From contig KE561067.1 in the NCBI GenBank assembly GCA_000442015.1, positions 1-64,000 on the forward strand: 64,000 nucleotides of DNA, in the 5' to 3' direction. The notes beneath the pieces were generated by a model, which made no database searches, had not been told where the DNA came from, and saw nothing but the letters and a program-made list of their open reading frames with translations. Of the stretch, positions 1 through 64,000 are shown piece after piece. The position numbers and the translations under genes were made by a program. Numbering within the stretch: the first letter of the stretch is position 1; every line of letters begins with the position of its first letter. Origin of the DNA: Rozella allomycis CSF55. Its lineage: Eukaryota.

Positions 1-1276
1 TACATGTATATATATTTTATCGTTTAATTAATATAAGTGTATAATCGATTGTGAACTTTTCTACACCATGGGATTCAAACTAAGTGTAACTAGCGATTCT
101 TATGGCTCCAAAGCGCCAATAAAGAAAATAACACAACAATTTATTATTTCAAATTCATTTATTCGTAAATAGACACAAATGTGCCATATTAATGAGCAAT
201 CCAATCCGCCACCTGCTATATCTCAACAACTACCTTTACTATAGGGGCTGAAAATAAATATTACTTGGTATATTGGGTGTTCTGAGTTTATAGACCAAAT
301 TTGGGAGAAAACGGAAGCAACAAATGGTTACATACACACAGACAGACAAACACACACACACACCACTCGACAACTACCCTGGTCAACGATGTAAATCCCT
401 TAAATTGAGTGTGTATTCGAGGTAAAACTGGTATTTACTCAACATGCCAATAATCTTTTCTGAAGTCCGGGTCGTGAACTCCCCGTCCGATAAGTAACAT
501 AGCACAATGATATTTGTCAATCTCATCCACTAGAAAACATNTATTTTTCAATCTCATCCACTAGAAAACATCTTGCCGCAAAACCCAAAATTAAAACAAC
601 CACCAATGACGAATAATAAAAGTAAATCGGTTTTTTAACGTATCAACCGTTATTAAAGGAAGAGACGTGTAGGTTCAGAGACTACGTTTTGCGGGGCATT
701 AACTTTTGATGAATGTTTTTGTAATTCATGTATGGATTAGTCATATTTTGTTCACTAAATATTCATGTCCATTTGGTCAGATGTCGCGATGTAGTGTATT
801 TACTATTCATTGCTCAAGAAATAGGAACACAAAATTCAAGTGTACCGCTGATTTTCATTTATTCTGTACAACGAGACTTTTTATCAATTATTACAACGCC
901 ACCCTTTTCCTTGATGGCTGATGCTTTGAATTTCTCGGCCAACAGCAGCAACTTCTTTTGATCAGCTATATTGGCATAAAACTGGATTAATTGCTTCAGA
1001 TAAAAATTTCCATGCTTTACAAGCTTGATTTCCTTCTTTCTATGTCCGTATGTTGTTTCAAAACTTCTTTCTTTGATTCCTTTATTTTTAGTACAAGAAT
1101 TCAGCAAGATACAAACTCAGGTAATTTGGCACTTTAATCATGAATGAGGCGATCAAGTTCGTAGAATTCAGTTATATTCCTTTCTCTTGTATCATATTTA
1201 CCAAGCCGCTGCTTTTTCTATATTTACCAAGCCGCTACTTTTTTTAGAAAAATGACTACGCCACAAACATTTTACC

Positions 1277-1816
1277 ATGCGTATTTTGGCTGGCGCTCTT
1301 TTTGTGATTCAACTTCTATGTTGTATAAAATGCAGCAAATCACCTCAAAAGCGTTCCTCTAAAGGTGGTAAGTCGGGAATGATTAAACTCGGTGTTCTTG
1401 GAACTTTGGTCGCAGGATTATCTTCGGTTCCATTTGTGAGTGCAAAAGATCAGCCTGCTCAAGAGGAGGTCAAACTTGCCTCAAGCGTTGATATTGATAT
1501 ATTGCCTGACCCAGCAGTTTTCGTGCCGCCTGTGGCTCTCCACAATCCAGATCCTGTTCCCGACTTCAAGGCAGTTATCAGTGGGCAGAATGTAAAGGAT
1601 TTAGAAACACAGTTATCATACGATGAGCCTCCGACCCAAGCAAAGCCATTTATTGCTATTAATAATGACGTAGGTGCGAGTTCGGAAATAGAGGGTGATA
1701 CTTCAACAAATGGACATCTCAAGTCGAAACTTGTGAAAAAATTGGCAAGTATTAAAGACGCGACATTAAAAGAAATGATCCGTGTTATGCTGGAGNATTT
1801 CATAGATTTTAATTGA
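1277..1816 (+). CDS. Putative secreted/membrane protein of unknown function (3' end obscured by N at 1796)
   Basis: 179-aa ORF with an N-terminal hydrophobic segment and a second one (LGVLGTLVAGLSSVPFVSA); no recognised domain. Confidence 0.5.
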   Translation: MRILAGALFVIQLLCCIKCSKSPQKRSSKGGKSGMIKLGVLGTLVAGLSSVPFVSAKDQPAQEEVKLASSVDIDILPDPAVFVPPVALHNPDPVPDFKAVISGQNVKDLETQLSYDEPPTQAKPFIAINNDVGASSEIEGDTSTNGHLKSKLVKKLASIKDATLKEMIRVMLEXFIDFN

Positions 1817-1902
1817 TATTCTAGATGGATTAGACGAAGAAAATATAAAAAAATATAACATATTTATGAATTCTATTCTCTAATGACCCTTGTACTATGC
1901 AT

Positions 1903-2474
1903 ATGTTTCGTACTTTTTTATCTGTGGTTTGTATTGGGGTCGTGAGTGCCGTAATTATTATAGAGAAAACCATAAATCCTGAGGTTTTTAGTTTAAAAGC
2001 GATAACAAAAGTTGGATTTACTGTATATAATACTGGACAGAGGTAAAAAGGAGGTTTAATTGAAACAAAGCATTCTGTCTAATATTGAAGTTAAGGACAT
2101 TTCATTTAATAGTACTACTTTTGAAATTCTAAAGACACCGGAAACTATCGCAACCTTGGAGCCGTAAGAAAAACATATTGTACAATTATAGTAACGAAAA
2201 AGCGCATGTTGAATATCATTTGATTCCTCGAGTTCTAGGCGTACATTCTGATAAGCCCGCTATTGTTACATTTTTTAGAGAAGGTGTCCAAAATCATGGG
2301 TTTTCTTCGTCCTTTGGAGACATGGAAATTATTGGTTTTTCAAAATATAATATGACATATGTTGACCATTCCCAAGAATGGTTTTACTATTTTGCTTTTT
2401 CATTTATGTGTGCAATTGCTCCATTAGTAGTATATCGACGTTACTTGAACAATTCTAAATTGAAACAGCAGTAA
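1903..2474 (+). CDS. Translocon-associated protein beta (TRAP-beta/SSR2-like), two 28-nt introns (2043-2070, 2164-2191)
   Basis: Spliced product has a signal peptide, VGFTVYNTGQS..NIEVKDISF..ATLEPNEKAHVEYHLIPR, and a C-terminal TM after HSQEW. Confidence 0.65.
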
Positions 2475-2509
2475 ATAAATTAAAGTTAAGTTAGTTATTT
2501 ATTCCCTTG

Positions 2510-4177
2510 TTAGAATATACTTACAATCAATCCTGCAAACACTAAAGCCAGGGAGGAGTAATAGCTTGGAAGGCTGCTCTTCGAATTCATCAAAGCGGCT
2601 TTGCCTCTGTAGCGATATTTGACTTTGTTAACTCTTTCTCCACTTCTATTTACAACTTTTCTTGAAGCAACAGAGAGAAACTTGTACTTTTTTGATTGAT
2701 AATTCAAAGCTGCGATCACTTTCATTTGCCTTCGATAAACTTTTTCTACAACCTCGGAGCTTATTTTGTTCATTTTTATCCAATACTCTGGCAATTGTGG
2801 TAAAGAACGTATGAGAATATTCTCTGATCTATCAAATGGATCAGGTAGTACCATATCATCTTTTCCGTTAACTTTTACAATAGTTGGGTCAGTATGTTCG
2901 ATATCAATTGGTTGAAGTGGAGTCAAGCGACAGACAGTTGGATTATCACTATAAAGAGTGAAGTTTTGGGTTGGCAGATTTGTTGGGAAAGATGAGTCCA
3001 ATGTTTTCGTCACAGTAGCAAAAGTAGTAAAAGAAGTGGTTGATGAAAATTCCGATGTGCTTGAAGTAGTAGTACTAAAGGTTTCGCTTTCAGTTGTTGA
3101 ACTAGCTGTAGTTGATTTGCTATCTTGAGATGTCTCAGTTGGAACTTCAGTTGAGGTTACTGTATCAGTATCGGTCGGAACTATTGTGCTGATACTAACA
3201 GGGGATGTTGGTGTTGGAATATCACTGGTATTGTTGTCACTGAAAGAGCTGTTATCCAAGGACGTACTTACACTTGAGATAGGGGGCGTCGAGGTTGTAG
3301 TAACAACTGTAGGTACTACGGTAGTTATTGTGGTACTTTTGTTCTTTTCATTTCCAGTTCGATTGGTTAATCTTGTAGGCTTATTGTATATAACACAATT
3401 TTCTGAGTTGTCCATGACAGATGAAACCGGTACGTTAAAATATGGCAAAATTTGATCCAATTCCGGATAATCTTTCATATTTTTTTTGCTAATTTTTTGA
3501 TAATCGTCCCAAATCTTGTCTATCATGGAATGATGAAGCCAAAACAAAGGATCGTAAGATGATCGCATAGTTGCCATGTTTCCCCCGATGGAAGTATGAA
3601 CGAGTCCATGAGATCCATATTCAATAGTTTCGTGAAACGTTTTATAGCTATTTGTTGTTGCAAGAATATTTTTTAGCGCCTCGGGAGCTATAAAAGCACT
3701 TATTCTGTCCCCACCGTCAAAACTTCTTGATAAACACTGTTCTCCGACTTTCCATGATTTAAAAGGACCATTTTGAACACAGTAGGACGATCCTGCTCCA
3801 TTTCCCCCAAAGTAATCCTCTCTGAACACCATTGACTTTTCTGGAGCTTGAGAATCAAGAGTCCAGTCCCAGTAAGGCAACGAAACACTTGAGTCTATCT
3901 TTTGAAGTTCTTTCTCAAATTCATTGACATACTTTCTATGCCAAGGAAAAAAGATTGGCGCAGAGTGAACTCCCCCGCTCTGCTGTATGTGAACTTCCGC
4001 ATAGTTGTCAAAAAATCCACTTTTCTTTACTTCCTGGAGAGCAGAAATGAACCTCTGCAACTCTTCGTTGGATAGGTCTCCGATCTCTTTTCTTACAGAC
4101 ATTGTTGCGCACTTTTGTGTTTTCACAAAGAATGTGCATTGTAACAAGACTAAAGCCAAGACAAAAACTAAATTCAT
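2510..4177 (-). CDS. Secreted tyrosinase (di-copper) with Ser/Thr-rich stalk and C-terminal hydrophobic anchor; intronless
   Basis: VRKEI, CuA H..H..FFPWHR, SLPYWDW, CuB HGLVH..DPLFWLHHSMID; signal peptide. Confidence 0.92.
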   Translation of the reverse strand: MNLVFVLALVLLQCTFFVKTQKCATMSVRKEIGDLSNEELQRFISALQEVKKSGFFDNYAEVHIQQSGGVHSAPIFFPWHRKYVNEFEKELQKIDSSVSLPYWDWTLDSQAPEKSMVFREDYFGGNGAGSSYCVQNGPFKSWKVGEQCLSRSFDGGDRISAFIAPEALKNILATTNSYKTFHETIEYGSHGLVHTSIGGNMATMRSSYDPLFWLHHSMIDKIWDDYQKISKKNMKDYPELDQILPYFNVPVSSVMDNSENCVIYNKPTRLTNRTGNEKNKSTTITTVVPTVVTTTSTPPISSVSTSLDNSSFSDNNTSDIPTPTSPVSISTIVPTDTDTVTSTEVPTETSQDSKSTTASSTTESETFSTTTSSTSEFSSTTSFTTFATVTKTLDSSFPTNLPTQNFTLYSDNPTVCRLTPLQPIDIEHTDPTIVKVNGKDDMVLPDPFDRSENILIRSLPQLPEYWIKMNKISSEVVEKVYRRQMKVIAALNYQSKKYKFLSVASRKVVNRSGERVNKVKYRYRGKAALMNSKSSLPSYYSSLALVFAGLIVSIF

Positions 4178-4643
4178 TTCAGTTTTGACACAAAGGGGCT
4201 TCAGACAACTAGGAGCAATAAGATTCTAATTAAAGCTCGAATATACTATTTTTAACATTAAGTTTCATTGACCTTGAAACCTCTTATTCTAATTTTTTCA
4301 GGACTATTACGAAATAAATTGATGATTTATAAAGGCTACTTTGAAATAATGGAATTTATTATTTCATCTTACTTAGGGTTACATAAATTTTTGTTGATAT
4401 TTTTTAACAGAAAAGTTAGATGATGGTAGTGAATACTGAGACGTTTTGATCAAAATCGAATGGTTACTAATAAAGTGTCAAGTGTCAACAATTTGAAAAG
4501 AATTAACTGTAAATTTTCTTGTTATTTTTTGAATTTCAAATGTTATTGTTTACGATAAGTTTTGATTTTTTTAGTATTTCAGCTATTTTGAAAAAGAGGA
4601 AAAGAAATTTCGAAAACTAACAAACCCCGGTCTAAAAAAAGAA

Positions 4644-5310
4644 ATGGTAATTCTAAAACGTATCCTTTACTAGTCGCTCATCGCACCAGATAAGAATCAT
4701 TTTCAACATATTTTGCGTGTTCTCAACACTAATATTGACGGTAAAAACAACGTCATGTATGCCTTGACTTCTATTAAAGGTATCGGGCGTCGTTTTGCGA
4801 ACTTGGCCTGCAAGAAAGCTGAAGTTAACCTTAAAAAACGTGCTGGAGAATTGACTAGTGAAGAACTTGAACGTTTAGTCACTGTTGTCCAAAATCCTCA
4901 AGATTACAAAATCCCTGAATGGTTTCTCAATCGTCAAAAAGATATCAAAGATGGGAGCTACTCACAAGTAATCCTTGGTTTTTATAATGAATAGGTCGTC
5001 TCTAACGGCCTTGACTCTAAACTTAGAGATGACTTGGAAAGAATGAAGAAAATTCGTGTTCACCGTGGTTTAAGACACTTCTGGGGACTTCGTGTACGTG
5101 GACAACACACAAAAACTACCGGTAGAAGAGGTCGCACTGTCGGTGTCTCAAAGAAGAAGAGTAAGTTTTTTATTTTCTGTTTGTATTCCTTTGCTTATGA
5201 TGACTAACAAATTTACCTACATTAACTGAGTCCTTTGATGAATTTAAGTCTGAAGCTTTTTTGACACATTTATTTTCATTTGTCGAACATTTCTAATCTT
5301 AGGCGGTTAA
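4644..5310 (+). CDS. RPS18: 40S ribosomal protein S18 (uS13); introns 4647-4673 (27 nt), 4968-4994 (27 nt), 5161-5302 (142 nt)
   Basis: [67 protein letters not shown] after splicing. Confidence 0.97.
5193..5256 (+). ncRNA. Intronic C/D-box snoRNA, probable U34/snR62 family
   Basis: Box C ATGATGA 5197-5203, guide TTACCTACATT, D' CTGA 5226-5229, C' TTGATGA 5235-5241, D CTGA 5250-5253, short GCT/AGC terminal stem; guide complementary to conserved LSU rRNA AAUGUAGGUAA. Confidence 0.8.
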
Positions 5311-5415
5311 AAACTTTTTTCATTCTTTAATAAATTTATGCACTTATATTAATTGTTAATTCTTATACTGTCATAGATTCTTTTTTGTTGCCTGATGAAG
5401 GCTTAGTTTGTCTTT

Positions 5416-5958
5416 ATGAGTTTTTTGGTTCCAACTCTTGGCCAGCCAAGTTCTTATCGGGACAGAAAATATCCAGTATTTTTATATTTTGTTTTTGATC
5501 AGGGAACAATCGAAGAACAAGAACAAAAGTATCAGACCTCAACTACTATCTACGTTGGAAATTTATCATTTTACACCACTGAAGAGCAAATTTTTGAACT
5601 TTTTTCTATTGTTGGCCCAATTAAAAGAATTATTATTGGCCTGGACAAGTATAAGAAGACTCCGTGTGGATTTTGTTTTGTTGAATACTACAAAAGAGAG
5701 GATGCCATGGATTGCATGAAATACATAAATGGTACAAAATTAGACGATCGTTATGTGCGTACAGATGTAGATCCCGGATTTTTAGAAGGTCGTCAATACG
5801 GCAGAGGAAGAAGTGGTGGACAGGTTAGAGATGAATACAGGACTGATTTCGATCAAGGAAGAGGTGGTTACGGTGCCAGAGAATACTATAATGATCAAAA
5901 TAGTTCAAAGAGAAGGCGAATGGATGAGTCAAGATTTCGAAATGATGAATCGGATTAG
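5416..5958 (+). CDS. NCBP2: Nuclear cap-binding protein subunit 2 (CBP20), one in-frame 27-nt intron
   Basis: [48 protein letters not shown]. Confidence 0.96.
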
Positions 5959-5972
5959 AAATAAATTACTCT

Positions 5973-6338
5973 TTATTCAGATGATTCTTTAGGTTTCTCC
6001 TTCATGTATTTTTCCAAACTATCGGCAACTTGGGATATGGTTTTAAACTCATCTGCTTCCTTGTCAGAAAATTCACACTTGAATTCATCTTCCACAGCAA
6101 TCAATACTTCTACCTGATCCAAGGAATCAAGTTTCAAGTCATTGTGAAAATTTGCATGTATTGATAGCTATTACAAATAGAAAAGACCTGGTACTTTTGA
6201 CTTATCCACTCTGGGAAATGTTTCAAACACCTTTAATAGTCTGAGCTCTATATCATTTCTCACAGACGGAGAAGAGGAAAATAATCGACGATTAAAGCTT
6301 TTAGAAAATAGTAAACAGGAAGTATATACTCTAGACAT
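5973..6338 (-). CDS. Mitochondrial acyl carrier protein, 27-nt intron
   Basis: Basic presequence, then ANFHNDLKLDSLDQVEVLIAVEDEFKCEFSDKEAD with the DSL phosphopantetheine site. Confidence 0.88.
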
Positions 6339-6610
6339 AATCGAATTGTGGCTAATTCAAATATCCCAATTAATCGAGCGAGAAGTATTCGGAGGTAAAT
6401 AAAAAAATGATTTCAGATATTGTCACTTTTCAATTCATACCTTAAACCCATGAATTCGCTGTAAGTGGCAACAAGTAAACGTTTCATGACATCAATAATT
6501 GGAAATCAATTGGAATCTAAAACAAAAAAGATTTTAACAATTAACATCTTTTTGGATGATTGTTTAGTCGGCCTGTTTTCAAACGGTTGCTACGAATTTA
6601 AGAAATTTCC

Positions 6611-8596
6611 ATGGATAAACAAGGTATGCTGCAGTCCATTTTTTATCGACAGATATCCTTGCTCAAATTAATGCGCGAAAAACATTCAACGGGTTTCCTA
6701 CTAATTTAAACAAAAAGCCGCCTTTGGATAGAAGGGTTACTTTTGCGGAATTCAGACAATACGATGCACACGCTATTCAACAAAGATTGATAGTATATTC
6801 GCTTGCAAAGATGGAAGCTGAGAGGAGGCAAACCGCACTATCTTTTGACAATTTAGCCCACGCCCAAAGATCTTTTACCTATAAAGGTACATGCTGGCTG
6901 AAATTGAGTTTTAGATTCACCACAACCAAGCATACTTGGAATCCCGCAATATAAGCCAAATTCAAGAATAACGAGCCTTTTGTCTTCTAGGGGCACAAAA
7001 CCTACTCAATCACGTAATTCAATCTTATTGTGTGCAAAGACTATTTACACATGCTAAATCTTAGTTTGAAAGATAGAGATTACGCTCTAGCAGAAGAATG
7101 TTTACAAGGATTAAAATTTTCGTCGGTGAAGAAGCGATATTACGAGCAAATCAATATGGCATTTCTCTATGCTATGATGGATTCAGTGACAGACATAATT
7201 TGTCTAATGCTTGAAAAAGGGTTTCCGGTTAATGTTAACAGATCGATTGTCATAAAGAAGAAAAACGACAAGAAGAAAATTCAACTATTTCCAACATACT
7301 TCATGATCGCTGTATATAATGGAAATGAAAAAGTATTAAAGACGATGATAAAAGTAAAAAGCAATGTTAAAGGTTTAACAAAGAGGGGAGCCGATGTCAA
7401 TCACTCATGGTTCGGATTGACACCTTTGCACATAGCATCATATCTAAATGGTGTTGGAAACGCATCTATTGTACGTTTATTGCTTGAAAATGGCGCCGAT
7501 CCAGGTATTGGTCTTCCAATGACCCATTTTTCCTATTTAAGACTGCTTAAGTTTTCCCGTTTTTTGGATGACTTCACCACGCCACCGGATAGTCCCTTTA
7601 TTAATCAAAGTCAACCCCCTAAGTATACCGCCGACAATAAATTTTTAAAGGATAGGATAATTTATCCTATAGAAATGGCTGCCGCAGTTCGAAACATGGA
7701 AGCGGTAACTCTCATGCTTCAAAGGTACTATTTGCAATTATAAATTCTTATAGCAAGGTGGATCCAAAAACTTTCATGCCTAAATGCGAGATCGGCTTGT
7801 TACTTCAGCAGGATCTTGACATTACAATTAGATTACTAAAGGCGGGGGCGCCTATTGATTGTATTGATAGCATGTATTTTTATTATTGATAATTGTTAAG
7901 GGGTAATACTCCACTTCACAATGCGGCTGCAGTTGGAAGTGTAGAATTGGTGGCAGTGTTGATTCACTTTGGCGCCAAAGTAAATCAAGCAAACTTAGAT
8001 GGAAAAACACCGCTCCATAAGGCTATTGAAAATATGCATCGGAAAACACTGCGTGTGCTTATTGAGAGAGGAGGAGATACTTCGATCATGTCAAATGACG
8101 GGCAGACCTTGGTGCAATTGGCGCTAAAATCTGGCTTTTCTAATGAAGAAATAATTGATTATTTCGGTAAAAATCGTTGTATTAAATGTTAGAATCGAAA
8201 AGATCATTCGATGACGATCTTCAAAGACAAACTGACATTCCTGCACTTTTGTCACGGGTAAAGTCCCTGTCAGATACACGCGGACAGAGACAAGTGCTAT
8301 TTAAGACTGGTGGGAAACGATTATTTACAATTGAAAGACTTAACAGTAGCATATCCAAAATTCCTGGTCTTTTAAGAGGAAACAGTGGATCTAGCGAAGA
8401 CAAGGGCCTGAGTGATTCTACTCCGAATTCTCCAGTTCTTAGAGGAAGGGCTTTGTCCTTGGCTACGCCAAACACAACAATGGAAGACCAGAGGCGAAAA
8501 AATCGTTCGCTGTCCACTTATTCCGAGCGAGAACCCGACCCTTCTTTGAAATCATCAGCTTCTTCATTTACCTCAAACTTTTTTCGAAAACAATAA
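6611..8596 (+). CDS. Ankyrin-repeat protein (several 26-30-nt introns)
   Basis: RGADVN..GLTPLHIA..LLENGADP; GNTPLHNAA..GKTPLHKA; exons join in frame through short GT-AG introns. Confidence 0.8.
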
Positions 8597-8621
8597 ACAA
8601 AAAATTGCAGTTAAGTAAAAT

Positions 8622-9669
8622 TTATTTGATTGATTCGATCCTTTTGAAATCATCTTTCACCACTTTAATCAAACACGAGATCCCTTCTTGCTGTTCTTGA
8701 AGAATCTATATTTTTAGAATATATGAAATTTACTTTGTGAATTTGAGAAAGGGAATCCTCATTGAGGTTATTAGACACATAAATCTGAGGTTTGAGCATT
8801 TCCGCTTTAACTTGCAATTCCTGTACGCTAACCTTAACAGAGTTTGCATTTGATGACAAAGCCACTGACATATGCTCTAATCTCTTCCTAAGATTTTCTT
8901 CTTCTATCGTCAACGGCAAAGATTTATTTTTAATAACTTGTAACTTTTTCAGTATCTTTTAAAGTGTTATTTATCAATTTACCTGCAAAAGTCGGGAAGA
9001 AATTTCCAAGTGTCGCTTTTTGTAGACTTCAATTTTAGTTTTCGTATCAACAGACATAATCCTTTGGATATTATCAATTTTATTAACCAATTCACTTAAT
9101 TTAGATTGATAAAGGTCGAAACATTTCTCCTGGAAGACCTGTCTCTTTTGTAAATCTTCAACGCCTACAGCTAGGACTGGGACCATGCAACTAGTGTCAG
9201 GTGAGTCTTTAAGCGCTTGATTCCACATTCTTTCACTCATGTTCACCGGTTTGCTGTACATTGCCTTTTCCGAAGGATGAACAACGTTATACAATATATG
9301 TTTTAATGCACAATTTGGCGATTGATAATGTATCCCTTGTGCCAATAAGTATAAAGGATGTAATGGATTGTTAGGATCCATCGTAGGAATATTGCCGTGA
9401 GAAGTATTAACTGTAGCATTTGGTTGAGTCGATGTAAACGAAAACCCGTTAAACCCGGTATTATTATTCACTGGATTAATGCTAGTATTGTTTGATGGCA
9501 AAATACTAGTATTCGGAGCCGTCGATGTAGTAGTCCCAAAATTGAAGCCGCTATTCGTCGTTGATGAAATCGGGTTTTGATTTGCACCAAAACTAAATCC
9601 TGTGCCCCCTTGTGACAAGTTCGAGTTTGTTGGGGGATTTGTGGAAGGTTTGGTCCCAAAAGAAAACAT
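8622..9669 (-). CDS. NUP54: FG nucleoporin Nup54/Nup57-like, two introns (27, 28 nt)
   Basis: FSFG/FNFG repeats; W.QALKDSPD..MVPVLAVGVEDLQKR; LTIEEENLRKRLE; LQEQQEGISCLIKVVKDD. Confidence 0.85.
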
Positions 9670-9731
9670 TCTGAAATTTCAGCGTTAGTTTTAGGTAAAT
9701 TATCTTCATTTTAAGATTAATATTTAATTTA

Positions 9732-11039
9732 TTAGACAAACAAAAGTGCAAAGTTAAGCATTATTATTATAGAGGCCACCAAAATCGATGTTACAGTCAA
9801 CCAAGTGGGATTCTTGTTCAATCCCATCCATTCCTTCGACGAAGTAAAATAAACCAAAGGCACAACCGCAAAGGGAAGTTGTAAACTTAAGATCACTTGA
9901 CTCCAAACTAGTAAATTTTGAACTGATGCTTCCCCCATTGATAAAACAACAATTAATGCGGGAAGTATGGCACATGACCTTGTGATCAATCTTCTTATCC
10001 AAGGCTTTATTTTCATATCGAAAAAAGATTCAACGACAATCTGACCCGCCAATGTACCTGTCACTGAAGAGCTCTGACCCGCAAATAAAAGAGCAACAGA
10101 AAAAATTATAGAGGCAGATTTCCCGAGAGAGCCCTCAAGTAATGCGGCTGCTTCCTCTAATGAGTCAACCTTTCGATCTGTAAATGATGCAGAAGCCGTA
10201 ATTAAGATGGCACAGTTGATTAAAAAAGCGAAACATAAGGCAAAAATGGTACCCATGGTCAAATGCGTTACTTTTTCTTTCAAAGAAATGAAATGATGCC
10301 TTGCATTATTCTTTGCTACCATATCTGACTGTAAATACAGGTTATGAGGCATAACAGTTGCTCCAATAATTCCAAGTGAAATAAAAAGTGGATCCTTTTC
10401 CAAAATTTTTAAACTTGGCAAAAACCCCGCGACTATTTCGCTCAATTGGGGCTTCGCCATAAACATATCCGCCAAAAGGCAGGACGAAATTAGCAAAGCT
10501 GTTAATGTCAATACAATTTCAATTGTGCTATTCCCATTTGCATCCAGCCCCATTAAAAGAATGATTACGTCTGCGGAAGTTATAATAATGCCAAGCGAAA
10601 TAGGAATACCGAAAAGAAGTTTAAGGCCTATGGCCGATCCAATGACTTCTGCAAGATCACATGCAATTATAGCCACTTCGGCCACCAAATACATTGGTAT
10701 CCAAAGCCATTTTGTTTGGATGCTCTCTCTTGTCAATTTAGCCAGACCTCTGCTTGTAAATACACCTAACCTAATGCTCAAATATTGTAACACTATAGCT
10801 AAAATGTTTGATAAAAGCACAACATGAAGCAACTTGTACTTGAATTGAGATCCGGCTGCAATATCAGTGGACCAATTTCCAGGGTCCATATATCCAATTG
10901 AGATTATAAAACCTTGCCCAATGCACCGTAATACATTAATTAAAATTCTCATTCTACTTAAATGAGTATTATCCTCAAAATTAAATTCAGAATGGTCTGC
11001 ATCTTCGGATATAAGGGGTGTACCCGACAAAGCCGGCAT
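9732..11039 (-). CDS. NRAMP/SMF divalent metal transporter, intronless
   Basis: GYMDPGNW, DLAEVIGSA, GATVMPHNLYL, GQSSSVTGTLAGQIVVE, SQVILSLQLPFA. Confidence 0.95.
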   Translation of the reverse strand: MPALSGTPLISEDADHSEFNFEDNTHLSRMRILINVLRCIGQGFIISIGYMDPGNWSTDIAAGSQFKYKLLHVVLLSNILAIVLQYLSIRLGVFTSRGLAKLTRESIQTKWLWIPMYLVAEVAIIACDLAEVIGSAIGLKLLFGIPISLGIIITSADVIILLMGLDANGNSTIEIVLTLTALLISSCLLADMFMAKPQLSEIVAGFLPSLKILEKDPLFISLGIIGATVMPHNLYLQSDMVAKNNARHHFISLKEKVTHLTMGTIFALCFAFLINCAILITASASFTDRKVDSLEEAAALLEGSLGKSASIIFSVALLFAGQSSSVTGTLAGQIVVESFFDMKIKPWIRRLITRSCAILPALIVVLSMGEASVQNLLVWSQVILSLQLPFAVVPLVYFTSSKEWMGLNKNPTWLTVTSILVASIIIMLNFALLFV

Positions 11040-11199
11040 TTGTGTAAATTTAAGAATTTTACTAATTGATGTATGCAATATTACAAAGTTTAAAATGATT
11101 TAATCTAGATTATGTGCATTCTTGTTTTTGGAATAAAATATGAATATCTTAAAAGAAAAGTCCAGCCATTTATTTGTAGGAATTTTTGTGGGAGATTCA

Positions 11200-12516
11200 T
11201 CAGGAGTTTTGGAACAAGTTCATTATTTTAGCGTTTGACAAATAAAAAATGGGAAGATACATCATAGTTGCTATTGAAAATGCGGTCAAACTCCAAAAAG
11301 ATCCAAATGATATCTTAATGTACGCTGCTATTATTGGTGCTAAAAGCATGCCCAAACTGTAGCACATATTGTAAATAGCGTACACTTGAGCGTTGGACGC
11401 TTGGAAACCATATCGATGAACGATTGCCGCCATTTCTGGCATTGAAGGAGTATTGAAAACAGATGCAGATGCCCCAAAGAAGGACATAGCCGGTATCATC
11501 GTTGATATTGAGTCACAAGACATCATAAGAGGCGCTGCAAGTGAGTGAAGAATCATTCCGATTGAAATAATTAAATATTTATCATATTTATCTGATAAAT
11601 GTCCAACGAAAGTCGAAACAATAATGTTCGGCACGATTGCTGCTATAAACATATACCCAGTTTCAGCCTCGCTGAGATTGAAATTTTCCTTCAAATATAT
11701 TGCAATTATTCCTTCAAAAGCTGAAAAAGAGCAGGATCCTAGCAAAACCGCAATTCCATAAATCCATATTTGAGGTATACTAATTAATCGTACAATACTC
11801 GACTTTTGAGATATTGATGACTCATAGTTTTGAATAACTTGGGGTTGAATGTACAACCTTCCAAAAAAATCTAAAAGTGCCAGAAATGCACAAACATAGA
11901 AAGGTGATGCCGTTGAAATGTATTGGCCCATTACTCCTCCTACTACTGGCCCAAGTAAATACCCAAGTGTGTGTCCGCTTAAGACGATTCCCATGGCTAC
12001 ACCAAGTTTTTCTTTTGGGATGACATCTGCAAGTAATGCTAATCCAATAACCCAACTGGCGGCTGCCGAAACACCTAAGAAATGCCTTCTGACATGCTTA
12101 CCTTGCAAAATTCTAGCGAAAATTAATGCCGCCAAGGACTTACTTAGAGCGAAAACGATAGTCATTACAGACAATGCGACTAGTCCTATTAACATTGGCG
12201 TTTTTCGACTTTGATATCTATCGCTCAACACTCCAAACACTGGAGTCCCTAAAAATAGACCACTGGCAAACATTCCAAACAAAATAGAATTGTAAATATC
12301 GACTTCATTATTTTCATATCCCATGTCTATTAGTATTCGAGGCAATATGGGTAGAACCACTCCGTATACCACCATATCAGTGAATATTGCAAAATAGACC
12401 ACAATAGTAACTGCAATTATTGAGGTTCTAAATGAATTATTATGTCGTTGTAATGAATTTTGTGAGTTGTCGAACAGATTTTCGAGACTCTGGTTATTCG
12501 GAATCGCCTGTGTCAT
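11200..12516 (-). CDS. MFS transporter, vesicular amine transporter (SLC18)-like, in-frame 27-nt intron
   Basis: FTDMVVYGVVLPILP, GVLSDRY.SRK, ARILQG|VSAA, AQVYAIYNMCYSLGMLLAP; 12-TM pattern. Confidence 0.88.
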   Translation of the reverse strand: MTQAIPNNQSLENLFDNSQNSLQRHNNSFRTSIIAVTIVVYFAIFTDMVVYGVVLPILPRILIDMGYENNEVDIYNSILFGMFASGLFLGTPVFGVLSDRYQSRKTPMLIGLVALSVMTIVFALSKSLAALIFARILQGKHVRRHFLGVSAAASWVIGLALLADVIPKEKLGVAMGIVLSGHTLGYLLGPVVGGVMGQYISTASPFYVCAFLALLDFFGRLYIQPQVIQNYESSISQKSSIVRLISIPQIWIYGIAVLLGSCSFSAFEGIIAIYLKENFNLSEAETGYMFIAAIVPNIIVSTFVGHLSDKYDKYLIISIGMILHSLAAPLMMSCDSISTMIPAMSFFGASASVFNTPSMPEMAAIVHRYGFQASNAQVYAIYNMCYSLGMLLAPIIAAYIKISFGSFWSLTAFSIATMMYLPIFYLSNAKIMNLFQNS

Positions 12517-12772
12517 TTCCAAAATAAAGAGAATAAATAACAATATTTATTTTTTTATATTCAATACAAAATAAAGGATAGTCACGATTTAAGTTTCAGC
12601 CTTTTTGCAGCTTTGGTGAAAATGTAGATTTGATATGGGTAACTTTCTTCTCCGCCAATGAAAAGGACTTGACAAAATTAATTCGAAATGTAATTTCTTA
12701 TTAATTCAGAGACACAAATAATTAAAACAAAATACACAAGTTAGGTTTATTTCGCAGCAAAATTATCGGGGT

Positions 12773-13521
12773 CTATGTTTCCTTTTTTATTTTTAACTTT
12801 GATGACTTTTCTTTTCTTTTCTTCTTTTCTTTTAAGTCTTTTAGTTTCTTTTCTTTCTTCTTTTTTTCTTTTACGTCTTTTAATTTCTTTTCTTTCTTCT
12901 TCTTTTCTTTTAAGTCTTTTAAATTCTTTTCTTTCTTCTTTTTTTCTTTCTCATTCGTTCCACCATCAGGAATATCTAAAGTCACCGTGGTTTCTTGGCT
13001 CATGACAAATGTGTTTTCATCGTAAACGCCCAGGATTTCGTTTAATTCCTGCGTGGAATAGTTTTTGACATTTTTGCCTCTTAAAAGTCTTCTTTTGTGT
13101 GCCAATCTTCCTGAAACCAAGTTATCTTTCTTAATTTTGACCTCTTTAGTTGTTTCGGTACTTTTATAAGTTGAAGATTCGGAAGTTTCATTCAAAGATT
13201 GAAGTAATTTTTCATAATCGTCAGCAACATTACTTTGCCCTTCAATGGTGGAAACATTAGACCCGAGTCCTTTGCATTTTACTAGAAATCTGTACCTTTA
13301 GTGTTATCTTTTATTTTATAATATACTAGATCCGTCGATCCTGTGAGTTCCTTTCCAAGACCCATACCACTACTCCAACCCATCTTAGCCATAAGTTTCA
13401 ATGCCACTGACGAGGTTTTTTCTGTTAAAATAGCATTAAAGCATTTACCTTCTACTTTAGATGCCGTTCTTCTCGTATCTATAACTATTTTCTGTTTTTT
13501 TCTTGGACCTGCGAGACCCAT
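12773..13521 (-). CDS. G-patch protein, PinX1/Pxr1-like, Lys-rich tail; introns 27 and 26 nt
   Basis: MGLAGPRKKQK, LMAKMGWSSGMGLGK, KDNTKGLG, AHKRRLLRGK, LNEILG. Confidence 0.85.
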
Positions 13522-13656
13522 TTCAATTTTTGTTCCAAGCCACTGGCGCTGTCTTTAAGACAATGCTATTAGATTCAATGTTCTACATTCTGTATTATTT
13601 CGTGTAATAAATTTATGATTGTTCTATTTTTCTTGAGTTGCATTTTTAGGAAAATT

Positions 13657-15302
13657 ATGGAACCTTCTTACGAAAAACTAACAGTGGTGAAGTTACGCGA
13701 AGAGCTGAAAAATAGAAATTTGTTGAGTACAGGAAAAAAGAAAGAGCTTGTTAAAAGGCTAGAGGAATCTGATTTAATACAATTGCAAAACTCGCCTACC
13801 AGCAATAGAAATCAGTCCAAAACCAAAGAGTATTATAGAGAGTTATGTCGAAGGAGGGGATTACCAGTATCTGGTACAAAACAAGAATTAATGATACGGT
13901 TAAATCTGGCTTCAAATAATGTGCCTTTGTTTTCCCCATCAGCAAAAGAAATATCACCTGCGAGCTCCCCAAGAAGGACAAAGTCTGAAGATTTACCAGT
14001 AGATTTATTTGAGGAAATGAAAAATGTTCGAAAGAGATCAAAATTTTATAGCGAAAAAGAGAGTTTGTCATCGACACCTGAATTACCAAGCAATGAAACT
14101 GATGAATATGTCAATATTGTTAGAAACCCTATTAAAACACTTTCTCTGTTTTCTGACGCTGTTTGTGAAAAGGGTAGTGCATTTTTTGTGGAATGCAAAA
14201 AACACAAATTTCTGATGGGCTTGCTTTTTACTGTCCTGGCAGTATATTTCGTGGTGCGATCACTAGACGGGAACCATCGGCATGTAATTGTTTATAATTC
14301 GGCTAAGCAAGTTTTTTCATCAATTTGAGAAGATAGTCTTGTGGTACGGACTTTGGTTTGTTTATGGTGTGGCGTCTTCCATTGGACTAGGCTTTGGTCT
14401 TCATACATTCGTACTATTTTTGGGTCCTTTTATAGCCAAAGTAGCTATTGCAGCTTTTCATTGCAATTCCATTGACTTCAGTATGGTAGGATTCTCAGAG
14501 TAAGATTTATTTGATCGTAAGAAAAGTATTCATTGTGTTAAATCTCCTGGGTCATTAATAGGAGCGTTGGATGTAATAAATAAAGTTAAATACGAGGCGT
14601 TCTTTTGGGGAGCCGGGACAGCCTTTGGAGAACTCCCGCCATTCTTTATCGCCAGGGCATGTAATTCAAAATAGTTTAATTAATAAGCCGCTGCTATTGG
14701 CATATTTGATGATACTTTCAATGACATGCTTAAGTTGTCAAAGTCCAAAATCACCAACACAAGGGATTGGGTGAAAGTAAAAATGTTTCAAATGATGACG
14801 TCCTTGGGATTTTGGGGTGTTCTTTTGGGTGCGTCAGTACGCCAAATTTTATACTTTTTTTACTTAGATTCCTAATCCTGTTTTCGATTTTGCAGGCATT
14901 GGATGCGGAATCAATAAAGTTCCATTTTGGACATTTTTTTCTGCAACTTTTATAGGAAAAGCTATTGTAAAGACATTTATACAAGTATGCATTAATATAA
15001 ATTATCATAGACATCCTTTGTGGTATACTTATTTGAAAAAGAAAACATTGACAATGCCATCTCCATTATTAAATCCTTTCATTTACATCTAGGCACATTA
15101 ATGGAAGCTTTTATTGACGAAAAAAGAAGTCAGTTTATCGAAGAAGTTGTAGTACATCATGACGTAAATCGTATCTTCTTTATTCAGTTAGAATTCAAAA
15201 TTTGATTTTCTGTATAAATTGTTTATATCGACGCTGATTATATTTTTCGTTGGAAGTATTATCAATCAAATTGCCAGAATACAATTGAAAAAAAGAAAAT
15301 AA
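13657..15302 (+). CDS. VMP1: VMP1 (DedA/VTT-family ER scramblase) with two N-terminal SAP domains; 6 short introns
   Basis: [51 protein letters not shown]-terminal [28 protein letters not shown] and [22 protein letters not shown] in the same frame. Confidence 0.85.
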
Positions 15303-15440
15303 ATTGTACTCCATTTCGTTAAAATTTCAATTAATGTTATTGAAACACCCACAGCTCCCATGCTACATTAATAGAAATTCAAGATTAAAATTTAAATCTC
15401 TCGAATGTTTATGACAACCTAACCGTAATTGTAAACAAAT

Positions 15441-17939
15441 ATGCTTTCTAAATCAAATCCATCTATTGAAAATTTGATATATCCGGCCAAGAAAAGTTAT
15501 TCCATAAGAAATGACAAAGGCAAAATAATTCCAGGTATGATTCTTGGAGACCCTGAAGAATTTGAGCGTATGGAACGCAAGTTCATTAAAGACACTCAAG
15601 TCGATTCCAAAAGAATTGTAAAAAAGGTATTCATATTTAGTACTATTAAAAAAGGAAACCTCGCATATAGCCCAGATCAATCACTCAAAAGAAGAATACG
15701 ATGAAAACATTAGACACTATCTCGTGTAACAATCAATCTTATGCTGAAAAAAGAATGCAAGAAAAGTCATTGGACAATTGGGAAAAGCAACAAACAATAT
15801 GGAACAAAATAGATGATTTGATTTGCCAAAAGACAAATAAGGTTGTTACTTAGACTTTAATTGATAGAAAAAAGAAGAACTAATTGCTAATAAAACATTA
15901 AAATACAGGCTCTTATTAGAAGATAGAGAATTGATGAATCAAATATTGACAATAATGAACAAAGGGGATAATAATGTTGGCACTATTTTAACCATTGGAA
16001 ATGACTTGACGGGCCTTGTTCGAACACTCGAAGGAAAACTCAATTTTAATTGTGAATTGATTAGAAGTTACAATCAATGGTAAATGCATGCTTGAGAGAA
16101 AATCAGCCATATACCGTTAGACACCTACAATCAAGACATTCTCATAAACAAAAATAATGAAATAAAAGGGATTTTGCCAGATTTAAATGTTGCACAAGGG
16201 GTAATGAGAACGGATAGATATTGAAAGGGAAAGGTCGATAACTTGACGGTTTTTGGATTTAACAAGAAAGAAAATAGCAAATCTTTGAAAGAATCAAGAA
16301 GCATACCAGAAATATTAAGAGAAGATTCTGGGCAAAAAAGTGTGTCTGTGGACAGCGTAAAACTTGAAAAGGGCAAATTGGGGTAATATTGCTAAACGAT
16401 GACAATTCAGATCGAAATCATTTGACAGTTTTCCTTCGATTAGGACAGAAGTTATCCCGTTTATTAAAACAGAGGCCAATTGTTTATTAAGTTTAAGTGA
16501 AAAATACTTGTATTTTGAATCTTTTACAAAGCAAATTTGCTGTAAAGCTTTTACATTAACAAATCACTCTGATCAAACAATTCACTTTGAGTGGATCAAC
16601 GAATCTAATAAAAAAGTACCTTCAAAGATTTATATTGAGAAAGAAAGCTCAAGCCTTTTACTTTTTTGGAAAATCCGGATCCGTTTTGGCGGGCCAGTCA
16701 TTATCATTCAACGTGGCATTCAAATCGGATGAATTTGGGGTAAAATGTCTTTGTTTTTTGATAGAGATGTTTAAACAGGTTTGGTCTTTAAAAACAAGAC
16801 CTCAAATTCAAGATAACATTATATTGACTTTGAAGGGGATTTCACTGGAAAAAGACGCAAATAAAAGTAAAAGAGAAAAAATCGAAAAGGATTTATTCCT
16901 TAAACAGTATTTAGTAGTTGTCATTTTGAAAGGGCGAAATCTACAGCCAAATATATTATCGACACTCTTATAAATCAAGTTCATCATTACAGCGAAACAA
17001 AATTGCGTAAATTGATTCTCTTAAGAGAGGAAACTATGTTTAATTATTACAATAATAAATTATATGTAAAAATTGTTTTGTCCTGTAAACAGATATTTTA
17101 CGATCCTTCCACCATAGAGAAATTCAAGAATCTGGTTGAAGAAATCAAACAGATTTCAGGACTATCAGAGTACCAATGGACTTTTTCAATTGATGATATT
17201 TATGAAGTAATAAGAAAGAATTCGTTATATAGATTATTCATCTAATTGACCCTATTGAAAGAAGGTCAGAATTCTATGAAAGGCTAAATAAATTAATCAT
17301 TGACGCAACAAAACCACCAGAGTTGAAGAATTTAAAGCCTAGGCTGTTAAGTTTGACCAGTGCCATGCTTTGTTCGGTCGCAGATAAAATATATGGCATC
17401 TCAAATTCAATCAGAAAAGACATGGAGCTACCTCTAGACGTAACAATTAATTAACATTTTAAACTTTAGAGGCCGGCTGTTAGCAAATTCATAAATCTCG
17501 AAAATATCCCTCAAGCCTCAGTAGAAGAAGAAAAGAACCCGGCTCCTTCTATTGAAACGAAAAAATTAGACAAGGTATTGCGCTTGAAGGTTTAATATAG
17601 GCGCCACAAAAAATTGACAGCAAGACAAAGAAACAAAATGTTCAGCCCTCAAACACCGCTAATAAACCATCAACGCCAAATGCCAAAGCGCAAACAAGAG
17701 TAAAATCAGCGGATTTAGAAAAACAAAATACTCTGGTTTCAATTCCGCAAGGTAATATTCAAATTATATAATATTGAGAAGATGCAGTCTTAAAAAAGAG
17801 CGCTCAAAAGGAAATCTGGACAAAAGAGAGACGCCAAAAAGAGTATGAATACAGGAAAATATTAAAAAATAATGTTTCAAATCAACTGAGAATCGAAATT
17901 TATGAATTAATTGATATTTTAGATGCCTTTACTTGTTAA
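15441..17939 (+). CDS. MYCBP-associated protein (MYCBPAP-like, ciliary), many short introns
   Basis: MILGDPEEF, SLDNWEKQ, IGNDLTGLVRTL, Ig-like LTNHSDQTIHFEW..FYFFGKSGSVLAGQ..FKS; exons join via 26-30-nt introns. Confidence 0.65.
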
Positions 17940-18112
17940 GTCTGCCTCTTTGCATTTAAAAGATCTTTCTTAAATGCTCCACCTTAAATAAAGACTTTTT
18001 TCTTTATGTCTCGCCTTACTATCCAGTTACATTTCTTTGTAAAGGATCAAGATTAAAGACAACTCGGTTGAAACGCCAAAAGAGTATATGTTTTAACCAG
18101 GGTCCATTAGCC

Positions 18113-18415
18113 ATGCAAGCTTTTCTGGACTCGATGTCACAAAAATTGTGTGCAAATATAAGCGTACTAGATATGCATAAAAATACAATCTTCTCCTCTA
18201 ATGCCTTAAATCTACCCTTCAAACCTAACCTGCCATGTCCCAACGAACAATTACAAATTCCAGGAATAAATAAGATCTTAAAAACTACGAAAGAGAATGT
18301 TCACTATATCGTGTTTCAATTAAAAGAGATCCAAATATCTATTGTTACTCTAAAACAAGAGTCGATCAGTCTTGCATGGCAAAGTTACGACGTTTTCAAA
18401 AATCTTCTTGAATGA
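18113..18415 (+). CDS. Hypothetical protein (~100 aa)
   Basis: ATG-initiated ORF filling the gap between genes; no recognised domain. Confidence 0.4.
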   Translation: MQAFLDSMSQKLCANISVLDMHKNTIFSSNALNLPFKPNLPCPNEQLQIPGINKILKTTKENVHYIVFQLKEIQISIVTLKQESISLAWQSYDVFKNLLE

Positions 18416-18535
18416 ATCCAAATAATGAACTCTAAATTTAATTTTAATAAAATCTAAGATTTTAATCAATCTGTCAAAGTTAAGATTTGGCTATGCTTCA
18501 AAGGATATATATTTGTTGGATTTTGTGATTGGTTT

Positions 18536-19129
18536 ATGCAAAGTTACGAGGACTACATTCAAGTAAATAATAATCGAATTTATTAAAAGCAACACTTTGA
18601 AGATTTATTAGGTGATATCCCTCTTGATTTCTTACCTATACTTACTGGGTCTACACCCTCGAATGCAATTCCAGAAATGTTAGAGAGGAAGGAAGGTGCA
18701 CCGAGAAAAACAGAATTTCAAAAACATACCAAATCGAAGCACTTTGACATCGACTTGCTCGCATTTCCAGATCATGTAAATAGGGAATTTCTTTTACATT
18801 AGTATGAAGTTTACGCTGAATTGCCTGGAATTTCAAAGAAAGATATAAATATTCATGTGAATGATAAGCATGTAAATATATGTTCGCCGTAAAGATAGCT
18901 TCTGTCAATCGAAGTCTCAAAAATCGAACCAAAGACTGAAATGGCTGAAGGAACCCCAAAGGCATTGATAAGGGAAAGGAAATATGGTGATATGAAGAGA
19001 GTATTGAGATTGTCAAGAGACGCGGATGTGGAAACGGATCTAAAGGCTGATTTGGCTGATGGTGTCCTTAAAATAATGATACCTCGATCAAAGCCAGAAA
19101 TGAAAAGCAAGAAGATCGAAGTTTTATGA
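18536..19129 (+). CDS. Small heat-shock protein (HSP20), three 27-nt introns
   Basis: DIDL..YEVYAELPGISKKDINIHV..IRERKYGDMKRVLRL..KADLADGVLKIMIPR. Confidence 0.88.
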
Positions 19130-19149
19130 ATTGTGATATAAATTTGCGT

Positions 19150-19739
19150 TTATGTGGTTGAATTATCTTGATTCATTTCAATCAGACCGCAATCACGGAT
19201 TTTTATAACTTTTGAGGTGATTCCGGTTTTACTCCCCAAACTTTCCAATTCTTTGGTAATCTCTAAGCCTGATACGACTTTGCCAAAAACCACGTGCTTC
19301 CTGTTTAATTTTGGCAATGGTGCGCAAGTGATAAAAAACTGTGATGCGTTAGTATCCTTGCTTCCTGCATTCGCCATTGACAAGAGCCCTTCTTCTGTAT
19401 GTTTAAGCCGAAAATTCTCATCCTTAAATCTTTTGCCATATATAGAGTATCCACCGCTTCCATCACCGTTCACAAAATCGCCCCCTTGGATGACGAAACC
19501 CTGAATAAAAGAATCATTCTTATTTACGGGAATTACTCTATGGAATTTACAACCTTTATATCCACATCCTTTTTCTCCAGTACAAAGAATTTTGAAATTT
19601 TCGCATGTTTTCGGTACCACATCAAAAAACAATTCGACAATTATTCGTCCGACCAAGATCTCATCAACTTCTATTTCTAGGAATACCTAACATCTATATA
19701 CTAATCTAATACGTATTCGTTTTGAACTTTTTGTTTCAT
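19150..19739 (-). CDS. Cyclophilin-type peptidyl-prolyl isomerase, introns 26 and 27 nt
   Basis: [44 protein letters not shown]. Confidence 0.95.
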
Positions 19740-19776
19740 TTCTCAAATTNTTGTTTCATTTCTTAAATTTGGTAAA

Positions 19777-20241
19777 ATGCAAAAAGATGTTTCCTATGGA
19801 ATAGTATTACTATTTAAGAATACTATGAATATTTTTGAAACATTTTTAATACATCAACTCTCTGGCCCGCATTGGACAATACCTAAAGGGCACCCCGAGC
19901 CAAGTGACAAGAGTGATGTTGAAACAGCATTACGAGAGCTTAAAGAGGAAACAGGGTATTCCCTTTCTCCTGCTGATCTTTTTGATACTAACACCAAGTT
20001 CTCGACTAGTTATGAATACTATCATGCCAAGAAAAAGATCCAAATTCACAAAACCAATATCTATTTTTTGGCCTTCGTTGGTGAGCACATGCGGCATGAA
20101 GAGAAACCTAAACTTCAAGAATGTGAAGTTGATGAGGCTACTTGGCTAAATTTTGAAGATGCAAAACAAAAGGTTACATTTGAATCGGACAAGCAATTAA
20201 TAAAAGAAGTAGAAAAGTTTATTGAACACAGCAAATTATAG
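19777..20241 (+). CDS. Nudix hydrolase, Ap4A hydrolase (NUDT2)-like
   Basis: HWTIPKGH..ETALRELKEETG Nudix box. Confidence 0.88.
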   Translation: MQKDVSYGIVLLFKNTMNIFETFLIHQLSGPHWTIPKGHPEPSDKSDVETALRELKEETGYSLSPADLFDTNTKFSTSYEYYHAKKKIQIHKTNIYFLAFVGEHMRHEEKPKLQECEVDEATWLNFEDAKQKVTFESDKQLIKEVEKFIEHSKL

Positions 20242-20291
20242 AAACTTTAATTTTTTAATGATAATAAAATTGTTCTTTCGTTATTTATGCC

Positions 20292-21470
20292 TCATTTTCT
20301 ATTGCAATGCATTTCTGGAGATAATTCTTGTTCATTCAGTTTGTTGGAGGGGCACCTCAAGGAATAACACCTTTCGTGAACAATAACACCACAATCTAAT
20401 TAATGAGACTAATGAAGATTACTTTTGCACTTAAACGCATGTTTTGAAGTTATTCTTCTATGGCAAACAGAACAATTATTCATGACGCTGGTAACAGTTT
20501 TGTAGACATGCTCCGAAAATGGTTTATCAACGTTGTTGGGGACTAGGGGGGAATTAACCTGATACAAACCGTGCATGTTTCCAGTTTTTTCTGGAAGCTC
20601 ATTTTCGATAAACTAATTGATATCACATATCTCAATTTACTTGTGACACAAACTTAAATGGGCTAAAATTCGGATAACCCAGTGCTCTGTTTATGAAATA
20701 TGGGAGAAGCAACTTGGTGACTAAGAAATTTAAAAAATGAAACTCTCTGTTCAAAATCAAAAATCTGCTATCAATTTCATAATCGAAAGGTCGCAGAAAT
20801 GTAATAAACCCTAGTGATGGTTTGTCATTAGGCAATTGAACAATGCAGCGGCTGGATATTCGTTTTATCGAATAAGAAAAACCAATTTTCATTCCAAAAA
20901 GGGAAGATAAACATCCTTTGACTGTCATGTTGCCAGAATATTCGACTCTGAAAGTAAATACCTTTCCAGAGACAATCAAAATGTTACCATGTTGGAATTC
21001 CTGGTTATTTTCGATATTATCCCAATATCTTCTATAATTGGCATTTTATTTCCAATCCAAAAATCGATTAACGTGATTTCTTTAATCACATAACCCAAAA
21101 GACCGCGCCGCAAATTCAAAAAGTTTTCCTCAATATTCCTTTTTACAAAATTCAAAAAGCCATCCATTTCTGTTAACTCTCCAAAAATTCGAGAAAGCAT
21201 GGCGTTTAACTAGGATCAAAAATACAATTAGTAAATTACCCAATGCACCTGTTCTTTATCACAAAAATCTGCTAATATTGGAAGCTTCAGAAGTGCGTCT
21301 TTTTCTAATTCCTTGTTTCACCATCCAAATCATTTTACTAAACGCGGGACTTGCTTTTTTGGCAAAGGCGCAAATAACTGAGGCCTTATGAAAAATGCAA
21401 AAACAACCATAATCTGTAACGATATTAGAATGAATACAGTCGAAATAACGTAAAGTGAGTCAAAAATCAT
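20292..21470 (-). CDS. TM + SMP lipid-transfer domain + C1 zinc finger (PDZD8/Mmm1-type), 5 short introns
   Basis: N-terminal TM; EQVHW|LNAMLSRIFGEL..ITLIDFWIGNKMP; C-terminal H-x9-C-x2-C..C-x2-C-x4-H-x2-C..C after splicing. Confidence 0.7.
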
Positions 21471-21492
21471 TTTGGAAATTCCAAAAATTTAG

Positions 21493-22376
21493 ATGCTGGG
21501 ATATCCAATTCCTAAGAAACCATGGGAAAGCAATGCCGTTATTGGAACAACAGAGCAGTTCGGTACAGATAATAATAACCCTCCTCTGCCACCTAGAGAA
21601 ACAAACCCAAGTATTTCTACCCCATATTCCAATATTCCAACTAATTATCAAAGTACTGTTACAATCATGAATTTTTAAAAGACTATACACCATATAACAA
21701 TTATTATGGATCATATGCAGTTAATAGTCCCTACAGTTATAGTCCATACAATTCTTTCAATTCATATCAGTATGGCAGGCCTCAAATCTCTAGCAATAAT
21801 CCAGGTCTCGTGGCATTGGAACAGGTTGTTAATTCCTTTACTCAAGTTACGCATATGATAGATAGCACTGTTCATGCAACATATTCATCTTTTTTGACAA
21901 TTTTTGGAGTCGTCGATCAAATTAATGGCTTGAAGATTCATTTCTCACAAATCTTAGGGATGGCTTCGTTTTTCGGCTATTTAAAACGTTTTTTCTCGAG
22001 AAAAACAGGACCAGAACAAAGGAATGATTTTGTTAAGGAGTTCTCCAAGGGCCGTTCCCCGGGATCCAAAATTGTGATTCTATTTCTTGTAATGTTAGTT
22101 GCACTTCCTTATTTGTTAACGAAAGCAGCAAATCATCTTCGTAAAAATCATATTAAAAGCCCCTCGGATTATTCCTTTGCAAAAGCTTTGTATAATTATA
22201 GCCCGGCGTCTGAGAGTGACATTCCCTTAAAAGTTGGTGACATAGTAGCAATTTTAGACGAAAACACGTCCGCGGGTAAAGGATGGGCCGTTGGACGATC
22301 TCAAGATGGAAAGATGGGCTATTTTCCATTGAACTATGTAGAGGTGGTTAAAAGACCTTCCAAAAATAAAGAATGA
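21493..22376 (+). CDS. PEX13: Peroxin 13, one 29-nt intron
   Basis: PKKPWE, Tyr/Asn-rich stretch, LEQVVNSFTQVTHMIDST, TM, C-terminal SH3 (AKALYNY..GYFPLNYVE). Confidence 0.92.
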
Positions 22377-22439
22377 ACATTATTGGTTTGTTTCTATTTT
22401 TAAACTATTTTTTGTAACATCACGCAACTCCTGTATCAG

Positions 22440-23914
22440 ATGGCAAATACTATATTGCGAACAGCTGAATCATGGAGAAGAAGCGTAATGAGTGTTTATG
22501 AGTAATACAATGCATCAATAAACATAGGTTTCCTTTGGAGGTCGAGAATGGATTAGAAAGAGCGCCCCTATTAGCAAGTAGAATCTCCCGCTTGGAGACA
22601 ATCCATGAAGTAGTCGTACGAAAGTCATCATTCTTCCAAACTTCTTTCAATACAGCAAATTTAATGCTAGGGGTTGGAATTCTCTCCATCCCATATATTC
22701 TGAAGACGAATGGTTGGGTGTTAGGGACATCTCTAATGATGATTGTTATGCTTATCGCGTTAACCACGAACAAAATGATAGCCAGATGCATGAAAGAATA
22801 CCCACAAATCTTAAGTTTCCCTTCAATTGCTGAAGTATCATTTGGTAAACAGGCGGGACAATTTGTATACACAGTATTCATATTGGAATGTTTCGCGAGT
22901 GCTTGCGCTTACATCATTCTTGCCGGTAAATATTTACACTTCAAAACAAAGGCAATACTTTGAACGCAATTTTTCCAGCCATTTCATCGGATATATTTAA
23001 AATTATAGCTTGGATTGTCATAATTCCAACTGTTTGGCCAACAGACTATTCTTATCTGGCATATGCCTCTATTTTAGGTCTTACGGGAACCTCTGTAACA
23101 CATACTATTATATATAAGCTTTAGTTTATGTTTATTGTGATCTTTATGTGTGGATTTCTAGCCACTTCATCTCCTGGATCTCTTTTAAAACCAGCAGAAA
23201 CAAAATTATTCCCGGAATCGCTTGCAGATATCCCGTTAACGTTTGGGCCAATCATGTTTTGCTTTGCTGGTCATACCGTGACACCAACTATTATTTTAGA
23301 CATGAAGCAACCCAAATTGTTTAATCGAATGATCACAAGTACTTATGCCGTGGTTACTACAGTATTCCTGTCCATGGGGATTGCAGGGCACTTTATGTTT
23401 GGGCAAGATACGGAATCAGAGGTATTAAAGTAACATTTGTTTTATGTAGTTCACATTAAATTTAGCATTTCAAAATGAATACCCAAGACTGCTGATAAAA
23501 GTTTGCTTAGGTCTGATAGTGATTAATCCGTTGACGAAGTTTGCTCTCAGACTTAAACCTGTGTTTCAGGAAATTGAAACACTACTTATTGGTGACCCCT
23601 TAAAACCAAAAAGAGGGATTAGGCCTGAATCTCTATCGTATTACACGATGCGAACGATTTTGAGGACATGTATTTCACTTGGGACTCTTGTTGTTGGAAT
23701 CAATTTCAAAAGATTTATGGATTTGCAAGCGATAATTGGTGCTCTTTTCTCATTTTTAGTATGTGCTATCGTTCCTTCGGTGTGTTATTTGAAACTCTTT
23801 GCAAAAACGATGACCAAAGTTGAAAAGATGCTAACAATAACATTAATTCTAATATCTACAGCAATGTCGTCCTTTGGAACATTTTGTGTTATTAAAGATA
23901 TGGCAAATGCTTAA
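22440..23914 (+). CDS. Amino acid transporter (Aa_trans, AVT1-like), 4 short introns
   Basis: SSFFQTSFNTANLMLGVGILSIPY, FCFAGH..MKQPKLF, INPLTKFAL. Confidence 0.9.
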
Positions 23915-23947
23915 ATAAAATTTACTTATTTATTAACCAATGCCGAT

Positions 23948-25148
23948 CTAATCAGTAGTTTGTGAAGGTAGTAACATATTGGAAGGGATCCATGTTGGAT
24001 AAATTGGCAAATACGGCATAATAAAAGGACTTGAATTGGAAATGGTTCCCCTCCTTTTTAATCTTGCAGGAGAACATTTGATTGCCTGTCCCAACCATAT
24101 TTTTCCATTCTAAGTTCGAAAACAAAGCTAATTACTTCATTTTCAACTGCATTTTGCGCTGCTTCGTTGTTTTTATATGTAACAAATGAAAATGCATCAA
24201 GCGGCACTTTTGAATGCTGTCAATTTTATTACTTCCGAATTGTTTTTTTCTGTTTATAATTTCTATCTGCTCTATTTCGCCATAAAGACCAAACTTGTCG
24301 CGAATGTTTTGCTCATTAACGAGATCAGGGTTTAGTCTACCAATAAACACTTGATTTGGTAAAGTTTTGTAGGCATCCTCTAAATTCTCTTCAAAAAATA
24401 TTTCAGTATCAATTCTTTTGGTGGCAAGATAATTCTTTGACCTCCCCCTACGTTGAATATCTATTTTTCTGAATAGGTCTTGTTTAATCCAGCTCGATGG
24501 ATCTTTAACAAAATGGTTGGGTACCCATTGAATTTCCCAATCTTGGTTATTGGTTTTGAAAGTCTTTATAACTGAATATAGTAAAGACTTACTCTGAACG
24601 CAATAATAGCTTCATTTCTATTACGATATTGTACACAGGTAATCTGTACAGGTTCTTGTATTCCACTCACATGGTGTGGTAATGTCCAGATAGATTGACA
24701 AAATTCAATCTTGCCGAAGCTTCTTGCATAATTTTTAAATGATTCAGCGCTCATGCTTGAATTTAACACTAGCAAAGTCCTGACGCACCTAGCCTTTTCT
24801 ACTCGTAGCCTGCGATTCTCCATTTCCATCCCGGACCCGTAAATTGAGGCTTGATAAGCATCTTCTACATCCTGATCAAAGGACTGCATGAATTTCTTAC
24901 TTGGAATTGTAAGAAACCAAATGGGCGACCTCTTTTATCTCTGGAAGCCTTAATTGACAAAACACCAAAACCTTGAAACAATTCATTTAGCCTTTCTGAA
25001 AGCTCTTCATTACTTAATTTCTGAGGAAGACTAGTTTCCATTGAACCAATTACTATTACTTTGCAATAAATAGGCATGCATCAGGGTGCGCCATGCTGTC
25101 TTCATTTTCTGTAGTATACGGTGCCATATCCTTTAAATTTTTATCCAT
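23948..25148 (-). CDS. Rim4-like RRM RNA-binding protein, 5 short introns
   Basis: PDACLFIANLP..RDKRGRPFGFLQF..RRLRVEKARCVRTL resembles Rim4 RRM1; later RRM VFIGRLNPDLV..FGLYGEI..AFSFVTY. Confidence 0.72.
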
Positions 25149-25402
25149 TGCAAAAATGCTATTGAAAAGGCATAATTTTGGCAATTTTTATAGGTCAATG
25201 ACTTTGTCATCTGTCATTTGATAGTATTCCCTATATCAAGATTTTCTTTATTCATCAACCTTTTTATTGATTACTGAAGTCTTCACTGGAATAATATAGT
25301 TTTACAGAATCATTCAAAATCAAGCGAATTTACGAAAATACAATAGTTTCAAACACATCAAAATTGATAATGTGTTGATTCTTTCTGAGTGTTTACATTT
25401 TG

Positions 25403-27248
<1,846 letters not shown>

Positions 27249-27367
27249 TAACACTGCAGATAAATCTCCGGTTACCTCGACGAGTAACTCAATGTTAGTT
27301 AAGTATAAAAATAAAATCTTCAAAATGTTTTATTATGCATCAATGTTAAATGATAATGCCAACATCT

Positions 27368-27940
27368 TTATTCGCCATGCTTCAGCACTCTCACAAACTC
27401 CCGGTAATTAAAGTTATTTTTGTGGTCAATTTTTGCCCCTTTCATGAGAATATCAACTTCATCATCTGTAAATCTATCACCCATTGTTGTCAAATATTCT
27501 CTTAAATCATCAGCATTAATGGATCCCAGCGATCTTTCGTCCAACGCCTCAAATGCTTGTAGGATTTCATGCTCAGGATCTGTACCTGACAATCTATTAT
27601 ATTTCACGATATTACATTACTTTTCCCCCATTAATGTCAAGAACATGGTGAAGTTTATAGATCCAGGGGCTTCTGCCATCATATCGTCAATGTATTCTTC
27701 AGTCGGTGATTGACCTTTATTGAGAAACATCTTGTCTTACCAAGAGATGCTAGCATATCTTTTAAATCCTCCTTGTCAATAAATCCATCATTGTCATGAT
27801 CAATCATTGAAAACGCTTCTTTGAATTCAGCGATTTGCTTCTGATCAAACATTGCAAAAACATTAGAATTTTGTCGAACCGACCGTTTCTTCTTTTGCTT
27901 TCTTGCTGACTGAATGGATTGAAACAAAATGAATTACCAT
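27368..27940 (-). CDS. Myosin regulatory light chain, introns 28/26/27 nt
   Basis: [69 protein letters not shown]. Confidence 0.95.
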
Positions 27941-27984
27941 CTGAAAATAATGTAAACAAAAATGCGCTATTCAAATAAGGAGAT

Positions 27985-29109
27985 TTATTTTCTATATTTT
28001 TCAGAATATAAGATTAAGATTAAGGCAAGAATCATTAGACACATTCCAGCTGTAGTTGAGACAGAAATTTGATCTTTGTATGCTAAAGCGTGAACCAAAG
28101 CTGTCAATGGAATTGTGAGGATGATGGCGAGGGAAGCTACAAAGGGTGATGTAAAGGCAATAGCCAAAAGGAAGAGGGAGTTATAGCAAAGGGAACAAAA
28201 AATGTTTCCTGCGATGTAGATCCAAATAATATTTTTGTTAGGTAGACAAAATTCTTCTAATTTGGTTATATGCACAACCAATAGTAAAGGCCACTGTCCG
28301 AACAGCGTAAAGAGGCCAATGTATCCAGTTATCTGATTTGACAAATAAATTTTCCACGACGAATCTTTAAACACTGACTTCAAAGTATTGAATGACATGA
28401 ATTTCTTTAATAAGACTTCGTAAAGCCCGTAAAAGATCGCAGATACTAGACCGAGAATTTCACCAATCCAATTAGTTTCACTCAAGTTTGAATTATTATT
28501 TCCATTTTCGAAAATCATGTAGATACTACAGAAAGCCATCAAGCAAGAGACCAAATGAAGCCAGCTCCATGTCATATTTAAAAAAAAGATAGAGAATATG
28601 AAAGCAAAGAAAATATTTGAATTAAATAGTAACACTACAATATGTGCTTCTGTGTATTGCAGGGACATGTACCATAACAAATTTGGGATTGTGGAGAGAA
28701 TGGAGAATAGAAATGAAAAAATTAGAAACTTTTTTAAAGGAAATCCTGTTAAAAAGCGGATTCTTTTGCTGTAACCCAATTTTTTAAAGTCGAGAGGTTG
28801 AGGTTCTAAATCTGTGTTTGAATTAGTTGAACTCGCTAACGTTTCTGATGACTCTGCTGTAAATGAATTAGACATCTTGTTTCTTTGAAATTTAAGTCTA
28901 ACATAATCAACGAAAAGTAAAACCGTCAGAAATGAATGACTTGCCCACCTTTTAGTTAAAAAAAATTATCAACTTTACAGGATGAAAAAAGGCTGCTTGT
29001 AGTTGTATTCTTTTTGTATTACTTGAGCGATTTCATTTTGAAGTATGTATATAATGATACAAAGGAATAGACACAAGGCGCCTTTGAACCTTTCAGTCCA
29101 TATTTTCAT
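27985..29109 (-). CDS. DMT/EamA transporter (SLC35F/THI74-like), one 30-nt intron
   Basis: YKQPFFILW..HSF, multiple TMs, GEILGLVSAIFYGLYEVLLKK, TSPFVASLAIILTIP. Confidence 0.8.
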
Positions 29110-29265
29110 TTGCCAAATTTTGCAAAAAAAGTCGCGGAAAATCACGTTGGCCAGTTCTTCAAAATTAAAAGACTAGATACATCAAAATCTTAATTTTGCT
29201 TATTTTATTTATCATCGTGAAAAGTTATTGATTTTGATTACATAATATACTAATACCTTTACATT

Positions 29266-30405
29266 TTACAGTTTAAGAATTTTCGATGGTCGATAAAAGA
29301 CAAAAAGAAAAATGATACCAAAAACCACAGCCAGTCTTGCAATTGAATGGGAACTTGCAAAGGGAAATAATTGTCTCAAGAATTTAAAAGAAATGTATAT
29401 TATAAGAAAAGAAACAGCAAAAATAAAAGTTGGATGTACCTTGAGTGTTTTCCTTGCCATTCTATTCGATATAGATTCATCAATGAAGAAATATTTCGGA
29501 CTTTTAACTCCATCCAATTGTTTGTGTTGGTTTTGACTGAGCATTGGACGAATTTCATCAGGTTTTGATTCAATGAGGCTACCATAGAGAATTCCTTCAT
29601 CGCATGTGTTTATTTTGGCGTTAATCATTTTTCCCAAGAAGCAACATGTTTCAGTATTGAATTGAGGGGAGACGAAGACGGTTCTGTAATTTATGTCTTT
29701 TCCTTTAAGATATTCAGATTGGATTTCTGTTATAAGAACATTTTGAATAGTTCCAATATTCTTTTCAGGGGAAAATGAATAGATAATTTCTGATCCATTT
29801 CGATCTGCAACGGTTATTGAAAGGTTTGAAATTTGATCTCTAAACCTTTGAACGAGAACAATGTGATTTCTCAAAGAGTCATTTGTAATATCGAGTGATT
29901 TATAAACTCTATGGTTTAGCAATACTTGGGTTATTTGGTAGGCATTGTTGTTTTCTAATAGAAAGGATAGAGGAATGGCCCCTAGTTTAATCCTGCAATT
30001 CATTGGAATTATTTTTGTTAAAGATTTTAAAATGGATGAAAATTGTTTTGGAAAGCAAAACTCTATTATTATTTCAACTACACCTTCTAGCATAAGCGGA
30101 CTACAATGTATNCTTCTAGCATAAGCGGAATACAATGTATTTACCGTGAAAACATGTTTTAACCTGCTCCAGCAAATCTTCGCTCGTTAAACATATGCCA
30201 AATGGAACATTTTTTACAAATTCTTTATTGCTGATTAAAGTTGAAGTCTCTAACAATCACATTTAAATCTTACTGAAATTGTAACGCTATTCAATGACGA
30301 AGTTTCAGAATTATCATTTTCTATACTGTTGAATATTTTTTTACTATTATTCCGTTCGCTTTCTTTAGTCCTATTTCGAACTTCTTCGACAAGATCCCAG
30401 GTCAT
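29266..30405 (-). CDS. Hypothetical protein with two C-terminal TMs (crosses N join at 30112)
   Basis: MTWDLVEEVR.. joins the 29266-30135 ORF via short introns; C-terminal hydrophobic helices. Confidence 0.5.
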
Positions 30406-30443
30406 TGATTTAAGAAAAATGGAAAAGTAAATGTAAATAAACA

Positions 30444-33400
30444 ATGGTTCTGTTTGGCGAACTTGACATTGTGTAAAAAGAGTATATTGTTGAGAATTAG
30501 TTACTCCACTGGTTCTATCACTAATAGTGTGCAGTCCCAGTACATTGATGAAAAGACGATGCTGGTGGCATTTGGTCATGTGCTCCATTTGTATGACACC
30601 GAAGAGAAGACAATTTTAAGCCAAATGTATGTATGTAAAGATGAAATAACTGCCTTGAGCGTCCATGCCAAAGAGGGAATTGTGGCATTCAGTACAAAAG
30701 TGGAGAGTGACGTCCATTTTCTCTCTTTACCATCACTAAAGGCGTCTCATGTCAAGAGTATAACAGGTATTTTGATTAAAGAAAACTTCATTTAGGTAAA
30801 TGTGAACGTTATTTCATGTTCATCAGGTAATGTTGATGAAAGCGTTCAAAAGGGTTGAGCGATCAAACAACAATATCCATTGACTTTCATGGTGATCGAA
30901 TGGTAGTTCTAGGCGGTGCACCCAGCTTTACTCTGAGTGTGATTGACTGGCGCCAAAACGTTATCCAATGTCAAATTTCGAATGGATCTCCGGCCAAGCA
31001 AGTCCAGTTTAATCCCATGGATAGCCATTACTTTATTACTTTTGGCTATAACCAGTTAAAGTTTTGGTGGATCAAGGAGGGCTATAGAAAGACCAGTTTG
31101 AAGAATGTAACCAAGAGCGAAAGTAGACAGCGAATGGAGATGTTGAATAGAGGAAATGAAGTTATATTCTCTAGGGTGTTGGGTAGAATGATGGATGTTG
31201 ATCCCGTGTGGAATGATAAGAATGAGGTTGTAGTGGTGTTGAATGATGGCAAGGTTATGCGTGTTGGTGTGAATTGTGAATGTGAGCAAATGGATGTCCG
31301 CCTTAATTGTGGAGTGTTAGCTGATTTTAAGTATACCATGAATGGATACGTTATGTGTTACAGAGTAACTTGATTTGATTGCAAGGATAGGATGGAACTG
31401 TTGAATTTCACAAGGAGAGAAAGGAAGCGGAAATAGAAAATGATAATTTTAGAGATTTGAATACAAAATTTGAGCACAAGATAAACCATGTAGTTTTTTC
31501 TCCGTCTCACGAGACCCTAGCAATTGTTGGAAGCAATGGAGAGTTGACAACAATAAACCGTGAAACTTTGAGCAAGGAAAAAGTAAAATAAAACTATATT
31601 ATGTGAAATAAAGCACTTGTTTAATGGAAATAAAGTGAAGAGCATGAGTTTAACGAGTGACCAAGAAATCCTGATGGTGGAAGATGATAAAAGATTGGTA
31701 GTGTTTAATGCAGAAACTAGACAGAGAAGAGGTGAGTAGTTAAAGGGGAGTATATGTAGAATTGTATAGAATCAAGGAAGAGAAAAGGGAAGTGATATGT
31801 GTGTCGCATCCGTTTTTTCGAATGATTGTTGTTGGTCATGAAAATGGGATAGAATTTCATCGGCGAATAGAAAAAGTTGAGAGTGAAGCAGAAAAAGAAG
31901 AGAGTGAGTTGAATGAAGAAACGATGATATTTGAATTCGAGTTGAAAAAGGTCAAGAGGATGAGATTTGACCCTATGGGCCGCCACCTAGTTGTTCATAG
32001 TGAGAGTGGGTTGAGTGTGTTTACGGTTGGCCTGAATGGAATAAATTTTGGCGGCTATTTGAAGAGCAAGGGGAGTATCCAAAGTTTGAGTTTCTATTTA
32101 GTGGAAGAGGAGGTAATTGAGTTTATTAAAAGGAAAAGTTTTCGTATTTGATTGTGCTATGCCACATTGGCCATGAAAGTTTAATTTTCCGGTTCATGTT
32201 TCCGATCGAGGTGATGAATTTCAAGCCTGTTGCGACGACAGAGTATTATATACCCAAGGAGGTTATACCGGTAAGTGAATATTGAGGGTATGAAAGTGTT
32301 GTTCGTACCGGGTTGATTGTGTTGTGAGTGATGTGTTTGCGATACCGAATAGTTTAACGAATGGCAAAGAAGTGATTTATTTGATTGTTGGGGAGAGCAT
32401 TAAAGGTAAGGAATGGAGTGAGAGTTGAAAGGGATGAATTTGCTGTCTAAAAAGCCAACTGATAATGCGAATGAAATACCGACGCTGATATCGAATGCGT
32501 TTAACAATTTGAATGGGCATTTGAAGAGGGCGAAATTTTACCAGAGTTTGAATAGAGAGTGGATGATAACGTTTGGGATGGATGGGAATGTTATGATCCG
32601 GGGTATTTTGGATGTAGAAAAATACCAAATGATTCAAACGAATGAAGGATTCAAGGATGGGATTGCTGAAATAATGATATCGCCAGATTTCAAGTGGCTT
32701 TGTGTTTTGGGGAATGATGGAATATTGAGGTTGATTGAGTGGAAATATACAACGAATGGCAAGAGATTGGCCATGACAGTAGCAGAAGATGTGAAACAAT
32801 TTTACTTGAATCAATTTGAGCATTTTAATAAAATAGAAAAGAATTTTTCATTAATAAAATTTGAGAAAAAGATTAAGGAAATTTCAGAAATAGATCAATC
32901 AGAGACCCTTGTTAAAAGAGAGAATTTGCGAGATAGATTGAGAGAGATTAAAGAAAAGATAAAGCAGATAATAGAGAATAATGGGAGGGTAGATGAGAGT
33001 GAGAGATTGGAGATTGAGGAGATGATAATAGATGAAGAGAAGAGGGAGCGATTGACGTTGCAGGGGATTGAGCAAGTTGATCGAATGAAGAGTGAAATTG
33101 AGAATGAAAATTTGAAGCAAGAAATAATTTTTAGAAAATTGAAATCTGAATTTTGGGATTCAATGAGAGTGAAAGGGAAATCAATTAAATCGTTTGATCT
33201 AAAAATAGATTTGAGAAATTATCCAATCTGTGAAGAAAGAGAAGAAGAAGATTTGATTAAAAAGATTATCAATCTGAGGAAATGTCAACTAGAGTTTGAA
33301 AGGGGGAAAGAGAGAGTGAAAGGTGAAGAGAGAGTGAAAGGTGAAGAGAAAGAGAAAGAGAAGGAGAGAGTGAAGGGTGAAGACAAGCAAAGTTATTTCA

Positions 33401-36262
33401 ATTCAATCTGCAACTTTATTCAAGAGGAAGATAAAGAAGTAACTAGAGAAGGTAAGGAAGTAGTTAGAGAAGGGAGAGAAGGGAGAGAGACTACTTCAAC
33501 ACATACTCCTTCTTCTACCACTACTTCTTCTAATACTTCAACTTCAACTCCTTTTACCACTTCAACCCCCTCTTACCCATCTAACCCCCCTACTACCCCC
33601 ATCAATTCGCTGCTGTTTCATCCCTTCGAGTTGAATTCAATTGAGAAACAAAAAATACAAATTTTGCTAATTAAAGAATTAATTAAAACAATAAAAATAA
33701 AATTCAATTCAAAATTTACAAATTTGTATCAAATGAAAAAAGATGAAATTTCCAAAATAGAAGAAAGAAATTCGCGAATTTTAGAAATAGTGAAAGAATT
33801 AGAGATGAAAGATTATTTAATAAAAAATTATTTTCTGGATGTTGATGAGAACCCAGAATTGTTGTTTCAAAATGATTTAAACAAAAATTCTAAAAAAGAA
33901 ACAATTTCTGAAATTTCCAAAATAGAAGAATGGAAGAAAAGGGGAATAAATTTGATGATGAATGGACGATTGGAATCATTTCAGAATACAGAAAATGAAA
34001 ATAATAAAATTCCAGAATTTATTTCTAAAAATAAATCAGAATTAACAGAAGAAGAAAAGAAGCTATTAAAAGAATATGAAAAGAAACAAAACACAATTAA
34101 AGAAGAATTAGAGAAACATAAAAAAGCATTGGAAACTGAATTGAAGAAAATTTCATCTTTTATTTCTGAAATTGCAATAAATTTTGATCTTAGATTGAAT
34201 CTATTTTTACAAGAAAAAATTTTCACAGATAATCTAATTCTATTTTTAGAACTTGAAATTTCTAAATTACAGAAATCAATTGTATTTAAAAAAGAAAAGG
34301 AAGAAAAAGAAGAAATATTAATTGAAAGGTTGAATGATTTGAAAATAGAAAAGATGAATTGTTTGAATGAGATTCCAGAGATTAAGAAAGATTTAGAGCA
34401 TTGCAGAGAAGGATATGAGAGTTGTTTGAAGAGAGAAAAGGAATTTGAAAAGCAATTTAAAAAAGAGTTTCATCAATATGAATTTTATTACGATTCACTT
34501 TTAAGATTATTCAAAAAGAGGGAATACACAAAGGTAAAGAGATTGAGTTAAAAGGTGATGTAGGTAATGTAAGAGTTAAAGTCTTATAATAGGTAATTCA
34601 ACTATAGTAGTCTTTCACTGCAGGTAATCCCCCCTTTAAGTCTCCAACTGCAGGTAATACCCCCTTCAAGTTTAACTTCTCAAACTTTAACTTCTCAAAA
34701 TAGTTATTTAAAGAATCCATTTAATTCTTTAAATGGAATTGAATCTCTTCTGCCAATTAATGAAAGTGACATCCCAGAAGGTACCTTCTAACCCTTTTAA
34801 AGACCAGGATTGAATGTAGAGATTTGGAATAAATTTCTAGATTTCAGAGAAAAAAAGATTAGATTGGAGCAAGAAGTGAAAATAGCAAATAAAAAATTTA
34901 ATGAAATGCAAAATCTAGTGAATCAAATTGTTTCAGAATCTGAAAAGATAAAAATAGAAACAGAAAAAGTTTCTGCAGATTTCATCAAATTTAAAGAAGC
35001 TTCTTTTCTCTTTTCTTTCAACGTTGAAGTTTTATGCAAACTCAAACAAGGCCAAGTTGAAGTTTCTCAAGCCCCTGTCCTAACTGACTATTCTGATGCA
35101 TGTCTCATCAACAGAAATATTGTAGAGAAATTAAATTCTCAAATTTTGCAAATTGCTTCTCAAAAAGTGGAAGCTCTAAATGAGATTAAAAATTACAGAA
35201 AAGGTAATTAGAAGGGATTTGAGGTGAGATAGGTAATCAGGGAGTTGAAAGGGTGAGATAGGTAACAGAGGGATATTTAAGGTGAGATAGGTAACAGAGA
35301 GTTGAAAGGGTGAGATAGGTAACAAAGGGATTTAGGGTGAGATAGGTACGTTAAAACTAGTAGGATAGAGATAGGTACTTCAATCTGTGGCTTATATATT
35401 AGGTACTCGGATCTGTGGCTTATATATTAGGTACTCGGATCTGTGGCTTATGAAATAGGTACTTGGATCTAAAACTATTTCATATAGGTACCTTCTAGTC
35501 TCTCCCCTTTATCTAGGTAAATACATTCAAAATCCTTAAAAAGGGATTCATTATTTGGAGTGGGAAAATAAAGTTTTGGACTTTCAACAGGAAAATTTAA
35601 TACTGAAAACAAGAGACATTCAACTGTTGAGAGTTTCTAAACAAATGCAAGATTTCATTCGCTCTGGTGACGATGGAAAACATTCAAACGAAATTTCATT
35701 AATTGAAAAAAGATTTGAACACGCAGAAAAAGTATTTTCTTTTCTTTTATTATTATAGAATCATCAACACAAGATTAATGAAAAGAAAAGATTAATTAAA
35801 TCGTTGAAATTGAAAATTAATCAAATTTCTTCTTCAAATGTTGATCTAAGCCACAAGTTGACAAATCTAGACTTGCTAGTCAAAGAGAGGCAACTAAGTG
35901 ATGGGGGAGATAGAAGTGGAGTTGAGAGGGTGGGAGATAGAAGTGGAAGTGAGAGGGTGGAAGATGATCATCGAGATAACGAGAAAGAGAAAGATGGAAT
36001 TGAGTTTAATAGGGTTGATAATGGTCATGGTGATATCTCTAATCAATCCATGGACACAAGTAATTCTCAATGTCATTCTCTAGTAGATAATCTAAAACAC
36101 GTCCAGATTTATAGCAGATTGAAAGAAAAAATTTCAGCTCAATCAGACGATCTTTTCATTCTCAAACAAGAAGTAGAAAAATTAAAGTCTAAATCTATTC
36201 CCTTGTTTGGCAGAATCAATTCTTCAAACATCAACCCCTGGTCGTCATTCGTAAAGAAATAA
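30444..36262 (+). CDS. CFAP43: Cilia- and flagella-associated protein 43 (WD40 + coiled coil), with three compound introns
   Basis: WD40 N-half (PSFTLSVIDW, VQFNP); SEFWDSMRVKG; PEGLN..W..R..KI..E; LKQGQVEV..DYSDACLINR; RKG|IHYLEWE..RDIQLLRVSK. Confidence 0.85.
30767..30852 (+). other. Compound intron: 3 tandem GT-AG units (29, 31, 26 nt)
   Basis: 30767-30795, 30796-30826, 30827-30852; only complete removal restores the frame (SITG|LSDQ). Confidence 0.8.
34534..34653 (+). other. Compound intron: 3-4 tandem GT-AG units (30, 29, 31, 30 nt)
   Basis: 34534-34563, 34564-34592, 34593-34623, 34624-34653; units 1-3 contain in-frame stops, unit 4 is in frame and could be exonic. Confidence 0.75.
35204..35543 (+). 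repeat. Compound intron: tandem array of 12 GT-AG units of 27-29 nt
   Basis: Every unit begins GTA and ends AG; removing all 340 nt gives AAA G|GG ATT CAT (RKGIHYLEWE). Confidence 0.88.
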
Positions 36263-36314
36263 ACAACCTTCTTTAATTCATTTCTTTATTTTAATTTTTA
36301 TTAATTATATGAAT

Positions 36315-37994
36315 TTATTGATTGAATTTAGTCAGATCGGTGGCATAAATAGGATAAGAAAGTGTTTCCTGAATACGCAATTCTAGAGTAGGATTTTTGG
36401 CCGGGTCAACATTAAAAAGAGGCACCGTTGCAAGTACATCCATCAACTCTAGTGAATTCCTATTTAAACCACGAAACTTGGCTAGCATTTCCTCCTTGAT
36501 CTCTCTAGGCGCATCGGCTAAATACGGATTAATTTCAGTATTCTTCAATTCTGTCGTTGACTCGATAACACTGGCTAGAATTTCTTTCAGGGAAATAATA
36601 TAGAAATTGTACTCACCCAATGTTGGATGTTCTACAGTGAGTAATGGCTTTGCATATGTTTTGGCTTTGCTTTTATATAATCTCACATAATAATCGTATG
36701 CCCTATCAAATCCTTCCACAATTTGGGTTTTTCGCTCCAATGCATGCATGCTTCCAAAAAATAAACGATCGATCGCATACTCCAACAATAGTTCTCCAGC
36801 TCGTCTAATGTTAAATGGCTTCATTTTATCGATTTTGTTTACGTAAATTTCTCTCACGGCATTGTATTCGGTCAGAGCAGCGTCAACATCCCTGGACAAT
36901 AATGTAACATTCCTTGCCGCACCTTGTATTTGATCTTTAATAAAATTAAACCTGAATACTTCTCCCTTCAACTTTTTAGTTCTTTCATTTTCAGCAAATT
37001 CTCGTTCCAGAGAATGAATCTGTTCCAAAGTTTTGGGGCCAGAAATCTCTACATCTAATGATTCAGGAGTTGAGCCTTCAATTTTAGCAAATATTTCTTG
37101 AAAATCAGTAGACAAATTTGACGAGTTCTCCAATATTATCCTCGCAGATTTCTTCAACTCTTCCCTCTCCTCACGATAACTAATTACCTCGGCCTTTAGT
37201 CTTTCATAATTCTCGGTAGCCTCAATCATAGTCTTTGTAGAAAATTTTCGTCCTCTATTGGCTACACAATTTTCATGGATTTTAGAATAAGTTTCTCGCA
37301 TAAATCTCTGCCTCGACTCTTCCAAACTGTAGCGCTTTTTTCGACCATTAATCTTTTCTGTGGCCACAGAATGTCGATAAAACATAAACTGGACTGCATT
37401 TAAAAAGTTTTCAGCTTCAGGAGCGACGGCCAATATTCCCGATTTAAACTCGTTGATCTTTTCAGCTTCTTTGGATTCATCGATTAGAATATTGTCAGCA
37501 AAAGTGAAAACAATAAATCCTCTTCCGTATCCCTCTTCGGTTATCAAGGATTTCACAAAGTTGATCAACTTGACTCGCTCAGCATCAGACAGTCTTCCTA
37601 CAGGCGACAACACAAAAAATGCATCGATTCCTTGTTTTAAAAGTACTGGGACATTATCAGATATTTGTGTGGATATTTGATCAAATTCATTCTCGTTATC
37701 AGTAAACCCAGGTGTATCGACAATATTCAAAGATCGTGTACCGTTGGTGCACAAATAATTGGCACATTCTTTTGTGCACAAACTTTCACTAGTTGAAGTC
37801 TTGGCAATTTCTTCCTCATCTCCAGAATCCAAATCACATAAATTATTCAAGACATTAACCAAAGTCGACTTTCCAGTTCCATAGTAGCCAAGCAAAAGGA
37901 GGTCCAGTGGTCTATTGCACATATCTTGAACAGGTGGTGCAACTATTACAGCGATGGAAGAGAAAACTAGAGTGAGACAAAAGAAAATTTTCAT
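36315..37994 (-). CDS. Secreted AIG1/GIMAP-like P-loop GTPase with coiled coil and C-terminal helical domain; intronless
   Basis: Signal peptide; LLLGYYGTGKSTLVNVL, SLCTKEC, IVDTPGFTD, GRLSDAE, IVFTFAD. Confidence 0.8.
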   Translation of the reverse strand: MKIFFCLTLVFSSIAVIVAPPVQDMCNRPLDLLLLGYYGTGKSTLVNVLNNLCDLDSGDEEEIAKTSTSESLCTKECANYLCTNGTRSLNIVDTPGFTDNENEFDQISTQISDNVPVLLKQGIDAFFVLSPVGRLSDAERVKLINFVKSLITEEGYGRGFIVFTFADNILIDESKEAEKINEFKSGILAVAPEAENFLNAVQFMFYRHSVATEKINGRKKRYSLEESRQRFMRETYSKIHENCVANRGRKFSTKTMIEATENYERLKAEVISYREEREELKKSARIILENSSNLSTDFQEIFAKIEGSTPESLDVEISGPKTLEQIHSLEREFAENERTKKLKGEVFRFNFIKDQIQGAARNVTLLSRDVDAALTEYNAVREIYVNKIDKMKPFNIRRAGELLLEYAIDRLFFGSMHALERKTQIVEGFDRAYDYYVRLYKSKAKTYAKPLLTVEHPTLGEYNFYIISLKEILASVIESTTELKNTEINPYLADAPREIKEEMLAKFRGLNRNSLELMDVLATVPLFNVDPAKNPTLELRIQETLSYPIYATDLTKFNQ

Positions 37995-38296
37995 CTCAAG
38001 TTCTCAACCAGGGTCAAATTTTCGTGTATTAGATCTACGGACTCTTAGAGCAATTGGGCCAAAAATTCATTTCCAAATTAAAACATTAAACAAATAAAAT
38101 AGTTTAACTATTTTAAAATGTTTAAACTTAAGGGTTTTTTTATCTCTTCGTCAGCTATGTGCACATTGCGCAGTTTTCAATACACTTAATGATGTTGGTA
38201 TTTGATTCGATTTGTTATACCAAAGAGCAGAAAAAGGCAGTTTCTCGATCAATTCCAAGTATCTTTCAACTATGTACTATCCCCTTGCCGCTTAAG

Positions 38297-38372
38297 ATAG
38301 CAGATTGAAAGAAAAAAATTCACTCAAACCGATGATTCATCAACATCAATCCATGGTCCTCATCAATCGTAA
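38297..38372 (+). pseudogene. Degraded duplicate of the CFAP43 3' tip
   Basis: ATAGCAGATTGAAAGAAAAAA..CTCAA matches 36111-36143; AACATCAATCCATGGTCCTCAT matches ~36227-36248. Confidence 0.65.
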
Positions 38373-38424
38373 ATTGTTTAATGTTTAATATTCTTTTATT
38401 TCATTGTTTTAATATTTATTTGAA

Positions 38425-39114
38425 TTAAAATGAAAAATCATAACCATCATTGCTATCGTAAGCTGCAGGTTGGTCAAACATTTCTTGAATTTCAGCTTCA
38501 AGTTTGGAATCTCTGGCTGGATCTACGTTCACAAGCGGTAAATTTAAATATTCGCGCTTTGGAGAAGCACCCATTTTATCAAATGTCTTTTCAAGTTCGT
38601 TTCTAATATCACGTGGTCCAGTTGAGACACGTGGAGACTCTGTAATATAAACTTTCCTCAAATCCTTTAATTCTCTAGCTTTTTCAAGAACATTTACACT
38701 AAATTCATCGAGCGTGCTGATATGTGAAATGTAATCTGCAAATGTTGCATTTTCTTCATTCAAAGTTGGCACAGTATATTCTTTAGCTTTGCTCTTGTAT
38801 AATTTAATGTAATAACTATATGCTTTATCAAAAAGAGATTGAACTTTAGGCACATGCTGCTTCCATGAATACGGTGTAAATATTGAATAGCTGGGTATTA
38901 CTTTAAATGACTTCATATTGTTGATCGTTTCTAAATAATTTCTTTTTACTAGATTGTAATCTGAAAGGACATTTTCACAGTCTTGTGCTTTTAAAGTAAC
39001 ATTTTTAGATATAACAAGTAATTGATCTTGAATAAAATTAAATTCTTGAACAGGTGGTGCAACTATTACAGATATGGAACAGAGAACTACAGCGAGACAA
39101 AAAGAAATTTTCAT
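38425..39114 (-). CDS. Secreted paralog of the neighbouring GTPase that lacks the GTPase domain
   Basis: Near-identical signal peptide ..VIVAPPVQ followed directly by FNFIQDQ..FDKAYSYYIKLYKSKAK..NVDPA..LE.EIQE, matching the C-terminal domain of 36315-37994. Confidence 0.8.
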   Translation of the reverse strand: MKISFCLAVVLCSISVIVAPPVQEFNFIQDQLLVISKNVTLKAQDCENVLSDYNLVKRNYLETINNMKSFKVIPSYSIFTPYSWKQHVPKVQSLFDKAYSYYIKLYKSKAKEYTVPTLNEENATFADYISHISTLDEFSVNVLEKARELKDLRKVYITESPRVSTGPRDIRNELEKTFDKMGASPKREYLNLPLVNVDPARDSKLEAEIQEMFDQPAAYDSNDGYDFSF

Positions 39115-39281
39115 CTTAACTCAGGGTAAAATTTTCTTCCAAAAAAGATATATTTCTAAACTTTTTCACAATTCGTTAAGGCCATCCACATCGTTGTCTA
39201 TTTTTTAGGTCTCGATTCTTTTAGATTTAGGTTTCGTAAATTTAGAGATTTTTATTCCATACCAGATACCATTTTGAGTGC

Positions 39282-40437
39282 ATGTCGTTTAATCAAATCA
39301 AATATCGTAAGCTTGTTGATATTGTAAGTTTTTTCAAAGCACCAATAGATTTTGCAGTTGCATATGGTTCCGCGGTATTTCCTCAATCACAACGCCAGAA
39401 AAAAAACACGGTAGCAAAATTTATTGTCATGTACAAGATGTATGATTTTATTTTTGGAGTTAAATCACCATTGGAATTCCATTCAGAAAATATGAAACAA
39501 AATCCGGACCATTATTCTTCTCTTAAACTATTTGGCCCTAAAATTGTCTCATGCATTCAAGAAAAGATACCAGCCCATATTTATTACAACACTTTAATAC
39601 ACATAAATGGAAATCTTATAAAGTATGGAGTTGTCTCATTGAATGATTTGTCCAATGACTTAAAGAACTGGAATACAATGTTCCTAGCCGGAAGAATGCA
39701 TAAACCTATTTCCATTATTAAATCGAATTCCGATTTAGACAAACTTCTATCTAGAAATTTGGAGTATGCAGTTTATACTTCTCTACTCCTATTACCGAAA
39801 TCTTTTACTTTAAAAGATTTGTATTTAGCGATTACTTCATTATCATATATTGGGGACCCAAGAAAAGGTATTGCTGAAAATCCAAATAAGATTGAAAACA
39901 TTGTTAACCACCAATTCGATTGTTTCAATACCATGTATTTACCAGNAACACACTTTTATCTAGAAATTTGGAGTACGCCGTTTATACTTCTCTACTTTTA
40001 TTACCGAAATCTTTTACATTAAAAGATTTGTATTTAACGATTACTTCATTATCATACATTGGGGACCCAAGAAAAGACATTGCAGAAAATCCAAATAAGA
40101 TTGCAAACATTGTTAACCACCAATTCGATTGTTTCAATACCATGTATTTACCAGTGCTAGAAAAATTGGCAATCATTGAGAAAGGTATTGTAACAAGGAC
40201 GATCCCATTTGAAACCATTATTGAAAACTTGTCACCGCATTTGAAATTGAAACTAAATGGCAATTATTCAAAACCTAATGTAATTAAGAGTAATAATAAT
40301 TATTTTACTTAATAGACTTGAAAGATATAGTAAACATGCCGTCCATTTTCCAGGCCGCAAAAGGTTTGCTAACTGCCGGAGTTTATAAATCTGCAATTTA
40401 TTCGTTCAGAAAATTGAAAAAATCTTTTAATAAATGA
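39282..40437 (+). CDS. TAM41: Mitochondrial CDP-DAG synthase Tam41 (internal ~200-nt duplication around N at 39946)
   Basis: FAVAYGSAVFPQ, MYDFIFGV, IKYGVV..DLKNWNTMFLAGRMHKP, LSYIGDPR..ENPNKIENIV, QAAKGLLTAG. Confidence 0.93.
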
Positions 40438-40485
40438 TCCTAATTTATGAAAAGTTTTGGCGCCAAATTTTAGTGAAATTTACAA

Positions 40486-41911
40486 ATGCAAGTTCAACCG
40501 TCATTGTTTATTGAACAACGATCGGCCATACAACAAGAAATAGATTCAGTTATAGATTTTAAAATTTTGAACAAATATAAGAATAGTTTGTTGGAAGAAA
40601 ACATAAATGAAGCGTTTTACAGAATAGAGGAATTGACAGCAGCTCCAATTAAAAGGAAACGAATAGAAGGAGATACTTTACAAGGGTCATTTAAATATGA
40701 CATAAATAAAAATGGAAAAGACACGAGGATAGAATGGCTATATGATCCATCAAAAACCATTCATATGACCAGGGATCAGAGGGCCTTTTTACATTTTTGT
40801 CAGGGCCAGCTATTTAACCAATTGGATGATTATCATGAATTGGCTGAAAAATTTCTCACAAAATCAGTTTTATTGAATCCAAAATGTGGATCTGTAATGA
40901 ATCTATTGTCACTCTAATAGTCATGGAATTCTCTGGGCGAGACAATGTGGAAAAAGGGTGATATTGAATGTTCATTAAAATGCTTCAAGACCGCGCTAGT
41001 GCATTGCCGAAGCAAAGAAGTTTTAAGAAATATTGCACTTGCACAAAGGTCTTTAGCTTCAAAAAATACTTTTAATAAAATAGAATTAATTGATCAAAGT
41101 ATTGATTCGGCAAAAGAGGCTTTGGCTTTGGATTTCAATGATCCATTTTCCTGGGCATCTTTGGGAACGAGCATCATGCAAAAATTCTTTTCTGTGTCTT
41201 TAAAAGATTCAGAGTTATATCAAAGCATTAAAGCTTATTCCAAGGCAGTAATTATATTGTTTTTTATTAATTTTGATTTCACTAGGAATTCAAGATGCTG
41301 ATATTTTCTATAATCGATCTATGGTAAAACAAATATGTAACGTTTACAGTTAAAACTTTACCTTGAAGAATATGATGATGCCATTAAAGACAGCGAAAAT
41401 TGCATTGCTTTGGACAAACTTCATGAAAATGCTATAAATCTTCTATCAGACTTATCACGGCATTTAGAAAGCGTCAAAAGTTGGTGCTTTAAGAAAATAC
41501 CGAAATTTAAAATTCCTTTAGAGGCTACACATTTCGGCGCCAAAGATAAATTTACAGGGGTATTTTATCAAGAATTGCAACCTCTGTGTCAACTTTGTAG
41601 GTAAATTGCATCATTCATGAATTAATGGGTATGGTTGCTCCTTGATTTATCTTGTACGTTGATCCCAGTCTTTGTATACCATTTGTCACCAACCTTTGTG
41701 GTTCAACAGGGCTCCATCGTGTCTATATCCCATCCCGTTTATAGGAAATGCTTCATCGTAAGCTAATCCCTTTATTGCTTCATAGAAAAATGAATTGGTT
41801 TTTGAAAATATTAGGGCTGATAGTGCTGACAAAAGCTGTTTATCGGTTAATGGAAAGCAAATCAACTTGAATGATTTATGCGCATTTTCATTCACAATAG
41901 AAAAGAAATAA
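40486..41911 (+). CDS. TTC5: TTC5-like TPR protein with C-terminal OB domain; model uses two GT-TG introns
   Basis: AEKFLTKSVLLNP..WNSLGETMWKKGD..AKEALALD..SW..LG; DIFYNRS; VFVYHL..G..V.I.HP; L.VNGK. Confidence 0.78.
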
Positions 41912-41945
41912 ATATCAATTATGTGTCTTCACGTTTATTTATTGT

Positions 41946-42904
41946 CTATTTATCGTCGTAGCTTGCCGCTGCAATGGCCTTGACTTTAGGGGATTTTGAT
42001 GGTCGTCTGAAGAATGATTCTCTTGCACCTTTTGAACTGGAATCTTTAGTACTTTGAGAAAATGGATTTCTCCATTTAATACGATAAATTATGGACATTA
42101 TTAACATTGAAAAAGGAAACGTCATGTATGTTAATTTTTGTACATCCTGGGAATAGGCAATGAGCTTTGGTTTCACATCAAAAATATACAGTTTAAATGG
42201 ATTTTCAACCAGCAATTGGATGATCATTGTAAAGTTTACAATTGATGAAAATATAGTTAATAGTACCAATTTTACTAGTCCGGATGCGTTGCTTCGTTGT
42301 CCAATCTTTCTTTTCCTCAGGTTTTGTATCGCGAAAACAACAATGTAATCTATACTAAAGAAAGTTAAACTGATTTACAGTAAGCAATTACAAGAACCAA
42401 TTCGCACAATGAAAGAACAACAAACTTAGTCCCCACCAATACTCCAATTATGTGAATGTCGTAAATCATTAATCCGATCAGTGCTAAATTCATGCTTACA
42501 AACGAGCCAACCGAAAATTTTCGGTTAAAAACTTTGAAAATTAAGTCAATTAAGAATCTGCCTGAAGTCTCCATTGCCAAACTCAATTTTTTCCACAAAG
42601 AGATAGCATAACAACACCCCAGCAAACAAATATCGAATCCAGACAAAAGACAAATATTGTCGACCCAAAGCACCTTGGCAGCTATATCATCATTAATGGA
42701 AGTAATATAATGCAGAGCATATTCGTAATAAAAGTCGCGTGCAATAAAGGACACCAGATATATAATGGAAAAACTAAAATTGATCAATAAAAGTGCTTGA
42801 GGTGCACTATTGTCTTGTTTGAATGATTTCAATGCTTTAATTGCCGCAAATAGTTGAAAAATAGTGGCTGCAACGCTAATTCCGCGGTTTAGCCAGTTCG
42901 CCAT
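41946..42904 (-). CDS. Multi-pass (about 7 TM) membrane protein, one 29-nt intron
   Basis: Two hydrophobic ORFs joined in frame; basic/Ser-rich tail; no family recognised. Confidence 0.6.
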
Positions 42905-43028
42905 TAAATATTCCGAGCTAGGACACCGAGGTTCTTAACATGTTACACCTTTTTATAATTTTTTATCTTATCATTACTATTTTATAATTGACAATGACTG
43001 AATGCTTTAAGCAATTTCTGAAATCTTA

Positions 43029-44201
43029 ATGAATGCCAGAAATTCATTGCGTCGGTTATTTGGAACAAGAATAGAAAACAATAGGTTTGAAGCATTAAAA
43101 GCAAAGTTAAAATCAGATCCAAAAGGTCTTGATGCATTTATAATGACAACTGCAAAGAAAAAGTATTTTATTTACGTTTGTTCGATTTAGTCATGTAAAA
43201 CTACCAGAATGGTTGAAAACAACGATACCTGTTGGCGAAAATTATCATAAATTAAAATCGACTTTGAGAACACTTAATCTAAACACTGTAATAATGAAAA
43301 GGTGGATTGATCAGGTATGCGAAGAAGCCAAATGTCCAAATATCGGTGAATGTTGGGGTGGAAATAAAGATAAAACGGCAACTGCCACTATAATGGTAAC
43401 TCTGTAAACGATTAAAGAAAGCTAATGGGTGATGAGTGCACAAGGGGGTGTAGATTTTGTTCTGTGAAAACTAACAGAAAACCAAAGCCGCTAGATCCCA
43501 TGGAGCCTGAAAATACAGCCACTGCGATATCCAAATGGGGTCTTGATTATGTTGTTCTGACCTCGGTTGATCGTGATGGTAGAAAACAGTTCTAATTAAA
43601 CTGATAGATTTACCTGATGGCGGGGCTACTCATTTTGCCTCCACAGTCAAATTATTAAAACAAAAATCCCCCAAACTACTCATAGAATGCTTAACAGGGG
43701 ATTTCCAAGGGAATAAAGATCACATTTCAATTGTTGCGGAATCTGGCTTGGATGTTTATGCACACAACATCGAAACCGTTAGAAATTTAACACCTTTCGT
43801 ACGTGACAGAAGGGCCGGATTTCAGCAATCCTTAGATATTTTGCTTCATGCGAAATCCGTCAATGAGAAACTCATAACAAAGTCTTCAATCATGTTAGGT
43901 TGTGGGGAGCAGGATGAAGAAGTCTTAGAAGCTTTAAAAGGTATGCAAATATTATTTTTTCAAGTAAGATTTACGAAAGGCGAAAGTTGACTGTGTAACT
44001 TTGGGGCAATACATGCAACCAACAAAAGGCCACATGAAAGTTCATGAATACGTTTCTCCAGAGAAATTTCAATATTGGAACAATATTGCTTTAGACCTTG
44101 GGTTTCTGTACGTTGCTTCTGGCCCTCTAGTTCGCTCATCATATAAGGCAGGTGAATTTTTCATTTCCAATGTTTTAAAAGAAAGGAATAAAAAACAATA
44201 A
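43029..44201 (+). CDS. LIP5: Mitochondrial lipoyl synthase, 5 short introns
   Basis: [48 protein letters not shown]. Confidence 0.97.
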
Positions 44202-44211
44202 TTTATGTTTA

Positions 44212-45108
44212 TTATATTGCTTGATATCCATGGCTTGTGCCACCACAAAGTCTTTCAGCCAAGAAATTAACACCATCCTATTAAAAACAAAACAGTAATT
44301 TACTTTCATTAATGAAGGAACTTTGGACCAGAATTGAAAGTGGGGGATTATTTCAATACCAGAATAACCATTTTGCTTTCGTATTAAAGCCCCTCCCAGA
44401 AAGTAGACCCCTGCGATTACAAAAAAGATGATTAGAAAGATATCACCACCGCTCATTCCTCCTTTCATTACTACAATTATGTTACCTTTAGGGGCATCAT
44501 TTTCTGGACTTTTGTCCTTTTCATCATTCGGTTTGTCGTTTGGTGGATTTGAAGGTGGAGGGGTTGGAGATTCATCAGGCTTTTTGTCTTCACTCAATTC
44601 ACAGAAAGATTTGCTTGATAAATTAAATAGATATCGATTATTATTGAATCCATTGTACTTTAATTCATCATTCCCGTTATTGCACGTTAATTCAACTGTT
44701 GTGATTAATAAATGCTTATTTTCTTGCAATTCTTCACCAATAAATTCATAAACAAAATTGCCTTTAATATAATTTGATATCTTTTTACCTTTTGACAGAT
44801 ATTTTGCCCTTATCAAGTCTTTACCGATCACTTTAATTTCTTTGGACCCAGATGTTCCTAATGTAGAGCAGAAATATCCTTTTTTGTCACATTCTGGAGC
44901 AAGAGTACATGGATTAAAATGAAACTGGCCGTTTTCAGAATTAATTGTGAACGTCCTTGTTAGCTCAAAATTGAATTAATTACTTTTCTAGACCAGAAAA
45001 GTCGAATTTTAACTTTTTCGACTCGTCATAAACAAAAGGGTTTTCGCATTTAAACGGGTCTAGAGATAAAACCAGACTTGCCGAGAAAAGAATCAGGCCT
45101 AGAAGCAT
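44212..45108 (-). CDS. Type I membrane protein, ATG27/cation-dependent M6P-receptor-like
   Basis: Signal peptide, FDFSGL..FHFNPC, TM then YFLGGAL..GIEIIPHFQFWSKVPSLMKDG, terminal GYQAI sorting motif. Confidence 0.75.
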
Positions 45109-45227
45109 GTCACGAAAATTCGTGAAAAATAGTGAATCGGAAATCAAAGTAGCATTAAATTAACAAATAAAAATAATCTGATTGTTTATTACTAATGTAT
45201 TAATATTTCGGAAAAATATCAAGTCCA

Positions 45228-46550
45228 ATGGAGAAATCATTGGACCAAAGTAATGCAATCGTGATGAAATCTCTTGGAATGACCCCCACTAAAGTTGAAT
45301 CCCTTGTAAATCAAATTTCTATTTTATCAAATACAGAAGCCCCGACAAAAGTAACGTTAAATTGACACACTGAAAGGAAATATTGATAGGATTAGAGGAA
45401 TCATGTTATATAATATTGAACAATCTAGAACATGAATATAATCCACAAAGAGAAAGTAGGAGATCCTCACTTTCTTCACCTACATCCTTGGATCATGTAA
45501 ATAATGAACAAGAACAAGTGTTACCGATGGCTGTTTCAAACAATGCAGTATTTGGCGACTCGCAAATGCACCCAACTGTAATTGATGAAAATTTGGTCTA
45601 TGCAATAGCCCAATTGCTCAAGTTTACATATATGATGTTGGACCATTACGACATGCCACACAAGAGTGTTCCAAGCAAAATTAAAATTCAAGAAACAGAA
45701 AAATATGAAAACCATCAAGTAGTGGAAGCGAAATTCCAAGAATGGTTAAAAACAGTAGCAAATTTATGTGCCAAACACGCAACTAATGAGAATAGGGAAC
45801 TACCGAGTCGAACTTCATTCAGGTCAGATTTGGACTTTCATCTGAGTCACATACAAATGTATGTCCAAAGGGGAGAGATGAAAAATCAAAAAGTTGAGTT
45901 AAATGATAGGCAACAAAAGAAAATGGAAGGCGCTACAATTTATAGAAAAATTATTCAAATTCAAGGCAAAAGGCTTAATGATCAAAGGGCAAGCTATGTG
46001 GATAAATTGGCAAAGTTAGAAACGGTCATAGACCAGCTAATGGAAAGTGCTAAGAGTTCATTCGACAATCAAAGGGTTGTATTAAGTGACGCCAAAAAGA
46101 GCGATATGGAATTATTAAGAATCACAAAATTGCTGGAAAAAAGTGGCTCTAGAAGAATGGACGACCAAGTAATTTTCCCAATTTGATGAAAGGAGGTGTG
46201 GGTTTCCCAGAAACAACAAAAAGGTGAAGCCCTCGTTAAGATATCTGAAAAATTGGCCGATGATAATTCCAAATTCTCAGAGCAAAGGTTTACTGTAAGC
46301 AAAGAGAAAGAAAAGGACATGTTTGTAAAAGACATGTTTAAGCGTTTGGATCGTATTGGAACAAATTTGGAAAATCAAAAGTCTATTTCCCCAGTAGAGC
46401 TTAAAGAAAAAAGACTTGATAGCGTAGAAAAGACTCTGCAGAGATTGGTAATAAAATTCTCTTACTTTGAATTAGGATGAATTTTCTTATTCAGATCAGA
46501 GGCATGAGTTTATCAAAAAATCAAAATCCTCCAACGTTCTTAGCCAATAA
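45228..46550 (+). CDS. Hypothetical coiled-coil protein, 3 short introns
   Basis: ORFs join in frame through 26-28-nt GT-AG introns; no family recognised. Confidence 0.6.
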
Positions 46551-46577
46551 ATCTTAAAGTTACGGTAATTATTATAT

Positions 46578-47609
46578 TTATTTTTGCATGCTGTATTTTT
46601 GTTGAAGTTCATATGCAAGCAATGAAATGCCGAATAGTGGAGCAACTATGAGGCATCTTTGTGCGGAACCTTTAAAGAACGCCTTTATGCCTTCTGTTTT
46701 ATATATAACTTGATAACAATTTAGCATCCCAGAGTAAATATTAGGCCTGTCGGGGTGATGCATAATCTGAATTCTAGTTTTGACAACTATTTTCATGTAT
46801 GCATATAAAATACCATCCATTGGTGTCACTACAATAGCGGCAAATGAACCAGCCATTATCCCAGACGCAAACGTATGCCACAATTGAGATGAGCCTGTTT
46901 CCCTGTGCAGAGTTTGCTTTATATATGCAGACAAGGAGAAAAATATCAATGAGAAAGGTACATCTCTGTCTAGATAAAATCAATTGCTTTTACCTACACA
47001 AAGTTTGCGTTGTCCCTTTATATAATCCTCTTAAACCTAATTCTTTTACAATTGTAGTAAGGGATTTTTTGGCGCCATTTTCACCTGCTATTTGCATTTG
47101 GATTTTGGCCATTTCCATGGGATTCGTCGCAATAACCTATTTCAATTTACAACATCAATTTACTTGACAAAATCCAGCTGTAGCTCCTGCGACCTGTAAC
47201 AATTATTTAATTTTATTACCATTCCATCAACAGTCGTCAGCTCTTCCATTTTTAAGTTTTTCCTCTTAGCAATTATTTCCCTGGCCGCATCGTTTACCGC
47301 AAGCTTTATTGCTTTTTCGGGGGTAACGCCAACAAGGTTTGGTACAAGCCCGCGGTATAAACCCCTAGCGCCCTCCATGCGTATTATTTGCTTAAACATA
47401 TTAAGGCCAGATATGTTTCCCTTTTGATTTTGTAATCTAGTTTTTAATGTATCCAAAGGAAATATTCTACTATCTTAATGGTAACCGGGTTACATGGATG
47501 TCCCTAATACTCCAGCTATTGCGCCAGATTTTAGCTTTGACGATAAATCTGTTTTATGAATTAACTTTTCTGAATCGATTAATGGTAATGTAGATGAAGG
47601 AGCTTGCAT
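46578..47609 (-). CDS. Mitochondrial carrier, glutamate carrier (SLC25A22/AGC)-like, 5 short introns
   Basis: FPLDTLKTRLQ, LVGVTPEKAIKLAVND, NPMEMAKIQMQ, RDVPFS, TPMDVVKTRIQ, APLFGI. Confidence 0.9.
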
Positions 47610-47705
47610 TATGAAAAGGAAAGAACTCGCCGGAAAATTAAAAGCCAATTTTATTAGGCATGAAATCGACACGGCAAACTGATTTTTCGTAAAGGTTGAT
47701 CAATT

Positions 47706-48844
47706 ATGAATAAATTGAAATCAATTTTTACTGGTCATAGCAGAAAGAAAGAAAAAAATGAAAATGGAAGAGTGGTAATGTTTAATGAAAAAATGTCATA
47801 GATTGACTTTAGTTTTAAAAAGCTTTTTGAATATCCTTATGATAGTATAATTGTCATTGAGCCGGAAGAAATAGGAACTTTGAAATTGGAGTAAAAATTC
47901 ATAGTACATTTAAGATAAAGTCATAACTTCATCACAACTCTCCCACAAGATATTTTGGACCTCAGAAAACTGCATAGTATTTTCTTAAAGTAACATATAT
48001 TACATCTCAAACTTAGCAATAATTATATAAAAATACTACCCAATGCATTATTTAAACTAAAAAATCTAAGATTTATTGATTTATCGAGTAATAAGTTGCG
48101 TGATCTATCAGATTGCGGTTTTGAACATTTGGACTTTCTCACCAGCCTGAATTTGACCAACAACCAGTTAGAGTCGGTGCCATTGAGTCTCTTCAAATGT
48201 CATAAGTAAGTATTGCATTTTGTTTTTTCAGACTTAAACATTTGGGGTTGGCCCATAACTTATTGAAGAGAATACCTGAAGAAATAGTAAATCTTTGCAA
48301 CTTAGAAATGCTTACACTAAACGACAATAATATTTTAGAAATAAGCAAATGTCTTCGTTCTTTACGACGCTTGGAAAGTATCACATTGTATGGCAATAAA
48401 TTTAATGAAGCATTGCAATTTGTGTATCTACCTCAGAGTCTAAAATACTGCGGTAATCTAAATCATTTTTGTAATAGAGTAACTTCCGTACCATTCAGCG
48501 ATACCTTTAATCCATGTTCAGAATTTCTGAACTCTCTCGATTTGCGTGATGCCCATAAAAATTCTCTGGAAAAGAGTCTTTCTAACTTATCAATTAGTGA
48601 TGAGTCTTTGGAAAACGTTTGCTCGATACCGCCACCCATATCAAAACACGCCGCGGATTTCTGCACAAGTCCCACAAAATCCCCTAACGTTTGTCAATTA
48701 TGTGGTGACTATATCTATCCAGAAAATGAAATGAGTGAAGAATTGAATAAAATTGAGCAAATAGAAAATTCTGAGATGCAGGATAGTCAAGAGAAATGGC
48801 ATAAATTTTGTTATGAAGTTTGGAATACATCAATAAATGTTTAA
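47706..48844 (+). CDS. Leucine-rich repeat protein, 4 short introns
   Basis: LxxLxLxxNxLxxLP repeats (IDLSSNKL, LNLTNNQLESVP, LGLAHNLLKRIP). Confidence 0.8.
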
Positions 48845-48853
48845 CGCATATTT

Positions 48854-50961
48854 TTATTTATTGAGCTTGTTGATTAGTTTCAATGACGAAGATAAGTCTT
48901 TGACGTTGTGTATGCGAATGACATTTGCCCCTTGCATGACAGCATGGCAACTAACGGCTAAAGTTCCAAAATCTCTTGATTTAGCGTCGTCATTTTGAGT
49001 TAATTCTCCAATAAAGCGTTTACGGCTAACACCAATTAGCCACGGGTACTTTCCAAGTAATCTAGAGGATTTGAGTTGCTTGAGGTTTTGAAGGATTTCG
49101 AGATTTTGCTCTGTGTTTTTGGAGAAGCCAATACCAGGGTCCAAAATGATATTCCAGGGTCGAATGCCACTTTTCAAAGCGTTTGATACGATGGTAGATA
49201 ATTCTTTTTCTAGAGTATTTATTAATCCGTCCTCATAAGAATTGAGAGAATTCATAGTTTTAGAATTTCCTCTCATGTGCATTAAGCAGACAGGGACGTT
49301 AGCAAGGGCCATTGTCTTGTACATATTTTGATCTCTCAATCCCCCGCTAACATCGTTTATCATATCAGCGCCCGCCTTAATAGCAGCAGCCGCGACCTCT
49401 GATCTGAAAGTGTCGATTGAAATAGGTATTTCATTATTTACGCGTCTAATGGCTTCTATAACTGGTATAACTCTCCTTAGTTCTTCTTCGATCGCTGGCT
49501 CATCTGCAAAGGGTCTAGTGGAACAACCGCCAATGTCAATTATGTCTGCCCCTTGTTCCACCATTTCCAAAGCATGTTCCACTGCTGCCTCGACGGAAAA
49601 ATAATCACCGCCGTCACTAAAGCTATCCGGTGTAACATTAAGCACACCCATTATCACACAACTGTCATTCCAAGATATTGTTCTACTTCGAAATTTGGTA
49701 ATCCACTTTGCCGCGTCTTCCGGATCGTAATTTTGAGAATTTTGAAGAATGCTGTATAATTTTTTCATTTCAATTTGTAAAGTTGGGTGAAAGAAACTTG
49801 GATCGATGCTATTTCAAAGGTTTAAAAAAATTACTCGCAAAATGGTGCTAAAACAAACTCTCGCTCTGGTATTCTAGGATGAGGTATTGTTAATTCTGGT
49901 GTAATTAATTCTAAATCGTTATAAAATAAAATGTCTAAATCAATTGTTCTGGGCCCGTTATCAATTTCTTTAACTCTTTTCAATTCTTGTTCAATACCCT
50001 GGAGAAAATGTAGAAGCTCTAGAGGATGGAAATCAGTTTCAATCTAATTATTAGGATTAAAATATCATACTTTGCAAACGGCGTTAAAGAAACTTGGCTG
50101 ATCTAAAAAATACATCGGCTTAGTTTCGTAAAGGCGTGACACTTGAACTACCGATAGCTTTGAGCATTCCATCAAACACAATGCCGCGTTAATGTTACTA
50201 TAAGAATCACCTAAATTAGATCCCAAAGCAACAAAGCATGTATTTCTCTTGTCATCCTTGCTAAGAGAATCATCTGTAAAATTGCTTTTTATCAAAACCC
50301 CTGCTCCATCAGCCTCCAAAACAGCGGCAGGTTTAAGCAACTTGACAGAGACATGTTTGGAATATTCTTTACAAATATCCATCACAAAACAGCATAGACG
50401 TTCCACAGTCTTAAATTTTGTAGATTCAACCTCATTGACGCATCTTTCCACCATTTGCTTATAATTTAAATTTGAGTCGCCAAATATTTTAATGTCAAGT
50501 TTAATTGGTTGTAATTGAATTCTCTCAAATGAATTTAACCCAATAATAGCACGCAAAGCGAGCTCATTAATAGATATGTAATGAACATTAGTCAAACTGT
50601 CGACTCGATTTCTTGAAAAACAAAAAGCGAGATTATTTGAATTCAATAAACATTTTGGTAAACTCACTTTACATTTGAACCAGTCAATATTGAATGAAAA
50701 CAATACCAAAGATACTTCGTCTGCAAAATTAACAAGATCTTTAAATTTTTTATCCAGACAGAAATTTTTCAAAGTTTTAGCAACCGTCGAGTAACTTACT
50801 GAATCCTCTAAACTGTCAGTTTCACTGGTGGAAGATATATCTATTTTGAGTTTCAAGTTGAAAATAACTGGCTGACTAGAAAATCTATCCCAATTATCAA
50901 CTCCTACACAGCAACTTGTTTTAAAATTCTCCAATATAACAAAACTCTCTGTTTCGGTCAT
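48854..50961 (-). CDS. FOL1: Trifunctional folate synthesis protein (DHNA-DHNA-HPPK-DHPS), 2 short introns
   Basis: SVSYSTV, IIGLNSFER; VALGSNLGD..GPRTIDLDILFY..PHPRIPEREFVLAP; MGVLNVTPDSFSDGG, ISIDTF, DPGIGF, GVSRKRF. Confidence 0.95.
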
Positions 50962-51108
50962 GAAAAAATGGGGCTGGGATGTCAAAGGTTAGTAAATATC
51001 GAGTTTTTTCAATTCAAAATATCGCTAAGATGATTATTTAGAAGTTGATTATTCCTGTTTTGTCTAATTTGGCGAGTGAAGAATATTTAATATGACGGCA
51101 AATAGTGT

Positions 51109-52976
51109 TTATTTTCTTCCAAATGCATCCATTCCTTTGTCCAAGAGCTTTTCAATATCCATTCGTTGATGAATCATAGAAAGCTTTGGCCATATCATTC
51201 TTTCTCCCGTTAGTATACTATATTCGAAATATTCTTTTGATGGGTTATTCATCAATCTTAAATAATCAAGAAATCTTGGTTTTGGAAACATTGTTACAGA
51301 GCCATGAAATGTTTGTAAAAAGAAGTACGACCAGTCCAGTTTAAGCCATGTTGGCAAGAGATACAATTGTCTTAACAGTTGAAGCCAGCGTCTCATATCT
51401 AACTTTAAATACAGTTCAAGAAAAGAAGCAATGAATCCTCCTTTAAAGTTAAATCCACTTGAATGCGACCCATGCCTTTCGTAAAAGAATGGAATGATCA
51501 TCGGATTTACTTGTGACACTATTGTAAATTGAGTATTGAATAGTTGAGATAATTTTTCTGTCGGTACATCGATTTTGAAAGTCCCATCTCTCCATTTGTG
51601 TACTCCAATAGAATCAAAATGGGTTACAAAGTTGGGGCTGCTTTCCGAAAACTTTCTGATGCGCTCATTTTTCAAGGGATGTTCATAGCCTATTTCACAA
51701 GGCTTTAATTCATCATTTGGTATCTTTTTATACAATTTGACGCTACGAAACATGAATGGGATTGCAATTGACGCTAAAACCGCGCTGTGAATGACTACAT
51801 CAGGCGTCGTTAGATAATTAAGAATTTGTGGTGGTTTTTGATGATCCTCATGAATGACAGATATATTTAAAATTCTTCCAGTCTTTTTATATGCCTCAAT
51901 AAAGGTTAAATCACCAAGAGTACATTTTCGTAAAACCGATACAGCGTAATCAGTATCAACCATAGCTCCACTCCTTAAAAACCTGAGCAAACGACTGGAC
52001 ATACTATCTAACGGCGACATTAACTTTAAGTGCTGCTCTTTATCATTGTATAGTTCAAGCAACTGTTCATCGGTTCGCGTACAAACAATGGCTGCCATGA
52101 TTGCCCCAGAGCCTATTATTTTATTTACATTATTTCGGTACTTGTTCCAGAAATAATGCGCGGCAAAATACCCTGGTCGAGCATGGTCTTTATTACACCT
52201 TAATTAATGATAACAATTACATATACCTACCTATATGAAAAAGGCCAAACATGGCACCCCCAGAAAGGCATAGAGCAGTCCTTCCATAAATCTTGGACGC
52301 TTTCCGGAAGAAATCCTTTTTCTCTTCGGAAGGTATCATATCTGTTTGAATTATCCACTGCAGACCGCTACACACTTTTAAAAAAAGGTATGAAAATTAC
52401 CCTCGCCAGTAAATTGTTCAATTATAGTTTTAGTGCCAATGTATGACTGATTGTAGAGTCTTTCATGCATAATACCACCCAAGTTGCATCGAACGCCGCT
52501 CTCTAGTAATAACTTGATCATTCTTTGAGCCTTTTCTTTAAAGTTTTGGTTACTCAGTCTAGTACCCCTCAAGTTATCCGTAATCTATAGAAATACAAAT
52601 TTGCACCAATTACCTCCTTTATCAAGTTATAGTCAAAGTATGGTGATCTGGGATCTTTTCTCCATTTATCTTTATGTGTTGCTTTGTCAGCACCCTTTGC
52701 GCAATGTGTGTATTCGTTTAAGTCTTTGGCTGTTTTCATTCCTTGTTGCCACCGTCTTAAATTTCGATTTCGTACGTGCCCATTAAAATATTCATATGCT
52801 CTAACAATTTGTCGAAGGATTGTATAGGCAATAAGGTCAATTACTAAGGCAGTTAAGGTGATTAAAAGAAGGGGATAGCGTAGTAATTTAAACGTCTTGC
52901 TGTTTGGAAGAGATGAATCATAGTCTTTTAGAATCTTTATACCTTCAACTGGCGTATTTGAATCTGAGGAAACCAT
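51109..52976 (-). CDS. Patatin-like triacylglycerol lipase (TGL3/4/5, SDP1-like), 4 short introns
   Basis: YGRTALCLSGGAMFG, ISGTSSGAI (GxSxG), LTFIEAYKKTGRILNI, LNYLTTPDVVI, WRDGT, IVSQVNP. Confidence 0.92.
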
Positions 52977-53105
52977 GTTAACTGTGACGCAATTCTGAAA
53001 TACGAAAAACTGGAAACATGATACGAAAAATGCGCAATTCAAAAATTAATCACGTTAAACATAAGTAAATAAATAATGCATCAGTTTAACAGACTGAAAT
53101 CAATT

Positions 53106-53419
53106 TTATACAGATTCATATCCTCCTTGGCGGGTAAGAGCCACTTGCTCTGCAGCGATGTCTATTTCAGCCATTGACAATTTACCATAATTGCCTCTTG
53201 AATCTCCTCTTAGACTGCAATGTGGGTCTATCAGTATTTACTACATTTGATTACCATAAAACGCAATGTTGGCAAGATATTCCACACAATACAAACATGC
53301 AGCACCTGTAATGATTACAATTGGAAATGGAGCCAGTTCTAATCAAATAAATAATAGTTTACTGTCAATAGAGGAAATTGCCTAAGTCCTTTCTTAAATC
53401 CAAAGTTAAAATTGACCAT
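53106..53419 (-). CDS. Small single-TM protein, possibly NDUFA4/COXFA4-like; model needs a GT-TG intron
   Basis: APFPIVIITGAACLYCVEYLANIAFY|DPHCSLR via a 27-nt GT-AG intron; first exon joins only through a non-AG acceptor. Confidence 0.4.
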
Positions 53420-53534
53420 TTCGTTGAATCAACCGATGAATCGGAATTTCCAAAATTTAAACAAATCAATTAAAAGGCTACGAATGAGATATAATGAGTT
53501 ATGTTATCTTAATTTATTGATTATTCTATAATGG

Positions 53535-53870
53535 CTAAATTCGGGTTTTGATGCTTGCTATATGGCTTTCGAGATCAACTATTTCTTGAACAATATTTTG
53601 GATATACATTGCCGCGTTTTCTAGAACTTGGTCTCTCGATAATTTATGATCCAACCCAAGAATTTGTCTAAGTGCCATGTTTGCTTGATTAATTTGCGTT
53701 CGACGCTTATTCTCTGAACGAACATGAACTCGTCGCCGATACTCCTTTTTATCTAGGAGCTTTAAAGATGCCAAGTCGTCCAAGGGAACGATTTCTTTAG
53801 TCGGTTTAATGCTTGCTTCATTTAGAAAGAAATTATCAAAATAATCTTGAGAATGGAAGTCAGTTATCAT
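53535..53870 (-). CDS. bHLH transcription factor (start uncertain)
   Basis: RRRVHVRSENKRRTQINQANMALRQIL..SRDQVLENAAMYIQNI. Confidence 0.75.
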   Translation of the reverse strand: MITDFHSQDYFDNFFLNEASIKPTKEIVPLDDLASLKLLDKKEYRRRVHVRSENKRRTQINQANMALRQILGLDHKLSRDQVLENAAMYIQNIVQEIVDLESHIASIKTRI

Positions 53871-53969
53871 GTCTTGTTTTAAAATTACCCCTATCACATC
53901 TATATTTGTACCAAACGAGGGGTCAAATTTTGAACCAATCAAAAGACTCTAGGTTTTGCAGGGGTGAAA

Positions 53970-55079
53970 ATGCTATTCAACTCTGTAGACGCACTCGCCT
54001 TTACAATTTGTGCCGCATATGTAGCATTGTATTTCTACGGTAAACGAAGAAATAAAAGCATAGTGGAAAATTGGTACATTATATTTTTATAACGTTTTAG
54101 GTATAGAAACAGTATCACGTTGTTTGAAAATCAATTTTCTAAACTTTCCGTTGATGAAAAGCACGGAATTGTAGCACTCGGAGCGAAGGACTTTATTCTC
54201 CAATTTTCTGGTAGAGATTTTGTATCAAAGTGTGAAATCGAAATAGAAGTAAAATGATACATTTGAAAACAAAGTTAAAACCCAGACATGACATACTGAA
54301 AATGATTTATGGGTATACGTTGCATAATCTAGAGGATACTGTCACAATTAGTGTGACACTTCCAGAGACGATCGCACTGCCAATTATCGCTGCCGGGCCG
54401 GAAACTGTATTAAAGCAGTGCCACAGAGAAAGATATGATTTGGTAAAAGTTGGTAACGAAATAAAAAGAATCAATTTACTCCTCTCAAGAAAGGAGCCGC
54501 CATCGCAGATTCGGTCTTAATGCTTGGAGAAAGTCATGAAGCCATGAATTTTATAATGGACTCAAATTTTAAAGAATTTATATCTAATAACGAATCCGTT
54601 TATACTCTGGAATATTTAATTATCTCAGACCAACCAGCTGACTTTACCATTGAGTAAGCCGTCTCTTTCTTGTTGTTTTAGTGCAGAGGTTTCTTCTGTA
54701 AAAGGAATAGAATTTAAATACAAGCTTAAAAATAAGAATGATTATCTTGCCATGAATGAACTTTTATTTTATATTCTGGACAAGATCGAGCAAATGAAAT
54801 TATCACCGGAAACTCTCCAGAAGATCAAAAATTCGAGAAAAGAAGCCGCTGAAGTCATATACAGAAAAACAAGAAAAGATAGAGAAAGGGTAACTGAGTA
54901 ATGTTTGCCAATATGAATAGATTGCCCAAGAAAAGAAAATTGAAAAAAGAAGAATGGAAGAAAGAAGAATGCAAAAGCTTTCCCCAGAAGAGCAACGAAA
55001 ATTTGAAGAAAAAATGAAAAAGAAAGAACAAAAGAAGAATGTAAAGAAGGGTCGTTTGCTTTTAACAGTTGGGCGCTAA
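53970..55079 (+). CDS. CCDC47/DUF1682 (PAT complex subunit)-like, 5 short introns
   Basis: TM then YGKRRNKSIVENW..FENQF..FSGR..LKPRHD..RYDL..IISDQP..LSPEEQRKFEEK. Confidence 0.8.
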
Positions 55080-55226
55080 TTAATAGAATAATAAATATTA
55101 TTACATTACAAAAAAAATTCTTTTCCATTGATTAAAAGTTTCTCTCCTCTTCAAGAAGATTAACTTTGATTAGAAAAGCTTTAACGGCTATAAAAAGCCA
55201 AAGGCTATACGCTAACCCAAAGCTAT

Positions 55227-56093
55227 ATGAATCGTTATTCTTCAGATTTGCTTAAATTTCTACTTTACTTGGTCAATTTTCTTGCATTGGTATACAGATT
55301 AAGGTTTCTTATATTTAGATTGGAGGATTGGCATTGGTTGGGCTGTCAATTGCAGCAATAGTTGAACAAAATTCAATTCACGATTTTGTCATGTAATAAC
55401 ATCTTTTAGAATTTTATTAGGATGGGATATCCGGTTTCGTTGCTGATAATCGGGGCACTATTCGTTTTGTTGGGCTTATTTGGCATGTGGGCAACGGGTG
55501 TTCAGTCTGTACGTATGATCAGACTAGTAATGATTACTAATGAACTCTATTAGTACCTAATTGTACTCTCCATTATAATTATCCTGCAAGTTGTCCTTAC
55601 AGCAGTTGCATTATCTCAACATGACAAAGTAAAAACACTCTTTACGAATAATAGATTGATTCTATGGTGAAAGATGGATGGTATAGCGCCAATCCATCTG
55701 TTATTCAAAACGTCGAACAAATGTTTGAGTGCTGTGGGTACAGGAATGTTCTGGATCATGCAATACCTGCAGATTGCACTAAAGATCCCAATTTTGGTTT
55801 TAAGAGATCTTGCAGATACCAAGTAATGAAATCAAAATTCTTTTAGAGATTGTCACTTTGGCTCAAAGGCATACAAGATTATTGGGTATAGTTGGGCTCA
55901 TCCTTGGGGTCATGGAATTCGTAGCGTTAATATGTGCTAGCATTTTATTATATCAATTGGGAGGAGAAGACTGGAAACGAGAAGGAAGTATTCTTGAAGA
56001 AGCAAGAAGGTAAAAGGTTAATGTTCATCAAACTAGCTGGTTAGATTAAATCGAGAGGGGGCAATCCCCACATATCAATCAGCCCGCCCATAA
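55227..56093 (+). CDS. Tetraspanin, about 6 short introns (last exon uncertain)
   Basis: 4 TMs; LGLFGMWA; large loop FECCGY..PADC..SC. Confidence 0.82.
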
Positions 56094-56192
56094 TAAATTT
56101 CATTTCAATTTGATTACTTTGAATCTATATTTATATATTCTACTATTTTTAGACGTTTTTTTGAAACTTGAGACTACCCCTTTGAAACAAAA

Positions 56193-56807
56193 ATGCTTGG
56201 ACGTGTTAAAATCCTGTTTTGCGTATTCGCTACAATCTTAGCTTCCCCTGACAAAGTAGCCAAAATAATAGATGTTAAGGGTCGATTGGTCAAAGTTCGC
56301 GGCAAAGAATATTTTGAAGAATTAGTAACTACAGATAATATCTACATGACTGATCAAAATAAACTACAAGCTATTGATCACAAGAAGAAGCATTCTGTAT
56401 ATGATTTGAGCGGTAAAAAGGTCGGAGGATGCGAAAAAGAAGAACTCGATATTCCACTAAACGATGTGTACGTTGAAATCAAAGGCGACAAAATTGGCAA
56501 TGAAAAAGTCAATGAAGGAACTATTGGCGAGAATAAACAATTGAAGCGCGAATTAGACGCTCATAATACTTCAAAGTCATCGACGGCAACGAAAAAGTTA
56601 ATTGAAGAAAAATCAGTGAACGGCGATGCCAGTTACACAATTGAATTTATGGATCCATATATTCTCGCTGGAATAATAACGTTTTCCATATTTCTCTCGC
56701 TAACTATATTAATACTTACAATTAAGAGAATCAAGAAAAGTAAAAACGTTGAATATTCTAGTCTTTCAACTTCAAGTAAAGAGGGCCTTACAAGTAATCT
56801 GGCCTAA
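56193..56807 (+). CDS. Single-pass type I membrane protein of unknown function, intronless
   Basis: Signal peptide, C-terminal TM with basic stop-transfer, YSSL motif. Confidence 0.65.
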   Translation: MLGRVKILFCVFATILASPDKVAKIIDVKGRLVKVRGKEYFEELVTTDNIYMTDQNKLQAIDHKKKHSVYDLSGKKVGGCEKEELDIPLNDVYVEIKGDKIGNEKVNEGTIGENKQLKRELDAHNTSKSSTATKKLIEEKSVNGDASYTIEFMDPYILAGIITFSIFLSLTILILTIKRIKKSKNVEYSSLSTSSKEGLTSNLA

Positions 56808-57085
56808 CTGATTAAGTCAATAAATATTTTTTGAATTCTAAAAGGCATTTTAATGACATATTCATCGATATACTTAAAGGGTAATATCAGTGAGATTGAT
56901 CCCCTAATCCCTTCACCTTGGCACTTGATTTCGGCATTAAATATCCATTTAACTATTGGACAATGCAAGAAGTTTTCACCACTACATCGACTTATTATCT
57001 ATTAATATAATCCTTGCATTTGAGAACATATTCTTATAAATAGCAATTGATCACTATTTCTAAAAATAGATTTAAGTGCTTCATN

Positions 57086-58054
57086 ATGTCGATTTTTTCT
57101 TTTCTTTTCGCAGTTATATTTAGCTTTTGCTCAGGTACGATGAGCCCTTCCGATGCCAATAAACTTTTGGCTTTGACAAATCAACACCGCGCATCTCTCG
57201 GGCTTAACGCCCTGCAGCTAGATTCCAAATTAACAGCTGCCGCTGAAGGACATTCCAATGCTCAAGCCCAAGCTAAAACTATGGGACATTTTGGTTTTGA
57301 GAATAGGATGGCTACCTGTGGCTTTCCAGGATCCGATTGGGCTGAAAACGTGGGAATGACACAAAGACGCCCAATCGATGTCGCTTTCATGCACCAAATG
57401 TGGTTAGATTCACCAGGACATCGGCGAAATATTGAAAAGGTTGGTCTCACACATGTAGGATTTGGGTTAGCAGCCAATCCCGATGGGGATTATTTGTTCT
57501 ACACAGAATTCTTTTCTGCAATATCTTCAGGATCAAAGTACAAGGGTACGCAACCTCAAGTTCAACAACCGTCAAGTTATCAAGGATCTCCATCAAATGG
57601 CCATCGTTCATTATACGACACTTCTACTGGCGCAGGCGCACCTACAACGAAGAAAGGATGTAAGAACTCAATCAAATCAGGAGCAGGTATTCCTCAAATT
57701 CCAAATGCTTCAACTCAAAATACGTCAACTCCAAATACTTCAACTCCAAATACGTCAACGCCAAATACATCAACACAAAATACGGGAACACAATCCCCTG
57801 ATGGAAATTCAGGAGATCAACATTCTGCGCCTTCTTTGGAGTCATTGATTAAAGACACTCTTGGCGATCTTATGAATGGAGATTATTCAAATTCGCAAAC
57901 CCAAGATTCAAGCGATCCAAACGCACATCAAACCCAATACTCCAAAAAGACATACAAGATTAATAATTCCGGTCAAGGAGGCCCTAATGTTACTGTGTAC
58001 CAGTTCTTTATTATATCAAATGGTGGTAAAGACTCGGGAGAGGTGAAAAAGTAA
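57086..58054 (+). CDS. Secreted CAP (SCP/YkwD-type) protein with low-complexity tail
   Basis: LTNQHRASLGL..LDSKLTAAAEGHS..MGH..AENVG..WLDSPGHRRNI..VGFG; NTSTP repeats. Confidence 0.9.
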   Translation: MSIFSFLFAVIFSFCSGTMSPSDANKLLALTNQHRASLGLNALQLDSKLTAAAEGHSNAQAQAKTMGHFGFENRMATCGFPGSDWAENVGMTQRRPIDVAFMHQMWLDSPGHRRNIEKVGLTHVGFGLAANPDGDYLFYTEFFSAISSGSKYKGTQPQVQQPSSYQGSPSNGHRSLYDTSTGAGAPTTKKGCKNSIKSGAGIPQIPNASTQNTSTPNTSTPNTSTPNTSTQNTGTQSPDGNSGDQHSAPSLESLIKDTLGDLMNGDYSNSQTQDSSDPNAHQTQYSKKTYKINNSGQGGPNVTVYQFFIISNGGKDSGEVKK

Positions 58055-58156
58055 CAGTCAGTTCAATCAATAAAAAATAATTTTTGATCTTATAAAATTG
58101 ATTTTTTATAATCATTTCTTTGATTCTCCATAGTTTTGAGCGGGAACAAAGCCACA

Positions 58157-61100
58157 ATGGTAAAGGTACTCAATGTAGCTGAAAAACCTTCTATGGCGAA
58201 AGCCATAGCAGATCATTTATCAAACCATCAATTTAGCACTGTATACTATAAGATAATAATATTTGTAGAGAAAAGGCGTAGACAAGTATTGCAACAATTT
58301 TGATTTTATTGTGTACCAGCAAAGAAACCAGATGCAGTGTGAGATGACAATGACGAGTGTTCTTGGACATGTAATGGAATATGCGTTTCCAGACGAGACG
58401 AAGAGTTGGACAGGCTATCCAGTTGAAAATATGTTTTCCATACCGATAGTGAAAAAAGTTCATCCAGTAGAGGCATGATAGATTAATAATAGGACAAGGA
58501 GAGAATAAAGGTTAATTTGGAGAGGGAGAGTCGAAAAGCAGAGTGGCTAATTATTTGGACTGATTGTGACAGAGAAGGCGAGAATATTGGGATGGAAATT
58601 TCAGAAATATGCAGACGGGCGAATCCAAGACTATTAGTGTATAGAGCCAGATTTTCTGTTGTCAATGGAAGGTTTGAATGATTTTGTTTGAAGAGTAGGG
58701 AGTTGAAGAATTCATTTGAGAATCTGTCGCAGATAGATGTGAATATGAGTATGGCGGTTGATACGAGACAAGAGCTTGATTTAAGGATTGGGGCTGCCTT
58801 TACGCGCCTTCAAACGATAAATTTACAAAGCAAATTTAAGAGTTTAGAAAAGACTGTGATATCGTATGGCCCATGCCAATTTCCAACGCTTGGATTTATT
58901 GTTGATCAGTATAGAAAAAATAAAGATTTTGTTTCTGAATGTTTTTGGAGTTTGACGGCAACGTTGGAAAAGGAAAATAAGAATTGCGTTTGTTCATGGG
59001 CCAGGGGAAGCATATTTGATGAAAGAGTTGTTGAACTTTATAAAACGATTTGCCAAAGAAGCCCGATAGCCAGAATAATGAAAGTGGATGAAAAGGCTAC
59101 AAAGAAATAGTAATAGAGATGATTGAATGAAATAGTCGACCCTTGCCATTGACAACTGTTGAATTTCAAAAGTTTGGCACGCGATATTTAAAGATGAGTT
59201 CGCACAAACTGATGAATGTAAGTTGATTCTATTTTATTGAAAGATTGCAGAGAAATTGTATAACAGGGGTATAATTAGTTATCCTAGAACAGAAACAGAT
59301 GTATTTGAGAATGGAATTGATTTGAAGGGGTTGATTCAAAAACATTGCGATAACGAAATTTGGGGAAATTATTGCCAGGGTTTAATGCAGGGGTCATTTA
59401 TGTTCCCAAGAAAAGGAAAACACAACGACAAGGCGCATCCCCCAATCCATCCAACGATGAATGTAAATAATTTGGAAGGAGAAGAATTTAAAGTTTATGA
59501 ATTTATAACGAGAAGGTAAAATAGAATAATTGAATGGGAAAGATTTTTAGCTTGTTGCTCAAAGGATGCGTTAGGCGTTGAAACAAAAGTTGAAATAAAA
59601 ATTGCTGATGAAACGTTTGCATGTTCGGGGCTTTTGATTACGGAAAGAAATTATTTAGAAATTTACATTTATGATAAATGGAATGAAAATAGTTTACCAA
59701 AATTAATTGTTGGTGAAGAAATCAAAGCAAAAATTTCAAAAACGAATGGAAAGACTACTGCGCCACCATTGTTAACTGAAGGCGATTTGATTGGATTGAT
59801 GGACAAGAATGGGATTGGCACTGATGCAACAATTCATGATCACATTAAGAAAATTCAAGATAGAAATTATGCGAAAAAGACTTCAAAGGGTTTCATTCCA
59901 ACGCCACTTGGTCTTTCTCTAGTTGAAGGCTACGACGCTTACAATTTTGATCATTCTTTAACAAAGCCCCAATTAAGAGCTTTAATGGAATCTGAAATGA
60001 ACAATGTTTGTCAAGGTTTAAAATCTAAAAATCAAGTTTTAGAACAGGGAATCAATTTATACTTTAATTTATTCATTAAAACTAAAAATTCTATCAATTT
60101 GTTATTGCAGGTAAAATGTTATGACTTTCTAAAAATAGGTATGGCTTAGTGTTAATCTATTTTTAGAAAGTTTCAGAAAATTTGAATCAAGAAATTTCAG
60201 AAGATGACCACGTTGAGATAAATCGACATTCAAATTATGTTCAACCGTCAAACAATTCAAATTCAAATTATGTTCAACCGTCAAACTCAAATTCAAGTTC
60301 AAGTTATGTTCAACCGTCAAATTCTTTTTCTTCAAACACATCAAATACTTTTTCTTCAAACTCTTCTAACTCNGTTCAACCGTCAAACAATTCAACTTCC
60401 AACTCATCAAACTCCTTTAACCCTTCAAACACATCAAACTCATATAACCCTTCAAATCCATCGCTGGAACAAAATACAAATTCCCCTCCTTGTAGCTGCG
60501 GTTTAAATTCATTTCTCTTCACAGTCAAAAAACAAGGCCCCAATCTTGGCAAAAAATTCTATTCTTGCTCAAAACCTCAAAATGAAAAATGCGATTTTTT
60601 TCAGTGGCTTGATCCTCCAATAGATCAGTCTGCGCCACAAAGATCTGTAGATGATTTTGGCTCTTCAATATCTTGTAACTGCAATAAAATAGTCCAATTA
60701 AAAACTGTCCAGAAATCTGGCCCAAATTATGGGAAAAAGTTTTATTCTTGTTCTACTTGCGATTTCTTTCTGTGGAGTCTCAACGACTCTTCCCACAGTC
60801 AATCCATTCAAGAGGCAATCAAATGCGATTGTGGGTTGGAATCTGTTTCTTTCACGTGTCAAAAGCCTCCAAATAATGGAAGAAAATTTTTTAAATGTCC
60901 AAAACAAAGTGGAATGAAATGTTCGTTTTTTCAATGGGCTGATGAACATTCAACTACAAGGGTTGATCATAGTACAAGAGTTAATTACAATTCAAGAGAT
61001 AGCAGCAATACATGGGATAACGCTAATACATGGGATAACAACAATTCAAGGGTTAATCAATATAATTCAAGGTCTAATCATAATTCTTCTAATACAAATT

Positions 61101-61229
61101 CATATAATTCAAATGCAAACGTTGATTGCTTTCTTTGCAAACGAGTAATCTTTTCGTATTTCATTTAATCTTTAGAAGGGACACTTTGCTAATAATTGTC
61201 CATCAAAGAAGAGAAGGCAAAATCATTAA
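58157..61229 (+). CDS. TOP3: DNA topoisomerase III alpha with three GRF zinc fingers and a CCHC knuckle
   Basis: VLNVAEKPS, MTSVLGH, WTDCDREGENIG, SYGPCQFPTLG, ISYPRTET, AHPPIHP, GIGTDAT; C.CG..GPN.GKKFY.C..C.FFQW. Confidence 0.95.
60111..60166 (+). other. Compound intron: 2 tandem 28-nt GT-AG units
   Basis: 60111-60138 and 60139-60166; only removal of both reaches the open frame AAA GTT TCA. Confidence 0.75.
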
Positions 61230-61399
61230 TTTATCATATAAACACATTTAAAACTCATTATATAATTAAATTCTATTGTTAAGGTATAAGACGCTATAAC
61301 ACTTCAATGGGATCTCGATCTCTTCAGCCTATATATATCACCGATGTCTATAAATAACTATCTCGATATATTTAGACGAACGAGAAGTCCCTGTTACAT

Positions 61400-61960
61400 A
61401 TGTATCGTTGTATCTTTCTTTTGTTTTCTGCATTCGTATTTGACTATTGCTCAGCTACTATGAGCTCTGCCGACGCAAATAAGCTCTTGGCTTTGACAAA
61501 TCAGCATCGTGCTTCCATCGGTTTAAATGCATTGCAATTAGATGGCAAATTAACCGCTGCCGCAGAAGGACATTCCATTGCTCAAGCTCAAACAAAAACT
61601 ATGAGCCATAATGGGCTTGACAGTCGAATAGCAAACTGCGGGTTTCCAGGAATCGTTTGGGCTGAAAATGTTGGCATGTCAGAAAACAAGCCAATAAATG
61701 TCGCTGAAATGCATAAAGGCTGGTTGAATTCACCGAAACATCGAGCAAATATTGAAAAGGCGGGTCTCACTCATGTAGGATTCGGTTTGGCTGCCAATGG
61801 AAATTTTTTGTACTATACTGAATTTTTTGGTGGAGTCGCGTCGGGTTCTAAATACAGTGGCACAAAACCACAAGGTCGACCATCAAACAGTCAAAGATCT
61901 TCTTCGACTGGTCGCCGCTCATTGTCCGATCAGTTAGCAATCAACAGGTTCAAACGTTGA
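61400..61960 (+). CDS. Secreted CAP protein, short paralog
   Basis: Signal peptide plus CAP domain nearly identical to 62362-63435. Confidence 0.9.
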   Translation: MYRCIFLLFSAFVFDYCSATMSSADANKLLALTNQHRASIGLNALQLDGKLTAAAEGHSIAQAQTKTMSHNGLDSRIANCGFPGIVWAENVGMSENKPINVAEMHKGWLNSPKHRANIEKAGLTHVGFGLAANGNFLYYTEFFGGVASGSKYSGTKPQGRPSNSQRSSSTGRRSLSDQLAINRFKR

Positions 61961-62361
61961 TCACTGTATCTGGATGGGTTATTTCTCTCCATCAAAGAAG
62001 AGATGTAATATATAATAAACCCTTTTAAATGTCAATCAATAGTTAAAAGTTGTAATAACCGCGGTTTCGTTTATTTTCGTAAAAAATGATATATTGCGTC
62101 CAACGTGTCATGAAATATGCTCTGAACTCTATATAATTTTGGATCCAGCCTGGGTTTAGGGAGTTCATTGAGTGATGAATCTTCCAGTTCGAGATTGTCA
62201 TGTATGATGTTCTTGGGACCACTTTGATAAATGTAGCAGCCAAATAAAATGTAGCCTGCTTCAATTGATCTAAACATTCTGCCAATTGAATACATTTTTA
62301 TCATCTTTGTCTATAAATAGCATCGTACGTTATATCCATGCAGGAGAAGTCCCTGTTTCAT

Positions 62362-63435
62362 ATGTATCGTTGTATATTTCTTTTTTGTGTATTTGTATTT
62401 AAATATTGCTCAGCTACTATGAGCTCTGCCGACGCTAATAAACTCTTGGCTTTGACAAATCAACATCGCGCGTCAATAGGCTTAAATGCGCTGCAGCTGG
62501 ATAGCAAATTAACCGCTGCTGCAGAAGGACATTCAGTTACTCAAGCTCAAACAAAAACTATGAGCCACAATGGGTTTGACAATCGAGTCGCAACGTGTGG
62601 GTTTCCAGGAAAAGTATGGGCTGAAAACGTGGGTATGACAGAAAATAAGCCGATAAATGTCGCTGAAATGCATCAAGGCTGGCTGAATTCACCGAAGCAT
62701 CGCGAAAATATTGAAAAGGTGGGCCTCACTCATGTGGGATTTGGTTTGGCTGCCAACGGAAATTTATTGTATTATACACAATTTTTTGGTGGAACTTCAT
62801 CAGGGTCGAACTACAGTGGAGCAAAACCACAAAGTCAGCAACCATCAAGTTATCAAGGATCTCCTTCAAATGGTCATCGTGCCCTGTCTGATAATTTCGC
62901 AGGCAATAATGGCGGGTCTGCGGCTAATAATTCGCCCGCATTTAATAGTGAACCTACTGGCAATAACATGCCGACTAATAGTGGCGATAACATACCAATG
63001 AAGGGTATCAGACCTAAGCAATCAAAGTCGCGTGGAAGTGGCATTCCTCAAGTCCAAAATCAAAATGTACCGAATAGTTCGGAGGAAAATGTTCCATCTT
63101 TTCAAGGAAATTCAAGTGGAAATCAAGCTATGCCTTCTATGCCTTCTATGGATGCCTTTTTCGGAAACATATTTGGTGGACTTATGAACGGACAACAGCC
63201 AAATTCTCAAACTCAGTATTCCAGTGATCCAAACGCTCACCAAACCCAATATTCAAGCGATCCAAACACCAAACAAACCCAATCAAAAGGAAATGGTTCA
63301 CCGACATCCGGTTCTCAACCATTTAATTTACCAGGACCAAACAACTTACAATCTAATTGCGCCAAGGGTGCACCTTCCAATGGANTAAACTTTAACTCTT
63401 TTAGAGAAAATATTTTATTTCAGTTTTTTGACTAG
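62362..63435 (+). CDS. Secreted CAP protein with long N/S/Q/P-rich tail (3' end broken by N at 63385)
   Basis: CAP domain; tail shares QQPSSYQGSPSNGHR and SSDPNAHQTQYS with the 57086 paralog. Confidence 0.88.
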   Translation: MYRCIFLFCVFVFKYCSATMSSADANKLLALTNQHRASIGLNALQLDSKLTAAAEGHSVTQAQTKTMSHNGFDNRVATCGFPGKVWAENVGMTENKPINVAEMHQGWLNSPKHRENIEKVGLTHVGFGLAANGNLLYYTQFFGGTSSGSNYSGAKPQSQQPSSYQGSPSNGHRALSDNFAGNNGGSAANNSPAFNSEPTGNNMPTNSGDNIPMKGIRPKQSKSRGSGIPQVQNQNVPNSSEENVPSFQGNSSGNQAMPSMPSMDAFFGNIFGGLMNGQQPNSQTQYSSDPNAHQTQYSSDPNTKQTQSKGNGSPTSGSQPFNLPGPNNLQSNCAKGAPSNGXNFNSFRENILFQFFD

Positions 63436-63599
63436 CTCGACTAATACCACCTTATTATCCGGGGACTTTAAATCAAGTGATATTTGAATTTACAACTAGG
63501 GAGAGCTCAATAATAATATATATAAACTCGACCACCAAGCACGCTTTACAATCATTGTTGGAATATACTATTATTTTTTCAAAAGCTTCACGATAATTT

Positions 63600-64000
63600 T
63601 CAAATGCTTCTGCGGACACCTGTTCTTATAAATATCTTAAAAGTTACAATCAAAGGGTACCTGAGCAATAAATTAACCGAAGCAAGTCTCGCTAGTCTAC
63701 CCAAAGAGAGATCAGTGATAGCCAAAGCCGTCATAAATTCGAAAATCAAGCTAGCCTCTTCGAATGTAATTCTTTCAATTTTACTCAAATGAAACAGAAA
63801 TTCCAAATCGATATTGTCGTATCCATTTAAAATCAGCTGCCGTGAAAAGTTTAGAATACAACTTTACTGTATAAAAGGATCTAACAAAACTGAAATGGAA
63901 AGATTGGAATGCGTAACAAGTGTAAGAATCATTCTGATTAACACATTACGCAAGATATCGCTCTTATGATATTCCACTAATGAAAATATTAAATGCTTGT
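63600..64000 (-). CDS. 3' part of an unidentified intron-containing gene running off the window
   Basis: Open frames separated by GTA..AG segments of about 27 nt; product unrecognised. Confidence 0.35.

Follow-up and report, generated by a model that had tools for sequence, protein, structure and literature searches.

Ultra-short introns with a donor-anchored adenosine and skipped early AGs in a 64-kb window of the Rozella allomycis genome

Introduction

Ultra-short introns whose median length is 22-27 nt, with splice sites reduced to GTa and AG, have been reported from myxobolid myxozoans and from Dicyema japonicum, where two or three A residues of weak conservation lie farther from the AG in longer introns, which keeps them in a set place with respect to the donor (PMC13644364, Mol Biol Evol 2026). 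A branch-point role for these residues is given there as the authors' guess. The Rozella allomycis introns reported here resemble the introns described in that paper because they are ultra-short, have GTA and AG as their only sites and contain a donor-fixed A, but myxobolids and dicyemids are animals, whereas Rozella, a fungus-like parasite, is a relative of fungi. Skipped AGs, an AG-free zone and chains of abutting introns, all of which are seen in Rozella, are unmentioned in the Introduction and Results of PMC13644364.

Tiny introns are also reported from ciliates: splicing in Paramecium bursaria works best for introns of 23-26 nt (bioRxiv 10.1101/2025.08.05.668791), and a highly conserved branch adenosine is found in the 15-nt introns that occur in Fabrea and Stentor (PMC9004412). 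As reported, they share a narrow length window and GT-AG ends with Rozella and differ in lineage and in length. Because the length of 15 nt is fixed, donor and acceptor anchoring are indistinguishable in Fabrea and Stentor; the spread of 26-32 nt in Rozella makes it possible to test for one or the other. The few introns reported from Microsporidia are short (~23-50 nt) and have GTAAGT donors and CTAAYTT branch motifs (PMC2483917; PMC6349667), and two ~30-nt introns without these microsporidian motifs were already noted in the S23 gene of R. allomycis (PMC6349667).

We analysed one window, the first 64,000 nucleotides of contig KE561067.1 of R. allomycis CSF55, to which all counts given below refer. 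Its introns are dense (~100 in 64 kb), whereas Microsporidia are intron-poor. In yeast and mammals, sequence identifies the branch, whose location is variable; the first AG past the branch is used, and AGs that precede it or lie too near to it are not. In Rozella, in contrast, the branch is apparently set by how far it lies from the donor, and the smallest gap between branch and AG would be 3 nt, which is very short by the standards of well-studied spliceosomes. For Candida guilliermondii, a distance of 3 nt from branch to acceptor has been suggested (PMC2483917).

Results

Intron lengths and splice sites

The window uses the standard genetic code, with TAA and TAG lying outside all Pfam-matched stretches (8 ORFs). 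Its proteins share 99-100% identity with the proteins listed by NCBI under Rozella allomycis CSF55. A prior-light gene finder run, in which intron lengths were uniform over 10-150 nt, only GT..AG was demanded and GTA was not preferred, placed 28 introns at 26-31 nt, of which 27 start with GTA. With the same uniform length prior and a GTA bonus, a second run placed 46 of 88 predictions at 26-31 nt (16, 14, 9, 4, 1 and 2 predictions at 26, 27, 28, 29, 30 and 31 nt, respectively). Only eight of the 88 were shorter than 26 nt, and all eight are doubtful: for seven, a frame-keeping alternative of 26-34 nt exists, and the remaining one (25 nt, at 33596) lies antisense within Cfap43. One of the seven, the 11-nt intron call at 43579, was ruled out by homology, which gives 29 nt. 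Frame logic alone leaves 7 GTA candidates for the lengths 10-25 together, and 12, 14, 7 and 6 candidates at 26, 27, 28 and 29 nt, respectively.

The curated set was obtained with our own gene finder under a prior of 26-32 nt and comprises 98 introns (97 in several counts), the nearer of two acceptors being preferred when both gave the same frame. The lengths of 26 to 32 nt are represented by 30, 27, 19, 11, 4, 5 and 2 introns, respectively (n = 98), with a median of 27 nt and 76/98 (78%) at 26-28 nt. GT and AG ends are present in 98/98 by construction. The donor has an A at position 4 in 67/98, and positions 5-6 are nearly information-free. At position -3 of the used acceptors we counted T 52, A 37, C 5 and G 4 (n = 98).

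A preliminary description of this DNA had reported introns of 26-32 nt, mostly 26-28 nt, with GTA donors and a hard minimum near 26 nt. The same peak with a sharp edge at 26 nt appears without a length prior, and the minimum of 26 nt is upheld within the window. The frequent GAG acceptors of that description did not hold up, with G at -3 in only 4/98. The introns show the traits of the ultra-short, weak-signal class known from Paramecium, dicyemids and myxobolids, namely a median below 30 nt, a narrow spread, a GTA donor with an AG acceptor, and a donor-fixed A.

Junctions compared with homologues

We compared 23 junctions with homologues (4 in lipoyl synthase, 6 in the VMP1-like gene, 6 in topoisomerase III, 2 in uS13 and 5 in the mitochondrial carrier). 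All of these introns are 26-31 nt long, and their removal restores the frame and the match to the homologues. A comparison of one sequencing run with the window gave stray matches only, of 18-37 nt. The introns discussed individually are:

4647..4673, + strand: uS13 (S18) ribosomal protein intron, 27 nt, right after the ATG
4968..4994, + strand: uS13 intron, 27 nt
14284..14311, + strand: VMP1-like gene (SAP-domain) intron, 28 nt; TAAG (A at 23, G at 24) skipped, CAAG at 28 used
15164..15191, + strand: last VMP1 intron, 28 nt; TTCAG at 24 skipped, TTAG at 28 used
16740..16766, + strand: candidate intron, 27 nt; in frame, no stop, T at 23, AG at 25
23095..23124, + strand: amino-acid transporter intron, 30 nt; AAG at 24 skipped
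43396..43421, + strand: lipoyl synthase intron, 26 nt (the minimum); AG at 22 skipped
43941..43968, + strand: lipoyl synthase intron, 28 nt; CAAG at 24 skipped
46787..46813, - strand: carrier intron, 27 nt; multiple of 3, no in-frame stop, A at 23 present
46966..46993, - strand: mitochondrial carrier intron, 28 nt; CTAG at 24 skipped, ACAG at 28 used
55823..55848, + strand: tetraspanin-like gene intron, 26 nt; TTAG at 24 skipped, GAG at 26 used
58672..58698, + strand: topoisomerase III intron, 27 nt, GTT donor; AGs at 22 and 24 skipped

Of the seven examples of skipped AGs named in the preliminary description, six stand, and the one at 16740 is a candidate only. Both VMP1 junctions are gap-free against homologues: the one at 14284 (LDGNHRH/FFHQFEK) against 7 VMP1 homologues, in a stretch that the Rozella record is without, and the one at 15164 with a junction identical to that in the NCBI Rozella protein P0121. 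At 43941, the skipping of CAAG at 24 in favour of 28 stands, and the 28-nt model restores DLRKAK, which is present in homologues and missing from the public model P0001; the gene, previously called LIP5, is lipoyl synthase. For the carrier intron with CTAG at 24, whose donor lies at 46993, a donor 4 nt upstream also yields 28 nt. The chosen version gives TLC/RDVPFS, and the residue before RDVPFS is Cys in 8/111 homologue motifs and the alternative Tyr in 0/111. In the transporter, an acceptor at 24 would leave an in-frame TAG, and the exon downstream of the used acceptor at 30 matches Pfam Aa_trans. In the tetraspanin-like gene, only an acceptor at 26 carries the frame on into the final transmembrane segment; the upstream exon has a weak Tetraspanin match (E=1e-4) below the Pfam cut-off.

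Among the other junctions, removal of the 26-nt intron at 43396 restores a conserved stretch of 15 residues, and the public model is without LMGDE. The intron at 46787..46813, which the gene finder missed, gives TPMD/VVKTRIQ on removal and closes a 9-residue gap relative to 8/8 aligned homologues. The topoisomerase III junction at 58672 (RFSVVNG/RELKNSF) is gap-free against 8 homologues. In uS13, the alignment of the exon after the intron at 4647 to solved uS13 chains starts at residue 2, and the exons flanking the intron at 4968 align with chain 6rxt_Cl at residues 2-99 and 100-154. The candidate at 16740 was excluded from the curated set; a Pfam search with two other exons of its gene found no family.

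An adenosine at donor position 23

Counted from the donor, position 23 is an A (A23) in 70/97 curated introns, compared with 146/444 decoys, which are GTA...AG segments from the same window (Fisher P=1.5e-12). The signal is part of no model that was used for intron finding. It is present in 28/30 introns of 26 nt, 18/27 of 27 nt, 14/19 of 28 nt, 4/11 of 29 nt, where it is near background, and 6/11 of 30-32 nt, and it is absent from 27/97 introns. Among introns of at least 27 nt, 42/67 have A23 and 26/67 have an A at -4 from the acceptor (discordant 28 versus 12, P=0.017); at 26 nt, an A at -4 occurs in 28/30. Because the A keeps position 23 as the introns lengthen, it is anchored to the donor and not to the acceptor. 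The preliminary description, which had found no consistent branch motif, missed this signal.

A fixed distance between the putative branch and the AG, which would have spoken against the preliminary description, was not seen. From A23 to the acceptor G, the distances of 3 to 9 nt are represented by 28, 18, 14, 4, 3, 2 and 1 introns, respectively, and the acceptor therefore has no fixed distance from the A, the distance from donor to A being the fixed one. A branch-like motif around A23 was sought and none was found (CTAAY in 7/97, TAAYTT in 2/97), and with GTAAGT donors in 4/97 introns the microsporidian traits are not those of Rozella.

Skipped AGs and an AG-free zone

AGs with their G no later than position 24 are tolerated yet go unused (positions 6-24, 72 in 1843 slots). 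The AG formed by A23 and G24 is skipped in 11-12/97 introns, and the skipped "AG at 24" is this pair. Between position 25 and the used acceptor, no AG occurs (0/145 slots versus 5.7 expected, P=0.003); the out-of-frame slots alone give 0/99 from position 25 on (P=0.019), and an AG at 25 is found in 0/67 isolated introns. Isolated introns have no AG between A23, as the putative branch, and the acceptor, and the exceptions are six chain units with an AG at 25. The first AG at position 26 or beyond is reached by 26-28 in only 15% of decoys, compared with the 78% of real introns that are 26-28 nt long.

Chains of abutting units

Where an intervening sequence is longer, it consists of abutting GTA...AG units that form a chain. 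We found four chains:

30767..30852, + strand: 3-unit chain in Cfap43; 29, 31 and 26 nt
34534..34653, + strand: 4-unit chain in Cfap43; 30, 29, 31 and 30 nt; in-frame stops
35204..35543, + strand: 12-unit chain of 340 nt in the Cfap43 coding region; 29, 29, 29, 28, 27, 29, 28, 28, 28, 29, 29 and 27 nt
60111..60166, + strand: 2-unit chain in topoisomerase III; 28 + 28 nt

The exons beside the 12-unit chain match positions 572-701 and 703-764 of the CC_Cfap43 profile, and in the read-through ORF the chain at 34534 shows up as TAA and TAG codons at residues 710-725. All 21/21 units are GTA...AG segments of 26-31 nt, even where they are unalike in sequence, and all 17/17 inner boundaries read AG/GTA, which recreates a donor. 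Of the 6430 window segments of 52-130 nt that read GTA...AG, only 59 are divisible into such units. Within the 12-unit chain, units 1-5 and 7-9 are tandem repeats with periods of 29 and 28, and six units have an AG at 25. A23 occurs in 7/21 chain units, which is the background frequency. These chains agree with the earlier statement that longer introns are stacks. No long non-chain intron was confirmed in the window; candidates of 117 nt at 53111 and 90 nt at 58051 are unconfirmed or artefacts.

Our literature search found no description of such chains. They resemble the ratchet points reported from Drosophila, at which an AG with a GT immediately after it creates a 5' splice site anew and very long introns are removed by zero-nucleotide recursive splicing in large pieces (bioRxiv 10.1101/006163); the Rozella pieces, in contrast, are 26-31 nt long, stand up to 12 in a row and are candidates for stepwise removal.

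Discussion

The ends of these introns and the restoration of frame and homologue match fit the U2-type GT-AG class, with A23 as the candidate branch adenosine. We favour, with a probability of roughly 0.6, a reading in which U2-type introns have shrunk to the smallest accepted span. Ordinary U2-type GT-AG introns would have been reduced to the minimum span tolerated by the spliceosome of the organism, and their branch adenosine would be selected by its position, ~23 nt from the 5' splice site, and by no sequence motif. The 3' splice site would then be the first AG with its G 3 nt or more past the branch A, at position 26 or beyond and usually at 26-28. An AG ending no later than 24 would either include the branch A or lie upstream of it, one at 25 would be too near, and none of these would be usable. 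Earlier AGs would be ignored because the introns end at the first AG after A23, and the acceptor would look donor-measured because AGs up to 25 are unusable relative to the branch A. The skipped AGs, the AG-free zone, the window of lengths and the anchoring of the A to the donor are observed here; a branch-point role for A23 and a steric nature of the limits are what we infer.

The preliminary description was partly confirmed: its lengths and six of its seven examples of skipped AGs stand, and its lack of a consistent branch motif does not, given the donor-anchored A. Of its distance-based acceptor choice, the dependence on donor distance holds within the window, and the direct reading from donor to AG probably does not; most likely, the ruler spans the distance from the donor to the branch adenosine.

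The absence of A23 from 27/97 introns, its near-background frequency at 29 nt (4/11), its presence in only 7/21 chain units, the six chain units with an AG at 25 and the very short gap of 3 nt that would be required count against the favoured explanation, as do the 26-32-nt prior behind the curated set and the restriction to one 64-kb window.

The chains raise a further question, namely whether splicing is gated by length on both sides, at ~26-32 nt, such that longer inserts are obligatorily chains whose units are removed separately. We put this forward tentatively, as something short of an even prospect; removal of the chains unit by unit would reveal a hard upper limit on length in addition to the lower limit. 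The strongest alternative, which we take seriously while giving it well under even odds, is that there is a lower limit only, and that long inserts, chains included, are excised in one step, the units being leftovers of tandem duplication. The tandem repeats in the 12-unit chain would fit this, as would the background level of A23 in chain units and their AGs at 25, and the public protein P0159 lacks all 56 nt of the topoisomerase III chain, removed as a single intron. One-step excision is harder to reconcile with the units of dissimilar sequence, given that all 21 are GTA...AG and 26-31 nt long, with the rarity of unit-divisible segments (59/6430) and with the lack of any confirmed long non-chain intron in the window.

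Less likely by a good measure is a direct ruler from donor to acceptor, in which A23 would not be the branch and might be, for example, a contact for a 3' splice-site factor. The sharp 26-nt minimum, the AG-free zone from position 25, the missing motif (CTAAY 7/97, TAAYTT 2/97) and the 27/97 introns without A23 are all compatible with such a ruler, but a donor-anchored A just before the acceptor is how a branch adenosine is expected to look, and the skipped AG at 24 includes A23 in 12/97 introns. Moreover, we know of no spliceosome that does not require a branch nucleotide.

A branch motif of the classical kind, set at a constant distance from the acceptor, with early AGs lying upstream of the motif and the donor irrelevant, is already disfavoured and in our view very improbable: it would account for the A at -4 in 28/30 of the 26-nt introns, but from 27 nt on this A falls to 26/67 whereas A23 holds at 42/67, the distance from A to AG ranges over 3-9 nt, and the motif is absent. 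Similarly disfavoured, and scarcely credible to us, is a choice by acceptor context, in which the used AG would have the better surroundings; T or A stands at -3 in 89/98 used acceptors, but the skipped sites cited above include TTCAG, TTAG and CTAG and the used ones GAG, CAAG and ACAG. We give almost no weight to an artefact of hand-made or computed gene models, despite the length prior in the curated set and public models of the same genes that deviate at some junctions, because 23 junctions are consistent with homologues, a uniform prior gives the same length peak and A23 is absent from the intron-finding models.

Similar A signals are already known from the ultra-short introns of animals, as reported in 2026, in a paper that closes on the question of how signal-poor introns have their branch and 3' splice site chosen (PMC13644364). 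Rozella is a natural test case for distance measurement by the spliceosome, and its spread of 26-32 nt separates measurement from the donor from measurement from the acceptor; the donor wins. If true, two-sided gating would make serial splicing with exons of zero length obligatory, most extensively in the 12 units within the conserved Cfap43 coiled coil, and chain growth by tandem duplication of units would be a simple and undescribed route of intron expansion under a hard ruler. Because public models mis-set some of the shortest introns, conserved residues are lost, for example MLMGDE in lipoyl synthase, and a length-aware re-annotation would better the proteome that is used for fungal phylogenomics. 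Rozella is the intron-rich sister of the Microsporidia, which took the opposite path with strong motifs, and the pair could reveal how splice signals and parts of the spliceosome co-evolve.

Intron lengths in the window

A gene finder with a three-periodic Markov coding score and standard stops, which admitted introns only as GT...AG, was run with a length prior uniform over 10-150 nt and without favouring any donor, and it returned 28 introns of 26-31 nt, of which 27 started with GTA. When a bonus for GTA was added under the same uniform prior, 46 of the 88 predicted introns were 26-31 nt long (16, 14, 9, 4, 1 and 2 at 26, 27, 28, 29, 30 and 31 nt, respectively). Eight of the 88 were shorter than 26 nt and all eight are doubtful: for seven of them a frame-keeping alternative of 26-34 nt exists, and the eighth, 25 nt long at 33596, lies antisense within Cfap43. 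Among the seven, the 11-nt call at 43579 was ruled out by homology, which gives 29 nt.

A separate count by frame logic required that each flank hold at least 30 open codons with a positive coding score and that the frame be closed if the intron is retained. It yielded 7 GTA candidates over all lengths from 10 to 25 nt, and 12, 14, 7 and 6 at 26, 27, 28 and 29 nt, respectively, beyond which each length had a background count of 1-5. Because the uniform-prior and frame-logic counts both show the edge at 26 nt, it is not the product of a prior.

A second pass favouring 26-32 nt, in which only introns whose removal is required by the frame and whose flanking exons are at least 30 nt long were kept, resulted in a curated set of 98 introns (30, 27, 19, 11, 4, 5 and 2 at 26, 27, 28, 29, 30, 31 and 32 nt, respectively). 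One of the two 32-nt introns, at 60139, turned out to be an artefact, leaving 97, and a 32-nt 'intron' that the gene finder called at 5122 is false. Introns that are a multiple of three long and hold no in-frame stop evade frame-based detection, and the intron count is therefore a lower bound. Two acceptor choices are frame-neutral, namely 24 versus 27 at 46169 and 22 versus 28 at 6887.

Genetic code and relatives

The G+C content of the window is 32-37%. A ciliate code (TAA/TAG read as Gln) was suggested by long ORFs under table 6 and was rejected: in 8 Pfam-matched ORFs all TAA/TAG codons lay before the match start, past the match end or in short clusters, and the short in-ORF clusters later turned out to be introns. 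Since TAA/TAG never occurred within Pfam-matched stretches of these ORFs, the genetic code is standard. Frame logic with TGA as the sole stop was uninformative.

For three genes, the exons match public R. allomycis CSF55 proteins at 99-100% identity. This ruled out an origin from a dicyemid or myxozoan animal, which the animal-like genes and the 27-nt introns had suggested.

Genes of the window with public R. allomycis counterparts
Lipoyl synthase: P0001, exons 99-100% identical
SAP-domain VMP1-like protein: P0121, exons 99-100% identical
Topoisomerase III: P0159, exons 99-100% identical

After Rozella, these three genes match chytrids and further early-diverging fungi best, with identities of 50-70%. 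Close relatives sought in metagenome contigs with the VMP1 protein alone were not found, and an alignment of 8 sequences gave 80 loci there, nearly all of 27-41% identity and one short fragment of 50%. On the minus strand at 48857-50961, a fused FolB-HPPK-dihydropteroate-synthase-like folate-synthesis gene adjoins a patatin-like lipase gene, an arrangement that fits a fungal rather than an animal affinity.

Junctions compared with homologues

We compared 23 junctions with homologues and every one of these introns was 26-31 nt long. In lipoyl synthase, removal of the 26-nt intron at 43396 restores a conserved 15-residue stretch, the 29-nt intron at 43579 joins VDRD to DLPDGGA, and DLRKAK is regained once the 28-nt intron at 43941 is taken out; the resulting 353-aa model aligns with fungal homologues without gaps. 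The public model P0001 (323 aa; 43163-43968) departs from this in three of its four tiny introns, with AGs farther downstream or different donors. Because of the later AGs it lacks the conserved LMGDE and DLRKAK, and a stretch close to the N-terminus is missing as well.

None of the six junctions in the VMP1-like gene has a gap, and the public model shares five of them; topoisomerase III has six gap-free junctions, among them the one with a GTT donor at 58672. In uS13, one exon covers residues 2-99 of a solved chain and the other residues 100-154, an alignment that also requires a 27-nt intron right after the ATG. At 4644-4673 of the window, an exon made up of nothing but the ATG thus precedes the 27-nt intron, a layout that yeasts and microsporidia also show in ribosomal protein genes. 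The mitochondrial carrier has four gap-free junctions and a fifth intron at 46787-46813 (minus strand) that the gene finder had taken as coding, being 27 nt long, a multiple of three, and lacking an in-frame stop. Its retention would insert nine residues within a conserved carrier motif.

An adenine anchored to the donor

When the curated introns were aligned at their donors, position 23 was the sole informative interior position (0.42 bits), with adenine (A23) in 70 of the 98; aligned at their acceptors, the best interior position was -4, with A in 55 of the 98. By length, A23 was present in 28/30 introns of 26 nt, 18/27 of 27 nt, 14/19 of 28 nt, 4/11 of 29 nt and 6/11 of 30-32 nt, and among introns of at least 27 nt it was found in 42 of 67, compared with 26 of 67 for A at -4. 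Position 23 played no part in the intron search, and decoys, defined as segments elsewhere in the window running from a GTA to the first AG at 26-32 nt, carried A23 in 146 of 444 cases. The preliminary description, drawn from the sequence alone, had seen no consistent branch motif and overlooked this adenine. It had also called GAG acceptors frequent, which at 4 of 98 they are not. Conventional signals are rare, with CTAAY in 7 and GTAAGT in 4 of the 97 introns.

The 'AG at 24' that had been described as skipped consists of A23 and the following G24 and occurs in 12 of the 97 introns. Slots for an internal AG whose G falls at positions 6-24 are filled in 72 of 1843 cases, those from position 25 up to the acceptor in use in 0 of 145 (5.7 expected, P=0.003). 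For frame-shifting slots only, which gene models cannot bias, the count is 0 of 99 (P=0.019). An end at 26-28 nt is found in 78% of the real introns, the first AG of the decoys falls that early in 15%, and the acceptor is therefore kept close behind the threshold.

Of seven introns cited as bypassing a nearer AG, six stand. The seventh, at 16740, is a candidate intron, in frame and free of stops; its position 23 is T, and an AG falls at position 25. Two exons of the gene labelled MYCBPAP matched no Pfam family, and the label is unconfirmed. For the carrier example, a donor 4 nt upstream would give an intron of the same length that uses the 'skipped' CTAG; the original version is favoured by homologues, in which Cys precedes RDVPFS in 8 of 111 motifs and the alternative Tyr in 0 of 111. 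The used AG lies 3-9 nt downstream of A23, most commonly 3-5 nt. The distance from this putative branch A to the AG is thus not fixed, and acceptor choice by distance from the donor, as originally proposed, therefore survives in a refined form that would operate through a branch site set by position.

As a rule, splicing takes the first AG that follows the branch and passes over those that precede it or lie too near. The pattern fits this rule with one change, namely that the branch A is most likely located by its distance from the donor and not by a motif. A23 is a candidate branch point, and the length limits may be steric in origin.

Chains of abutting units

Four intervening sequences can be split without remainder into abutting GTA...AG units, each 26-31 nt long. 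In the window as a whole, the same holds for just 59 of the 6430 GTA...AG segments that are 52-130 nt long.

Chains of abutting units (start or range, unit lengths in nt)
60111: 28+28
30767: 29+31+26
34534: 30+29+31+30
35204-35543: twelve units of 27-29, 340 in total

The 340-nt chain sits within the Cfap43 coding region and the reading frame joins across it: in the Pfam family CC_Cfap43, the exon upstream corresponds to positions 572-701, the one downstream to 703-764 and the next to 766-810. Because parts of this chain are tandem repeats with a period of 28-29, it is suggested to have grown by unit duplication. Two findings count against unit-by-unit removal: A23 is at background in the chain units (7/21), and six of them have an AG at 25.

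Other features of the window

In the public model P0159 (1213 aa; 57140-61226), topoisomerase III follows a CAP/SCP-domain gene (57140-58048) in one fused protein, from which the conserved topoisomerase N-terminus (MVKVLNVAEKPS...) is missing. The gene finder arrived at the same fusion by way of a 90-nt 'intron' at 58051, which is false. Three paralogues with the near-identical start MS(P/S)(S/A)DANKLLALTNQHRAS... lie at 57140-57658, 61460-61957 and 62419-63432; they are CAP/SCP-like, going by the Pfam family listed for P0159, and two of them stand in tandem downstream of topoisomerase III.

On the minus strand, two adjacent intron-less genes (36318-37994 and 38428-39114) share a near-identical N-terminal signal-like sequence, MKI(F/S)FCL...IAVIVAPPVQ, and the longer carries an AIG1-type GTPase domain. 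A 39-nt tandem repeat of 3.7 copies (12808-12951), in the gene at 12776-13521 (minus strand), codes for the repeated lysine-/glutamate-rich stretch KEKKKKEKKLKDLKE. Within the gene at 39282-40434, a 209-bp tandem repeat (39739-40154; 2 copies, 93% identity) covers that gene's 29-nt intron at 39935. Single N bases occur at nine positions (541, 1796, 19750, 25434, 30112, 39946, 57085, 60373 and 63385), one of them within the intron at 39935. Rfam gave 0 matches on the window, and one sequencing run compared with 13500-33499 gave only stray matches of 18-37 nt.

Comparison with other lineages

Comparable introns are described elsewhere. In myxobolids and Dicyema, the median intron length is reported as 22-27 nt, with signals limited to GTa and AG and with weak A residues that lie farther from the AG in longer introns (PMC13644364, 2026). 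The branch A is conserved in ciliates whose introns are 15 nt long (PMC9004412), and in Paramecium bursaria splicing is best for introns of 23-26 nt (bioRxiv 2025.08.05.668791). Microsporidia, the sister group of Rozella, are described as having few introns with strong motifs (PMC2483917), and the Rozella S23 gene as having two introns of ~30 nt without the microsporidian motifs (PMC6349667). Fungal median intron lengths are given as ranging from 29 bp up, with the species unnamed in that text (PMC8042348). In the literature searched on Rozella introns, spliceosome and intron length and on recursive, tandem or abutting introns, to which the 2013 Rozella genome paper did not belong, neither the length gate nor the donor-anchored A nor the chains are described for Rozella.

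The intron pattern in the window is real and beyond chance, a verdict based on one window and, for most introns, on our own gene models. The kind of system is already known from other lineages. As far as we searched, three things are new: that it occurs in an intron-rich sister of Microsporidia, that anchoring to the donor is cleanly told apart from anchoring to the acceptor, and that abutting units form chains.

Follow-up and report, generated by a model that had tools for sequence, protein, structure and literature searches.

One model of intron gain invokes the tandem duplication of an AGGT-containing segment; in its classical form, duplicated exon sequence gives rise to one new intron. Recursive splicing at zero-nucleotide exons, also termed ratchet points, is described in Drosophila (10.1101/006163), and the account of BOT1 in Cryptococcus neoformans presents a 375-nt intron that is split into pieces of 210 and 165 nt (10.1101/224170). 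The stwintrons of filamentous fungi and Lipomyces are described as consisting of several U2-type units that are removed in consecutive reactions, and some of them have spread by duplication (PMC9024468, PMC7138796, and PMC8469720).

The locus presented here is an 86-nt interruption in a gene of the parasitic fungus Rozella allomycis CSF55, located within a 64,000-nt window (contig KE561067.1, positions 1 to 64,000, forward strand; hereafter the window). A literature search, whose results did not include the original Rozella genome paper, returned no paper on stacked introns or on the size of introns in Rozella, and the word 'intron' is absent from the Paramicrosporidium genome paper. All observations derive from this single 64-kb window and from gene models made for this analysis. 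The favoured reading of the sequence is that the interruption comprises three independent mini-introns, which would have been born by slippage at AG/G (slashes mark splice boundaries), would be removed stepwise, and would carry junctions held by purifying selection; this reading as a whole is considered moderately probable.

Host gene and architecture of the interruption

The interrupted gene encodes a homologue of the cilia/flagella protein CFAP43 (Table 1). The spliced model forms one open frame, Pfam CC_Cfap43 is found on two exons (5e-63 and 1.2e-24), matches to the gene carry the name CFAP43 in Hydra, Ara, and Tetrahymena, and the N terminus of the model is similar to homologue P0128. Nine interruptions are single introns of 26–31 nt. 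An alternative first intron of 56 nt, which has no internal junction, was dropped in favour of a start at ATG 30444 followed by a canonical 28-nt intron. No Rfam families are found within 29500-37000. Coding tandem repeats also occur in CFAP43, and the gene is repeat-rich. Both named Rozella CFAP43 models that were retrieved start just downstream of the 86-nt stack. One contig of a single-cell assembly codes for RKP20328.1 and RKP20330.1, with 98% protein identity. Public gene models appear to fail at stacks, and the annotation of Rozella and similar genomes may be systematically truncated where these occur.

Table 1. Positions in the window of the CFAP43 homologue, the 86-nt interruption, and the other stacks.
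Feature	Position	Strand	Description
CFAP43 homologue (cilia/flagella protein)	30444..36262	+	Self-made model: 13 exons, 12 interruptions, 1675 codons plus stop
Intron 1	30473..30500	+	Single 28-nt GTAA..TAG unit; frame restored from ATG 30444
Exon 2	30501..30766	+	Ends ..CAG, one base of split codon (phase 1)
86-nt interruption	30767-30852	+	GT at 30767, AG ending at 30852; splits exactly into 29+31+26 nt
Unit 1	30767..30795	+	29 nt, GTAT..TTAG; motif score at 19th percentile of 64 real introns
Internal junction 1/2	30794..30799	+	AG/GTAA; unit 1 acceptor directly against unit 2 donor, zero-length exon
Unit 2	30796..30826	+	31 nt, GTAA..TCAG; motif score at 19th percentile of 64 real introns
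Internal junction 2/3	30825..30830	+	AG/GTAA; sits in loop of weak hairpin
Unit 3	30827..30852	+	26 nt, GTAA..AAAG; motif score at 25th percentile of 64 real introns
Exon 3	30853..31364	+	WD40 propeller part; starts GG, completing split codon
Second CFAP43 stack	34534..34653	+	4 units: 30, 29, 31, 30 nt
Third CFAP43 stack	35204..35543	+	12 units of 27-29 nt (340 nt)
Candidate 2-unit stack	60111..60166	+	28+28 nt, between topoisomerase III core and GRF zinc-finger exon

The coordinates and letters of the interruption agree with the original prediction of a three-unit build with specified end motifs and two internal AG/GTAA junctions, and the ruler-like spacing claimed for the units equals the intron size class of the genome. 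The units start with GTAT, GTAA, and GTAA and end with TAG, CAG, and AAG, in keeping with the host GT-AG consensus, and all three lengths lie inside the host size class. Exon 2 ends in CAG, and hence excision of unit 1 would re-form exon/GTAA, a regenerated 5' splice site.

Two other stacks occur in the same gene. In the second, the frame is kept by the removal of either three units (90 nt) or all four (120 nt). Units 3 and 4 of this stack are similar (score 5, reached by 1.4% of background pairs), and unit 4 reaches a score of 9 when aligned with the 30 nt that open the next exon, a value attained by 0.000 of the 2016 background pairs. The third stack contains two families of near-identical adjoining units, for which TRF reports periods of 29 (4.4 copies), 57 (2.4 copies, 88% matches), and 28 (3.5 copies, 90%); removal of all 340 nt gives a contiguous match with CFAP43 of Hydra, Ara, and Tetrahymena. 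The candidate two-unit stack is ambiguous, since a single 32-nt intron at 60139-60170 keeps the frame too. All three clear stacks are thus found in one repeat-rich gene, and this clustering points to a local mutational process.

Intron size class and splice signals

Across the window, gene paths with a score of 40 or more yield 83 inferred units, of which 69 measure 26–31 nt, and the mode of intron length is 26–27 nt, against which an interruption of 86 nt is long for the genome. When scanned without a decomposition prior, minimal ORF-joining lengths peak at 26–29 nt (24, 13, 13, and 14 cases) over a background of about 1–6 cases per length; this ORF-pair scan is noisy, and the length histogram alone was taken from it. 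Dynamic-programming parses in which long introns were permitted chained across genes, and two such parses were discarded. Same-strand gene paths with a score of 30 or more are separated in nine cases by gaps of less than 260 nt, and these gaps look intergenic. Interruptions longer than 40 nt that were found in the window (86, 120, and 340 nt, together with ambiguous cases of 56 and 59 nt) all decompose into units of 26–32 nt. A candidate 38-nt intron at 41248-41285 suggests that the size ruler is not absolute.

Splice signals among 64 introns are weak beyond GTA(A) and AG: A occupies position 3 in 63 and position 4 in 47, and position -3 is A or T in 56. Motif scores separate real introns only weakly from decoys (means of 1.2 and -2.8, with sd of about 2.5–3), and those of the target units overlap decoys inside long ORFs (71st–83rd percentile), so that chance GTA..AG pairs are not separated by score. 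No branch motif at a fixed position emerged among these introns, whilst TTGA is enriched in their interiors (21/64, with 7.5 expected) at positions that are not fixed. The motif 'TGA at positions 5-10', common to the three target units, was tried as an intron feature and rejected, being present in 9 of 64 real introns and at 216 of 1541 GTA sites.

Requirement for complete removal

All eight keep/remove combinations at 30767-30852 were tried, and only complete removal leaves the frame open; the seven combinations that keep any unit meet a stop 9–20 codons past the junction. Homologues align contiguously over the 30766/30853 junction, with no additional residues there. It had been predicted that retained units lead to a stop and that the middle unit is not a micro-exon, and both predictions are confirmed: unit 2 kept alone shifts the frame and runs into a stop after 20 codons. 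A micro-exon between two introns was therefore rejected, as unit 2 is not readable in frame and the homologues lack extra residues.

Pairs of GTA..AG at a distance of 26–31 nt are common (65 lie inside ORFs of at least 250 codons), which leaves some room for the pattern to reflect chance or a non-intronic region, be it a micro-exon, a pseudogene, or an assembly artefact. Such explanations are nonetheless scarcely credible. The expected number of valid three-unit decompositions per random 86-mer is 1e-6 to 1e-4, depending on composition, length range, and motif, and chains of at least three GTA..AG units of 26–31 nt arise in 1 of 200 dinucleotide shuffles of the window (7 of 200 with units of 24–34 nt), compared with three chains in the real sequence. 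Each of these three chains coincides exactly with a place where the frame must be restored. Moreover, every partial retention of the target units gives a stop; elsewhere the gene reads intact over a frame of 1675 codons and carries the conserved domains of CFAP43, and its homologues need no gap where the junction lies. A chance origin of the stack pattern is very unlikely.

Possible stepwise or one-step removal

The 86 nt may be viewed as three complete spliceosomal mini-introns arranged head to tail, with zero-length exons between them. Where introns carry little information beyond GTA(A), (A/T)AG, and a length of 26–31 nt, the nearest donor–acceptor pair at that spacing would be the one that is paired, and the stack would then leave in three successive reactions. 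Excision of any unit would re-form a canonical exon/GTAA or AG/exon junction, so that every order of removal, and every pairing of a unit start with a unit end, would produce the same mRNA. The most natural order would be 5' to 3' during transcription, equivalent to recursive splicing at a zero-nucleotide exon. The internal sites are probably working splice sites, and the arrangement suggests that the Rozella cell removes longer interruptions piece by piece.

A different possibility is that the 86 nt constitute a single intron, removed in one reaction that pairs the donor at 30767 directly with the acceptor at 30852. The final product would be identical to that of stepwise removal, and the DNA sequence is compatible with either. 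In microsporidia, an intron of 76 nt, roughly threefold the length of the miniatures, is described as being spliced whole and efficiently in one step, at about 80% and better than the miniatures (PMC6349667), and hence length alone need not prevent such a reaction. The target units also score low among real introns. In addition, a weak hairpin across junction 2/3, formed by a 7-nt inverted repeat (30819-30825 / 30834-30840; fold z = -1.9), would loop out about 46 nt and bring the effective length near to 40 nt; however, the repeat measures just 7 nt and the hairpin is not significant, with 11 of 200 shuffles folding equally well. Splicing in one step would, furthermore, oblige the machinery to skip two donors and an acceptor, all in agreement with the consensus and at canonical spacing, and the interruptions above 40 nt that were seen in the 64-kb window could all be decomposed. 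Removal of the 86 nt as one intron is accordingly considered unlikely.

Probable origin of the stacks and proposed constraint on their junctions

The interiors of the target units yield pairwise alignment scores of -6, 0, and -3, which are equalled or exceeded by 85%, 22%, and 55% of 2016 unrelated-intron pairs, and neither TRF nor a repeat search finds a direct repeat at the 86-nt stack. The absence of obvious similarity among the units, as originally proposed, is therefore borne out, with the pairwise scores inside the background. A faint trace is nevertheless present: positional k-mers common to the three units are reached by 1018–1308 of 20000 random intron triples (p about 0.05–0.065). 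Similarity between neighbouring units is absent in the target, present in the 12-unit stack, and partly present in the 4-unit stack. Membership of an introner-like family is not apparent within the window, where the target units, compared with 64 other introns and with the units of the stacks, score 3–7 at best, a range within background. Metagenome searches with exon 3, or with an alignment of exon 3 and P0126 (the closest among its unnamed relatives), as query found no relative.

All three CFAP43 stacks are preceded by AG and followed by G, a border microhomology shared by 5 of 65 ordinary introns. Together with the near-identical neighbouring units, these AG/G borders argue for an origin of the stacks by duplication. 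Stacks were probably born when the AG/G of the upstream exon end and that of the intron end served as sites for replication slippage or unequal exchange, a process that would copy exactly one intron. On this view, the stacks of 12 and 4 units would be young examples and the 86-nt target an old one.

The fate of the junctions was explored by simulating a triplicated intron under substitutions only. Dissimilarity alone has a simulated probability of 0.13–0.68, whilst units as dissimilar as those observed, with both AGGTA junctions still intact, are obtained with a joint probability whose peak is about 1.2e-3. If the stack originated by triplication, the model indicates that, in the absence of constraint, retention of both junctions amid randomised interiors becomes less likely by a factor of about 100 or more. 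This bears on the status of the internal AG/GTAA junctions under one-step removal, in which they would be relics without a use, left by an old triplication or by two insertions beside an existing intron. Unused junctions should decay as the interiors do, an outcome at odds with a joint probability of at most that peak value, and the relic reading is accordingly given little weight. Under the favoured reading, loss of an internal junction would leave an intron of 55–86 nt outside the size class, leading to retention and a premature stop, and purifying selection would hold the junctions while the unit interiors drift.

The original prediction had gone further on two counts. Its claim that the internal sites are kept by selection, rather than being leftovers of a repeat, is supported in that constraint explains the junctions better than leftover repeat sequence does, within a test that assumes a duplication origin and covers one locus. 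Its claim that the stacking is functional, on the other hand, exceeds the evidence: there is no sign of purpose, and a slippage product that was first tolerated and then fixed in place by purifying selection would account for the data equally well. An adaptive or regulatory role might involve internal sites that delay or gate expression, with stop-bearing, partly spliced RNAs being degraded in stages without flagellum building as one example. The early stop in every partial product (7/7 retention combinations) would suit such a role, as would the fact that the gene with all three clear stacks is flagellar and probably stage-specific. Yet the young stacks, with their near-identical units, resemble plain minisatellite growth, and a repeat-prone gene with coding tandem repeats explains the clustering without function. 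The regulatory role, together with the example given for it, is therefore regarded as decidedly improbable.

Implications for intron length evolution

If the internal sites are used, the locus would represent recursive splicing at its smallest, with minimal introns and nothing between them, including an array of 12 units. The upper as well as the lower limit of intron length in tiny-intron genomes, a long-standing question, would become directly testable, and intron number and length would be seen to shift by plain repeat slippage, with young and old stages in one gene. A broader proposal is that Rozella possesses a tight 26–31-nt spliceosome ruler and that longer intervening sequences exist only as mini-intron polymers, which grow and shrink by AG/G slippage, are obligatorily recursively spliced via zero-length exons, and become frozen by junction selection. 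This proposal is tentative and rather more doubtful than the reading of the single locus; were it true, it would describe a previously undescribed route of intron length evolution and the shortest recursive-splicing substrates known.

Comparison with known systems

As in the ratchet points described in Drosophila and vertebrates, and in BOT1, an acceptor AG in the Rozella stack abuts a donor GT, such that the first excision would re-form a 5' splice site. The cases described for recursive splicing, however, concern long introns, from hundreds of nt up to many kb, that are cut into still-long pieces in long-intron genomes, whereas the Rozella pieces are minimal (26–31 nt) and the whole measures 86 nt, the largest stack nearby having 12 pieces and 340 nt; stepwise removal is here inferred rather than observed. 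The 86-nt target is far shorter than the recursive-splicing cases described in 10.1101/224170.

The stack shares with stwintrons, as these are described in PMC9024468, PMC7138796, and PMC8469720, the character of a complex intervening sequence of several units. What defines a stwintron there is an internal intron placed within the donor, branch, or acceptor element of an external one, and this forces the order of removal. The Rozella units, in contrast, abut one another and are complete, each with its own GTA start and AG end, so that any order would work and no unit interrupts an element of another.

The AGGT duplication model is approached in that duplication over AG/GT gives an extra spliceable unit, with repeats in the 12- and 4-unit stacks, and in that unit 4 of the second stack resembles the following exon. 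The stacks depart from this model in that the apparent repeat unit is a whole mini-intron, present in arrays, and in that the repeat signal of the target has gone while its junctions remain. Microsporidia, which are placed beside Rozella by PMC6349667, likewise have very short introns together with a rare class about three times longer; those long introns, however, are described there as single, with extended branch-point motifs, and as better spliced than the short ones. The Rozella stack would be a variant of recursive splicing and of tandem intron duplication, both of which are known kinds.

CFAP43 gene and its compound interruptions

The window is gene-dense, uses the standard code and has approximately 35% G+C. 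The gene interrupted by the 86-nt stack is a homologue of CFAP43 (cilia- and flagella-associated protein 43): two of its exons match Pfam CC_Cfap43 (5e-63 and 1.2e-24), and its best named matches are CFAP43 from Hydra, a parrot, and Tetrahymena. The model runs as a single open frame of 1675 codons from an ATG at 30444 to a stop at 36262 and contains 12 interruptions, comprising nine single introns (28, 26, 31, 28, 26, 26, 26, 27, and 27 nt) and three compound ones (86, 120, and 340 nt). The protein is contiguous over the 86-nt and 340-nt sites in an alignment with these three CFAP43 homologues, and that of a closer relative (P0126, 39% identity) crosses the 86-nt site without additional residues. 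Complete removal of the 340-nt, 12-unit stack, the most striking of the window, yields a protein that agrees perfectly with a motif conserved among CFAP43 homologues.

Two named Rozella proteins, RKP20328.1 (653 aa) and RKP20330.1 (690 aa), are 98% identical to the exon 3′ of the 86-nt stack. Both come from a single 13-kb contig in another assembly, and each begins at a methionine just 3′ of that stack, omits exons, and stops early (window 30855–34400, forward strand); stacked mini-introns thus seem to defeat current annotation. Approximately 2% of their residues differ from the window, so there may be a second allele or copy.

The 86-nt interruption, counted from the first base of GT to the last base of AG, divides at internal AG|GTAA junctions (30794–30799 and 30825–30830) into three units, each a miniature intron beginning with GTA and ending in AG, as originally described. 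When the eight keep/remove combinations of these units were translated, all seven that retained any unit met a stop 9–20 codons past the junction, and the frame stayed open solely when all three were removed, which bears out the earlier claim that retaining any single unit, or units 2 and 3, leads to a stop. Only 1e-6 to 1e-4 valid three-unit decompositions are expected in a random 86-mer. The window has three chains of at least three GTA..AG units of 26–31 nt, every one in the CFAP43 gene; of 200 dinucleotide-shuffled versions of it, 1 held any such chain (7 of 200 under a looser 24–34 nt limit). Two-unit candidates in two further genes are ambiguous, since each also has a frame-keeping single-intron reading.

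Features of the window (64,000 nt) considered in the analysis
Feature	Position	Strand	Description
NRAMP metal transporter gene	9735–11099	−	Intronless; 100% identical to NCBI protein of Rozella allomycis CSF55
Three-unit stack (target)	30767–30852	+	29, 31, 26 nt
Four-unit stack	34534–34653	+	30, 29, 31, 30 nt
Twelve-unit stack	35204–35543	+	340 nt; units of 27–29 nt
Two adjacent genes	36315–39120	−	Similar N-terminal signal-like segment and similar C-terminal region
Longest single-intron candidate	41248–41285	+	38 nt; GTAA..TAG in TPR-like gene
Candidate two-unit stack, patatin-like lipase gene	52199–52257	−	27+32 or 31+28 nt; joins long frames
Three paralogous CAP/SCP-like secreted-protein genes	57044–63435	+	Flank topoisomerase III gene
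Candidate two-unit stack, topoisomerase III gene	60111–60166 (listed also to 60170)	+	28+28 nt; joins long frames

Intron size class and splice signals

A parse permitting only GT..AG units of 20–36 nt, single or chained, yielded 83 inferred units within gene paths of score 40 or more; 69 of these measured 26–31 nt (25, 17, 9, 10, 3, and 5 units in order of length); among the off-size calls inspected, most had a canonical alternative adjacent. The "ruler spacing" originally noted for the target junctions matches this size class. A size-unbiased scan, crude and noisy, for the shortest GT..AG joining two open reading frames of at least 45 codons peaked at 26–29 nt (24, 13, 13, and 14 cases) against approximately 1–6 per other length. 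No interruption longer than 40 nt that could not be divided into such units was found in the window, a survey that is not exhaustive because it covers a single window and self-made gene models. The longest single-intron candidate lies above the usual class and below two-unit length.

Splice signals are of low information: GTA opens 63 of 64 introns, position 4 is A in 47, and position −3 is A or T in 56. No branch motif at a fixed position was present among these 64 introns; TTGA(A), which may be branch-site related, is enriched in intron interiors (21/64 versus 7.5 expected) at no fixed position.

The genome is very compact here. Nine gaps shorter than 260 nt separate adjacent gene paths on the same strand (score 30 or more); these measure 6–229 nt and appear to be intergenic, or in one case include an N. 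Other matches listed for the NRAMP protein are approximately 46%–51% identical, the named minority being bacterial or JGI metagenome records, and horizontal acquisition of this gene is possible. The CAP/SCP-like paralogues have signal-peptide-like starts and low-complexity, Ser/Asn/Gln-rich tails, and in the longer gene of the adjacent reverse-strand pair, Pfam identifies an AIG1-type GTPase domain (2.6e-11).

Origin of the stacks

Near-identical adjacent units make up two families within the 12-unit stack (mutual scores of 6–19 for units 1–5 and 11–17 for units 7–9, whereas background intron pairs average −3.1 with a 99th percentile of 5), with TRF periods of 29, 57, and 28 nt; units 6, 11, and 12 are dissimilar to the remainder. 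Units 3 and 4 of the 4-unit stack resemble each other, and unit 4 also resembles the first 20–30 nt of the next exon with a score of 9, reached by none of 2016 background pairs. That exon begins GTAAT, and the frame is kept whether three or four units are removed, so this intron/exon border may be in flux. All three stacks have AG at the upstream exon end together with G at the downstream exon start, a combination found at 5 of 65 ordinary introns (AG end in 11 of the 65, G start in 18). Slippage via this AG|G microhomology at both borders could duplicate exactly one intron. The coding parts of the CFAP43 gene are prone to repeats as well.

Age of the target and probable constraint on its junctions

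The target units share no obvious similarity, just as had been noted: 85%, 22%, and 55% of the 2016 background pairs score as high as or higher than their three pairings, and neither TRF nor a direct-repeat search detected a direct repeat. The sole trace of resemblance is two short motifs that occupy comparable positions in each unit and are matched by 5%–6.5% of random intron triples. Judged by these comparisons, the target stack is either old or independent.

In a simulation of a triplicated intron decaying by substitutions only, the joint chance of all pair scores at the observed level with both AGGTA junctions intact and unselected peaked at approximately 1.2e-3, versus 0.13–0.68 for dissimilarity alone with the junctions free. 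The original argument that the junctions are selected rather than repeat leftovers is thereby favoured by roughly two orders of magnitude, conditional on the assumed triplication and substitution-only model. Across the three stacks, dissimilar units meet at about eight internal junctions, all intact, and the window showed no stack, two or three units long, that had decayed.

Removal of the stacks

As a DNA structure the stack is real; its splicing at the RNA level is putative. The few features that mark an intron here are present in every unit, making stepwise pairing the default expectation: a donor would pair with the closest acceptor at ruler distance, and each excision would restore exon|GTAA.. 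or ..AG|exon, rendering the end product independent of excision order. Such excision would amount to recursive splicing via a zero-length exon. The sequence moderately favours the reading in which the units are removed stepwise and purifying selection acts on the junctions. The proposal that stacking is functional finds no sign of purpose; a slippage product that was tolerated and later locked in explains the data.

Alternatively, the 86 nt could be excised in one step. The target units score at the 19th–25th percentile of real introns, inside the decoy range, and a microsporidian 76-nt intron is spliced as a single piece, more efficiently than miniature introns (PMC6349667). A weak hairpin (30802–30848, forward strand) spans junction 2|3, with base pairs between unit 3 and the 3′ portion of unit 2 and with the unit-3 donor in the loop; it includes a 7-nt perfect inverted repeat and is not significant alone (z = −1.9; 11 of 200 shuffles fold equally well). 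Every clear stack is, moreover, confined to one gene, which speaks against the stepwise reading. Taken together, these points keep one-step removal in consideration, at a fairly low probability.

Relation to known systems

No report of Rozella intron size or concatenated mini-introns was found in the full-text literature, coverage of which did not extend to the original genome paper or to supplements. Intron gain by tandem duplication is a known process and among the closest to the stacks. Stwintrons are a close kind, yet the label does not fit, because no target unit interrupts the signals of another. Zero-nucleotide recursive splicing is also among the closest known kinds and, like the putative stepwise removal of the target, passes through a zero-length exon; it is described for long Drosophila introns (10.1101/006163) and for a single Cryptococcus neoformans intron of 375 nt (10.1101/224170).

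What the first reader, a model, noticed from the sequence alone, without database searches (positions are those of the whole stretch)
35204..35543. A 340-nt intron built from 12 head-to-tail mini-introns (zero-length exons, recursive-splicing array)
Seen: this CFAP43 intron splits without remainder into 12 units starting at 35204, 35233, 35262, 35291, 35319, 35346, 35375, 35403, 35431, 35459, 35488 and 35517. Lengths are 29,29,29,28,27,29,28,28,28,29,29,27. Each starts GTA and ends AG, matching the size and form of ordinary introns here. Unit interiors fall into subfamilies: 1-5 end GGTGAGATAG, 7-9 resemble GTACTCGGATCTGTGGCTTATATATTAG, and 11-12 are unrelated. The AG|GTA junction and the spacing hold throughout. 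Removing everything restores RKG|IHYLEWE. Established: recursive splicing at AG|GT ratchet points is known from very long animal introns. Inference: a spliceosome tuned to about 28 nt removes this intron one unit at a time, in any order, since each excision recreates AG|GT. I do not know of a description of this at such a small scale.
Basis: partly seen in the sequence, partly recalled or inferred. Interest (0 to 1): 0.96.

Follow-up and report, generated by a model that had tools for sequence, protein, structure and literature searches.

The report
Twelve back-to-back mini-introns in CFAP43
A 340-base gap in a flagellar gene of a Rozella-like parasitic fungus is built from twelve complete 27-29-base introns laid end to end, which suggests, but without RNA data does not prove, that the cell cuts this long intron out piece by piece.

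Summary
Window 35204-35543 splits without remainder into 12 GTA...AG units of 27-29 nt. That is the size of ordinary introns here, which peak at 26-29 nt. No chain longer than 3 units appeared in 200 simulated windows. The host gene is CFAP43. Hydra and bird orthologues read ...RK|GIH.LEW... without a gap across the array, so all 340 nt must leave the mRNA.

The same gene holds two more arrays, of 3 units (30767-30852) and 4 units (34534-34653).

The window is not from a dicyemid, as I first guessed. Its Nramp ORF is 100% identical to a Rozella allomycis protein.

All 16 internal junctions read AG|GTA, although 10 of 19 units resemble no other unit. In units 1-5 both ends are invariant while every middle column varies. 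This points to selection on each unit's own splice sites, and so to stepwise removal.

No RNA evidence could be obtained. The mechanism therefore stays inferred. Zero-length exons are known from flies, vertebrates and S. pombe. I found no description of such an array.

The parts
30444..36262 (+). CFAP43 gene, model from ATG to TAA. With 9 single introns and the 3 arrays removed it is one open frame of about 1676 aa.
   Evidence: Pfam PF25828 CC_Cfap43, E 2.5e-63, on the 32422-34551 ORF. Four intron combinations give a single-stop ORF of 1674-1678 aa. MAFFT alignment with Hydra, bird and Tetrahymena CFAP43.
35204..35543 (+). Array C: 12 head-to-tail GTA..AG units of 27-29 nt (340 nt, phase 1), between ...AGAAAAG and GGATTCAT...
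   Evidence: Orthologues are contiguous across it.
35204..35345 (+). Units C01-C05 (family A): a 57-nt two-unit block repeated about 2.4 times. All start GTAA and end GGTGAGATAG.
   Evidence: TRF period 57, 2.4 copies, 88% matches. In the alignment, 14 of 14 terminal columns are invariant and 15 of 15 middle columns vary.
35346..35374 (+). Unit C06, 29 nt, with no significant relative among the units.
35375..35487 (+). Units C07-C10 (family B): three near-identical 28-mers plus C10, which shares only the first 12 nt.
   Evidence: TRF period 28, 3.5 copies, 90%. Pattern search. C10 against C09: 6 of 5000 shuffles score as well.
35488..35543 (+). Units C11 (29 nt) and C12 (27 nt), unrelated to the other units. 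C11 shares its first 10 nt with the single intron at 34781.
   Evidence: 37 of 5000 shuffles score as well, which is weak.
34808..35203 (+). Exon upstream of array C, ending ...NYRK + G of a split Gly codon.
35544..35731 (+). Exon downstream of array C, starting (G)GG ATT CAT = GIHYLEWENK...
30767..30852 (+). Array A: 3 units (29, 31, 26 nt) that are mutually dissimilar, between ...KSIT and GLSDQ...
34534..34653 (+). Array B: 4 units (30, 29, 31, 30 nt; 120 nt in all) that are mutually dissimilar. It sits where relative L001 has one 27-nt intron.
34654..34713 (+). Uncertain stretch after array B. It starts AG|GTAATA with an 18-nt near copy of unit B4. It is either coding (VIPPSSLTSQ...) or a fifth, 60-nt in-frame unit. 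It contains a 15-nt internal tandem duplication.
   Evidence: 1 of 5000 shuffles. (34671-34699, period 15). Frame logic.
34781..34807 (+). Ordinary single 27-nt intron, shown as an example. The others are 30473-30500, 31365-31390, 31583-31613, 31732-31759, 32113-32138, 32271-32296, 32406-32431 and 35732-35758.
35914..35967 (+). Two in-frame 27-nt repeats in the last exon, related to units C02/C04 but starting AAGTGG instead of GTAAC.
   Evidence: 3 of 5000 shuffles.

Best explanation
Array C is a minisatellite whose repeat unit is one whole spliceosomal mini-intron.

Origin. Tandem duplication of 28-nt and 57-nt blocks added copies, and older copies diverged. Each copy kept its own 5' GTA, its 3' AG and the 26-31-nt length that this organism's splicing machinery uses.

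Removal (inferred). The pre-mRNA is cleared by serial splicing, mostly one unit per reaction and sometimes several. The order is most likely 5' to 3' as the RNA emerges. Neighbouring units share a junction and cannot be engaged at the same time. Every ligation recreates ...AG|GTA..., which is a zero-length exon, so the next unit can follow. All routes end in the same mRNA, RK|GIHYLEW.

Incomplete products. For 10 of 12 units, a retained unit meets a stop codon within itself; for units 7 and 8 the stop comes 54 nt in. Such products cannot give a variant protein.

Function. The array itself probably has none. It persists because each new copy removes itself at the RNA level.

Shown: the architecture, the need for total removal, the duplication history and the conservation pattern. 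Inferred: the stepwise excision and its order.
For: (1) The units are exact and far beyond chance.

(2) Ordinary introns predicted in the window have the same form. There are 79 predicted introns of 24-34 nt with a mode at 26-29. The 61 outside CFAP43 have a mean of 27.4 nt.

(3) All three gaps in this gene that are longer than 34 nt (86, 120 and 340 nt) split completely into such units.

(4) All 16 internal junctions in the three arrays read AG|GTA. Yet 10 of 19 units (A1-3, B1-4, C06, C11, C12) have no unit relative above the 99.9% shuffle threshold. Recent copying therefore cannot explain why their junctions and spacing are kept.

(5) In units C01-C05 the first 4 and last 10 columns are invariant (0 of 14 vary), while 15 of 15 middle columns vary, indels included. 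Fisher p is 1.3e-8 for this post-hoc split, and 0.017 for the pre-set split of 3+2 terminal bases. Family B keeps GTACT and TAG.

(6) Orthologues align gap-free across arrays A and C, so no exon was lost there.

(7) Array B sits where relative L001 has one 27-nt intron, which fits growth from a single intron.

(8) The 371 nt spanning the array and its exon flanks show no special RNA fold that could bring the outer sites together (z -0.41).

(9) Established knowledge: juxtaposed AG|GT sites are used as zero-length exons in Drosophila (PMC8605326, abstract seen) and in a 336-nt S. pombe intron (10.1101/226894, passages read).
Against: No RNA evidence of any kind supports the mechanism.

GTA, AG and the right length do not suffice for splicing here. 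Predicted exons hold 67 sense-strand GTA..AG stretches of 26-29 nt in 37 kb, with no clear dip at that spacing. Having the motifs therefore does not prove use.

Units C01-C05 are G-rich and score at or below the lowest reference introns on composition. Units C07-09, C11 and C12 score low on the end matrices. The gene's own single introns at 32406 and 34781 score equally low.

Part of the junction identity in array C is simply recent copying (units 1-5 and 7-9).

Twelve serial reactions multiply any inefficiency.

In E. cuniculi, a relative, a 76-nt intron is spliced better than ~25-nt ones (PMC6349667), so a strict upper size limit is not expected in this lineage.

My intron census comes from a crude home-made gene finder and from one 64-kb window.
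Confidence: 0.55

Rival explanations
1. One-step excision. The spliceosome pairs the outermost 5' site (35204) with the outermost 3' site (35543) and removes 340 nt as one lariat. The internal AG|GTA sites are unused relics of tandem duplication.
For: Units 1-5 and 7-9 are recent copies, so their junctions need no selection to look intact. GTA/AG/length alone is not sufficient for splicing in this genome. Several units have atypical composition or low matrix scores. A relative's spliceosome handles a 76-nt intron well (PMC6349667, passages).
Against: Ten of 19 units have no detectable relative yet keep AG|GTA and a 26-31-nt spacing. In units 1-5 only the ends are invariant. Chance decomposability is 180 of 200,000 at 86 nt, 3 of 200,000 at 120 nt and 0 of 50,000 at 340 nt. 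No fold brings the outer sites together. No mechanism is known that would make a spliceosome skip 11 internal sites identical in form to those it uses; this last point is inference.
Confidence: 0.22
2. A regulatory device. The array is kept because many serial splicing steps delay or throttle CFAP43 mRNA, for instance as a timer or a decay switch tied to zoospore formation.
For: All three arrays of 3 or more units in the 64-kb window lie in this one flagellar gene. Ten of 12 units carry an in-frame stop in the entry phase within the unit itself.
Against: Copy history looks like ordinary minisatellite turnover. The relative L001 has 8 single introns and no array in the same gene region. Array C sits at a position where none of the relatives examined shows a break, so nothing is conserved. 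Stops in AT-rich 28-mers are expected by chance.
Confidence: 0.05
3. An assembly artefact: a collapsed, expanded or mis-joined repeat.
For: This assembly does contain artefactual direct repeats. Four of 9 single Ns (541, 19750, 30112, 39946) sit between near-identical copies of 30, 19, 28 and 208 nt.
Against: There is no N in or next to any array. Only units 7-9 are near-identical (84 nt). The other units differ enough to be placed by ordinary reads. The array length keeps the reading frame of a 1676-aa conserved protein. Copy number within units 7-9 could still be off.
Confidence: 0.03
4. A dead or dying gene: the arrays are not removed and CFAP43 is a pseudogene.
For: No protein containing this exon at high identity was found in the protein libraries; the best hit was 55%. 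The gene may therefore be unannotated.
Against: About 5 kb of coding sequence stays open once GT-AG units are removed, with conserved blocks on both sides of each array. A frame that long would not survive without selection.
Confidence: 0.03

Closest known systems
Recursive splicing at ratchet points (zero-nucleotide exons) in long Drosophila and vertebrate introns
   Same: A 3' splice site directly abuts a 5' splice site (AG|GT). Ligation of the upstream exon regenerates a 5' site, so the intron leaves in pieces (PMC8605326, abstract seen in the listing; further details recalled).
   Different: There the host introns are tens of kilobases, with one to a few ratchet points and pieces of kilobases. 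Here there are 11 junctions in 340 nt, and every piece is a full-size ordinary intron of the species. No RNA proof exists here.
Zero-length exon in the 336-nt intron of S. pombe SPNCRNA.445
   Same: A short-intron fungus, an intron of almost the same total length, an internal AG|GT junction, and complete removal confirmed there by RT-PCR (bioRxiv 10.1101/226894, passages read).
   Different: That paper's discussion counts two instances of recursive splicing in all; here there are 11 junctions in one intron. The pieces there are not uniform mini-introns, and no tandem-repeat origin is described.
Introns born from tandem arrays in human genes (Zhuo et al. 2007 PNAS), amphioxus 'mirages' and the F7 IVS7 37-bp minisatellite
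   Same: Minisatellite units that carry splice signals sit at or in introns and offer repeated splice sites. Sources: the Zhuo title only, from reference lists, the paper itself not held; PMC3087553, passages; PMC1557585, abstract in the listing.
   Different: Those units span an exon-intron border or carry one kind of site. They are not each a complete minimal intron, and they create alternative splicing. Here every unit is a whole intron and all routes give one mRNA.
Mini-introns of microsporidia, rozellids, dicyemids, myxozoans and ciliates
   Same: Introns of about 22-30 nt with little more than GTA and AG as signals. Sources: PMC6349667 (~25 nt in E. cuniculi, ~30 nt in the R. allomycis S23 gene); PMC13644364 (Results section); PMC2222250 (passages).
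   Different: Those reports describe single introns. None of the passages or sections I read mentions head-to-tail arrays. The supplements of these papers were not available to me.
Stwintrons (spliceosomal twin introns) of fungi
   Same: Two introns occupy one site and must be removed in consecutive reactions (PMC8469720, abstract in the listing).
   Different: Stwintrons are nested, one intron interrupting a splice signal of the other, with an obligatory order. Here the units are side by side and no order is imposed by the sequence.

Membership tests
Spliceosomal GT-AG mini-intron of this genome (each unit taken singly) | Starts GTA and ends AG | tested here: met
   12 of 12 units in array C, 3 of 3 in array A and 4 of 4 in array B.
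Spliceosomal GT-AG mini-intron of this genome (each unit taken singly) | Length within the range of ordinary introns (24-34 nt, mode 26-29) | tested here: met
   Units are 26-31 nt, singles 24-32 nt. Units average 1.3 nt longer (28.7 against 27.4; Mann-Whitney p 0.001, units not independent).
Spliceosomal GT-AG mini-intron of this genome (each unit taken singly) | Interior and end composition like bona fide introns | tested here: inconclusive
   On the end matrices C01-06 and C10 fall mid-range, while C07-09, C11 and C12 fall in the lowest 2-13%. On composition C01-05 fall at or below the lowest 8% of reference introns, but so do this gene's own single introns at 32406 and 34781.
Spliceosomal GT-AG mini-intron of this genome (each unit taken singly) | Absent from the mature mRNA, so that removal restores a conserved reading frame | tested here: met
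   Met for each array as a whole, by alignment with orthologues. Excision of single units cannot be told apart from excision of the whole.
Spliceosomal GT-AG mini-intron of this genome (each unit taken singly) | Excised as its own lariat | not testable with these tools
   No RNA holder was listed.
Recursive splicing / zero-length exon | A 3' site immediately followed by a 5' site inside an intron (AG|GT) | tested here: met
   11 junctions in array C, all AG|GTA.
Recursive splicing / zero-length exon | Ligation of the upstream exon to the junction regenerates a usable 5' site | tested here: met
   The upstream exon ends AAAAG and every unit starts GTA, so each product reads AAAAG|GTA, like the original site. 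This is read from the sequence only.
Recursive splicing / zero-length exon | Partly spliced intermediates or piecewise lariats seen in RNA | not testable with these tools
Recursive splicing / zero-length exon | Very long host intron (the kilobases-long class described in animals) | tested here: not met
   340 nt. The 336-nt S. pombe case shows that length is not essential.
Minisatellite (tandem repeat) | Head-to-tail copies with recognisable sequence similarity | tested here: met
   Met for C01-05 (period 57/29) and C07-10 (period 28). Not met for C06, C11, C12 or for any unit of arrays A and B.
Introner-like dispersed intron family | Many similar intron copies at unrelated sites | tested here: inconclusive
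   Within the window, C04 shares an exact 14-mer with the single intron at 32406 and its exon border (1 of 5000 shuffles). C02 matches the exon repeat at 35914-35967 (3 of 5000). The pairs were picked by eye, all lie in one gene, and there was no genome to search.

The most novel reading that the evidence does not exclude
In this rozellid, introns can lengthen only in quanta of one mini-intron. On this reading every intron above about 35 nt in the genome is a concatemer of self-sufficient 26-31-nt introns separated by zero-length exons. Each is removed by obligatory multi-step recursive splicing. Tandem copying of whole introns is then a so far undescribed way in which introns multiply, and occasionally land in exons, as the 27-nt in-frame repeats at 35914-35967 suggest.
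Probability: 0.3. Interest if true: 0.85.

Novelty: new variant of a known kind. Interest (0 to 1): 0.6.

Why it matters
How 25-30-nt introns are recognised is an open question, as is whether such spliceosomes have an upper size limit. The 2026 paper on the shortest animal introns says so explicitly (PMC13644364, Results).

An array of 12 natural mini-introns in one transcript is a ready-made test object. One RT-PCR or lariat experiment would show whether the machinery works by nearest-neighbour pairing, how efficient a single mini-intron is, and whether zero-length exons work without any exon definition.

It would also show a simple route by which intron number can grow, namely slippage of a whole intron, and why such growth is tolerated.

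On the practical side, gene finders and read mappers that treat such gaps as one long intron, or that forbid introns under about 30-70 nt, will mis-annotate these genes. No protein containing this exon at high identity was found in the libraries searched.

Tried and rejected
Host identity. From the ~27-nt introns, 35% GC, standard code and animal-like Pfam hits I first took the window for a dicyemid. One search overturned this: the Nramp ORF is 100% identical to a protein NCBI names from Rozella allomycis CSF55. The nearest CFAP43 relatives with names are zoosporic fungi. The dicyemid and myxozoan papers remain useful only as parallels.

Whole genome. None is held, so no genome-wide test was possible.

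RNA. No RNA holder was listed; the only run shown had next to none of the words.

Own-species protein. Searches for one spanning the junction found none.

Gene finder. The version allowing introns up to 600 nt chained neighbouring genes together and was discarded. The up-to-60-nt version proposed 16 introns of 43-59 nt. Most of these were replaced by a 26-29-nt intron at or near the same place when length was capped at 34 nt, so I do not count them as evidence for long single introns. One of them, 30087-30144 on the minus strand, spans an assembly join.

Tests that did not discriminate. The splice-site matrices and the composition score did not separate the rival readings. A dip of exonic pseudo-introns at 26-29 nt was not seen.

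Origin from flanking exon. Units were compared with the spliced exon context and showed no similarity: 154 to 2995 of 3000 shuffles scored as well.

Other checks. RNA structure: z -0.41. Rfam: nothing in the array, and three sub-threshold chance hits elsewhere in the gene. Earlier findings of this scan: nothing on this genome or on spliceosomal arrays.

Relatives' loci. No sense-strand chain of 3 or more units in 315 kb. Only L001 is clearly a mini-intron organism.

Literature. Seven searches found no description of mini-intron arrays. Two key papers were not held, and supplements were closed, so an existing mention there cannot be excluded.
Full report
**What is there**

Window 35204-35543 reads as 12 consecutive units. 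Each begins GTA and ends AG. Their lengths are 29,29,29,28,27,29,28,28,28,29,29,27 nt, with nothing left over. All 11 internal junctions, and the two outer ones, read AG|G. The internal ones read [ATC]TAG|GTA[AC].

Tandem Repeats Finder sees only parts of this: a 57-nt and 29-nt period over units 1-5 and a 28-nt period over units 7-10. Units 6, 11 and 12 resemble none of the others. There is no N in the array.

**Is it chance?**

A dynamic search for head-to-tail GTA..AG units of 22-36 nt over both strands finds chains of 12, 4 and 3 units and nothing else above 2. In 200 Markov-1 simulations of the window, the longest chain was 3 units in 13 simulations, 2 in 186 and 1 in one.

Random GTA..AG sequences with the units' composition can be split into such units as follows:
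- 86 nt: 180 of 200,000 trials.
- 120 nt: 3 of 200,000 trials.
- 340 nt: 0 of 50,000 trials.

**The gene**

The surrounding ORFs carry the Cfap43 coiled-coil domain (PF25828, E 2.5e-63) and beta-propeller matches. Hydra CFAP43 (P0001) aligns at residues 916-1427 to 33604-35205 and at residues 1426-1547 to 35540-35929. The 340 nt therefore falls between two adjacent residues...FRK|GIHLLEW... in Hydra and ...YRK|GIHYLEW... here.

Removing 9 single introns and three arrays gives one open frame of about 1676 aa. This is the size of CFAP43 elsewhere, 1595-1678 aa. A MAFFT alignment shows no gap at the 340-nt or the 86-nt junction.

The two other arrays are:
- 30767-30852, with units of 29, 31 and 26 nt.
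- 34534-34653, with units of 30, 29, 31 and 30 nt, 120 nt in all.

The 120-nt array lies in a poorly conserved stretch. It may extend by a 60-nt in-frame unit to 34713.

**The organism**

I first read the window as dicyemid-like, from its ~27-nt introns, 35% GC and standard code. I read the dicyemid and myxozoan literature on that basis. That guess was wrong.

The intronless Nramp ORF at 9732-11099 (minus strand) is 100% identical over 96% of its length to a protein that NCBI names from Rozella allomycis CSF55. The nearest named CFAP43 relatives are zoosporic fungi. Rozella has flagellated zoospores (recalled), which fits a CFAP43 gene. Short (~30 nt) putative introns in its S23 gene, and ~25-nt introns in the related microsporidian E. 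cuniculi, are in print (PMC6349667, passages).

**Ordinary introns here**

I ran a simple codon-usage Viterbi gene finder of my own. It is not validated and covers one window. It predicts 79 introns of 24-34 nt. The counts by length are 24 at 26 nt, 18 at 27, 15 at 28 and 11 at 29.

When I allowed up to 60 nt, it proposed 16 introns of 43-59 nt. Most of these were replaced by a 26-29-nt intron at or near the same place once length was capped at 34 nt. One of them spans an assembly join. Within this window I therefore see no compelling single intron above 34 nt.

The only places where homology or frame demand a longer gap are the three CFAP43 arrays. A possible fourth is 60111-60166 (28+28 nt) in another gene, for which a one-intron solution also exists.

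**Evidence on how the array is removed**

No RNA data could be had, so the argument is evolutionary.

First, 10 of the 19 units in the three arrays have no detectable relative among the units. Their interior global alignment scores fall below the 99.9% shuffle threshold. Yet all 16 internal junctions are AG|GTA and all units are 26-31 nt. Sites that were never used should have decayed along with the interiors.

Second, in the five copies of family A, the first 4 and last 10 columns are invariant, while all 15 middle columns vary, indels included. Fisher p is 1.3e-8 for this post-hoc split, 0.0022 for a 4+3 split and 0.017 for the pre-set 3+2 split. Family B likewise keeps GTACT and TAG.

Third, orthologues show that no residues are missing at arrays A and C, so the arrays are not introns left side by side by the loss of an exon.

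Fourth, the 371-nt stretch holding the array and its exon flanks folds no better than shuffles (z -0.41), and no RNA family matches the array. Nothing suggests a structure that would bring the outer sites together.

From established splicing biology, equivalent sites nearest to each other pair first, and AG|GT junctions regenerate a 5' site. I therefore take stepwise removal as the most likely route, with probability about 0.55. One-step removal is the main rival, at about 0.2.

**Evidence against, told in full**

- GTA, AG and the right length are not enough to make an intron here. Predicted exons contain 67 sense-strand GTA..AG stretches of 26-29 nt in 37 kb, about as many as there are real introns. 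Neighbouring spacings give 73-91, so there is no clear dip.
- Family A units are G-rich and score at or below the bottom 8% of reference introns on composition. Units 7-9, 11 and 12 are in the lowest 2-13% on the end matrices. This gene's own single introns at 32406 and 34781 score just as low, so this may be a property of the gene. Its sense strand has a GC skew of +0.25 to +0.40.
- Much of array C is young, so its junction identity is partly trivial.
- Twelve serial steps compound inefficiency. In E. cuniculi the ~25-nt introns are spliced at under 20% and a 76-nt intron at about 80% (PMC6349667).

**Origin**

Array C grew at least partly by tandem duplication of one-unit and two-unit blocks.

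A metagenomic relative, L001, is 39-48% identical over model residues 1126-1536. It has 8 single mini-introns of 24-30 nt and no array. Removing them gives an open frame of 458 codons. Its positions compare with the window as follows:
- Its 27-nt intron lies where array B lies.
- Its last intron lies where the window's 35732 intron lies.
- It has no intron at RK|G. Instead it has a 26-nt intron inside the Trp codon of ...LEW, 19 nt downstream.

All 11 fetched relatives' proteins read RKGIH.L[ED]W without a break; 10 read LEW and P0142 reads LDW. Seven end right after LEW, as expected if an intron begins there. Among the 80 related loci, 68 read through the site without gap or stop. The other 12 are ambiguous or do not cover it.

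Array B therefore looks like the expansion of an old intron. Array C sits at a position where none of the relatives examined shows a break.

I tested whether the units derive from the flanking exon, as in the Rogers duplication model, and found no similarity.

Some pieces of family A recur elsewhere in the gene:
- An exact 14-mer, GAGAGTTGAAAGGG, spans the 3' border of the single intron at 32406 (1 of 5000 shuffles).
- Two in-frame 27-nt repeats in the last exon, 35914-35967, match C02/C04 but lack the GTA (3 of 5000 shuffles).

These pairs were chosen by eye, so I treat them as leads for local spread of a unit and not as a result.

**Comparison with what is known**

Zero-length exons and recursive splicing are established in Drosophila and vertebrates (PMC8605326, abstract). 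A case was reported in a 336-nt S. pombe intron (10.1101/226894, passages). Repeat-borne splice sites are known from three sources:
- Human tandem arrays (Zhuo 2007; title only, paper not held).
- Amphioxus 'mirages' (PMC3087553, passages).
- The F7 minisatellite (PMC1557585, abstract).

What I did not find in seven full-text searches is an intron made wholly of many complete minimal introns. Supplements were closed and two key papers were not held, so a mention there cannot be excluded.

I rate this a new variant of a known kind. The architecture is certain, the mechanism is probable but unproven, and the generality is unknown because only one 64-kb window could be examined.

**Verdict**

Interest is 0.6. 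One RNA experiment would settle the mechanism.

Noticed in passing
window 541, 19750, 30112, 39946: Four of the 9 isolated N bases lie exactly between near-identical direct repeats of 30, 19, 28 and 208 nt. They look like contig ends that overlapped and were joined without merging. The TRF 'repeats' at 511-571, 19729-19770, 30084-30140 and 39739-40154 are therefore probably assembly artefacts. The apparent 58-nt intron at 30087-30144 (minus strand) is probably a 29-nt one.
   Followed up: partly
window 35914-35967 (+): Two in-frame 27-nt repeats in the last CFAP43 exon (encoding ...GDRSGVERV GDRSGSERV...) are related to array units C02/C04 but start AAGTGG instead of GTAAC. They may be units that lost their 5' site and are now read as protein, or the exon may be the source of the unit.
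   Followed up: partly
window 34654-34713 (+): The sequence right after array B begins with AG|GTAATA and an 18-nt near copy of unit B4. It then contains a 15-nt tandem duplication (34671-34699). The frame allows it to be either coding or a 60-nt fifth unit, and I could not decide which.
   Followed up: partly
window 32406-32433 (+): The single 26-nt intron at 32406 and the first two bases of the next exon share an exact 14-mer (GAGAGTTGAAAGGG) with unit C04, 2.9 kb away. The first unit of array B (34534) is weakly similar as well (242 of 5000 shuffles).
   Followed up: partly
window 60111-60166 (+): Two dissimilar 28-nt GTA..AG units lie head to tail between ORFs 59520-60149 and 60167-61168 of another gene. 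This may be a two-unit array. A solution with one 32-nt intron also exists, and two-unit chains occur at about the chance rate (9 seen against 6.8 expected).
   Followed up: partly
window, predicted exons of genes outside CFAP43: There are 67 sense-strand GTA..AG stretches of 26-29 nt in 37 kb of predicted coding sequence, about as many as real introns, with no clear depletion at that spacing. What tells real mini-introns from these stretches is unexplained.
   Followed up: partly
window 9732-11099 (-): The intronless Nramp ORF is 100% identical to a Rozella allomycis protein. Its next-best matches, at 46-51% identity, are unnamed metagenome proteins; those that carry names are bacterial (Verrucomicrobia, Planctomycetes, Paenibacillus). 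The gene may be of bacterial origin.
   Followed up: no
L001 1-1586: This metagenome contig comes from a relative that also has mini-introns: 8 single introns of 24-30 nt in 1.6 kb of its CFAP43 gene. Two sit at positions shared with the window's gene. One lies inside the Trp codon of ...LEW, 19 nt downstream of array C, where the window has none.
   Followed up: yes
window 30000-36000: There is a strong positive GC skew on the CFAP43 sense strand, +0.25 to +0.40 in 2-kb windows against about +/-0.1 elsewhere. The exons and several of the introns are purine-rich and C-poor, including an 18-nt in-frame exon repeat at 33308-33383.
   Followed up: no
arrays A, B, C against single introns: Array units are on average 1.3 nt longer than single introns of other genes (28.7 against 27.4 nt; Mann-Whitney p 0.001). 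The units are not independent. This is unexplained.
   Followed up: no

Follow-up and report, generated by a model that had tools for sequence, protein, structure and literature searches.

CFAP43 and its tandem intron units

The window analysed here is a 64,000-nt stretch of the fungal parasite Rozella allomycis CSF55 (assembly GCA_000442015.1, contig KE561067.1, positions 1 to 64,000 of the forward strand). Its plus strand carries a homologue of the cilia gene CFAP43 in which the gap between two exons, 34534–34653, is filled by four GTAA..AG units placed head to tail, with lengths of 30, 29, 31 and 30 nt (120 nt). The Pfam profile CC_Cfap43 spans the flanking exons without a break, and excision of 34534–34653 preserves the CFAP43 frame. 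This part of the gene is organized as follows:

32422..34533, plus strand, large CFAP43 exon, 704 codons (coordinates of the open frame; the 3' end is a codon boundary at 34533)
34534..34563, plus strand, unit 1, 30 nt, GTAAAG..GTAG, donor and acceptor scores 5.7 and 3.0
34564..34592, plus strand, unit 2, 29 nt, GTAATG..ATAG, donor and acceptor scores 6.9 and 4.9
34593..34623, plus strand, unit 3, 31 nt, GTAATT..CTGCAG, donor and acceptor scores 7.6 and -0.7
34624..34653, plus strand, unit 4, 30 nt, GTAATC..CTGCAG, donor and acceptor scores 6.3 and -0.7
34654..34780, plus strand, exon B, 127 nt (frames checked by hand and by script, and by orthologue alignment)
34781..34807, plus strand, ordinary single intron, 27 nt, phase 1, connecting the frames that open at 34597 and 34801
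34808..35203, plus strand, exon C, CC_Cfap43 profile positions 570–702
35204..35543, plus strand, 12-unit array in CFAP43, 340 nt, all units GTA..AG and head to tail
35544..35731, plus strand, exon D, CC_Cfap43 profile positions 701–767 (frame checked by hand)

The open frame at 32422–34533 matches CC_Cfap43 with E=5e-63, its residues 395–701 falling on profile positions 197–522. Exon B opens with a donor-like GTAATA and codes for a linker followed by a conserved NPF...IPEG stretch; on its own, it gave no match in a Pfam search.

An earlier note on this DNA had described the four unit lengths and an in-frame fourth unit, and both descriptions held: each unit starts with GTAA and ends with AG, and unit 4 is in frame, free of stops and a multiple of three. 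If kept alone in the message, unit 1 introduces an in-frame stop at nt 15, and units 2 and 3 each cause a frameshift and a stop. Of the 21 array units in the window, unit 4 alone could be retained silently. Its interior is 45% C (single introns, 11%), and its donor score (6.3) is close to the single-intron median of 6.5. The acceptor heptamer is identical in units 3 and 4, and its score falls short even of the 2.7 that marks the 5th percentile for single introns. The composition of unit 4 looks more exon-like than intron-like, and the unit could be poorly spliced; its open frame would suit a coding repeat equally well.

Other arrays and the length range of introns

Four clear arrays were found in the window, three of them inside the CFAP43 gene. 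Besides the two listed above, they are:

30767..30852, plus strand, 3-unit array in CFAP43 (29, 31 and 26 nt), in-frame tiling, phase 1
60111..60166, plus strand, 2-unit array (28 + 28 nt), in a topoisomerase gene that has a GRF zinc finger

The four arrays comprise 21 units, all of which have a GT(A) 5' end and an AG 3' end and measure 26–31 nt, giving array totals of 56–340 nt, and retention of a single unit would produce a frameshift or a stop in 20 of the 21 cases. The units of the longest array measure 29, 29, 29, 28, 27, 29, 28, 28, 28, 29, 29 and 27 nt (TRF periods 29, 57 and 28). The CC_Cfap43 profile is continuous over it, exon C ending at profile position 702 and exon D starting at 701.

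The earlier note had also spoken of a ruler distance, and the unit lengths agree with it: the 46 single introns catalogued in the window are all 26–31 nt long, the same range as the array units, the catalogue and the ruler both being based on this one 64-kb window. The GTA..AG candidates whose removal links two open frames without a frame change include 50 at 26–29 nt, against 10 for a control signal. The in-frame stop present in 12 of 12 single introns with a length divisible by three carries no evidential weight, being a consequence of their detection by an open-frame break. AGGTA pairs spaced 27–31 nt apart occur 18 times on the plus strand and 0 times on the minus strand. Runs of at least four GT..AG units of 24–33 nt have 11 start points, all in two loci, where 0.14 are expected per shuffled window (50 shuffles); with control signals, the tiling never exceeds three units. 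A comparison of introns across sites, aimed at dispersed, introner-like copies and confined to the window, gave no pair above background: the best values were 8 and 7, and several unrelated pairs reached 6. The single-intron set used for it came from a faulty frame rule.

Given that every unit has its own GTA donor and an AG acceptor at ruler distance, the units would be expected to be removed individually. Alternatively, each array could be a single ordinary long intron, of 120 nt at this site and 340 nt in the 12-unit array, that is removed in one step between its outermost GT and AG; the AG/GT sites inside it would then be inert copies left by minisatellite-like duplication of its own ends. 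We regard this as unlikely, and the junctions weigh on both sides. All 17 internal junctions read AG/GTA. In the 12-unit array, units 1–5 and units 7–9 form sub-families with interiors 71–92% alike, so that their junctions would be conserved by descent; for the 7 of 17 junctions between such recently duplicated neighbours, we therefore take the conservation to be inherited and uninformative. However, the other 10 separate units that are no more than 65% alike inside, which is the 95th percentile for unrelated introns, and these too keep AG/GTA and the spacing of 26–31 nt. The window also shows no excess of introns of 34–60 nt, since GTA..AG candidates of that length number 72, against 101 for the control signal, and internal sites this strong, donors and acceptors alike, ought to be used when they stand at the preferred distance. 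A longer intron may nevertheless exist in this species. A passage in PMC8476143 names R. allomycis as one of three species in which an RPL7 paralogue has lost its intron and snoRNA; from this, we infer that the other RPL7 copy may keep a longer, snoRNA-bearing intron, which would give Rozella at least one such intron and mean that the length ceiling is perhaps not absolute.

A direct repeat across the border of unit 4 and exon B

The earlier note had pointed out that unit 4 resembles the start of the following exon. The likeness is real: an ungapped comparison gives 17 matches in the first 20 nt, and a repeat search independently returned a 30-nt direct repeat in register. This search placed the repeats as follows:

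34609..34638, plus strand, repeat copy 1, 30 nt, across the junction of units 3 and 4
34639..34668, plus strand, repeat copy 2, 30 nt, across the junction of unit 4 and the exon
34668..34697, plus strand, 15-nt tandem duplication inside exon B, 14/15 identical (34671–34699 in TRF)

The two 30-nt copies are identical at 25 of 30 positions (83%) with a spacing of 30 nt, each of them contains an AG/GT junction, and their period equals the length of unit 4. The global alignment of unit 4 with the exon start scores 12, a value that 1 of 5000 shuffles reached. It is also the top score among the window's 176 30-mers that begin with GTAAT; the runner-up scores 8. A 30-nt repeat across AG/GT is the footprint expected under the tandem-duplication model of intron gain, and the sequence supports reading it in this way. 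The note's view of an array growing by tandem duplication of an AG/GT-containing segment of about 30 nt thus stands as far as the footprint goes; its suggestion that growth was caught in the act should be toned down, since copies that differ at 5 of 30 positions argue against a very recent duplication. Copying of an exon border accounts for unit 4 only; the recent duplications in the 12-unit array are of whole internal units.

The note had further claimed that the donor-like start of exon B has no AG 26–31 nt downstream, which is correct. Counted from 34654, the next AGs complete stretches of 17 nt (at 34670), 50 nt (at 34703) and 60 nt (at 34713), of which only the last is in frame; the note gave the second as out of frame, rightly, and did not mention the third. 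The linker between the conserved KKR and NPF motifs has 13–24 residues in 31 orthologues, with a median of 16. In R. allomycis, it has 24 residues when the four units are removed, 34 when unit 4 is kept and 4 when the message is cut to 34713. Because the last of these falls so far short of the orthologues, the alignment supports the start of exon B as coding sequence rather than a fifth intron. The 24-residue linker left by removal of exactly four units is within the range of the orthologues.

The same linker helps to judge whether unit 4 is an intron at all. It might be a translated tandem repeat of ten residues, with unit 3 spliced to the AG at 34623, a three-unit array and an exon that starts 30 nt earlier, in which case the linker, which is of low complexity, would simply have undergone a coding duplication that kept the frame. 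The length in multiples of three, the absence of stops, the C-rich interior and a peptide like the next ten residues all agree with this, the 15-nt duplication is a second small tandem duplication in the same linker, and tiling of 34534–34623 joins the frames as well. However, a linker of 34 residues would be longer than in any of the 31 orthologues, and a spliceosome that removes unit 3 should also see unit 4, since the latter has a typical donor, shares the acceptor of unit 3 and has exactly the ruler length. Translation of unit 4 is thus an improbable reading, about on a par with one-step removal.

Still less probable is the opposite course, an array that erodes at its 3' end: the opening 30 nt of exon B would be what remains of a fifth unit whose AG was lost, and this unit could have turned into exon because it keeps the frame and carries no stop. 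The exon start retains a full-strength donor (score 6.4) and aligns with most of unit 4, and the linker without these 30 nt would have 14 residues, still within the range of the orthologues. Against this, the duplication at 34668–34697 straddles the supposed old junction, which would require two acceptor losses, and unit 4 resembles the end of unit 3, not the exon, over its 3' half, as a duplication across the junction predicts. Erosion is less parsimonious than the gain of unit 4. Finally, an assembly artefact is very improbable: although the 19–30 nt before three of the nine N positions of the window (541, 19750 and 30112) recur directly after the N and look like unmerged contig overlaps, none of the nine lies inside an array or in 34534–34700, the array units are mostly dissimilar, and the 30-nt repeat is not such an overlap because its copies differ at five positions.

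Proposed splicing and origin of the arrays

With moderate confidence, we favour a reading in which the arrays are mini-introns placed end to end, spliced individually and growing by duplication or slippage, with unit 4 derived from a duplication of the exon border and probably spliced. What the sequence shows is the arrangement of the units, their reading frames, the repeat and the fit to orthologues, whereas all that follows on RNA is inferred. The stretch 34534–34653 would consist of four complete spliceosomal mini-introns separated by exons of zero length, and these could be excised in any order. Every path should lead to the same mRNA, since each removal leaves either an AG/GT junction or the final exon–exon join. 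Tandem duplication or slippage would let the arrays expand and contract, which for unit 4 has the support of the sequence, and a change in copy number would leave the message unaffected because the repeat period is one intron. Unit 4 itself probably arose by a 30-nt tandem duplication over the old intron–exon border; what had been exon would have supplied its first part, and the 3' end of unit 3 its last 15 nt. It is probably spliced out, given that its signals match those of unit 3, whose splicing is required for gene function. Where it is kept, the protein would gain a harmless ten-residue repeat within a variable linker.

A broader idea, which we put forward tentatively and would not be surprised to see fail, is that the Rozella spliceosome is efficient only on introns of about 26–31 nt. 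Because of this limit, longer gaps would be built as concatemers of mini-introns, prone to slippage and able to recruit exon sequence at their edges. If true, introns could arise and disappear by a process that propagates itself at almost no cost and can be followed inside a single living species, and unit 4 would be a newborn intron that is still exon-like.

The origin of new spliceosomal introns is a long-standing open question, and, to our knowledge, there are few clear natural examples of the tandem-duplication route. The site of unit 4 displays the footprint of this route at single-nucleotide resolution and is a possible natural example of intron birth. With so narrow a range of intron lengths, a duplication of about 30 nt over an AG/GT should give a self-sufficient intron immediately. 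The same narrow range sharpens two further predictions: the copy number of units should vary among isolates while the protein stays unchanged, and partly spliced RNAs should differ from one another in multiples of a whole unit. Splicing of the arrays one unit at a time would show that modular introns can satisfy a strict length optimum, and would take recursive splicing from the giant introns of animals down to the smallest introns on record for the fungal lineage; removal in one step would show that a spliceosome for tiny introns tolerates 340 nt full of decoy sites. Gene predictors are likely to mis-model such arrays.

Comparison with known systems

In the literature searched, from which the original Rozella genome paper and Table S7 of PMC8042348 are excepted, we found no description of head-to-tail arrays of mini-introns. 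A close parallel is recursive splicing at ratchet points (zero-nucleotide exons), which passages of PMC8605326 and bioRxiv 10.1101/224170 describe for long introns of Drosophila and vertebrates and, among fungi, for a single intron in BOT1 of Cryptococcus neoformans, which is split into 210 + 165 nt. As presented in these passages, the resemblance lies in the adjoining AG/GT inside one mRNA gap, in the usable splice site regenerated by partial removal and in exons that start with a functional-looking donor, as exon B does. The same sources describe segments of hundreds to tens of thousands of nucleotides with few ratchet points, and a need for a cryptic downstream exon in flies. In contrast, the Rozella arrays, known from the genome sequence alone, consist of complete introns of 26–31 nt, up to 12 in a row. 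An AG/GT with a donor-like sequence downstream is present at 17 of 17 junctions, and the gaps are 56–340 nt long rather than kilobase-long introns. The arrays resemble ratchet points, but on a 28-nt scale. A short length optimum is their likely cause, rather than any problem with excising introns of great length.

Stwintrons of filamentous fungi are complex intervening sequences of more than one U2 intron that are removed stepwise, as outlined in parts of PMC6616335 and PMC8469720. There, the introns are nested, one interrupting a splice signal of another, which imposes a fixed order of removal. The Rozella units differ from stwintrons in that they adjoin one another, each has a complete GT..AG and the order of removal would not matter.

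The tandem-duplication model of intron gain, which was proposed and later taken up in experimental and survey work, starts from the duplication of a segment containing AGGT. The unit 4 site is like it in its short AG/GT repeat, in former exon sequence serving as donor together with a copied acceptor, and in a message that is restored if the new unit is spliced. A passage of PMC2395259 reports intron gain by repeat expansion in the Cryptococcus gene CNN00420; the repeat unit described there is exon plus intron, so coding repeats were added, whereas the Rozella array would add nothing to the mRNA because its period is one intron. Unlike in CNN00420, the new unit in Rozella is not isolated but adjoins an existing intron.

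Microsporidia also have ultra-short-intron genomes. PMC5014332 gives introns of about 25 nt for Paramecium and Nyctotherus, PMC13644364 describes ultra-short introns in myxozoans and Dicyema, and PMC6349667 mentions in passing that the introns of R. allomycis are about 30 nt long. The ultra-short-intron genomes in these passages share a narrow class of introns below 35 nt with minimal signals. The passages mention no head-to-tail arrays, and the terms 'tandem', 'recursive' and 'duplication' each occur 0 times in PMC13644364.

Relatives of the encoded proteins

The best matches of the CFAP43 protein are from chytrids, and an Nramp frame elsewhere in the window is 100% identical to a protein assigned to Rozella allomycis. 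Both results speak against a ciliate or a dicyemid as the source of the DNA. An exhaustive search of representative proteins with the large exon gave 725 matches at E<=0.001. The best of these, P0172 (653 aa), is a Rozella model and the only near-identical relative found; it is not fully identical and ends before the arrays. No protein containing exon B was found when its frame was compared with proteins of 113–2000 residues. A metagenome scan with exon C gave only L001, a CFAP43 homologue 52% identical over query residues 71–131, which reads as one uninterrupted frame with no intron across the region that matches exon C and which was of use in the protein alignment. Several short relatives (P0193, P0233, P0278, P0312 and P0297) end or change character a few residues past the same point, an endpoint that hints at an intron at the same site in them. 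Elsewhere in the window, a pterin-binding exon returned only bacterial look-alikes from the protein atlas.

Introns and intron arrays of the window

Candidate introns were GTA..AG stretches whose removal fuses, in frame, two open frames each at least 50 codons long; TGA..GA served as the control signal. In the 64-kb window, GTA..AG was in clear excess over the control at 26–29 nt (50 candidates against 10) and showed no excess at 34–60 nt (72 against 101). All 46 single introns of a stricter catalogue, which permitted 24–33 nt, measure 26–31 nt, and so do 21 of 21 array units, a unit being one GTA..AG stretch and an array a head-to-tail series of units. In the excerpts available of earlier work, introns of about 30 nt are mentioned for R. 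allomycis (PMC6349667), and 29 bp is the lowest median intron length within a fungal set that includes Rozella (PMC8042348).

Arrays of GTA..AG units in the window
30767–30852, +, three units (29, 31, 26 nt), CFAP43
34534–34653, +, four units (30, 29, 31, 30 nt), CFAP43
35204–35543, +, twelve units (29, 29, 29, 28, 27, 29, 28, 28, 28, 29, 29, 27 nt), CFAP43
60111–60166, +, two units (28, 28 nt), topoisomerase gene with GRF zinc finger
1091–1148, putative two-unit tiling, frames joined

On the minus strand of the window, no GTA..AG tiling joins frames; control signals never produced tilings of more than three units in the window, and shuffling gives an expected 0.14 runs of at least four GT..AG units per window.

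The CFAP43 gene

Judging by profile matches, the plus-strand gene carrying the four-unit array is a homologue of CFAP43, a cilia and flagella protein. The Pfam profile CC_Cfap43 is matched through position 522 by the large open frame 32422–34533 (E=5e-63), at positions 570–702 by the frame 34801–35205 and at positions 701–767 by the frame starting at 35540. The closest relatives among 51 matches are chytrid fungi (41–43% identity). Since the profile runs uninterrupted across the 12-unit array (702 to 701), all 340 nt of this array, which lies between two CFAP43 exons and is larger and clearer than the four-unit site, are non-coding. At the four-unit site, the units reported by the earlier note are confirmed by the sequence and a script listing, lengths included.

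Features around the four-unit array
34534–34563, +, unit 1, 30 nt, GTAA start, AG end
34564–34592, +, unit 2, 29 nt, GTAA start, AG end
34593–34623, +, unit 3, 31 nt, GTAA start, AG end
34624–34653, +, unit 4, 30 nt, GTAA start, AG end
34654–34780, +, exon B, joined to exon C
34781–34807, +, ordinary single intron, 27 nt, between exons B and C

The upstream exon ends at a codon boundary, and the reading frame is preserved whether the exon restarts at 34654 or at 34624. Past 34654, AGs end at 34670 and 34703, both out of frame as the earlier note stated for the latter, and at 34713, an in-frame AG (60 nt) that it overlooked. Three alternative spliced forms entered an alignment with 30 orthologues plus the translation of L001, a metagenomic locus with a 52%-identical homologue; linker length was then counted as the residues lying between two conserved motifs, KKR and NPF.

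Linker length between KKR and NPF
31 orthologues: 13–24 residues (median 16)
Window, four units removed: 24 residues
Window, unit 4 retained: 34 residues
Window, cut to 34713: 4 residues

These lengths place the start of exon B at 34654 or 34624 and no later. Removal of all four units fits the orthologues best; given that the linker is variable, this fit is supportive rather than decisive.

In the interval 30000–36000, GC skew over the gene is strongly positive (up to +0.40). The introns of the gene are purine-rich as well: G makes up 38–48% of the interiors of units 1–5 in the 12-unit array and 11% in single introns. The gene lying tail to tail with it (36318–38003, −) has a single exon and encodes an AIG1/septin-like GTPase of 562 aa whose tail is a long coiled coil.

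Origin of unit 4

A repeat search detected a 30-nt direct repeat in register (34609–34638 and 34639–34668; 25 of 30 positions identical), which bears out the proposed tandem duplication of an AG|GT-containing 30-mer. Each copy is centred on an AG|GT junction, with 15 nt on either side. This makes unit 4 a hybrid whose 5' half corresponds to the beginning of exon B and whose 3' half corresponds to the end of unit 3, acceptor heptamer included. The resemblance to the next exon noted earlier also holds and is not due to chance, being attained in 1 of 5000 shuffles, with the exon B start the best match to unit 4 among 176 GTAAT 30-mers. An assembly overlap as the source of the repeat is ruled out by the five differing positions, which also indicate that the duplication is not very recent. 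A partial third copy adjoins the repeat, and short matching words occur at the block edges, as would be expected for slippage. A direct repeat of this form is what the tandem-duplication model of intron gain predicts. Within exon B, a 15-nt tandem duplication (34668–34697) lengthens the KKR–NPF linker by five residues; the linker is a short region that seems to have undergone repeated slippage.

Proposed splicing of array units

AG|GTA is present at all 17 internal junctions. At 10 of the 17, the interiors of the adjoining units are no more than 65% alike, 65% being the 95th percentile among unrelated single introns. Were each array a single long intron, nothing would be expected to preserve the AG|GTA sites and the 26–31-nt spacing through such divergence. 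Retained singly, 20 of 21 units would shift the frame or introduce a stop codon in frame. Donor scores of the units (4.0–7.6) fall inside or slightly under the single-intron range (5th–95th percentiles, 4.1–7.8). Most acceptors lie inside theirs (5th percentile, 2.7); the low ones are units 3 and 4 of the 34534–34653 array (both −0.7) and, in the 30767 array, unit 2 (1.3) and unit 3, which equals the 5th percentile (2.7). From this indirect argument we infer that array units are separately spliced introns.

Because every junction is AG|GT, removal of any unit, in any order, would leave a correctly tiled substrate, so that all paths would yield an identical mRNA. As far as the available excerpts describe them, recursive splicing at ratchet points (PMC8605326) and the C. 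neoformans BOT1 case (bioRxiv 10.1101/224170) share this logic, which here would be shrunk to whole mini-introns.

Unit 4 is probably spliced out for the most part. It is the sole unit whose retention is silent, its interior contains 45% C (11% in single introns) and its acceptor scores low for this window; yet that acceptor is shared with unit 3, in which it has to be functional if the gene is to be read, its donor is of typical strength (6.3) and its length is exactly at the ruler. Used alternatively, it would provide the optional 10-residue insert suggested previously.

The array and its repeat are thus confirmed, and the earlier reading of a growing intron is partly supported: the duplication is established, the splicing behaviour inferred from sequence. 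The literature searches turned up work on recursive splicing, on stwintrons, on ultra-short introns and on the gain of introns through repeat expansion (PMC2395259, in excerpt), and no paper describing mini-introns arrayed head to tail. The components are known; combined in this way, they look like a new variant. The locus makes the classic intron-birth model directly testable with one RNA-seq experiment.

Growth of the arrays

In the 12-unit array, units 1–5 (71–92% alike) and units 7–9 (74–87% alike) form two sub-families and are recent copies of whole units or unit pairs. Given also the TRF periods (29, 57 and 28), growth is mostly by duplication of complete units inside an array, and exon-border copying, as in unit 4, is a special case turning exon sequence into intron.

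Gene models at this locus are unreliable. P0172, a near-identical 653-aa Rozella model, stops before the arrays; compared with window positions 30900–33330, it differs at scattered residues and leaves out some of the small exons. The organism must therefore have another allele, or have been assembled a second time, which offers a means of comparing unit copy numbers.

Other features of the window

GC content is about 35%, and typical fungal genes include a FolB-HPPK-pterin-binding folate gene, Pex13, Atg27 and Tam41. The Nramp frame (9735–11099, −) matches an NCBI protein named as Rozella allomycis CSF55 at 100% identity across 96% of the frame. Together with these fungal genes and the chytrid relatives of CFAP43, the match points to a zoosporic fungus; on this one identity, with which the GC content agrees, the window is attributed to R. 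allomycis. Beyond this self-match, the best Nramp matches are solely bacterial or metagenomic (about 47–51% identity), including Verrucomicrobia, Planctomycetes and Paenibacillus, and the gene may have been acquired from bacteria.

At three of nine single N's (541, 19750 and 30112), the preceding 19–30 nt recur directly after the N, and another N (39946) lies inside a 209-nt repeat (39739–40154). N's flanked in this way look like unmerged contig overlaps joined by N, and several TRF tandem repeats in the window are on that account likely to be products of the assembly.

A stretch of 6.5 kb on the plus strand contains three genes for cysteine-rich secretory proteins of the CAP/PR-1 type (57044–58051, 61376–61957 and 62317–63432). 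They may encode secreted parasite proteins, and their tails bear short tandem repeats (TRF rows at 57700 and 63208).

What the first reader, a model, noticed from the sequence alone, without database searches (positions are those of the whole stretch)
60111..60166. Two-unit compound intron in TOP3 at the catalytic core / zinc-finger boundary
Seen: two dissimilar 28-nt GT-AG units abut (..AAAATAG|GTATGG..), so the architecture occurs in a second, unrelated gene. Removing only one unit shifts the frame to a TGA near 60205, ending the protein after the core. Removing both adds the three GRF fingers and the CCHC knuckle. Inference: incomplete recursive splicing could give a short, budding-yeast-like Top3 alongside a long TOP3A-like form, or feed NMD.
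Basis: partly seen in the sequence, partly recalled or inferred. Interest (0 to 1): 0.72.

Follow-up and report, generated by a model that had tools for sequence, protein, structure and literature searches.

The report
Back-to-back mini-introns in Rozella TOP3
In a fungal parasite whose introns are nearly all 26-33 bases long, one intron of the topoisomerase III gene is two complete mini-introns joined end to end, a layout found in other genes of this genome too and probably cut out one unit at a time, though no RNA data were available to show it.

Summary
Observation confirmed: 60111-60138 and 60139-60166 are abutting 28-nt GT-AG units in TOP3 of Rozella allomycis (name). Removing both gives a 941-aa Top3 with three GRF fingers and a CCHC knuckle. 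The site belongs to a genome-wide class. In 928 kb, 855 of 933 predicted introns are 26-33 nt, and 17 of 65 longer ones split exactly into such units (shuffle mean 0.23). One array sits inside a catalytic motif of Top2 with no coding base between units. Rival micro-exon and shifted-intron parses of TOP3 score poorly. Best reading: constitutive two-step (recursive, zero-length-exon) removal, favoured because the first AG at least 26 nt from a donor is nearly always used; arrays probably arise by tandem duplication. Against: no RNA evidence; the TOP3 units show no mutual similarity; a real 139-nt non-array intron exists, so one-step excision is possible. A regulated short Top3 is not supported: short forms break the last core helix, and the intron position looks inherited. 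NMD of intermediates is plausible but untested. Not found in the literature searched. This scan reported the same architecture before on other DNA of this genome.

The parts
60111..60138 (+). Unit 1: complete 28-nt GT-AG mini-intron, phase 0; its AG is the first AG at least 26 nt from the donor
   Evidence: intron score at the 88th percentile of 855 predicted single introns
60139..60166 (+). Unit 2: complete 28-nt GT-AG mini-intron abutting unit 1
   Evidence: score at the 17.5th percentile
60137..60141 (+). Internal AG|GTA junction (zero-length exon, candidate ratchet point) between 60138 and 60139
   Evidence: sequence; use in RNA not shown
59543..60110 (+). TOP3 exon 7: end of the type IA topoisomerase core, ends in AG
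   Evidence: Pfam PF01131 positions 246-410 of 411; protein 100% identical to P0001
60167..61144 (+). TOP3 exon 8: rest of the last core helix, Ser/Asn-rich linker, three GRF zinc fingers, first half of the CCHC knuckle
   Evidence: PF06839, 3 stretches; helix profile
61145..61175 (+). Last TOP3 intron, 31 nt; using the first eligible AG gives a canonical CX2CX4HX4C knuckle (the public model, one residue shorter, does not)
   Evidence: 52 of 119 homologues have the X4 spacing, 0 the X3 spacing
61176..61229 (+). Last TOP3 exon with stop codon
58157..59542 (+). TOP3 exons 1-6 with six single introns of 26-28 nt (58241-58268, 58467-58492, 58672-58698, 59110-59135, 59218-59243, 59516-59542)
   Evidence: the nine exons give one open 941-aa frame
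60147..60149 (+). TAG reached if neither unit is removed (610 aa)
60205..60207 (+). TGA reached if only one unit is removed (620 aa)
35204..35543 (+). Same architecture: 12 abutting units of 27-29 nt in the CFAP43-like gene
   Evidence: flanking exons match Pfam PF25828 up to position 701 and from 703
30767..30852 (+). Same architecture: 3 abutting units (29, 31, 26 nt) in the CFAP43-like gene
34534..34653 (+). Same architecture: 3 or 4 abutting units in the CFAP43-like gene; the 3' end is ambiguous (34623 or 34653)

Best explanation
The 56-nt intervening sequence is two complete mini-introns with a zero-length exon between them, removed constitutively in two ordinary splicing reactions to give full-length Top3. 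Shown in DNA: both units look like normal introns of this organism; both must go; arrays of such units occur across the genome. Inferred: the spliceosome acts like a ruler and takes the first AG at least 26 nt from a GTA donor, so unit 1 is cut at 60138; this joins CAG to the GT of unit 2, which is then cut at 60166 (the reverse order also works, but the two sites overlap, so not both at once). Also inferred: arrays arise by tandem duplication of an intron through short AG|G repeats at its two ends and the junctions are then kept by selection; the TOP3 pair would be an old duplicate whose interiors have lost all similarity. One-unit and unspliced RNAs are intermediates or NMD substrates, not a functional isoform.
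For: Only 6 of 392 predicted introns of 28-33 nt pass an earlier AG lying at least 26 nt from the donor; the rule also restores a canonical CCHC knuckle in this gene. 17 of 65 predicted introns of at least 50 nt split into 25-34 nt units at AG|GT, shuffle mean 0.23, maximum 3 in 2000; 0 of 65 with each of seven control junction words. Intron-like pairs at spacer 0: 45, against 0-3 at spacers 1-14. Genome-wide, three WAGGTA at 26-33 nt period: 196 matches (reversed control 35); at 40-47 nt period: 2. In Top2, the exons around a 3-unit, 89-nt array match consecutive residues 527/528 of the yeast and 542/543 of the human PDB chain. 11 of 17 arrays are internally periodic and keep every junction; 0 of 48 other long intervals are periodic, so no decayed array was seen. 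Upstream exon ends in AG in 14 of 17 arrays against 214 of 855 single introns; downstream exon starts with G in 15 of 17 against 304 of 855. The self-trained gene finder, which has no array state, chooses 60111-60166 with minimum exon 20 or 3 nt.
Against: No RNA: no run holding this stretch was listed. The TOP3 units are the least similar pair of 18 arrays (0.38, below the 0.48 baseline), so duplication is not shown for this site, and the next exon does not start with G. A 139-nt intron in the ribosomal P0 gene is not an array, so the spliceosome is not strictly length-locked. Unit 2 is a below-median intron (17.5th percentile). The first, untrained pass of the gene finder chose a different parse. 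Intron statistics come from my own predictions seeded with a length prior near 28 nt, and most of the sampled contigs were chosen from those known to hold arrays.
Confidence: 0.72

Rival explanations
1. One-step excision of a single 56-nt intron; the internal AG|GT is a chance or vestigial feature that is skipped.
For: Same mature mRNA, and the public model P0001 uses this join (a gene model, not RNA evidence). A 139-nt non-array intron exists. Unit 2 has a TTAAT branch-like word 11-12 nt from its end (sequence). Single-site chance 0.6-2.3% and no unit similarity.
Against: It would skip a TAG at position 28, which 386 of 392 introns do not do. The P0 intron has no AG between positions 26 and 49. 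No decayed arrays were seen. None of the 12 non-splitting 50-68 nt intervals was shown to be a real intron; many long intervals join different Pfam families or have no family support.
Confidence: 0.12
2. One reading: incomplete splicing is used, giving a short core-only Top3 beside the long form, or regulating TOP3 level through NMD.
For: The site lies just after the Pfam core. One-unit forms stop at 60205, 937 nt upstream of the last intron. UPF1 is present. Short Top3 proteins exist among homologues.
Against: Short forms replace the conserved helix end (-13.8 and -15.7 bits against 6.1). The intron position appears shared with other fungi. Simple retention gives an equally short protein, so two units are not needed. 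Other arrays lie inside catalytic motifs.
Confidence: 0.08
3. Two ordinary introns around a 10-nt micro-exon: 60111-60138, exon 60139-60148, intron 60149-60176.
For: In frame, both introns 28 nt; helix score 1.9 bits, within the homologue range; micro-exons of 5-8 nt are predicted elsewhere.
Against: The donor is GTG, seen in 6 of 855 introns; score at the 0.8th percentile; not chosen with a 3-nt minimum exon.
Confidence: 0.05
4. Unit 1 is coding with a 32-nt intron 60139-60170, or unit 2 lies in a 31-nt exon followed by an intron 60170-60200.
For: Both are in frame; AAG acceptors are common (275 of 855); the second parse was chosen in the untrained pass.
Against: Intron scores at the 3.2th and 0th percentile; helix scores -15.7 and -13.8 bits; the first skips an eligible TAG.
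Confidence: 0.03

Closest known systems
Zero-nucleotide-exon recursive splicing at ratchet points in Drosophila (bioRxiv 10.1101/006163; abstract and opening text seen)
   Same: An AG|GT inside one intron; stepwise, constitutive removal with no exon base kept.
   Different: Described for large introns (the example given is 73 kb) and shown by junction reads and lariats. Here the whole intron is 56 nt, made only of minimum-size introns, and there is no RNA evidence.
Recursive splicing in Schizosaccharomyces pombe: zero-length exon in the 336-nt intron of SPNCRNA.445 (bioRxiv 10.1101/226894; passages seen)
   Same: A fungus, a short intron, a 3' splice site directly next to a 5' splice site.
   Different: Two instances reported, the named one in a snoRNA host RNA. 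Here arrays of 2-12 units in protein-coding genes, many per genome, mostly with tandem-repeat structure.
Fungal stwintrons and complex intervening sequences (PMC7138796; passages seen)
   Same: One intervening sequence removed by consecutive U2 reactions; one-step and two-step routes can coexist.
   Different: There an internal intron is nested in or next to the donor of an external intron. Here the units are serial and each is complete, so no order is forced by nesting.
Short-intron eukaryotes (microsporidia, ciliates, myxozoans, nucleomorphs); R. allomycis introns of about 30 nt are mentioned in PMC6349667 (passages seen)
   Same: Tiny GT-AG introns with weak signals; rare long introns with C/D-box-like motifs.
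   Different: Term look-ups in PMC13685798, PMC13644364, PMC6009652 and PMC5014332 showed no passage on head-to-tail intron arrays.

Membership tests
Recursive splicing at zero-length exons | 3' splice site directly followed by a 5' splice site (AG|GT) inside one intervening sequence | tested here: met
   60138/60139; enrichment over shuffles
Recursive splicing at zero-length exons | No base between the sites is kept in the mRNA | tested here: met
   By homology and site scores only: best parse for TOP3; consecutive residues across the Top2 array
Recursive splicing at zero-length exons | Junction reads from the upstream donor to the internal AG | not testable with these tools
   No RNA holder listed; run X1 gave only short partial matches
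Recursive splicing at zero-length exons | Lariats to and from the internal site | not testable with these tools
   No lariat data available
Recursive splicing at zero-length exons | Internal site conserved in related species | not testable with these tools
   No related genome is held; the metagenome pattern scan returned repeats, no recognisable relative
Drosophila-type ratchet introns | Very long host intron | tested here: not met
   56 nt
Stwintron | Internal intron interrupts, or is nested beside, a donor, branch or acceptor element of an external intron | tested here: not met
   Both units have intact GTA and TAG ends in series; the base after the last AG is A, not a split G or T
Alternative splicing coupled to NMD | Premature stop well upstream of a later exon junction, and NMD machinery present | tested here: met
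   937 nt; UPF1 domain E 1.4e-68; the distance rule is recalled
Alternative splicing coupled to NMD | The isoform exists and is regulated | not testable with these tools
   No RNA
Introner-like elements | Sequence-similar intron copies at unrelated positions across the genome | not tested
   Only neighbouring units were compared

The most novel reading that the evidence does not exclude
Rozella's spliceosome measures introns with a ruler of about 26-33 nt, so long introns in protein-coding genes are mostly minisatellite-like stacks of complete introns that gain and lose whole units by slippage and must be removed one unit at a time. The TOP3 pair is the smallest and most diverged case, showing that selection keeps the internal splice sites after all repeat similarity has gone.
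Probability: 0.55. Interest if true: 0.8.

Novelty: new variant of a known kind. Interest (0 to 1): 0.62.

Why it matters
Recursive splicing is known mainly as a way to shorten very long introns. Here it would be the normal route for introns of 56-340 nt, in essential genes (Top3, Top2, a family-B DNA polymerase, Tra1-like) as well as flagellar ones. That gives a small, RT-PCR-sized test of intron definition by length, of how a spliceosome handles overlapping 3' and 5' sites, and of intron multiplication by tandem duplication. It also matters for annotation: gene models in such genomes can hide these units or misplace micro-exons. The TOP3 case adds that junctions persist in a pair with no remaining similarity. 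It does not support a new Top3 isoform.

Tried and rejected
RNA: no RNA holder was listed. The one listed run, X1, laid on window 44001-64000, gave 21 short partial matches and no piece across the site; no evidence either way. It shows that the motif period alone is not evidence of introns. A motif-only array finder gave 96 hits, 74 of them two-unit and mostly unsupported by gene models, so counts rest on the gene-finder set. A loose TRF scan (261 rows, output cut) was too noisy for a selection test. A branch-point word search in single introns found no clear fixed-position motif. Strict length-locking of the spliceosome was rejected because of the 139-nt P0 intron; its Rfam matches are below the gathering score. 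Assembly artefact was rejected for TOP3: the units are dissimilar and the nearest N is at 60373. One search had a one-base slip in intron 4, corrected. Literature: searches returned no paper; the listings showed none on intron arrays in Rozella or on a short Top3 splice form. The library lacks most subscription papers; no supplements were opened, and the genome papers of this species were not read.

Full report
Organism and gene. The exon 59547-60110 is 100% identical to a Top3 protein named for Rozella allomycis CSF55 (P0001). The own genome G000 has 11.86 Mb in 1059 contigs. TOP3 runs from 58157 to 61229 in nine exons and gives a 941-aa frame. Seven of its eight introns are 26-31 nt; the eighth is the 56-nt sequence in question. 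The public model uses the same 56-nt join but is fused to the upstream CAP-domain gene; it is a prediction, not RNA evidence.

Observation. The two 28-nt units, their junction and their dissimilarity are as described. One-unit removal stops at 60205 (620 aa), no removal stops at 60147 (610 aa), and removal of both adds three GRF fingers and a CCHC knuckle.

Intron rules of this genome. I trained a simple gene finder on the window plus 97 stretches of G000 (928,510 bases). About 267 kb of these were chosen blind; most of the rest came from contigs already seen to hold arrays, so array density is inflated. The model has no array state and a smooth long-intron tail, but its short-intron prior was seeded near 28 nt. 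The raw GTAA-TAG spacing peak at 26-29 nt is independent of it. After filtering for well-scoring flanking exons, 855 of 933 introns were 26-33 nt, 2 were 24 nt and 76 were 38 nt or more; 828 of 855 begin GTA. Only 6 of 392 introns of 28 nt or more pass an earlier AG lying at least 26 nt from the donor. The same rule gives the canonical knuckle at the last TOP3 intron.

The class. Of 66 predicted introns of at least 50 nt, one with a run of N was dropped; 17 of the other 65 split fully into 25-34 nt units at AG|GT (shuffle mean 0.23; seven control words 0 each). Abutting intron-like pairs number 45 at spacer 0 against 0-3 at spacers 1-14. Genome-wide, a triple junction pattern gives 196 matches at intron period and 2 at a 40-47 nt period; matches overlap within arrays, so this is not an array count. 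Arrays occur in 12 of 328 multi-exon models (two are pieces of one gene), 5 of the 12 with more than one array. Hosts include HYDIN/CFAP65-like, dynein, CFAP43, Tra1, a family-B DNA polymerase, a SNF2-type ATPase and Top2; a PRP39-like gene holds a pattern match. In Top2 a 3-unit array separates residues that are consecutive in yeast and human chains, inside the motif MTDQ|DHDG (its metal-binding role is recalled). In CFAP43 the 12-unit array separates profile positions 701 and 703. So arrays are removed whole.

Selection and origin (inference). Eleven of 17 arrays are periodic and none of the 48 other long intervals is, so no array with a lost junction was seen. A rough neutral estimate for keeping all 27 junctions of those 11 arrays is 10^-13; it assumes star-like divergence and is only indicative. 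Arrays are flanked by AG upstream (14 of 17 against 214 of 855, p 1.6e-6) and G downstream (15 of 17 against 304 of 855, p 1.4e-5; arrays cluster in genes, so not independent). This fits slippage between the short direct repeats at the two ends of an intron. Units are longer than single introns (mean 29.1 against 27.6 nt); I have no explanation. The TOP3 pair has the lowest similarity of 18 arrays, so its origin by duplication is not shown. Loss of a micro-exon or new splice sites within a longer intron are alternatives.

Which parse for TOP3. One search lists the in-frame options. Against 855 single introns, unit 1 scores at the 88th and unit 2 at the 17.5th percentile; the rival introns 60139-60170, 60149-60176 and 60170-60200 score at 3.2, 0.8 and 0. 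Against 106 of 119 homologues, the seven residues after the junction score 6.1 bits for full removal, 1.9 for the 10-nt micro-exon, and -15.7 and -13.8 for the other two. The trained finder picks 60111-60166; the untrained pass did not.

One step or two. DNA cannot settle this. The first-AG rule and the intact junctions favour two steps. Against strict necessity, the ribosomal P0 gene has a 139-nt intron with a CTAAC branch word and C/D-box-like motifs; it has no AG between positions 26 and 49, unlike the TOP3 intron. Many other long intervals look like gene fusions or errors of my finder, but most could not be judged. No RNA was available. I put two-step removal at about 0.72.

Short Top3 or NMD. 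The short forms replace the last turns of the final core helix with unrelated sequence, while short homologues keep it. Eight of 22 short-tailed homologue models turn to Val at this same codon and end soon after, against 14 of 90 long-tailed ones. I read these as models running into a shared phase-0 intron, which would make the boundary position inherited; their DNA was not seen. That budding-yeast Top3 lacks the zinc fingers is recalled. UPF1 and U2 snRNA are present, so intermediates that escape could be NMD substrates; regulation is not indicated.

Relation to what is known. It works like zero-length-exon recursive splicing and is not a stwintron. Membership is not established without junction or lariat reads. 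I found no description of intron arrays in Rozella or another short-intron organism (listings) or in the passages; no supplements were opened. Earlier notes of this scan report the same architecture on other pieces of this genome; they are unchecked AI notes and are not counted as support. Verdict: a real feature, a new variant of a known kind, interest 0.62; the class is the interesting part, the isoform idea is not supported.

Noticed in passing
L091:363-501 (minus strand): 139-nt non-array intron in the ribosomal P0 gene with C/D-box-like motifs and a CTAAC branch word; probably hosts a snoRNA. Rfam matches are below threshold.
   Followed up: partly
L030:3199-4148: A 248-nt block of the Top2 gene is present twice around a single N with 2 differences, while the flanking arrays differ in sequence and, upstream, in unit number (3 against at least 4). 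Possibly two haplotypes joined in the assembly; diploidy is recalled, not tested.
   Followed up: partly
window:57140-61229: The public protein P0001 fuses the upstream CAP-domain gene to TOP3 and lacks the TOP3 N-terminus encoded from 58157.
   Followed up: yes
window:61145-61175: The public model is one residue short in the CCHC knuckle; the first eligible AG gives the canonical spacing.
   Followed up: yes
window:34534-34680: The array in CFAP43 runs into two 30-nt AG|GTA-bounded repeats that are open in frame; they may be coding or further units.
   Followed up: no
window:57140-58033, 61460-61960, 62419-63390: Three similar CAP-domain-like genes flank TOP3; the one at 61460 is shorter (only the first was scanned, as part of P0001).
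   Followed up: no
window:511-571, 30084-30140, 39739-40154: Near-identical tandem duplicates split by a single N, probably scaffold joins.
   Followed up: no
window:30001-36000 and other array-bearing genes: Array hosts tend to have G-skewed coding strands (mean GC skew 0.19 against 0.11, p 0.03). Unexplained.
   Followed up: partly
arrays in L016-L093 and window: Array units are longer than single introns (mean 29.1 against 27.6 nt). Unexplained.
   Followed up: partly
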